From Okamejei kenojei (taxonomy: Eukaryota): a stretch of DNA of 64,000 nucleotides. Location of the stretch: assembly GCA_035221665.1 (NCBI GenBank), contig CM069140.1:28830001-28894000 (forward strand), in the 5' to 3' direction. Position 1 is the first letter of the stretch. The number at the start of each line of letters is the position of its first letter. The translations under genes and the position numbers were made by a program. Positions 1 through 64,000 of the stretch are shown here, in pieces. The notes under the pieces were generated by a model. That model was not told the origin of the DNA. It saw only the letters and a program-made list of their open reading frames with translations, and made no database searches.

Positions 1-79
1 GAGTTGCCCTCCAAGTCACGCACCATCCTGACTTGGAAACGCATTGTCGTTCCTTCATCATCGCTGTTTTTATTTCACT

Positions 80-1033
80 TGTTGCATTTTTGAGGATGTA
101 ACAAGTAAAATGGACAAGGGAGAGCCAGTGGATGTCATGCACTGGAGATTTAGAAAGCCTTTGATAAAGTTCCACACAGGAGATTAGTGGGCAAAATTAA
201 AGCACATGGTATTGGGAATAAGGTACTGACATGGATAGAAGATTGGTTGGCAGACAGGAAACAAAGAGTATGGATTAACGGGTCCCTTTCAGAATGGCAG
301 GCACTGACTAGTGGGGTACAGCAAGGCTCAATGCTGGGACCACAGCTATTCACAATATACATTAATGATTTAGGTGAAGGAATTAAGCACATTTCCAGAT
401 GTCACAAAGCTGGGTGGCAGTGTGAACTGTGAAGAGGATGCTATGAGGATGCAGAGTGACTTGGACAGGTTGGGTGAGTGGGCAGATGCATGGCAGATGC
501 AGTATAATGTGGATAAATGTGAGGTTATCCACTTTGGAGGCAGGAACGGGAAGGCAGATTATTATCTGAATGGTGTCGGGTTAGGAAAAGGGGAAATACA
601 ACGAGACCTGGGTGTCCTAGTACATCAGTCACTGAAAGTACAGCAGGCAGTGAAGAAAGCTAATGACATGTTAACCTTCATAGCAAGAGGAGTTGAGTAT
701 AGGAGCAAAGAGGTCCAGCAGTTGTACAGGGCTCTGGTGAGAGGACACCTGGAGTATTGTGTGCAGTTTTGGTCTCCTAATTTGAGGAAGGACATTCTTG
801 CTATTGAGGGAGTGCAGCTCAGGTCCACGAGGTCAATTCCCGGGATGGTGGGACTGTCATGTGATGAAAGAATACTGTCATTTGTCACTGTCGTATGATG
901 AAAGACTGGGCTTGTGTTCACTGGAATTTAGAAGGATCTTATAGTAACATAAAATTATTAAGGGATTGGACACGCTAGATGCAGGAAACATGTTCCCGAT
1001 GTTGAGGGAGTCCAGAACCAGGGGCCACAGTTT
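80..1033 (+). mobile_element. CR1/HER1-type LINE, RT fragment (5' part of a split copy)
   Basis: [60 protein letters not shown]; frameshifted. Confidence 0.9.
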
Positions 1034-2426
1034 GCTTTTTTCACTTAAGTTTTTATTGATATATACAAAACAGTGCAACACGATCACCATAAATAAAACA
1101 AAATAAGAAAAACAGCAACCAAAATCAAAAAAATAATAATAATAAATACGGAAAAAAAGAGGTAAATACATTTTTTAAATGGAATAAGACCGTGTGGTTC
1201 ACTTACCAAATTAAAAAAAATAAAAAATTACATTGATTAGTTATCTGGAGATATTTCAATATTGGCACAAACATACCATCTAGTTCTATATAACACAGTC
1301 TTCCCATATCCAGCTCAGCATTTATCTAGTTGGTGTTATGGCTCAAATAAACGGTCCATTTTTCCCAGATCTTCTCAAATGAATTCTCCTTGACTCTCAA
1401 GAAATATGTCAGTTTCTCCATAGTAAAGATGTTGCGCACAATTTCTAGCCACTGTTTCCTGTTTTTTTTTTCTTTTCATTAAGCCACTGCCTTGTTGCAA
1501 ACAAAACTTGAATCAAATAAGTATCTTCTATCTTTACAATATCTTTAATGTGCCCCAGATACATCACAGGGCAGGTATTTGGGATTTTATAACCCAAGAT
1601 ATTTTTAACAGCTGTGTTAACATTTTCCCAGTATGGCCTTATCTTTACACAGTTCCTGAAAATAAGTGAGTGGTCTGCCTCCATACTCCCGCACAGCCTC
1701 CAACAGTGTTGCTGTACAGCAAGTTGCCTGCTTTTTATTTTGGGTGTTATAAAAAAGCGAGTTAGATTCTTCCAGCAAAATTCTCTCCATACTAGTGAGC
1801 TTGTGGGTGTACATTGTGTTTCATACATTTGATACCATTCTTCTTCTGTTATTTGAATTTTAAATTCTGCATCCCATTTAGTTTTTATGTAGAGTGTTGA
1901 TTCTCCCTCACTTCCCACCAGAGCTTGGTGGAAAACAGAGATGACCCGAGACCCCTTCTGTTTGTATGCATCCACAATCACCTTGATCTCATTATTTGAA
2001 GTTTCATCTAGTTCTGGCCTTATCTCTTTTGTAAACTAGTCTCTTAATTGCAAATATCTAAAAATATCTTTGTTTTCGAGACCATACTTTGACTTTAAAT
2101 CTTGGTAGCTCGTAAACTCACCATTTTCTGAAACTGTATACATTGCCGTTATGCCTTTTTGTACCCATTCTTTGAATCTTGAAACGTACACCCCTGGCTT
2201 AAACTTTGAGTCATATGCGAACCACTTCAATGCGTGAACCCCTCTTTTTAATTTGTATTTTTCCACTACAACATTCCATAATTCGAACGTAAATGCTACT
2301 ATTGGATCCATAGCATGTCTCAAAGCCCCTCTCAGATATTTGTCTCCCACCAAAATCTGGGTCTGGTTACCCTGTATCTCCCTTTCCATTTCTTTCCATC
2401 GAGACTCAGAGTCAGGTCTACACCAA
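1034..2426 (-). mobile_element. L1/Tx1-clade LINE 3' fragment inserted into the CR1 copy, 15-bp TSD
   Basis: ORF2 C-terminal pieces (FRYLQLR; CWRLCGSMEADHSLIFRNC zinc-binding motif) and an AATAAA/A-rich end. TSD CAGGGGCCACAGTTT at 1019-1033 and 2427-2441. Confidence 0.85.
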
Positions 2427-2710
2427 CAGGGGCCACAGTTTAAGAATAAGGGGTAGGCCATTTAGAACTGAGATGAGGAAAAACCTCCTCACACAGAGAG
2501 TTGTGAATTTGTGGAATTCTCTGCCTCAGAAGGCAGCGGAGGCCAATTCACTGGATGCATTCAAAAGAGAGTTAGATAGAGCTCTTGGGGCTAGCGGAAT
2601 CAAGGGGTTTGGGGTGAAGGCAGGAACGGGCTACTGATTGTGGATCACATTGAATGGTGGTGCTGGCTCGAAGGCCCGAATGGCCTACTCTTGCACCTAT
2701 TGTCTATGTA
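2427..2710 (+). mobile_element. CR1/HER1 LINE 3' end (continuation of the 80-1033 copy)
   Basis: Resumes exactly at the TSD; 3' UTR matches the copy at 14110-14677. Confidence 0.85.
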
Positions 2711-2840
2711 TCTATCCATCTATCTATGGGTCCTGAACTCCCTCCCTAACAACATTGTGGGTATAGCCACGCCTCAAGGCTTGCTGCAGTTCAAGAAGAC
2801 AGCTCATCAGTACCTCAAGGTCAATTAGAGGTGTCATTTA

Positions 2841-3138
2841 GATTTAGTTTAGTTGTGAGATAGTGTGAAAACAGGCCCTTTGGCCCACCGAGTCTGCGCT
2901 GACCTGCGATCACCCATTCACACGTCCTACACAGTGGGGCCAATTTACAATTTGCAGAAACCAACTAACCTACAAACCTGTACGTCTGTGGAGCATGGGA
3001 GGAAACTGGAGCACCTGGAGAAAGCTCACTAAGTCAGAGAAAACGTGCAAATTCCGTACAGACTGCACTCGTGGTCAAAATCAAACCTGGGTCTCTGACG
3101 CTATAAGGCAGCAACGTTACTGCTGCGCCACTGTGCCC
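2841..3138 (-). mobile_element. tRNA-derived V-SINE (HE1-like)
   Basis: Reverse complement of the 12421-12731 family: A/B-box head, central ggtttcctcccac domain, (ctaaa)n tail. Confidence 0.8.
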
Positions 3139-3654
3139 CTCTAAATGCTGGCTTAGCCTGCATAGGCCACATCCCGTGAATTAATTAAAAAACATTCAGG
3201 TCAAGGATGAGAACTCTTAAATGGAGGCATGTAATTGATGTGTGGCAGGGCGGAGGGAGATGGAGCTTTTAATGCAACATGAGGTCAGTAGGAGATGGCA
3301 CTTTCCCTAGGTTTATAACAAGATTTAGCTCCAACTTTGCGAATAAAAGCAGTAACTCTGAGTGTAAATCTTCACACAGCTGAAGTCCCTGTTTTTTTTT
3401 TGTCAATGAAAGTTCATGAATCAGAATGTGACGGTGGGAGAGCACATTGCTGAGTCAGCGTTCTTCCACAGCACTGCGAGAACCCATTGACCCTGACTCC
3501 ACTGCTGCCAAATTGAAGAATGGTCTTATTAATGTTTATTCAATAAAAAAAACATCAAGCTCTGCATGGTTCAGCCAATCAGTTAGCAATTCATTTCACT
3601 GGAAGGTCACTGATGATGGAAGGTTTAGGCACCAGTTTAACCCTTTGATTAATT

Positions 3655-3948
3655 TTTAGTTTTAGTTTTAGAGATACAGCGTGGAAACAGGCCCTTCGGT
3701 CCGCTGAGTCCGTACCGACCAGCGATCCCTGCACACTGGCACCACCTTACACACTGGGGACAATTTACAATCTTTACTGGAGCCAATTAACCTACAAACC
3801 TGCAGGTCTTTGGAATGTGGCAGGGAAGGGAAGCACCTGGGGAAAACCCACGTGGTCACAAGGAAAAGATTCAAACTCCATACAGACAGCACCAGTGGTC
3901 AGGATCGAATCCAGGTCTTGGCGCTATAAGGTAGCAACTCTACCGCTG
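3655..3948 (-). mobile_element. tRNA-derived V-SINE (HE1-like)
   Basis: Same family sequence. Confidence 0.85.
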
Positions 3949-4886
3949 TTTTGCCCAAACGTGTTGCCCACTATTTTGTAGACAAGAAAAAACTATTTGC
4001 ATAATTTATTTTTGTTGCTAAATTCTTCCCCTAATTTCAATATTCTAGCTGTGATGCACAAGCTCTTCTTTGCAGGTAAAGATGGGAATCAGCCTGTAAT
4101 TGTTGCTAGCGCAACCATCCACAAGGTAGAACAGGAAAGGTCAGCCGTGAGCTAGAAGTAGCTCCAACAAAGGGTCTTTGACCTGGAACATTAGCTCCGC
4201 TTCTCTCTCCATCGACGCTGCCTGTCCTGCTGAGGATTTCCAGCATTTTTTGTTTTTATTTCAGGTTTCAAGAATTCTTTTTTTTTTTTAATTTTCTTTG
4301 AAGGTTAATTGGGGGCACTCATATTAAGTAAGACGTGCCCAGTGGGCAAAGGACGTGGGCAAAAGTGGACAAGGCTAGTTCAGAGATATTGTGAGGGGCA
4401 GCACAGTGATGCAGCTGGTAGAGCTGCTACCTCACAGCACCAGTGACTCGGATTCAATGATTCAATAGTTCCTTGGTGCTTTATTTGTCATCTGTGCGAC
4501 TACACAGTGAAATTATTTTTAGGTGCCGCCATGCTTTGGTGTCTTTTCCAAAATCCAAAGTCCAGTCCGCCCGCACCCTCGGTCTTGTGGAGCAGCTCCT
4601 GCTGGGTCTTCCTCTGTCCCCTTCCACTGGATCAGCTCACGAATCAACCTCCCTCTCCTCACCCGGCCATCTCAATCCTCGTCTCAGGTGCTAGTTGTGT
4701 GGGGTTTGCATGTTTTCCTTGAGACTGCGTGGGTTTCCCCTGGGAGCTCCGGTTTCCACCCACACCCCAAAGGCTTATGGGTTGATCGGTTAAATGGCCA
4801 CTGTAGTGCTCTGAGGGCATAGATGAATGGTAGACTCTGCAGTGAATTAATGGAAATGTGGGGAGAATAAACTGGAAATAGTGTAG

Positions 4887-5126
4887 AAACATAGAAACAT
4901 AGAAATTAGGTGCAGGAGCAGGCCATTCGGCCCTTCGAGCCTGCACCGCCATTCAATATGATCATGGCTGATCATCCAACTCGATATCCTGTACCTGCCT
5001 TCTCTCCATACCCCCTGATCCCTTCAGCCACAAGGGCCACATCCAACTCCCTCTTAAATATGGCCAACGAACTGGCCTCAACTACCTTCTGTGGCAGAGA
5101 ATTCCACAGATTCACCACTCTCTGTG
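4887..5126 (-). mobile_element. CR1/HER1 LINE 3' end
   Basis: Reverse complement of the shared CR1 3' UTR with (tagaaaca)n tail. Confidence 0.75.
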
Positions 5127-5740
5127 TAGTATCAGTCTAATTAAATGGTTGATCGGCGGTATGGACTAGATGGGCCAAAGGGCTTAATTCTGTGCTATAC
5201 TACTCCATGCTTCCCCGAGTTTATAATATTCCTTCATAGAATGATCAGTGAGTGGAATGTGCTCTGGGTATGGGTAAGCAACCTTCCACCACTATCCTCT
5301 GCTTCCTACCATAAAGCCAATTCTGTATCCAGTTAGCCAGCTTGCCTTGGATCCCACGCGATCCAACATTCTGGAGCAACCTACCGTGCTAAACCTTATC
5401 AAAGGCTTTGTTGAACTCCATCTGAGCTATGCCTATGGCCCTTCCCTCATCACCCTTCTTGGTTACTTCTTGAAAAAACGGAATCAAATTCATGAGATAC
5501 AAAATAGTATCATCTGAATTCTCTCCATCGCCAGTCCGCAAGTCCCAATCTAAAAAGGTCTGGAAATTTGTACCTTTGAGCAGTTTGGCAAATATACATT
5601 TCATTCATGCACAAGCCATGCTTGTCCTTTTCAAAGATCTCTGATGGTGAATTAATACATCACTCAAGATTTTCACTGTGTCCTTATGAAACTCTCCTGC
5701 AGTTTGTAGCCCTGACAGGCGGCAGTAATTCACGCTCCCA

Positions 5741-6030
5741 GGTGCACGGTGGTGCAGCGGTAGAGTTGCTACCTTACAGTGCCAGAGACCTGGTGCTATC
5801 TGTACGGAGTTTGTTTGTTCTCCCCCGTGACCTACGTGGGTTTTCTCCGGGTACTCCGGTTTCTTCCCGCACTCCAAAGATGTACAGGTTTGTAGGTTAA
5901 ATGCCTTCTGGGAAATTGTAAAGATTGTCCCCAGTTTGTTGGATAGTGTTAGTTTGTGGGGATCGCTGGTCAGCACGGATCCGGTGGGCCGAAGGGCCTG
6001 TTTTCATGTTGCATCTCTAAACTAAACTTA
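5741..6030 (+). mobile_element. tRNA-derived V-SINE (HE1-like)
   Basis: ggtggtgcagcggtagag head, V-domain, ctaaactaaa tail; B-box deleted. Confidence 0.85.
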
Positions 6031-6224
6031 GCATCTGACAGCTGTGGAGGCCAAGTCTATGGATATTTTTAAGGTGGAGATTAATTGATTGGTGTCAGGG
6101 GTTACGTCCAAACAAAATCTCCTCTGGTCCAAAAGAGAAGGCAGTAGAATGGGATTGTGACGGGCTTAAAAAGATAGATCAGCGTACCCAAGGATTGAAT
6201 GGCGGAGTATACTGTTGATGGGAA

Positions 6225-7175
6225 ATAACAAATTCCGAATGGTCTATTTCTCCAGCCTCCCAATAGCCACTTGCAGCCTTCCCCCCCACAGTGACTTATG
6301 ATGTACTGGGGGCGCCGTCCAGTTGGCATGGTTGCCCAGCCTGCAGCTGTCTGTCTTTTAACTTCTTTCTTTTATTTTTAGTGAGTTTTAGTGTTTTGTT
6401 TTGGAGTTTATTATTTTGTATGTGGGGGATGTGGGTGGTGGGGGGGGGGGGGGGGGGGGGGGGGGGGTAGAAGGGGGAAACTGCTTTTCCTGGTCCCTAA
6501 CTGGTTGGAGAGGCAGCTTTTCTCCGGGCTGCAACTTCGACCCGCCCTCGCGGCCCACCAGCGGGCCTGGAGCGGCGTTTCCTGAGGGGGGCCGCCCAGA
6601 ACCTCGGCTTCAGCGGCGGCGCACCATCGCGGAGCGTTGCGGGCGATGCCTTGCTGGGTCGCTGCGCTGGAGCTCCGGAATGCTGAGACCGCAGGTGAAC
6701 TTCGCGGAGCTGCGGGGCTGTGGGGCGGCCAGCTGCGGGCGGCGGCGCTGAACTTTAACATCGGGAGCCTGGGATCTCTCGGCGAGATCGCCAGAGGTGG
6801 AGCTCCATCCGGCGCGGCCTTGTCGGCTTCGGAAACCACGGACTCCGGTAAGGAAGCGGCCGTTCCAGGTGTCCCAAGCCGCCGTGAGGATTCTCCCAAC
6901 GCCGGAGCGCCATCACCCGGCGAGAACGGCCTAAAACATCGGGCCGCCGTACTGCCGACTGCGGAGGCCTCAATAGGCCAGACTATGGGTGGACATGGGG
7001 ATGGGACTGGACTTTGTGCCTTCCCCCACAGTGGGAACCATTGTGGGGGGATGTTTTTATGTTTATTGTTCATTCTTTAATGTTGTGTCTTATCTTTATC
7101 TGTGTGCTGCATGGCAAGTCAAATTTCACTACACCAACTGGTGTATGCGACAATAAATGTCCTTTGTCCTTTGAA
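6225..7175 (+). mobile_element. GC-rich non-coding interspersed repeat with a Rex1/L2-like 3' tail
   Basis: T-rich stretch, G-run, CpG-rich body, then aatttcact...gacaataaa plus a short tandem tail; same layout at 12733-13575 (-) and 54640-55310 (+). Confidence 0.55.
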
Positions 7176-10100
7176 CATCAGCCGCTTCTCTTCTCTGGTG
7201 TGTTGTTTCCTGGACCACAATGGAAAATCTCCACCCATTCCATATGTCTGAATCCACTCTCTTTTCTCAAGCTCACTGAGAATCCACCGCCATCATTACA
7301 GTTCCCCCGAGTGAACCCTATTTTCTCATTTTGTTCAGGGTCCTTGTCCTGATACTGACCCAAGTAACTTCATCATCAGCTTGATGCAGAGCCCCTCGAA
7401 TCTTTCTGCTTGAGGAAACAGAGTTTGACTTGTAAACAAGATCATCCTGGTACAACAATGGTACAACAATGTCTAAAATGTCACACTACACGGTGCACCC
7501 AATTCTTGAAGGTCTGCTCATATTATGTTTGCTAAATCACTGTCTACATACTCTAATAAAAATATATATTTAAAAAAAAATTATATATATATATATTATT
7601 TTAAAGGGAGTGATACGTTTATTAAGAAGAGTCTCGTCCTGAAACGTCACCTATTCCTTCTCTCCAGAGATGCTGCCTGACCTGCTGAGTTACTCCAGCA
7701 TTTAGTGTCTATCTTCGGTGGACACCTTTATTAAACTGGGGGAAATAGTCATAAATGTGGACTTTGCTAAATTGTGTATGGCAGGTGATAGTGAAATACT
7801 TGGTGTGTCCAACTCCTACTGAGGATTGCAATGGACTGGCAATCTGCTGACATTGTTGCATGTCAAAGGGGTCGCACACAAACACAAGCACCGTCAGGAT
7901 AATTGTAGAAGTGTTCTTGCTGGCCAACATGGATGCAATGGGCTGAAGGGCCTGTTACCCGGCTGTTTGATTCTATGACTCTGGGGCTGACAACTGAACT
8001 AACATTCGCAGAGATTACAGAGTTAATAATCAATTGAGCTGATTATAAATGTATTAAAAACCAAAATCAAGATTTGTTAATTGAACTACTTAGTCAAAAA
8101 GGACACTTTAAAGCTATTTAATGTGTGGAAGGGTTTGTAAATCTATGGTAAAATTTGCATTTGTAGTGTATATAATTTTTACACTTGACACTCCATAAAT
8201 GTATTACTGTTCAGGGCTTGTAAATGCATATGAATTGCTTGTAAAAAATTAAACATATAGGTTGATTTATCAAAGGCCATGTGAGGAGATTGCTCATTGA
8301 AATATATTGAACTGCTAAAACCCAAAGGCTATTTGAATCAAGGAGACTGGCCACTTAGGAGCTGGGTACGGAATAAAAATTCAGGAAACTGAGATTTGTG
8401 GCCATAGGGATCCAGGCGATCAGGTAATGAATGGGTCACTAAAGGAATGAATAGAGAGGTGAGGTTGCTGGAGACTTTAAAACAATGGCACAATGTTGTA
8501 TAATGTCTAAATGGTTCATAGGAGCTGTCCCAAATAACATTTAATTCTAAATCACATGTACCAAGTCTGGTTCCTTCTATCTACTACATATACAATGATA
8601 ATCCCTCACTCTGTTATAGCAGACAATCAGATTTAACAGATACCATTTCCTTCCCTTATCGTAACGATGTAACGAGGGTTTACTGTGCACTCTCTAATCC
8701 AGACAGAGTTAGTGTTAATGGCAGAAAGGTTACGGGACATTTCCAGAAAACTGGAACAGGGGCAGAATTTGGATGATCAGTCATGATCACGTTGAATGGC
8801 TGGGCAGGCTCAGAGGGCCGAGTGGCATCCTATTCCTATTTTCTATGTTTTTGCATAGGACATCAGAGCATAGAGTCATAAATGGAAACAGGCCCTTTGG
8901 ATATGGAATGGAAACGGCCCTTCGGCCCAACCTGTCCATGCTGAGCAGGTTAACTGCACTGCTTATAAATGAGCCTCTGGCCCATTTTCCTAATTTTTGC
9001 CGGCTATTCAACTGTACATTGGCACAGTGTGCTTCTACGTAAGTCCAGCATATCGTCAACGGGGAATCCAATGACCTCTGTGCTGCAGCAAGCTTTTTGA
9101 ATGGTTGGTATTAAAATGTGGAAAATGCAGTGCGAGTCTGTGCAGCATAAACTCCTCTAAACAGCAGGAGTGTAGATGCTGGTTTATACCAAAAATAGAC
9201 ACAAAGTGCTGGAGTAACTCAGCGGGTCAGGGAGCACCGCTGGAGAAAAAGGACAGGTGATGTTTCGGGTCGGGATCCTTCTTCAGACCATCTTCACCCA
9301 TCCTTTTTCTCCAGAGGTGCTGCCAGACCCACTGAGTTACTCCAGCGCTTTGCATCTATCACCTCTAAAGGGTGATTGTTTTCTTTTAGTAGAGAATTAA
9401 CCGTTGGGTCATGCACTGGGACAGCTCCTATCCCTTCACCAAAACGCTCGCATAACATGTGAAAGATGGCACCCCTGGCAGGGCTCCCGGAGAATGGTCC
9501 AAGTAGCCAGCTGAACCCCTCAATCTGCCTGGAATGTAAACCTGCATTTGTACTGACGTCTTGGAGTAATGAAGGGAGTGGAGCAGGTTTATTAATCAGA
9601 CATGCTGTTTGACATGATTAGCTTAAAGCAAGCCAGCGAATGCTTGACACTGAGTCGTCCAGGAGATCTCTGCAGACACATTATTGCAGAGAGAGACAAC
9701 ATGCCTCTGATGATGATTGAAGACCAGCCTGCTTGTTTCAAAACGGGTGGCAACCTACTCACTGCTTCTGCCATCTCCAAGTCATCCGACTGATCATGTG
9801 GCTCTCAGCACCGTATGAGCAGAAATCTCCGCCAGTGGGGAGAAAGGGTCAGAATTTAGGAGATAACGTGTGTGGAACTTTCTCACCCCCTGTGATTGAC
9901 CTCAACTTTGGAACCATGACTTGGGATCGGCCAGGCTTTAGTCTGAGCACTGATGCTGGACTCCGCATGGAATTCAGCAGAGGAGAGAGATCTTGGGCTA
10001 AGTGGACACACTAGACATTCACTCCAGAAGACAAAACATTGCTGGAGTCTCTCATCGGGCCAGGCAGCATCTCTGGGCAACATGGATAGGTGACGTTTTA

Positions 10101-10486
10101 GGTCGGGTTGCTTCAGACATTCATTCCAGTTGTGAGGAAGCACAACGGGGAAGCCACCTATTGATTTCAGTGGAAGGTAACAGCTGCAAAAAGCCTCTTA
10201 ATTATTTTTCCATACATTAAACGTTTTACTTTATTTATTTTTTTATTTTTTATAATATTTTTTGCAATCAGATAGCTCACAACCTCCATTTCCATTTCAG
10301 ATCTGGTCCTTCTGTCCATCTTGTAGCCATGTCTGACTACTTGGATATGCAAGGAATGGAGGGATATGGATGACATGTGGGTAGAGGAGATTAGTTTAAC
10401 TTGGCGTTCTGTGAGCTGAAGGGCCTCTTCCCGTGCTGTTCTATGTTCTATGTACTTCATTCTCCCTCCGCCCATCTGTCTCACCA

Positions 10487-10777
10487 TTTGAGATCAACGA
10501 TGCAGGCCTTCGGCCCACTGTGTTCGCGCTGAACAGCAATCACCCCGTACACTAGCACCATCCTACACACCAAGAACAATTTACAATTTTTACCGAAGCC
10601 AATTGACCTACAAACCTGTATGTCTTTGGAGTGTGGGAGGAAATTGGAGCACCCGGAGGAAACCCAAGCAGTCACAGAGAGAACGCACAGACTCCGTACA
10701 GAGGGCACCCGTAGTCAGGATTGAACCTGGGTCTCTGGCGCTGTAGGGCAGCAACTCTACCGCTGCGCCACTCTGCT
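10487..10777 (-). mobile_element. tRNA-derived V-SINE (HE1-like)
   Basis: Same family sequence. Confidence 0.85.
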
Positions 10778-11237
10778 GACCTCATTTCTTGCCACTGACC
10801 TGATTAGTTCAAAGAAGTGAAATTGAATAATGTTATTCCAACACGCTCCTGGCTGCCCTAACTCACTCTACTCATTGTGAATGAGGGCGGGCAAGTTGGG
10901 CCGAAGGGCCTGTTTTCACACTGTATGACTCAATGACTCTATGAGTGTATTACGGGGAGAAGCTTGTCATGAGGATTAGATTCATGGCTCCTGATATCAA
11001 AGCTTCATCCTGAACAACTGCAGGTATTGATGTGGGACACAAAACCACAGTCCTTCTGACCGCCCAGCGACCCGCTCATTCATCAATGCTGCAAGCGATC
11101 CCAAGTACGGCAATATGTCAAATGGTTCTCTTCATACCGAGAGATAGAAACACTGGTGTATCTTGGTGCCGTGGCAACTGTCACCATGAGGTGAGTAAAT
11201 CCTGAGTAGTTTGCTCAATATAAACAAAGTTTTGCTT

Positions 11238-11529
11238 GGTTTAGAGATACAGCGCGGAGACAGACCCTTCAGCCCACTGAGTCCGCACTGACCACAATCC
11301 CCACACATTAACACTGTCTTACTCACACGAGAGACAATTTACATTTATACCGAGCCAATTAACTTACAAACCAGTACGTCTTTGGAGTGTGGGAGGAAAC
11401 CGAAGGTCTTGAAGAGAACCCATGCGGTCATGGGCAGAACATACAAACTCCGTAGTCGGGATTGAACCCGGTCTCTGGTGCAGTAAGCACTGTAAGCCAG
11501 CAACTCTACAGCTACACCACTGTGCTGCC
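11238..11529 (-). mobile_element. tRNA-derived V-SINE (HE1-like)
   Basis: Same family sequence. Confidence 0.8.
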
Positions 11530-12420
11530 CTTGAGAGACTTGTATTTGTACCGCATCTTTCATTATATCAGAGCACCACCCAGTTCTGTAGAGGAAGCTC
11601 AGTGCTCTCTGAACTGCTGCAATGTCAGAAGTATGGCAACTGGTTTGTTCCCCATTCAGTGATGATAATAGCTAAATAATCTGATGTACTCTGATTGAGA
11701 CATACGTGAATTGGCCAGGATCCCGGGAATAATTCCACTGCTCTTGGGAGTGTCTGCATGAGAGAGGAATCGAATGGATGTTGGATCTGATGAAAGGGTG
11801 CAATATGTTGGCCCAATGATAGCAGAATCCACAATAAACCCCCCCTTCCACCTGAAGAAGGGTCTCTGCCCGAAACGTTACCTATTTCCTTTGCTCCATA
11901 GATGCTGAGTTTCTCCAGCATTTTTGTCTACCTTCGATTTCCCAGCATCTGCAGTCACTTCTTAAACATTCAACCTCATCGATGCCCAATTGTCCAACCA
12001 TAATCTGTGGAATGCTGCTCAGCACATAATTTCCTGAATTACAGTACTGAACAGCTTTGAAAATACATAATTAGTTGCAAAGTTATTTCTGGATGTCTTA
12101 AGGTCAGAAAGTGGATGCATCACCTTCTTTGGCAGGGCATTCTGGATTCAAACCATCCTCTGGGTGAATAGATTCCTCCTCAGATCCCATATACACCTTT
12201 TATTCCTCACCTTACACCAATATCTTTGGCATGGTGCAAATGTTCTTCCTATCTATCCTATGTGTTGCTTTCATAACTTTCCTTCATGTTCCCCCTCCAC
12301 CTACTCTGCTCCATGGAGAAAAAAACTCAGCCACCCCATCTCTCTCTGACTGAAACATTCCAGCACAGGCAATGTGCTGGTGAATTTCTGCACCATCTCA
12401 TCAGTAGGGAGGTCAGTGGT

Positions 12421-12731
12421 GGCTCAGTGGCGCAGCGGTAGAGTTGCTGCCTTACAGCACCAGAGACCCGGGTTTGATCCTGACTACGGCTGCTGTTTGT
12501 ATGGAGTTTGGATGTTCCCCCCTGTGACCCCGTGGGTATTCTCCGGGTGCTCTGGTTTCCTCTCACACTCCATTGACGTGCTAGTTTGTAAGTTACTTGG
12601 CTTCTGTAAATTGCCCCTAACGTGTAGGACAGAACTAGTGTATGGGGTGGTTGCTGGTCAGCATGGTCTCAGTGGGCCAGAGAGCCTATTTCCACGCTGT
12701 ATCTCTAAACTAAACTAAACTAAACTAAACT
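12421..12731 (+). mobile_element. tRNA-derived V-SINE (HE1-like), full length
   Basis: A-box TGGCGCAGCGG, B-box-like GGTTTGATCC, central GGTTTCCTC.CAC domain, CR1-like 3' end and (CTAAA)5 tail. Confidence 0.9.
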
Positions 12732-12732
12732 C

Positions 12733-13575
12733 AATCAATCAGATTTATTCATCACATACACAATAGAGTGCAGTGAAATTAACTTGCCAGCAGCGGTACA
12801 ATAAAAAAGAACACACAATACACAATAAAAATGGAACACAAACATCCACCGAGCATTCTTCAGTGTGGTGAAAAGCACAAAGTACCATCAGTCCTCCTCC
12901 ATTTCCCCCGTGGTCGGGGCCATAAACCTCCGCAGTCGCCGCAAGGGCGGCCAGATGACAGGCCCTCTCATCTGGAAGGTAAGTCCCGAATCGGTGCTTC
13001 CCTATCGGAGACCGCAGTTTCAGGATGACGTAGGCCGCAGGCTGGCGGTCGGAGCTCTTCTCCAGGGATTCCCAGGAGAGGGATCCAGCTCCGGAAGGTA
13101 AGTAAGTCCCCGCCGCGCCCACGGCTAGAAGCTCCGCAGACGGCGGCCTCAAGATGTTGTAGGCCGCAGGCCAGTGGGTCGGAGCTCTTCTTCTCCGGGG
13201 GTCCCCAACGAGGGATCCCAGGCTCCGGACGCCGCACCCGCGGCTAGAGGCTCCGCAGCTTCAGACTGAACAGTCCACGGGCCAGCGATCGGTAAAAGTT
13301 CACGCTGCGCCTGTTGCTGAAGCTCCGGGCCCGACTCCGGGAAAGGCCGCACCAATCCTTGGTGCTAGGCCATGAAGGAGGCGACATGGATTTAGTCTGT
13401 GGAGGAGGCGATCGAGAGCGGTTTCCCCCTTACCCCCCCTACACCACCCCCCATGCAAAACACACTGAGAGACATTAAAACACACATTTAGACATACAAA
13501 AAAAAACAAAAAAAAGTAGAAATCTCTAACACGAAATGACTAAGACGGCAGGACAGCTGTCTCACAGCGGCCCCA
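12733..13575 (-). mobile_element. GC-rich non-coding interspersed repeat, tail-to-tail with a SINE
   Basis: Minus-strand end aatttcactgcac...tgatgaataaatc(tgat)n; layout as 6225-7175. Confidence 0.55.
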
Positions 13576-14109
13576 CCGACGTATACTGAATCAGTATGTG
13601 TAGGAAGGAACTGCAGATGTTGGTTTACACCGAAGATAGATAGAAATTGCAGGAGTAACTTAGCAGGACAAGCAGCACCTCTCGATAGAAGGAATGGGTG
13701 ATGTTTTGGGTCCAGACCGTTCTTCAGACTGAGCCTGAGCCTGGCTGAAGAAGGGTCTCGACCCAAAATGTCACCCATTCCTATCCAGAGATGCTGCCTG
13801 GCCTGCTGCGTTACTTCAGCATTTTGTGTTTATAAACAAAATCAGAATTGTACACAGTACTGCAGCTACGCCCTAACTAATGCCGTAAAGTTATACCATA
13901 GCTGGAGAACTGTGTACAGTTCTGGTTTCCGTACTATTCTGCACACTGGCTTATGAAGACAAAAATGCCATGTGCATCTCCACTACCTTTAGCAATCATT
14001 GTTCTTGGTCGAGATCTCTGCATTTTTGTTCAATACTCCCTAAGGCTCTAGATATGGTCGTTATCTACTCTTGTTAGACAGCCCTAAGAGCGTTTCCTCA
14101 CACGTTCCC

Positions 14110-14677
14110 TAGTGAGACCACACCTGGAGTACTTTGTGCAGTTTTGGTCCCCTAATTTGAGGAAGGACATTCTTGCTATTGAGGGAGTGCAGCGTAGGTT
14201 TACAAGGTTAATTCCCGGGATGGCGGGACTGTCATATGCTGAGAGAATGGAGTGGCTGGGTTTGTACACTCTGGAGTTTAGAAGGATGAGAGGGGATCTC
14301 ATTGAAACAGATAAGATTGTTAAGGTTTTGGACACGCTAGAAGCAGGAAACATGTTCCCGATGTTGGGGGGATCCAGAACCAGGGTCCACAGTTTAAGAA
14401 TAAGGGGTAAGCCATTTAGAACGGAGACGAGGAAACACGTTTTCTCACAGAGAGTGGTAAGTCTGTGGAATTCTCTGCCTCAGAGGGCAGTGGAGGCCGG
14501 TTGTCTGGATACTTTCAAGAGAGAGCTAGATAGGGCTCTTAAAGATAGCGGAGTCAGGGGATATGGGAAGAAGTCAGGAACGGGGTACTGATTGGGGATG
14601 ATCAGCCATGATCACATTGAATGGTGGTGCTGGCTCAAGGGGCCGAATGGCCTACTCCTGCACCTATTGTCTATTGT
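14110..14677 (+). mobile_element. CR1/HER1 LINE 3' fragment
   Basis: RPHLEYFVQFWSP...RRMRGDLIE...FSQRVVSLWNSLP, then a 3' UTR ending (ctattgt)2. Confidence 0.9.
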
Positions 14678-15278
14678 ATCAGGATTCAATTACATCTGCT
14701 ATTGCTCTGCCTAATTTTTCTCTCCAAACCTACAGGCATTGCCACCTCTACCTGGCCATTGCATTTTAAAACCTACATTTCCAACTGCACCAGTTTTGAA
14801 TTTGATGTGTTAACATTCTTGTGAAGTATCTTGGGATGCTCTATTTTGTTAGAGGCATTAAATGAATGAATGCGTTTGGTTGCTATAAACAGATCTCACA
14901 CTCCTAGGAGAGGCTTGCTCTCAGTAATCGGTCCCTAATAAATCTCATGGTCACTGTGACACATAAACTGGGCAGTCATTAAATATCCCACATCTGTGAC
15001 AGAATAGTGCATACACAGTAAAAGAGGTCAGAGTTCTGACTACAAGGCGGTAGGCAGCTTACTCAATAAACACAAACTCGCTACAGATTCCAATAAATAT
15101 TGATACAATGCTGCTGTATCACCAGCTAATGTTCATAATATTTAGGAGCAGAATTAGGCCATTTGGCCCATCAAGTCTACTCCACCAATCAATCATGGCT
15201 CATCTATCTTTCTCTCTCAATCCCATTCACCTGCCTTCTGCAGGTTACCCCTGACAACCATACAATCACTCAAGAATC

Positions 15279-17128
15279 CGTATTCTTCTGAAGACCAGAT
15301 CCCGGGCATTCAGGTCAGGAGATGCAGAGGTCCACAAGAAGTCCAGATATGACCTTGGTAAGGCCATCAAAAAGGCCAAAAGGGACTTCTGCTCCAAGCT
15401 GGAGGATGAGACGGATGTTCGGCAACTGTGGCGGGGCTTGAATGCCATCATCTTCTGCAAAACGAAATCAGGAGGCAGCTCAAATGTCAGCAAAGCATCA
15501 CTCCCTGACGAGCTCAATGCGTTTTACGCAAGCTTTGATAGGAAGGACACTGATGTGCCTTCCCGAGCCCCCATTCACCGTGATGGTATTTCAGTCTCAG
15601 TCACAGAGGCCGACGTCAGAAGATCCTTCAGAGAGGTGAACCCTCAGAAAGCGCCTGGACCTGATGGTACACCCGGTCGTGTTCTCAAAACCTGTGTAGA
15701 CCAACTGGCTGGAGTTTTTAACGGACATTTTCAACCTCTCACTTCTGAGGTCTGAGGTTCCCACCTGCTTTAAAAGGGCATCAATAATGCCGGTGCCTAA
15801 AAAGAGCAAGGTGACGTGCCTCAATGACTATCGACCAGTGGCACCAACGCCTGTGGTGATGAAGTGCTTTGAGAGGTTGATTATGGCGCAAATCAACTCC
15901 GACCTCGACATGAACCTTGACCCTCTGCAGTTCGCTTAGCGCCAAAACAGGTCAACGGTGGACGCGATCTCGCTGGCTCTCCACTCCGCTCTGGACCACT
16001 TGGACAACAAAATCTCATATGTCAGGCTGTTGTTCATAGACTACAGCTCAGCGTTTACTACCATCATCCCCTCCAAGCTGGTTACAAAGCTCTCAGATCT
16101 GGGTCTCTGCGCATCCCTCTGCAATTGGATCCTCGACATCCTCATTCACAGACCACAGTTTGTCCCTATTGGTGGAAATGTGTCAGCCTCGATAACAATC
16201 TGCACGGGAGCAGCTGAAGGCTGCGTGCTCAGCCCCCTGCTGTACTCACTCTATACTCATGACTGCGTAGCCGGTCATAGTGCGAACTCCGACATCAAGT
16301 TCGTCGACGACACCACTGTTGTGGGACGTATCACTGATGGTGATGAGTCAGAGTATAGAAGTGAGATCGACCGATTGACCAAATGGTGCCAGCACAATAA
16401 CCTGGCCCTCAACACCAGTAAAACCAAGGAACTGATTGTGGGCTTTGGAAGGGGTAGGATAGGGACCCACAATCCCGTTAATATCAACAGGTCGATGGTG
16501 GAAAGGGTCAAGAGCTTCAAATTCCTGGGCATGCATATTCCTGAAGATCTTTCCTGGTCCCAGCACACTGATGCAATTATAAAGAAAGCACATCAGCGCC
16601 TCTACTTCCTGAGAAGATTACGGAGAGTCGGTGTGTCAAGGAGGACTCTCTCAAACTTCTACAGGTGCACAGCAGAGAGCATGCTGACTGGCAGCATCGT
16701 GGCTTGGTTCGGCAACTTGAGCGCCCAGGAGCGGAATAAAATGCAGAAGGTTGTGACCACTGCCCAGTCCATCATCGGCTCTGACCTCCTCACCATCGCA
16801 GGCTGCCACACACTCATCTCTCCATTGCCATCGGGATAGTACAGGAGCTTGAAATCTGGAACAACCGGGTTCAGGAACAGCTGCTCCCCCACAGACATCT
16901 GGCTATTAAACACAACATTAAACAAGCTCTGAACAATAACAGTCTATTATTACTAATGCATTTTATCTGTTTATTTATTGTGTATATATATATGGTCTAT
17001 GATACATAGTCACGCTGAACTTTTATCTCCTTCTCTGTTTTACGTTTATATATTCTGTTGTGCTGCAGCAAGCATGAATTTCATAGTCCTACCTGGGGCA
17101 CATGACAATAAAACTCTCTTGACTCTTG
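15279..17128 (+). mobile_element. Rex1/Babar-type non-LTR retrotransposon, 5'-truncated, RT pseudogene
   Basis: RT motifs [49 protein letters not shown]; 3' end gacaataaa plus (ctcttga)2; putative TSD AAGAATC at 15272-15278 and 17129-17135. Confidence 0.85.
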
Positions 17129-17653
17129 AAGAATCTGTCAATCTCCGCATTAAAATAGTAAGATTAAATGAGAACTTACCAGTTCGAAGTTTGATCTGTA
17201 TTTTATGAGGAGTTACGATGAGGGATTACGTGAAGACCCCGTCCAGCACGCATGCGCGACATTCTTCAAAGCAGCGGTGTGGATTCACAGAAAAAACACA
17301 ACGATTGAAATATAGTAAAGAAAAAATAAGAACTAAATTACCAGTTGATCTGTATAATAGAGGGTGGGAGCGGAGGGCACGTAATCCCTCATCGTAACGC
17401 CTCATAAAATACAGATCAAACTTTGAACTGGTAAGTTCTCATTTAATCTTACTATTTTATTTCGGAGTCACGTGAGTGACTACGTGAAGACTTCAAAGCT
17501 CTGTGATTCCGAACCGTGTACCAGCTCATGCTTCACTCACTGTCTGAAGACCTTAGAGGGAGGAAGTATGTTATCACAATCAACAATAACCTGTTGTGAA
17601 CAAAAAGGTTTATTAATGACAACAAAAAAACAGAGAGCTCCCCCGGGCTTAAA

Positions 17654-18640
17654 TTAAACATTATCTGCAGACTCTAAAATTCTGTCTGCAAATGTAGCAG
17701 GTTCCGCCAGCGGCTTATTATAAAGTCTTTGGAAAGTTCTTTCCGAGGACCATCCTGCTCTTGCCAGAATATGGTCCATAGGCACGTTCATTCGCCTAGC
17801 CGCCGACGTAGATGCAGCCCTGGTGGAGTGAGATTTGTAAACATTAGTATTAACTCCCACTGACTTAAGCACCTGCTTGAGCCACCTTGAAATGGTTTGG
17901 CTCGTCACCTGACCATGAGGCTTCTTGTGGCTTATCCATAAGGCTTTTTCTCTCCCTCTTAAGTTGTATGTTGTGTCTATGTAATTGGCGAGATGGGTCT
18001 TGGCACACAGCCGTGGGTCAGATGAATATGCCCGGAACTCCATGACTGGAGGCGTGGTACCTGGTCTAGTTTGTTTGACCAGTCCCTGAATATGAAATGT
18101 GAAACAGTCCAATGACTCTGTCATGCTGTCCAGCCTCAGAAGGTGGAGGGACTGTACCCTTTGAGCTGACACTAGTGCCATGAGCATGACGGATTTCAGA
18201 GTAAGTTGTTCCAGCGTGAGTGCCCTGGGTGGTGGCCATCCCCTAAGGTACGTCAGCACAATGCTGACATCCCAGATCTGTGTGTACCTTGGTCTGGGGG
18301 AATTAGTGTTAAAAATGCCCCTCATGATTTTGACCACTAGTGGATGGGACCCCAAAGCCAGTTGTCCTGCTGCTGGAACCAAATAAGCTGACAACGCACT
18401 CCTGGCTGTATTTATAGCGCTGTAGCTGAGTCCATCCCGATGTAATCCAACCAGAAACTCCACAACACTGGTGGCTGTAGCTGTAGTGTAGGTAGTTCCT
18501 GTTTTGGAGCAATACCGTTCCAATTTCCTTATGTTGGTCAGGTATTGTCTCCTGGTGGACTCCCGGTGGGATGCGGTCATCATGTTGATGGCGTCCTCAG
18601 ACAGTCCCAGGCCCAGTAGAGGTCTTTTTAGAATCTGCAA
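17654..18640 (-). CDS. DIRS tyrosine recombinase (open ORF, ~328 aa)
   Basis: SAINTARSALS in the N-terminal domain; catalytic-type motifs R (SAQRVQSL), HSTR (HxxR), AGW, and Y (TFQRLY). Confidence 0.92.
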   Translation of the reverse strand: MQILKRPLLGLGLSEDAINMMTASHRESTRRQYLTNIRKLERYCSKTGTTYTTATATSVVEFLVGLHRDGLSYSAINTARSALSAYLVPAAGQLALGSHPLVVKIMRGIFNTNSPRPRYTQIWDVSIVLTYLRGWPPPRALTLEQLTLKSVMLMALVSAQRVQSLHLLRLDSMTESLDCFTFHIQGLVKQTRPGTTPPVMEFRAYSSDPRLCAKTHLANYIDTTYNLRGREKALWISHKKPHGQVTSQTISRWLKQVLKSVGVNTNVYKSHSTRAASTSAARRMNVPMDHILARAGWSSERTFQRLYNKPLAEPATFADRILESADNV

Positions 18641-19097
18641 GCCAGGAGATGGACTCTGTCATGGCACGGGTGACTAATGCCTGACACTGGGTGGATTAAT
18701 AATTCTGGACTGCTGGGGAATTCCAACGGTGTTTCGACAGCCATGTCGAGGGCCACTGGGAACCATGGCTGTGTAGGCCAGTCAGGTATTATCAAGATTC
18801 CTGAAGCGGAATCCAATTGAATCTTGCGTAATACCCGACTGATGAGGCAGAAGGGAGGAAAAGCATAAAAGAACATTTTCCCCCAATGCAGCGTGAATGC
18901 ATCAACTGCTGCTGCCTCAGGGTCTGGTTCCCAAGCGACATACGTTGGTACCTGGTGATTCAGCCCGGATGCAAATAGATCGATATCTGGTATGCCATTT
19001 TGCTTTGTAATTTCAGCAAAAACTTTGGGATTTAACATCCATTCGATGTTATCGTAAAATTTGCGTGACCTGGCGTCCACCACTGTATTTTGCTTAC
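18628..19097 (-). pseudogene. DIRS pol C-terminal part: end of RNase H plus DNA N6-adenine methyltransferase-like domain
   Basis: KQNTVVDARSR (RNase H end), DIDLFAS, YAFPPF (NPPF-like), PDWPTQPWF; cut off from RT by the Penelope insertion. Confidence 0.85.
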
Positions 19098-19740
19098 ACA
19101 AAACCCCTGGACCATGACCCCACTGACGAACACCAGGCCACCATCTCGAGCACCATAACCGACCTCATCAGCTCCGGCTCCCTACCCCCCCGAGCCTCCG
19201 ACCTCATCGTTTCCCAGCCCCGCACGGCCCGATTTTACCTTCTCCCCAAAATCCACAAACCCGACTGCCCTGGCAGACCCATTGTCTCTGCCTGTTCGTG
19301 CCCCACCGAACACATTTCCACATACCTTGACGCCATCCTATCCCCCTTTGTTAAATCCCTCCCCACATATGTTCAAGACACCTCAGACACTCTCCGTTGG
19401 CTCCGTGCATTCCATTCTCCAGGCCCCCATCCTCTCATCTTTACCATGGACGTCCAGTCACTCTACACCTCCATCCCCCACCAGGACGGTCTCAAAGCCC
19501 TCCGGTTCTTCCTCGACCAGAGGAGCAACCCATACCCGTCCACTGACACCCTCCTCCGCCTAGCAGAGTTGGTCCTCACCCTCAATAACTTCTCTTTTGA
19601 TTCCTCCCATTTCAAGGAAGAAGGGTCTCGACCCGAAACGTCGCCTATCTCCTTCTCTCCTTAGATGCTGCTGCACCCGCTGAGTTTCTCCAGCTTTTTG
19701 TGTACCCTCGATTCTCCAGCATCTGCAGTTCCTTCTTTAA
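19098..19740 (+). mobile_element. Penelope-like element (PLE) fragment inserted into the DIRS RNase H, 17-bp TSD
   Basis: PLE RT motifs PRTARFYLLPKIHKPDCPGRPIVS and DVQSLYTSIP, followed by the hammerhead-type tail. TSD CACTGTATTTTGCTTAC at 19081-19097 and 19741-19757. Confidence 0.9.
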
Positions 19741-20930
19741 CACTGTATTTTGCTTACCTGGTAGGTAAGTTGCTGATAACCAAATATGTCTTTCGACACA
19801 CACCATTGCCAGATTAGGTTGACCAAATTGTCACACGATATCGACTTTACACCACCCATGTGGTTGATATAAGCCACCACCGTGGTATTATCTAATTGCA
19901 ACCGGACATGTGCATGATGCGTATTAGATGAATATGCTTTTAAACCATAAAACGCACCCAACATTTCTAAGTAGTTGATACCCCGTGTCTGTAGGCAAGA
20001 TGATTCAGAGTTAGTCCATCTGCCCCCTGTGCTGGATTGCATGTTAGTTGCTCCCCAGCCCAGAGCACTGGCATCCTTCGGCAGAGTTACAATCATGCGA
20101 ACAGTGTCAATCGTAAATCCAAGATAGTCCATGGTAGTGGACGGCATCAAATTGGATTTATCTGGATGTATGACAAATCCCAAAGTTTCAAACAAACGTT
20201 TGGTGGCTGCAACTGCCAAAATAGCTCTCTCCAAGGTTTTCCCTACTATTAAAATGTCGTCTAAGTATGCCATGACTATATGCTTTTGTTTCCTCAATAA
20301 TGCCAAAGCAGGTTTCAAAATTTTAGTGAACAACCTTGGAGCGGAGGTTAGTCCATTTGGTAAGGCTTTAAATTGCCATAGCTGTTTCATCCAGATAAAC
20401 TTTAAGTATTTACGATGCTCCTTATGTATGGGTACTGAATAGTAGGAATCTTTTAAATCAATGCTTGCTAGAAAGTACCCTCTAAAAACCAATAGTCTGG
20501 CTGTTTCAAAAGTTTCTATCTTGAAATGTATATACTTAACAGACTCGTTTAAAGTAGTTAAGTCAATGATGATGCGACATCCACCATCTTTTTTAGTTTT
20601 AGTGAAAATATTAGACACAAATTCCAAAGGTTCATGTTTTGTTCTTTCAATGACACCTTTTGCTAGTAGCCTCATCAGTTCAGCTTGACCCTCTTGTTTC
20701 TCTTTGACTGAGAGGGTAAATACCCTTTGGGGTATATATGCTGAACTGGACAAAGTCAGTTTTCATGAACAAAGTCAATTTTGTAGCCATGAATGCTGCT
20801 GAGTATATACTTGTCATTAGTGATGGATTCCCATGCATCCAAAAACAAGTGCAATCTCCCCCCTGTTAGTATAGAGCCCCTACTGCTCATATGTTGAGAG
20901 GAACCAGACCCACCTACCTCCATGGTTATT
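19741..20930 (-). pseudogene. DIRS reverse transcriptase/RNase H, frameshifted and internally deleted
   Basis: GGRLHLFLDAW, RIIIDL, SIDLKDSYY, LPNGLTSAPRLFTK, YLDD, DASALGWG, INYLEM, LDNTTVVAYINHMGG. Frameshifts near 20755 and 19787; the RT-RNaseH connection is missing (VTLPK joined directly to DAS). Confidence 0.9.
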
Positions 20931-21059
20931 GGTGCTTCTTCTGCCTCTTCGCTGGACGATGAGGTGTCTGCTGGGTAGTAGAGGGCTGCTGTTGATGTTG
21001 ATGTTGATGTTGATGGGGGTGGCGCATTTTCCATGGGGTCCACTCTGGGCCCTGGCCTA

Positions 21060-22154
21060 AAAAGGCTTACGGGGAATGGTTGCGGACCGCGAGCTTTCAC
21101 CAGTCCCATATGGTAGTCGACGACTGGTGGACGCCGTGGGGTACTGCCGCCTGGGTTTGTTAGGTCTGCTCAGTCCCAACCTGCCCTCACGGGACCAAAG
21201 GTCTTGGATTCTTCCTCTAGGTCTTTCACCTTTTTCGGAAAGTCCTTTCCAAAGAGCAGAATTGGAGGTTCTGAACCCGGTGTTTTGCAAAGTCCCGCAA
21301 ACTTTGGGTTGAGAGCAGGCTTGATGATTTCCTTCCGTAAATAGTGTATCTCATATTGAGTGGTGCACAGCAGAGCTAATATATCTTGCTGATTTGTGGA
21401 GATGGCCACACCATCAATGGACCGAGCATATTAGTTCAAGAGCCTCATTGACCACCCGTTCTTGTAGGGGTTGTGAGGACGGGTGGTCAATGCTGGCTGC
21501 AAGTTTCGGCTCTAAAGGCCGACCCGCTCGTGGAGTGGCCACGTAGCGGTTGACCACACCCAGCAGCTCTTCCTGATCCTGTACACCCTGCTTACTCCGG
21601 ACATCTTCAGCCAGTGACCCCTCTTCTTGACCAGCCCAGACCTGGTCGCCAATGCTGCCTTCGAAAGAAGGTGAAGCAATGGCCAGTGCCGTAAAGGGCA
21701 CTGCGGGAGTGCCTGAACTCCCTTGGCGAGTCTGCTGCTGCTCTCTCAGCAGATCTCGCTGGAGCAATTGCTCCATAAGCCGTTCCATGCGGCTTAGGCG
21801 GCTGCCTGTGTCGCTCTCGAGCGGTGAGGCATCTTCATCCGAATCGTCGGACACTACCGCCCGGTTCTGGCTGCAGGTACCTCCAGCCCGCTGCTCAGGC
21901 AGCACGAGCGGTGCTGGGCTCGGCTCGGTAGTCAATCCTGCCGCCTCTTGCCCCCCCTCCAAAGAACATTCCTCAACGGGAGACGAACGGGGCAAGCTGC
22001 AGATTTCTTCCCTCTGGTCTTGCTCATTCTTCCTGGAACACAAGCAGACCACAGGGAAAATACACACGGCCACGGTAAAACTTACCTGTCGGCCCGACTT
22101 TTTAATTTGTAGCGGGAGCGCCTTGAACTTCCGTTCATCGCGGGTGCACTGCAT
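21060..22154 (-). pseudogene. DIRS ORF1 (gag-like), fragmented
   Basis: Broken ORFs (21414-22154, 21170-21409, 21057-21290) between the 5' ITR and RT; RKEIIKPALNPKFAGLC...LLFG resembles DIRS ORF1 ends. Assigned mainly by position. Confidence 0.6.
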
Positions 22155-22225
22155 GAACGCTAATGTCGCGCATGCGTGCTGGACGGGGTCTTCACGTAGT
22201 CACTCACGTGACTCCGAAATAAAAT

Positions 22226-22515
22226 ATCCATTGACGGCTGTCCGTGTCAATGAATTCCACAGACTCACCACCATCGGACGAAATAAATTCCTCTTCTTCT
22301 CCTATCTAAAGGTACGTCCTCTTTTTTCTAAGGCTGTGCCCTCTGGTCCTCGACTCTTCCACCAGTGGAAACATCCTCTCCACATCCACTCTATCCAGGC
22401 CGTTCACTATTCGGTAAGTTTCAACGAAGTACCCTCTCATCCTTCTAAATTCCAGCGAGTACAGGCCATCAAACGCTCATCATGCGTTAACCCAATCATT
22501 CCTGGGGTCGTTCTC
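22226..22515 (-). mobile_element. CR1 LINE fragment (host of the Rex1 and DIRS insertions; other pieces at 15141-15278 and 17129-17150)
   Basis: Joining the three pieces gives ...caagaatctgtcaatctccgcattaaaatatccattga..., matching the uninterrupted copy near 52450-52500. Confidence 0.8.
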
Positions 22516-22859
22516 AGATGAGCATACTGCCATGCTATGAGGAGTTCACTGCACATCCTGAAGCTAGCCAGACAATCCGTAACCATTACACTTGCTGGTG
22601 TTTGCAGTAAAATAATAACATTCTTCCAGAGATTTCTCTCCAAATATTCTTGCACACAAGGAGAAGTCACTCCAAATCAAGACAAACTTTCAAGTGATCT
22701 TTTGTGGATACTGAGAAACACAGAGGAAATCATTTGCAAATATACACACAACTGTGCAACCCAGTAATCGCTGTCACTCCCAGATCATCCCAGTAAACAC
22801 TACCGCACTCCCAAAAGATCCCAGACACATGATGGTGTCCCGGACACATGATGGTGCTT

Positions 22860-23258
22860 GTCCTGGAATAAGCCACATCAAATCTATGGCCAATAAAGCG
22901 CACCAAATGCCTCTATTTCCTTAGAAGACTTAGGAAGTTCAGCATGTTCCCAACAACCCTCACCAACATCTACAGATGCGCCGTAGAAAGTATTTTATCG
23001 GGATGCGTCACAGCCTGGTTTGGAAACAGCTCCATCCAAGACCGCATGAAATTGCAGAGAGTTCTGGACATAACCCAGACCATCACACAAACTAACCTCC
23101 CTTCCATCGACTCCATTGACACTTCTTGCTGCCTTGGCAAGCTCACCAGCATAATCAAGGACCAATGTCACCCCAGTCACTCCCTCTCTCCCCTCGTCCA
23201 TTAGGCAAGAAGTACAGAAGTTTGAAAATGCATACCTCCAGAATTAGGGACAGTTTCT
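22860..23258 (+). mobile_element. Rex1-like LINE RT C-terminal fragment
   Basis: YRCAVESILSGCVTAWFGNSSIQDRMKLQRV, homologous to 16660-16780. Similar pieces at 33323-33550 (+), 33575-33683 (-), 27630-27925 (-) and 62240-62340 (-). Confidence 0.75.
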
Positions 23259-23577
23259 TCAGTTACTCCAGCATTTTGTATCTACCATCGATTTAAACCA
23301 GCAACTGCAGTTCTTTCTTACAGTTTCTTCACATCTGTTATCGGACAACTGAAAGGACCAGCAAAAGTGTGGTCCTGCCCTCCCATCTGCTTCCTTAGTG
23401 ATCATTGATAATTGGACTTTATCAGACTTCAGTGTTGTACCTTGTACTAAAGGTTGCACCCTTTGTCCTTCATCTGTGCACTGCGGAGGTTTTGTTTGTA
23501 TTCAGTCTATATATTTAGTCTTTTCTTTGACTTTTCTCTGTACCTCAGCACATGTGACAATAATAAACTCAACCTTT

Positions 23578-23992
23578 GGACAGCACAGTGGGTCAACAGC
23601 AGAGTTGCTGCCTTACAGGGCTAGAGACTTGGGTTCGATTCCGACGTCTGGGTGCTGTCTGTCTGGAGTTTTACCATCTCCCATTCTCCGGGTGCTCTGG
23701 TTTCCTCCCACATTCCAAAGATGTGCAGGTTTGTAGCTTAATTGGCTTTTGTAAATTGCCCCTTGTGTGTAGGATGGAACGAGTGTTCCCTCCCCCCCAC
23801 CCCCTCTCCTTCCCCAATCCTTTCCATTCGTCGCTTTAATTTCATGTTTAGTGTATTTTGTGTTTTGATGACTGTTGGCAGATCAATTTCCCTCCTGGGA
23901 TAAATAAAGTTCTGTCATATTGTAAACTGGTGAGTGTGGACACAGTGGGCCAAAGGGCCTGCTTCCACGCTCTATCTCTAAACTAATCTAAA
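23578..23992 (+). mobile_element. V-SINE interrupted by a ~140-bp LINE-tail insertion
   Basis: Head and V-domain run to about 23785; the tail resumes near 23927. Confidence 0.75.
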
Positions 23993-50800: not shown

Positions 50801-52319
50801 TCCTTTCAGGAAAATAAGACGATGGAAAAAGATCGTACGCAAAAAGCACGGGTCACCCAAGGAAAAACTGCTTTCCTGAACAGTAAAAAGAGAGATTGGT
50901 GGAGTGAGTGAGGATCGGGGGGTGGAGGGAGGGAGGGAAGGAGGGAGGGAGGGGTGGGGTGCGGGTTGGTGGAGAGAGAGGGGATCGGAGGACTGGGGTG
51001 TGAGTCGCCCACTTCTGGTGACGGCTGCACCTTAACATAGAACAGTCCAGCACATGTTTTGCGCCTGAACATGACGCCAAGTTAAACTGATCTCATCTGC
51101 CTGCACATGATCCATATCTCTCAATTCCAGGTACTTCCATGTGCCTATGTAAAAGTCTCTTCAATGCCACTACTGTATCTGCCTCCAGCCTGACAGTGTG
51201 TTCCAAGCCCCCACCACTGTGTAAAACGTTGCTCCGCACATCTCTATTAAACCTTCCCCCTATCACCCTAGAGCGATGCCCTGTAGTGTTGGATATTTCC
51301 GCCCTGGGGGAAAAAGGTTCTGGCTGTCTACCTTATCGAAGCCTCCCATAATGTTGTATACTTCTATCAAGTCTCCCCTCAGCCCTGTGTGCAGGAAGGA
51401 ACGGCAGATGCCGTTTTACACCGAAGATAGACACAAAATGTTGGAGTAACTCAGCGGGTCAGGTAGCATCTCTGGAGAAAAAGACTATGTCGGACTATCC
51501 GCCTGAAGAAAGGTTTTGACCCGGAAAGTCTCCTATTTCTTTTCTCCAGAGATGCTGCCTGACCCACTCCAGGATTTTGTGTCTATCTCCCCTCAACCCT
51601 TGCGGCTCCCTGCCTGTTAGCAGATCATCGGACGAGGTTATGTATTCCTGCCCCTGGGCAGGGTATCGGCATCCATGCAACATATAACCAAGAGTGGTTG
51701 TGAGCATCGAACAATGAAGGGGCAACTCAGCATCCCAAAGGTTAATTGTCTCTCAACGCAGGAAGTATGAAGTGAAAATGTCTGTGTAAAGATCGGTAGG
51801 TGAGCAAATGTTACGGAAACTCCCCAGAGTGCGAGACGAGCTAAAGAATAAATATCAGGATGGGTTTAATAAAACTCCAGGCTGCGGGAAGGCGATCTGT
51901 CAGCCAATATTGATGAGTGCCTCTGGGGAAAGCAGGGTGCTCCTGGCTGTCATCAGAGCCCTGCCAAAGTTGTTGTCAGTCGGTCAGCCAAGTCCCACTT
52001 TCCTGTCTGCAGGGAGGCGAGCACACTGCCGTTATAGACCCCACCGTACATCAGAGCTCCAGGCTTCAAACCGCCGCTCGCAGTTATTCGAGCACACGGA
52101 TCAGTTCACACTGCTCACCCAGGGACGGGGTCCTGACCAGGAAAGGACAGGGGGCAGTGTGAGATTCCAGTCAATAAGGCAGAAAAGAGGATGATAAATG
52201 AACAAACAGGGCCACTAGTGAAAGGAACACTTATCCGCTGTCTGGCACTGACTGATCTGTTTCAGTCTCACCACCTGCATAGGACACACTGGGTAAAATG
52301 GAACACCCCTGTCATAATT

Positions 52320-52930
52320 TCATAGGTTCTAGGAGCAGAATGAGACCATTCGGCCCATCAAGTCTACTCTGCCATTCAATCATGGCCGATCTATCTTTCC
52401 CTCTCAACCCCATTCTCCTGCCTTCTCCCTGTAACTCTGCACCCTTACTAATCAAGAATCTGTCAATCTCTGCCTTTAAAAATATCCATTGGCCTCCACA
52501 GCCGGCTGTGGCAGTGAATTCCACAGATTCACCACTCTCTGACTAAAGAAATTCCTCCTCGGCTCTGTTCCAAAGGTGCGTCCCTTTATTCTGAGCCCCC
52601 TGTTCCTAGACTCTCCCACTATTGGAAACATCCTCTCCACATTCACTCTATTCAGGCCTTTCACTGTTCACTAAGTATCGGTGAGGGTTCCCAACCACCG
52701 TGCCTTCAAACACTCATCATATATTAACCCAATCGTTCCTGGGATTATTCTAGTAAAACCTCCTCTGGATCCTCTCCAACACCAGCACATCCTTCCTCGG
52801 ATATGGGCCCAAAACTGCTCTCAATACTCCAAATGCAGTCTGACCAGTTCCTTATAAAGTCGTAGCATTACATCCCTGTTTTTGTATTCTAGCCCTCTCG
52901 AAATTTTGCAATTGCTTTCCTTACTACTTA
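52320..52930 (-). mobile_element. CR1 LINE 3' fragment
   Basis: RGLEYKNRDVMLRLYKELVRLHLEY; RRNFFSQRVVNLWNSLP. Confidence 0.8.
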
Positions 52931-53957
52931 TTGGACTCGCAAAGTAACCTTTTGTGAATACTGCTGCAACGCTCCCTTGTCCCTTTACACCTTCGATTTC
53001 AGAATCGTAGAACCATGCGGCATGGTAACGGATGCTTGGGATAAAACTCTTCCATGCCATGCCCAAGATGCCCAATCTAAGCTGGTCCTACTTGCCTGCG
53101 TTTGGCCCATATCCCTCTAAACAATTTCTATCCATATACCAGGATATTATTTAAACCTTAGGACAGGTTTAAGGTGAAATGTGAAAGATTTAATGGCAAC
53201 CTGAGGGGTAACTTTTTCCCACAAAAAAGGTGAATGAGCTGCCGGAGGAGATAGTTGAGACAGGTAATATCTGAATGTTTAAGAAACATTTAGACAGGTA
53301 CTTGGATAGGACAGTTTAGAGGACTATGTGCCAAATGCAGGCAGGTGGGACTAGAGTAGATTGGATATGTTGGTCGATGTGGGCAAGTTGGGCTGAAGGC
53401 CTATTTCTACACTGTATCACTCTGACTCTAAGATGGGAAGCTCTTGTCGGGTGAGAGAGGTGTAGTCTGTTTTCAATTCCTTGTCCCTCACCCGAGTCTG
53501 TAATTAGTTGGTTGGAGGGAACATTGGGCTCGTTGTTCTACCTCTGTCCTCCTCCCCACCATCCCCTCCCTCCACATTACAGCAACCCTTGTCAGCTCTG
53601 AGTGAAAGCAGATCAAAGATGGGGGAGTGAGCTGAGCCAGAATGAGCGCGGGCTCTGTACAAGCTGACTGTGTGTTGACAAGTGTGGGAAACTTGCAGCA
53701 TTGTTGGACAGAGAGAACTCGTGCTCGAACTTTGGACACGACAGGCTGTCTGAGAATGTACATTGAAGCGATCATGACACATGCCATTTTCAGGTTTATT
53801 ATTGTCACGTGCTCCAAGGTACAGTCAAAAGCTTTTATTTACATGCTATCAAATCAAATCAGATAATACTATACATAAATACAATCAACCAAATTCAAGC
53901 ACAGTAGGTAGAGTGAACAGAGTGCAGACTATAGTTCTCCGTATTGAGACGTTTGAC

Positions 53958-54246
53958 TTTAGAGATACAGCATGGAAAAGGGCCCTTCGGTCCACCGGGT
54001 CCGTGCTCTCCTGCGATCACCCCGCATGTAGCGCTATCCTACACGTCAGCGACAATTTACAATTTTACAGTTCAAGTAAGCTACAAACCTGTATGCCTTT
54101 GGAGTGTGGGAGGAAACCAGAGCACCCAGAGGTTACCCACGCAGCCACCCGGAGAATGGATAAACCCTGTGCAGACAGCACCCATGGTCAGAATCAAACC
54201 CGGGTCTCTGGCACTGTAAGGCAGCAACTCTATCGTTGCGCCACTA
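53958..54246 (-). mobile_element. tRNA-derived V-SINE (HE1-like)
   Basis: Same family sequence. Confidence 0.8.
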
Positions 54247-54639
54247 CTCTTGTAGTGTAACAGTTCCAGAGGAAAGAAATCCAATGTTGGCAATGAGGTA
54301 GGTTGGAGAATTGGCCCGACACCCTAGCTCATGGAAGGACTGTGCACAAGTCTGATAACTGAGGGGAAGAAGCTGTTCCTGGGACTGGTGGTGCGCCCTC
54401 TCAAGCTTCTATATTTTCATCCCGAAGGGAGTGGGGAAACGAAGGAATGGTTGGGGTGGGAAGCTTTGACAAGCTATGCCTAGTTCCTGACCTTTTGCAG
54501 ATTGTCATACACTGTTGAAATTGAGGATTTAAGGTACGATGCAAATACATTTGGAATGATTTACAATTGAGCAGTGTGTCCAGAACAACACCATAATAAG
54601 CAGTGGGCTCTGGAATGCCAGACCCACGTACATTTGAGG

Positions 54640-55310
54640 TCGAGGTGGCGGCCTCGTCCAGCAGTCTGTGTGTTATTTCAACTTTTTTTTGTTCTTTTTA
54701 GTGTGTCTAAAATGTATGTTTTAATGTTCTTCTGTATGTTTTTATGTCGGGGGTGTGGGGGGGGGGGGAATATGGAGAAACCTTTTTCAGTAATTTGATC
54801 TTTCCCCGCCCCCCCCTTTGCGGCCTAACAACTGGTTTGGTGCGGCCTTTCCTGGAGACTGGCCCGGAGCTTCAAGCTGCAAGCGTGGCGCGGACTTATC
54901 ATCGCGGAGCGGCCGTGCCTTTGTCGAGGATCGTTGTGGAAGTGCTCGGACCACGGAGCTTGTGGCCTTTAACATCGTGAAGCCTGGTGGTCTCCGGTAA
55001 GAAAAGGCCGGCACGGGAGCTCCTTGCCACGGAGCGTTCCGATCCGTCCAGAGTTTCGATCATCCTGACGAGAGGGGTTGAACAGCGGACCGTCGGCAAC
55101 GGTCCCGTTCAAAGGCCCCGACCACAGGTGAACAAAGGAGGAAGATGACTGAACTTTATTACCTTCCATCACAGTGAGGAATGTTGATTCCACTGTGGTG
55201 GATGTTTATGTTAGATTTATTGTTTTTGTTTTACTTGTATGGCTGTATGGTAACTCAAATATCACTGCACCTTAATTGGGCCTGTGATAATAAATGTGAA
55301 CTTGAACTTA
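54640..55310 (+). mobile_element. GC-rich non-coding interspersed repeat with a Rex1/L2-like tail
   Basis: Shares ggtgcggcctttcc.ggag...gcccggagcttca with the 12733-13575 copy; ends gataataaatg(tgaact)2. Confidence 0.55.
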
Positions 55311-55489
55311 TCAGGTCTTGGTACTGGTACCATTAGGACATTTAACATTGATAAAAGTGCTACACAGTAGCAGTTTTCTGGAATGGAATGGAAAAGAATG
55401 ATTGTGATTTAATCGTCTTTTCAGTTTCAAAGGAATTGGTAAGGATGGCAAACTGAAATTATCTGCTGGTGTGGGAAGTAAATGGAGTT

Positions 55490-55648
55490 GGGCCTGTCCC
55501 ACGGGGCGTCATTTGCGCGTCACGCAGGTGGCGGGCGAAGGTTTTGTGAATCCCAAAATCCTGGGGCGCCGCGCGACCGCGCGTCACTGCCTACGTCACC
55601 ACGCACCTTGCGCGTGTCGTGCAAATGACGCCCAAGTGGGACAGGCCC
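55490..55648. mobile_element. Short palindromic MITE with GGGCCTGTCCCAC termini
   Basis: GGGCCTGTCCCAC..GGGCGTCATTTGC pairs with GCAAATGACGCCC..GTGGGACAGGCCC; followed by TTA; same terminal motif as 29119-29433. Confidence 0.8.
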
Positions 55649-55955
55649 TTAGGCGGTAGAACAGGATCGCAACAAGTGGCAGAACAGAGCAAAGTTCATG
55701 TGAATTGTTCCCACGTGTGTGTGTTTACATGTACAGAGACTAGGCCGGAGACTCGCCAGGCTGTAGTGAAACATCACCTTTTTCATCTTATAGTCAAAAA
55801 TCTTTATTGTTATTGAATAATGGCATAAGTGTAAATGACGTACAAGGTTCACAGTGATTATTGTAGAGCATTGAAATGTGCAACACCATGTCTGTATGCA
55901 GATTGGTAGACCTTGCTGCCAATCTAACCAATCCATCTTTAGGTTTTACTTTACT

Positions 55956-56250
55956 TTTGAGATCCTGTATGGAAACGGGCCCTTTGGTCGAATGAGTCCA
56001 TGCGAGCAGCGATCACCCGTATACTAGTCCCATCCTCCACACTTGTAAGGATAGACAATTTACGGAAGCCAATTAACCTACAAACCTGCACATCTTTGGA
56101 TTGTGGGAGGAAACCGGAGCTCCTGGAAAAAACCCACACGGACACAGGCAGAACGTGCAAACTCCGTACAGACAGCACCCGTAGTCAGGATCGAACCCTG
56201 GTACCTTGCGCTGTACCGCTTCCTACCTCAACAGTTGTGCCACTGTGCCG
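55956..56250 (-). mobile_element. tRNA-derived V-SINE (HE1-like)
   Basis: Same family sequence. Confidence 0.8.
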
Positions 56251-56805
56251 CAGAGGAAGGGTTCCCACCTGACACGTCAGCTATCCATATTCTCCAGGGA
56301 TGCTGCCTGATTCAGCATCCTGATCCTGAGTTACTCCAGCACTTTGTGATTTTTATTTGCATTTTAACCAGCATCTGCAGTTCCTTGTTTCTAACAACGT
56401 TGGTTGAAGGTTGGGTTTCACCACCGTACCTGGGAGAACTCTCAACACTTTTACGAACATCCACATGAGGGCGCTTGTTTCAACGACCCATCGGAGGAAA
56501 GGGCCTGGGACTGTTCAGCACTCCCTCAGTACTACACTGGGGTCAGCCCTGACCTTGTACCCCCGTCTCTGGGCATGGGATAGGCCAACAGAAGCAAGAG
56601 TTCATCCACTGAACCTTCCAGAAGGTACCTGATAGTGTAATGTAGGACCACACATTGAGGCTATTTAAATAACGTCTACTGGTTGTCCTGTCATAGTGGG
56701 AGATCTTCCACTTGCGGGAAGCATTATCAATATACGAGGGTACTTGAAGCAAGGAGCACCATTGTCCACATTCATCCAGAGACTGCATTCGCATTCCATA
56801 TATCT

Positions 56806-57118
56806 GCGACACAGAGGCGCAGCTGGAAGAGCTGCTGCCTCGCTGCGCCAGAGACCCGGGTTCGATCCTGACCTTGGGCGCTGTCTGCGTGGCCTGTGCT
56901 TGTTCTCCCTCTGATCAAATGGGTTTCTTCCTGGTCCTCCGGTTTCTTTCCACATCCCAGATGTGCGGGGTTTGGAGGTTAATTGTCCTCTGTAAATTGC
57001 CCCGAGTGTGTGGGGTCTGGATGTGAAAGTGGGACAGCATAGGAATCGTGTGACCAGGTGATCGGCTGGTGGGCACGGACAGCGTGGGCCCATGCGGCCT
57101 GTCATGCGGTATCTTTAC
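56806..57118 (+). mobile_element. tRNA-derived V-SINE variant
   Basis: GGTTCGATCC B-box and V-domain; divergent 3' part. Confidence 0.75.
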
Positions 57119-58480
57119 ACTCAACTTGTCAGTGTGGGCACGTTGGGCTGAAGGGCATGCTTGCATACAATATGATCAGTTCAAATTGCTTGTGGCCACT
57201 GACACTTCTGCATGAGAGGCTCAGATCATGGAACTTACTGGTGTTCAGCAGCAGACAGGATAAAATAACTGGCATAGTGGGATGATGGGATCAAGGAAGT
57301 GTGGCTGGGAGATCTGTAAAATCATGCTTGCCTCTCTCTGAGTACAGGACCTCAGCATCATGTAGACAATGATGTGTCTTTTCTGACATTATTATGGTCT
57401 AACCCTGGAGAAGTGGTTTCTGGGTGATTTTGGTGCATTTATTGCTCTTGCTTGCAGCAGAGTTGGCTGTAGCTGAGGTTTTTTTGCTGTCTCAGGGACA
57501 CTCACACACTCACACGAACTGAGCATCTGCAGTTCATGTACAGTTCATTGTCGAGGTAGATGACGGGTGCGTGATGGGTTCCAGATTTTGCTGCCACGTT
57601 TCCAACATTACAACAGACTGCACTGAAAGTAGTCCATTAGATTGTGCAGCACTCTGGAACATCCTCCAACAGTGGAATGCACAGCTGAATTGAACGTTCT
57701 GGCAATGGTGAGATGTCCTTCCCTTGTGGAGATGCCAACCTTTGCCTGAATCAGCAGGGGGAGGGGAGGAGAAGGAATGGGGATTCTGTTCCAGGGAGAG
57801 GTCTGGTGTTCAAGCTCATTTACTGTCACCGAGTCTCTTGCCCAGAGTGGGGGAATGAAGACCCAGAGGGCATAGGTTTAAGGTGAAGGGGGAAAGATTT
57901 TATAGGAATCTGAGGGGTAACATTTTCATGCAAAGGGTGGTGGGTGTATGGAATGAGCTGCTGGAGGGGGTAGTTGAGATAAGGCAACATTTAAGAAGCA
58001 TATAAACATGTACATGGATAGGACAGGTTTAGAGGGATATGGGCCAAATGCAGGCAAGTGGGACTAGCGTAGATGGGACATGTTGCTCGGTGTGGGCAAG
58101 TTGTGTGGAAGGATCAGTTTCCTCACTGTATGGCTCAATGACTAGATGCATCAGCTGTGGGGGTGTCTATGACCTGGAGAGTGAGATGTAGGTGTTGACG
58201 GAAGCTGTCCAGTGCCCAGGGTTCATTGGTTCAAGACCACCTCCTGCTGTGTGGAGCACTCAACCAGGTGAGCATAGGTTGAGGTGCATTTGTCTTTAGT
58301 CTCACGTCTGATTACAATCCCATTTGGAAGGGGTCAAGAATCAATCATGTCAATGGCCCAACTGGTAGAGCTGCTGTCTCTCAAAACCAAAGACCCCCAG
58401 ATTCAATCCTGACCTCGGGTGCTGTCTATATGAAGTTTGCACGTTCTTCCCGTGACCCCATGGGTTTTCTCCGGATGCAT

Positions 58481-59095
58481 CGGCCTTTCACTATTCGGTG
58501 AGTTCCAATGAGGTGTCCCCTCATCCTTCTAATCTGCAGTGAGTACAGGTTCAGTGCCTTCAAATGCTCATTATATGTTAACCCAATCATTCCTGGGACC
58601 ATACTCTTAAACCTATTCTGGACCCTCTCCAATGCCAGCACATCCCTCCTCAGGTATGGGGCCCAAGACTACTCATAATCCTCCAAATACAGTCTGACCA
58701 GTGCCTTATAAAGCCTCAGCATTACATTGTGTGTCAGAAAGAACGGCAGATGCTGCTTTAAATCGAAGGTTGACACACAATGTTGGAGTAACACAGCTGG
58801 ACAGGCAGCATCTCTGTAGAGAAGGAATGAATGGGTGATGTTTTGGGTCGAGACCCCTCAGACTGAAGAAGGGTCTTGACCAAAACCGTCGCCCATTCCT
58901 TCTCTCTAGAGATGCTGCCTGTCCCGCTGAGTTACTCCAGCATTGTGTGTCTATCCTCAGCATTACATCCCTGTTTTATAAATTCTAGTCCTCTCGAAAT
59001 AAGTACCAGCATTGCATTCGCCACCCTTGCTACCGATTTGACTTGCAAATCAACTTTTTGGGAATCCTGCACCAGCAGTCCCAAGTCCCTTTGCA
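58481..59095 (-). mobile_element. CR1 LINE fragment interrupted by a PLE-derived inverted unit (58728-58954)
   Basis: ALERVQNRFKSMVPGM...RRMRGHLI; TSD CCTCAGCATTACAT at 58714-58727 and 58955-58968. Confidence 0.8.
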
Positions 59096-59914
59096 TCTCT
59101 GCACATTCCTAAACCATCCGAGATTGTGACCTGAGAATGGCCGTTTGGTGCAGAATTTGCACACAGATCACGGGGAAATGTGATTCAGGGCAGTCAGGGA
59201 AGGGACATAATAAACACTGAGTACTGTAACAAATGTGCATAACCACAGCTCATTACTGCCAGGGTATGTGGTTTCTGATCCTTTTTGTTCCTTTGAAGTT
59301 CTCACCAGGCAGCAGTCCTGACTGTGCACAATGGAAGACGTTACTGCAGAGCAAGTGTCTTGCAAATCATCTTTCTTGCCTCGCCTGCCGCCCTTCCAGT
59401 GGAATTCCTTAAAGGGACAATCCTCTCAGCGATATTGGGACTGTGCAGAATCTTGGCATCTCCACTGCTAATCTTTTAATCCTTTCGGAAGAAAGGACAG
59501 GATTGGTATAAGTCCACATATTCCATTGGGCAGGGTGCTCCATGCGGTGAATGTTCAGTCTGTAGGATGCTGTCATTTCTCTTTAATGCAGTGATCCTGT
59601 GGGGACAGATTGACAGCTAAGTTTGTAGCCATGTTGTTTAGCATACCAGCACTGCCGCTGTACCATGGGGAAAAGTCTTACTGAAACAATACGTGATATA
59701 TTTCCTTTTACGACCTTCTAATTCATTCCTTCAGCTGCTGTCAATAGCAGCAAAATAATGGGAGCTTTTTTATTTCAAAAATATACTATATTCATAATAT
59801 GTACACAACAAATATAGCCTTCCATAATATTCATTATGCGATTGATTCAATACATTCACTTTCATTGCATCAACACTACTTGTGTTTGCTCCTTAACCAA
59901 CACTTTTAGACTTT

Positions 59915-60165
59915 TAGGCTTTGGAGACAGCGCGGAATCAGGCCCGTCTGGACCCCCCCCCCCCCCAAGTCCACGTTGACCAGCCCGTACACTAGCACTA
60001 TCCTACATACTAGGGACAAATTACAGAAGCCAAACCTGCATGTCTCTGGAGTGCGGGAGGAAACCGGAGCACCCGGAGAAAACCCACACAGTCACGTGGA
60101 GAACGTACAAACACCATTCAGACAGCACCCGCAGTTGGGAGCGAACCTGGGACTCTGGAGCTGCG
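59915..60165 (-). mobile_element. tRNA-derived V-SINE, degenerate
   Basis: Same family sequence. Confidence 0.7.
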
Positions 60166-60334
60166 CCTGTGTGCTGCACACATACCTGAAGTGCCTGAGA
60201 GGATGTTATACAGGGTCCAGTCCCTCCGAGCCAGTGAAGATAAGACCCTCGTCCTTCCCCACAGAGTCTTTGTGGTGGCTCCATCAGGCTCAATCCCTCA
60301 GCATAAATGTGGTACCCTCAGCATAAAGTGGTAC

Positions 60335-61230
60335 CGCAGGCTCAGTGCTGGGACCACCAGCTATTTACAATATATATTTAATATCTGGATGAGGGAATTG
60401 AAGGCAAGTTTGCGGATGACACTAAGCTGGGGGCAGTGTTCGCCTAGGAGACTGCAAGGTGACTTGGATAGGCTGGGTGAGTGGGCAAATGTTTGGCAGA
60501 TGCCCACTTTGGTGGCAAAAACAGGAAAGCAGACACGGTGGCCGATTAGAAAAGGGAGATGCAGCGAGACCTGGGTGTCATGGTACACCAGTCATTGAAA
60601 GTAGGCATGCAGGTGCAGCAGGCAGTGAAAAAAGCGAATGGTATGTTAGCTTTCATAGCAAAAGGGAGTACAGGAGCAGGGAGGTTCTATTTCAGTTGTG
60701 TCTTGTGAGACCACACCTGGAGTATTGCGTACAGTGGTCTCCAAATCTGAGGAAGGACATTATTGCCAGTGCAGAGAAGGTTCACCAGACTGATTCCTGG
60801 GATGTCAGACTGTCTTATGAAGAAAGACTGGATAGAGTTTATACTCTCTGGAATTTAAGGAGATTGAGAGGGGATCTTATAGAAACTTACAAAATTCTTA
60901 AGGGGTTGGACAGCTAGATGCAGGAAGATTGTTCCCGATGTTGGGGAAGTCCAGGACAAGGGTCACAGTAAGGATAAAATGGGAAATCCTTTAAGACCAA
61001 GATGAGAAAGACTTTTTTCACACACAGAGAGTGTGATCTCTGGAACTCTCTGCACAGAGGGTAGTTGAGGCCCATTGGCTAAGAGTGAGATGTGGCCCTT
61101 GTGGCTAAGGGATCAGAGGTATGGAGAGAAGGCAGGTACGGGATACTGAGTTGGATGATCAGCCATGATCATATTGAATGCAGCTCGAAGGGCTGAATGG
61201 CCTACTCCTGCACCTAATTTCTCTATGTTT
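60335..61230 (+). mobile_element. CR1/HER1 LINE fragment with many small deletions
   Basis: [42 protein letters not shown], plus 3' UTR. Confidence 0.85.
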
Positions 61231-64000
61231 CATAAATTCATGTCATAGGAGCTGAATTAGGCTATTCAGCCCATTGAGTCTACTCCACCATTCAATCATG
61301 GCTGATCTATCGTTCCCTCTCAACCCCATTCTCCTGCTTACGCCCCACAGCCTTTGATACCCTTACTAATCAAGAACCTGTCAATGTCCGCTTTGAAAAT
61401 ACCAACTGACTTGGGCTCCACACCCGTCTGTAGCAGTGAATTCCACAGATTCACTGCCCTCCGACTACAGAAATTCCTCCTCCTCTTTCTAAAGATATGT
61501 CCTTTTATTCTGAGCATGTACTCCTGCATCTTGGAATGTGCCAGTGTGAGTTTTCACTTGTGGGGACACAGTCATAGCGTCATCCAGCAGAGAAATGGGC
61601 CCTTCAGCCAACCTCGTCTATACTGACCATGATGCTCATCTAAGTTGGTCCCATTTTCCCCTATTTGGCACATGCACCTCTCAACCTTTGCTATCCACGT
61701 GCCTTCCGAATGTCTTTTAAACATGGTTATTGTACCTGCATCAACCACATCCTCTGGCAACTGCTTCCATATAGACACTACCCTCTAAGTGTAGATGATG
61801 CCCCCTCAGTTCTATTTTAAATCTTTCTCTTGCCTTACACCTGCGCCCTTTACTTTTTACTCCTTTCTTGAGAAAAAAACTGCGTGAAGTCACCTTATCA
61901 ACACCCCTCATCATTGTATACACCTCCTGAAGATCACTGCTCAGTCTTCTACGCTCAAAGGAATTCTTCAAAGTCCTAGCCTTCTCAGCCTGTCCTTAAA
62001 ACTTAGTCCATTAAGTCCTGCGAACATCCTCAATAATCCTTAATGGGGACTCCCAGATATACAGAAGGTGATGAGAGAGAAGGTGTAAATGGAGTACAGA
62101 GCCATGGCTGGATGCAGTTGGACGCCGTGATGTACACTAGACGCTGCAGCATTGACATAAGGTGCTGTCGTTCGTGTTGGTCCTGAACGTCAGTGTAACA
62201 GTCCAGCAGGGCAAGAACGCAACTGAACCAAACAGAAACACAACGTTTAGTCGTAGGGAGGGTGATTGGTTTGTGTGATGCTCAGGGCTACGTCCACAAC
62301 TTCTTGTGGTCTTGGATGGAGCTGTTCCCAAACCAGGCAGCGGTGCAATGTCCTGGACTCCCGCAGGATGCCTCAGCCCCTGATCCAGATCTGTGGTCCT
62401 GTGAGCGCAGTGGAACACAGCCTTGGTCCGTGCATTATCAACCACAAGGGAAGCTTCTGGCTGTCGGCTCAAACTCCCTGCTGAGAACCCAGGGGGAGCT
62501 CTCTTTGATTTGCCACTCTGGCTGGTGCAGTTCAGCTTCTGCATGAGTGAGGTTCGGAATAAAATGGCACTTGATTGGAAAGTAGAAGTCAATTTATTTT
62601 AACCTGCAGAAAAAAATGTCAAGGTCATCTTTGTTGCTTCCTTCTAAACCTTGGACAACCCTTTGGATCCCACTGATTTACAAGATCACAAGCAAGAAAT
62701 AAATTACTCTCCGTTAAATAAAAATCTAAAGGCGAGTTAATGGTATATACAGCATGAAAGAAGTGGTTTACCGGTTCTCATGCGTTTTGTCTGAATCATT
62801 TGAAGGCATCCACCCGTAATCTCCTATCCCTCTCCCAGTGCAGTGTGTGACAATGAGGAAGGTTTCTCTCAAGTACTCGCACTTTGAAGCAAGAGTTAAC
62901 CATGTCGACATTCAGCACTGACTCTGATGCGAGCTCGGTACGTTGGGAACTTTGAACGAGTACATAAAAGGCTCGGTCTAATTGGATGGGATTCAGGCTG
63001 CCTTGGCAAACATCTTATTATTTTGAGCAGAAAGCATTCAATGAGAACTGCCCAATTAATCCTGAAGAAAGCAAATTGTACCCCTGCCTAAAACCCTCGA
63101 AAATATACGATTTTGCTAATGAAACCTCATTAGGTCGTTCGATGTGGGAACACAACTGGCAGGCCCTCCCAAGTGGCTCTCTCTGATCTTATTTGTTTTA
63201 TTTATTTCATATTAGAAATTCAGAAATGATTCAAGGGAGCTATAGGCTACAATTCCCCGCTTACAGGACCGCTAGATGTTTTGATGAAGAGCAGTGGGGC
63301 CCCATAGTGGAAACAATTGCTGATTGATGTTGAAGATGCACTTGCCAATGGGCCAAAACTTACTGTAAAATAACAGTGAACTACAGTTCTAACCCCTTTG
63401 TCTGCACAAGTTGGAAACAACTTCATCATCATCATCATCTGGGCAAGATGCGCATTTAAAACAAGGGCGCCGAGGAAACAATGCCTGAGATATTGGAGTT
63501 TGTTTCAGTTTGAGTTTAGTTTATTGTCACGTGGACTCAGGAACAGTGAAAAGTTCTTGTGCAAGCTAACCAGTCAACGGAAATACAGTACGATTACAAT
63601 TGAGCCATCAACAGTATACAGATATATTATAAAGGGAATAATGTTTAGTGTAAGATAAAACCCAGTAAAGTCAGATCGAAGATAGTCTGAGGGCCTCCAA
63701 TGAGGTAGATAGTAGTTCAGAACTGCTCTCTACTTGTTGGTAGGATGGTTCGGTTGCCTGATAACAGTCATTACTCGGCTGGGTAGGTGTCGAGTGGATG
63801 GATGTCCCATTGCTCTACAAATGGAGCTGCAATGTGGTCTCACTCTTTGACTCCCAATCCACCTGTGCTGAACAGTGAGAATGAGCTGTGCTTGCATTGT
63901 ATTGGGATTGGTTTATTATTGTCATGCATGCCAAGGATAATATTGACTGATTTCCTGACGTAGCATGAAATGTAGATGGAGTCAATGGAGGGGAGGTTGG

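Follow-up and report, generated by a model that had tools for sequence, protein, structure and literature searches.

A repeat that recurs through a 64,000-nt stretch of skate DNA (the window, meaning the whole stretch analyzed) is most probably the pseudo-LTR (pLTR) end of an endonuclease-bearing Penelope-like element (PLE), likely of the Neptune type, with a minimal hammerhead that is intact in copying lineages and decays neutrally in scattered copies. The motif belongs to a class described in 2014, the minimal hammerheads (min-HHR) of PLEs, and is not a new kind. Its recurrence is far beyond chance; a minimal-hammerhead descriptor gave 34 matches in DNA picked blind, 1.398 Mb in all (0 in the reversed sequence; 0, 0, and 0 in shuffled sequences), and one exact 31-mer of the motif had 12,105 genome matches, against 0 for its reversed control. 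Within the window, 36 copies of the hammerhead-bearing repeat were located by profile search.

Parent element and hammerhead motif

The PLE origin proposed in the initial annotation was borne out by young full-length PLEs (RT plus GIY-YIG, ~3.95-kb unit), which carry the motif in both pLTRs. The core lies 127 to 128 nt upstream of an open frame of 1190 to 1197 codons and again ~237 nt past its stop, and was found at both ends in 5/20 long-ORF loci (L023, L024, L026, L028, and L031). The single ORF encodes RT plus, at its C-terminus, a GIY-YIG domain (RVT_1, E 5e-6; GIY-YIG, E 0.004; both under the Pfam curated cut-offs), with DKG and YIDD motifs and a Zn-finger-like CX4CxxC linker at residue 1064. 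Linkers of the CX2-5CxxC form are of Neptune or Nematis type (PMC8557442), and the element is likely of the Neptune clade, though it may be Nematis. Partial tandems, inverted 5′ copies, and an optional 30- to 40-nt tail, features of endonuclease-bearing PLEs in PMC8557442, were all present.

The motif matches the >80% consensus of published PLE hammerheads (Fig. S3 of PMC4209133), in keeping with its first reading as a minimal type-I hammerhead, and is here treated as a predicted one. All 13 core bases (CUGANGA and GAAA boxes plus the NUH cleavage triplet) are present in full-length young elements. Of the six subfamilies modelled, five have them as majority letters and the oldest has CpG-decayed letters; the number of subfamilies is not fixed, BIC having favoured 3 to 4 clusters, and six serve here as a description. 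One additional base sits unpaired between A9 and G10.1, the G10.1-C11.1 pair is present, and helix II consists of 4 bp and a YYCG loop. A 4-nt palindrome, ACGU (segment 15.1 to 16.1), stands in place of stem III and could allow a stem III between two molecules. Helix I has the 2 bp noted at the outset (U-A or U-G, then G-C) and a predicted pairing probability of ~0; 2-bp cases occur in Fig. S3 of PMC4209133. In folding predictions for the young RNA, the end of the tail masks the core, and in the predicted lowest-energy dimer it is helix II, not stem III, that pairs between strands.

Two checks suggested in the initial annotation were negative. Among 291 copies, stem II showed no compensatory pairs, and no helix I to III covariation exceeded expectation; changes in helix II were one-sided, from U-A to U-G (22/276), with no double changes above expectation. 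Because no helix has compensatory double changes, support for the structure comes only from base identity and tolerated wobble pairs. The contigs examined in search of distant relatives for covariation had an unchanged helix II. No hammerhead model of Rfam (release 15) matched the window at E ≤ 5, and no second, distinct hammerhead family was seen in 1.398 Mb.

Copies, decay, and host pre-mRNA

The motif was found at all 14 positions first listed in the window (minus-strand sites are quoted by their low-end coordinate). The whole core (13 core bases plus helices I to III) is kept at two of them only, 41183 and 42108; at 9256 and 11851 the core bases are kept and pairing is lost, and the remaining 10 have changes in the core. 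The first intact copy (41181..41212, plus strand; C3 at 41183, predicted cut after 41210) lies within a pLTR copy at 41100-41320 and has a U-G wobble within the stem III palindrome, while the second (42106..42137, plus strand; C3 at 42108, predicted cut after 42135) has its tail interrupted by another repeat after 42158. Upstream of each, tblastn with the full-length ORF identified a decayed GIY-YIG C-terminus on the plus strand (40846..40983 and 41817..41909, respectively). A further GIY-YIG C-terminal remnant with pLTR (32798..33131, plus strand) contains the 33043 copy, its core broken by G12>T, and lies beside an inverted tail at 32697-32796. The motif had been placed downstream of the GIY-YIG peptide LGSLQPSGMN at 32800, 40950, and 41890; the domain's C-terminus is present at all three, but the exact peptide only at 32798-32845, the other two being variants.

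Likewise, the motif does adjoin PLE RT sequence, which had been put at 19098-19615. A young RT fragment (19103..19613, plus strand; 98.8% identity to a full-length unit) is joined to a young pLTR piece (19617..19744, plus strand; +2 to ~+129), but through a 3-nt linker and with entry at +2, such that this copy is without C3-U4; in whole elements, the motif sits ~1.4 kb further downstream of this RT segment. The two pieces are flanked by 17-bp direct repeats (19081-19097 and 19741-19757).

Four listed sites fall in head-to-head pairs: 9159..9360 (minus arm with 13 core bases, helices II and III broken), 13597..13833 (G12>A in both cores), 51388..51588 (plus arm with G10.1>A and A13>G), and 58730..58963 (broken core in both arms). 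The other pLTR ends are at 7624..7725 (plus strand; 5′-truncated, broken core), 11852..11968 (plus strand; intact core bases, without the helix I 5′ strand), 26003..26128 (minus strand; G12>A), 31741..31840 (minus strand; G10.1>T), 49002..49095 (minus strand; G5>A and G10.1>A), and 50366..50461 (minus strand; young, A9>T, helix II with a UUCG loop and U-G closing pair).

Across the genome, the intact pattern had 60,441 matches, and extrapolation gives ~1.2 million copies. The descriptor was failed by 595/631 copies (~94%), and intact copies are mostly young (13/48 in the youngest subfamily, 0/217 in the two oldest). Selective conservation of the core relative to its flanks, raised in the initial annotation, held for subfamily-defining changes, which affect 0/13 core sites and 0/24 constrained sites against 20/64 tail sites (P 0.013 and 0.0006); those inside the ribozyme are harmless ones (loop II, C17>U, and 1.1 A/G). 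Contigs of other organisms repeated this pattern. Invariant blocks occur in the tail too (+47-55 and +60-78), so invariance is not peculiar to the core. Conservation did not hold for individual scattered copies, which decay neutrally (non-CpG core 0.907, tail 0.898), including the general base G12, lost at the CpG rate (G12>A in 69/291 copies, against 49/291 at a tail CpG).

The window contains coding exon 1 (36828..37003) and exon 2 (37632..37705) of a plus-strand gene that we take, from its peptide motifs, to be of the PBX family. Its intron 2 extends ~217 kb past exon 2, and the copies at 41183 and 42108 are both sense within it, as had been claimed. We consider it very improbable that intact copies across the genome are active ribozymes, cleaving host pre-mRNAs (PBX intron 2 among them) and altering host expression. 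The 60,441 intact-pattern matches, the two sense copies 925 nt apart in the window, and two further intact sense cores 111 nt apart down the same intron would suit such a role, but intact copies are concentrated in young subfamilies, G12 decays freely, and sense copies in PBX intron 2 are neither depleted nor clearly enriched (intact copies, 8 sense and 2 antisense, with no depletion of intact sense copies seen; all copies, ~76 sense and ~73 antisense, counts that take in a few kb past exon 3). Related hammerheads, moreover, show weak cleavage, cleavage as dimers, or cleavage that depends on the element protein, with none from monomers in PMC4209133 and none without protein in PMC11167929; dimer cleavage of a PLE hammerhead is attributed to Lunse et al. 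2017, as cited in PMC6765202. The high-copy self-cleaving motif originally described, insofar as it implies many active ribozymes at work on host pre-mRNA, is not supported, given the failed descriptor, the decay of G12, the lack of stem II covariation, and the tolerance of intact sense copies in the PBX intron.

Copy ends and the element RNA

The 5′ edges of copies lay at −3 to +2 of the core in 165/552 cases, against 26 at +26 to +30 (17 expected; P 0.03; 4 of the 26 non-independent), and among young copies 23/50 lay at −5 to +2 and none at +25 to +30. In 19/19 long-ORF loci with a 3′ core, the cut site was read through. As copies start at the core edge with at most a weak cut-site excess, the templates appear to have been uncut; that weak excess leaves room for a few cut ones. 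The 3′ ends of young copies were at +89-94 (32/50) or +120-131 (12/50), which agrees with the PLE "tail" and two RT start sites of PMC11167929. Of 609 copies, 349 were solo, 229 head-to-head, and 31 had a same-strand copy ≤400 nt upstream; young head-to-head pairs had one short and one long arm in 8/8 cases. Amplification of the pairs as one unit was rejected because junctions vary between pairs and separate target duplications flank the young copies. An extra G, perhaps cap-derived, preceded the edge in 20/50 sampled copies (P 0.04) and, counted by eye, in 34 among the first 100 genome matches listed (P 0.10); the signal is weak in both and is not claimed.

Judged from the DNA, the copy-start edge, on an initiator-like site, likely marks the uncut element RNA's 5′ end. 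A splice acceptor just upstream of the core, or an RT stop, would also pile up 5′ edges; a pyrimidine tract and AG do precede the core, and the Drosophila virilis Penelope intron ends at helix I (PMC4209133). We regard this origin of the edge as unlikely, since the junction splicing out the whole ORF had 3 genomic matches, against 833 unspliced, many edges lie at 0 to +2, inside the would-be exon, foreign sequence is scarce or absent where head-to-head arms join, and no upstream exon common to copies was seen.

With transcription start as the preferred reading of the edge, PLE RNA would begin ~3 nt upstream of the hammerhead core. The element protein would nick DNA and, to judge from the 3′ ends and the Anolis element, prime RT inside the RNA ~90 or 125 nt beyond where the core begins. 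Copying would then pass through the uncut ribozyme to the RNA 5′ end, leaving the observed 90- to 130-nt stubs, often as head-to-head pairs, and longer runs on tandem transcripts may give partial-tandem full elements. Cutting by the predicted ribozyme would require a dimer or the element protein and would serve to process element RNA; in host introns the ribozyme would lie idle. Tentatively, and with less than even confidence, we propose that ~35 bases are read twice, in DNA as a polymerase II core promoter and in RNA as a 5′-terminal hammerhead able to clip a capped ~31-nt leader; that run-off copying of uncut RNA into cDNA made the ~one million stubs; and that a single enzyme dimer, starting at two different RNA sites with one for each DNA strand, generates the head-to-head pairs.

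The same 32 bases may instead owe their conservation chiefly to a role in DNA, as an internal polymerase II core promoter with an initiator and downstream elements, the ribozyme being weakened or vestigial in this lineage, although we find this quite doubtful. Taking A(−3) as +1 and the core-promoter consensus of PMC5580651, the initiator fits (BBCA+1BW; in older subfamilies, TCA+1GTY), CGANC occupies exactly +18 to +22, and 4/5 DPE bases occur at +28 to +32; Penelope has a TATA-less internal promoter (PMC2377424), and both the shrinking of helix I to 2 bp and the uncut templates are consistent with a vestigial ribozyme. The match is post hoc, however, and does not extend to the CGG of the revised MTE; CUGANGA is no promoter element yet is invariant across subfamilies, and at 1.1 and 11.4 the changes are those that a wobble pair allows. 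Promoter and ribozyme roles can coexist in the same bases.

The function of PLE hammerheads is still an open question according to PMC8557442. This young family, whose reading frames are long and intact, whose copy ends are sharp, and which has ~60,000 intact cores, provides an in-genome test for uncut templates and a pointer to the RNA start. If the start site is true, the ribozyme would serve in decapping or trimming element RNA, not in freeing the copying template.

Comparison with known systems

By inspection, the catalytic core is like that of the Rfam hammerhead families, although the skate motif is without stem III and most of stem I. Non-LTR retrozymes (bioRxiv 10.64898/2026.07.22.740005) are similarly PLE-derived and hammerhead-bearing, and were reported from the one chondrichthyan sampled there. 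They form tandem arrays, whereas only 31/609 skate copies are in tandem and the window has no array, and membership of the skate repeat among them was rejected on that ground.

Poseidon of Anolis carolinensis (PAc; Frangieh et al. 2024, PMC11167929) shares the hammerhead at the pLTR-ORF junction, an uncut RNA template, two internal RT start points 30 to 40 nt apart, and priming of both strands. The PAc ORF begins inside stem II, whereas the first ATG of the skate element is ~160 nt after C3, and the skate element differs in its Zn-finger-like linker. PAc cleavage has been demonstrated and is protein-assisted, while that of the skate hammerhead is a prediction.

Closest are the min-HHRs of metazoan PLE pLTRs (PMC4209133; Cervera & De la Pena 2014), with CUGANGA, the extra base after A9, G10.1-C11.1, GAAA, the NUH site, and a 4-nt palindrome without a stem III loop; they too occur in both pLTRs, with copies mostly solo and opposite-strand. 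No cartilaginous-fish term was found in supplement file 2 of that paper. The skate helix II is short (4 bp plus tetraloop) and helix I is 2 bp, as in the Culex and D. virilis rows, while the skate copy number is far above the 4,000 to 9,000 of coelacanth and frog. The PLE hammerhead class gains here a cartilaginous-fish member with very many copies.

Hammerhead motif and copy number

The motif was present at all 14 window sites named in the initial annotation, within a 90- to 140-nt repeat of which a profile search of the 64-kb window returned 36 copies. It agrees base for base with the consensus of 56 metazoan Penelope-like element (PLE) hammerhead motifs in Fig. S3 of PMC4209133 (CUGANGAH, G-helix II-C, GAAA, palindrome, UH). 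Helix II is 4 bp with a tetraloop and helix I is 2 bp, a length that the figure also shows for Culex and D. virilis. Positions are numbered with C3 as 0, placing the predicted cut between +27 and +28. Judged by homology only, the motif would cleave as a ribozyme; PMC4209133 reports no monomer cleavage and little dimer cleavage.

One exact 31-mer of the motif matched 12,105 times in the 2.76-Gb genome (reversed control, 0) and a degenerate intact-core pattern 60,441 times. In 140 blindly picked 10-kb stretches (1.398 Mb in total), there were 632 matches to the repeat, extrapolating to ~1.25 million genome copies, and 34 matches to a minimal-hammerhead structural descriptor, every one from the PLE pseudo-LTR (pLTR) family (0 in reversed and in three shuffled sequences). 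The Rfam check gave no hammerhead match in the window at E ≤5. Full core and pairing tests were passed by 2/14 listed sites, 41183 and 42108, and by no other copy among all 36 in the window.

The PLE minimal-hammerhead class has been in print since 2014. For cartilaginous fish, a search of main texts yielded only a 2026 preprint (bioRxiv 10.64898/2026.07.22.740005), in which a minimal hammerhead model was applied and retrozymes were detected in one chondrichthyan; the pLTR family may already figure in the preprint supplements, PMC4209133 supplement file 1, or Lunse et al. 2017.

Parent element and window insertions

With the RT fragment at 19103-19613 as the query, 150 matches were scored (96 to 100% identity), 20 of which were picked for long open frames. 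The core lay 3′ of the frame in 19/20 loci, with sequence continuing through the cut site in 19/19, and on both sides in 5/20 (127 to 128 nt before the frame and again ~3.95 kb, one unit, on). The longest frame (1,197 codons, stop to stop) gave RVT_1 and GIY-YIG matches, both weak, and contained, besides the motifs DKG and YIDD, a CX4CxxC linker, a type tied to Neptune and Nematis in PMC8557442. The duplicated ends were partial tandems (179 to 898 bp). At locus L023:2802-2831, the PLE ORF has its first ATG within a sequence resembling a strong splice donor (AG/GTATG); splicing from it to the next pLTR had no support.

Upstream of copies 33043, 41183, and 42108 lie degraded C-termini of the endonuclease, as first proposed. 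Copy 19617, noted as following PLE RT, has another arrangement: an RT piece precedes it, with a 3-nt joint to a pLTR piece starting at +2. Both pieces are enclosed by a 17-bp repeat and inserted, at 19103-19744, into a DIRS-like element (17654-22199, minus strand) with tyrosine recombinase (17654-18658), methyltransferase-like (18628-19164), and RT (19737-20762) frames. A further GIY-YIG remnant, absent from the initial list, lies at 30606-30740 (minus strand). LINE RT fragments occur at 374-898, 14088-14591, and 15255-16839, and a second abundant dispersed repeat (families D4, D6, D10, D14, D19, and D20), which we take to be SINE-like, occurs across 2925-60200. The stretch immediately upstream of PBX exon 1, at 34299-36500, contains tandem repeats rich in GC along with a long tract of pyrimidines.

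Conservation between lineages and decay of copies

Scattered pLTR copies are fossils. Non-CpG core identity was 0.907 versus 0.898 at invariant tail sites, in a set selected for covering the core. G12, the general base of the hammerhead (PMC6155905), reads A in 69/291 copies; a tail CpG comparison site was changed in 49/291. Intact cores (36/631 copies) were located in younger subfamilies.

Because dead copies decay neutrally, selection must be sought between copying lineages. In the 361/632 copies covering core and tail, sites were counted if the minor allele was linked to distant sites. Linked sites numbered 0/13 in the core, 0/24 at all constrained positions, and 20/64 in the tail (Fisher P, 0.013 and 0.0006 for core and constrained positions versus tail), so the suggested core conservation was upheld at lineage level. 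Counting against this, invariant blocks occur in the pLTR tail as well, and CpG-site changes are difficult to place by lineage. Within the ribozyme, the linked changes comprised loop II variation, U for C17, and A/G at 1.1, each of them hammerhead compatible; A to G at 11.4, which turns U-A into U-G, was borderline. In contigs of other organisms, the sole ribozyme change was 1.1 in one set (at ≥10%) and C17 to U in the other (at ≥5%). The stem covariation test failed in its strict sense, because across 291 copies double changes did not exceed expectation at any pair.

In folding predictions of the two intact window copies, helix I never formed and helix II was predicted at 0.4 and 0.04; in young RNA, the predicted pairing joins the 5′ half of the core to the end of the tail. 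Repeat copies in PBX intron 2 (~217 kb) represent both strands about equally, and intact cores number 8 sense versus 2 antisense; purging of sense cores is therefore not suggested by this small-number, single-gene comparison. In this intron, 40 kb beyond the window (L219:9740-10000 into L220), two intact sense cores of different subfamilies lie 111 nt apart, with the same 13-bp target repeat present three times; one site thus took a second insertion, and the two cores are a candidate natural dimer.

Copy ends and proposed RNA start

Among 552 de-duplicated copies, 165 start at −3 to +2, 136 extend to −4 or further, and +3 to +25 holds 5.8 starts per position. In a count of 137 copies reaching −4, 42 showed clear continuation into shared upstream pLTR. 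Near the cut, +26 to +30 accounts for 26 starts, where neighbouring positions predict 17 (P, 0.03); one flanking repeat is common to four of the 26. Of 50 young copies, 23 start at −5 to +2, 11 extend upstream, and 0 start at +25 to +30; 3′ ends fell at +89 to +94 (32 copies) and +120 to +131 (12 copies), those at the cut not being detectable because the set was selected for having a tail. Loci with an ORF start (n = 30) begin at −4 to +4 in 9 cases and at +23 and +25 in 2, and loose ends of other organisms' contigs likewise cluster at −4 to −2. Some pLTR fragments (L088, L160, L180, L189, and others) are nested in other repeats and were re-amplified with them (shared foreign flanks).

Head-to-head pairs include 229/609 copies (tail-to-tail, 65 within an equal distance), with both arms of one subfamily in 48/65 labelled pairs and differing junctions. 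Young head-to-head pairs combine one short arm (end at +89 to +92) and one long arm (+120 to +131) in 8/8 cases (L051, L068, L095, L097, L202, L208, L229, and L230). The pLTR tail from +47 to +125 (e.g., window 41230-41310) contains invariant blocks able to fold into a stem around a hairpin, the loop base of which differs between subfamilies; this structure, near both RT start points, is a candidate protein-binding signal.

The element RNA would start at about A(−3), given the site's match to the initiator consensus, CGANC at +18 to +22 and 4/5 DPE bases at +28 to +32 relative to it (PMC5580651), a post hoc fit, and the internal, TATA-less Penelope promoter described in PMC2377424. A cap-G test at the 5′ edge gave a weak signal. 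The main rival places a splice acceptor at this edge of the core; its single testable junction failed. In the hammerhead and PLE start-site literature, searched mostly outside subscription journals, no paper puts the start at the ribozyme edge. Copy ends of the skate element fit the Anolis PLE of PMC11167929, in which two internal RT starts delimit the tail, both strands are primed, the substrate RNA is uncut, and the ribozyme is active only with the element's protein.
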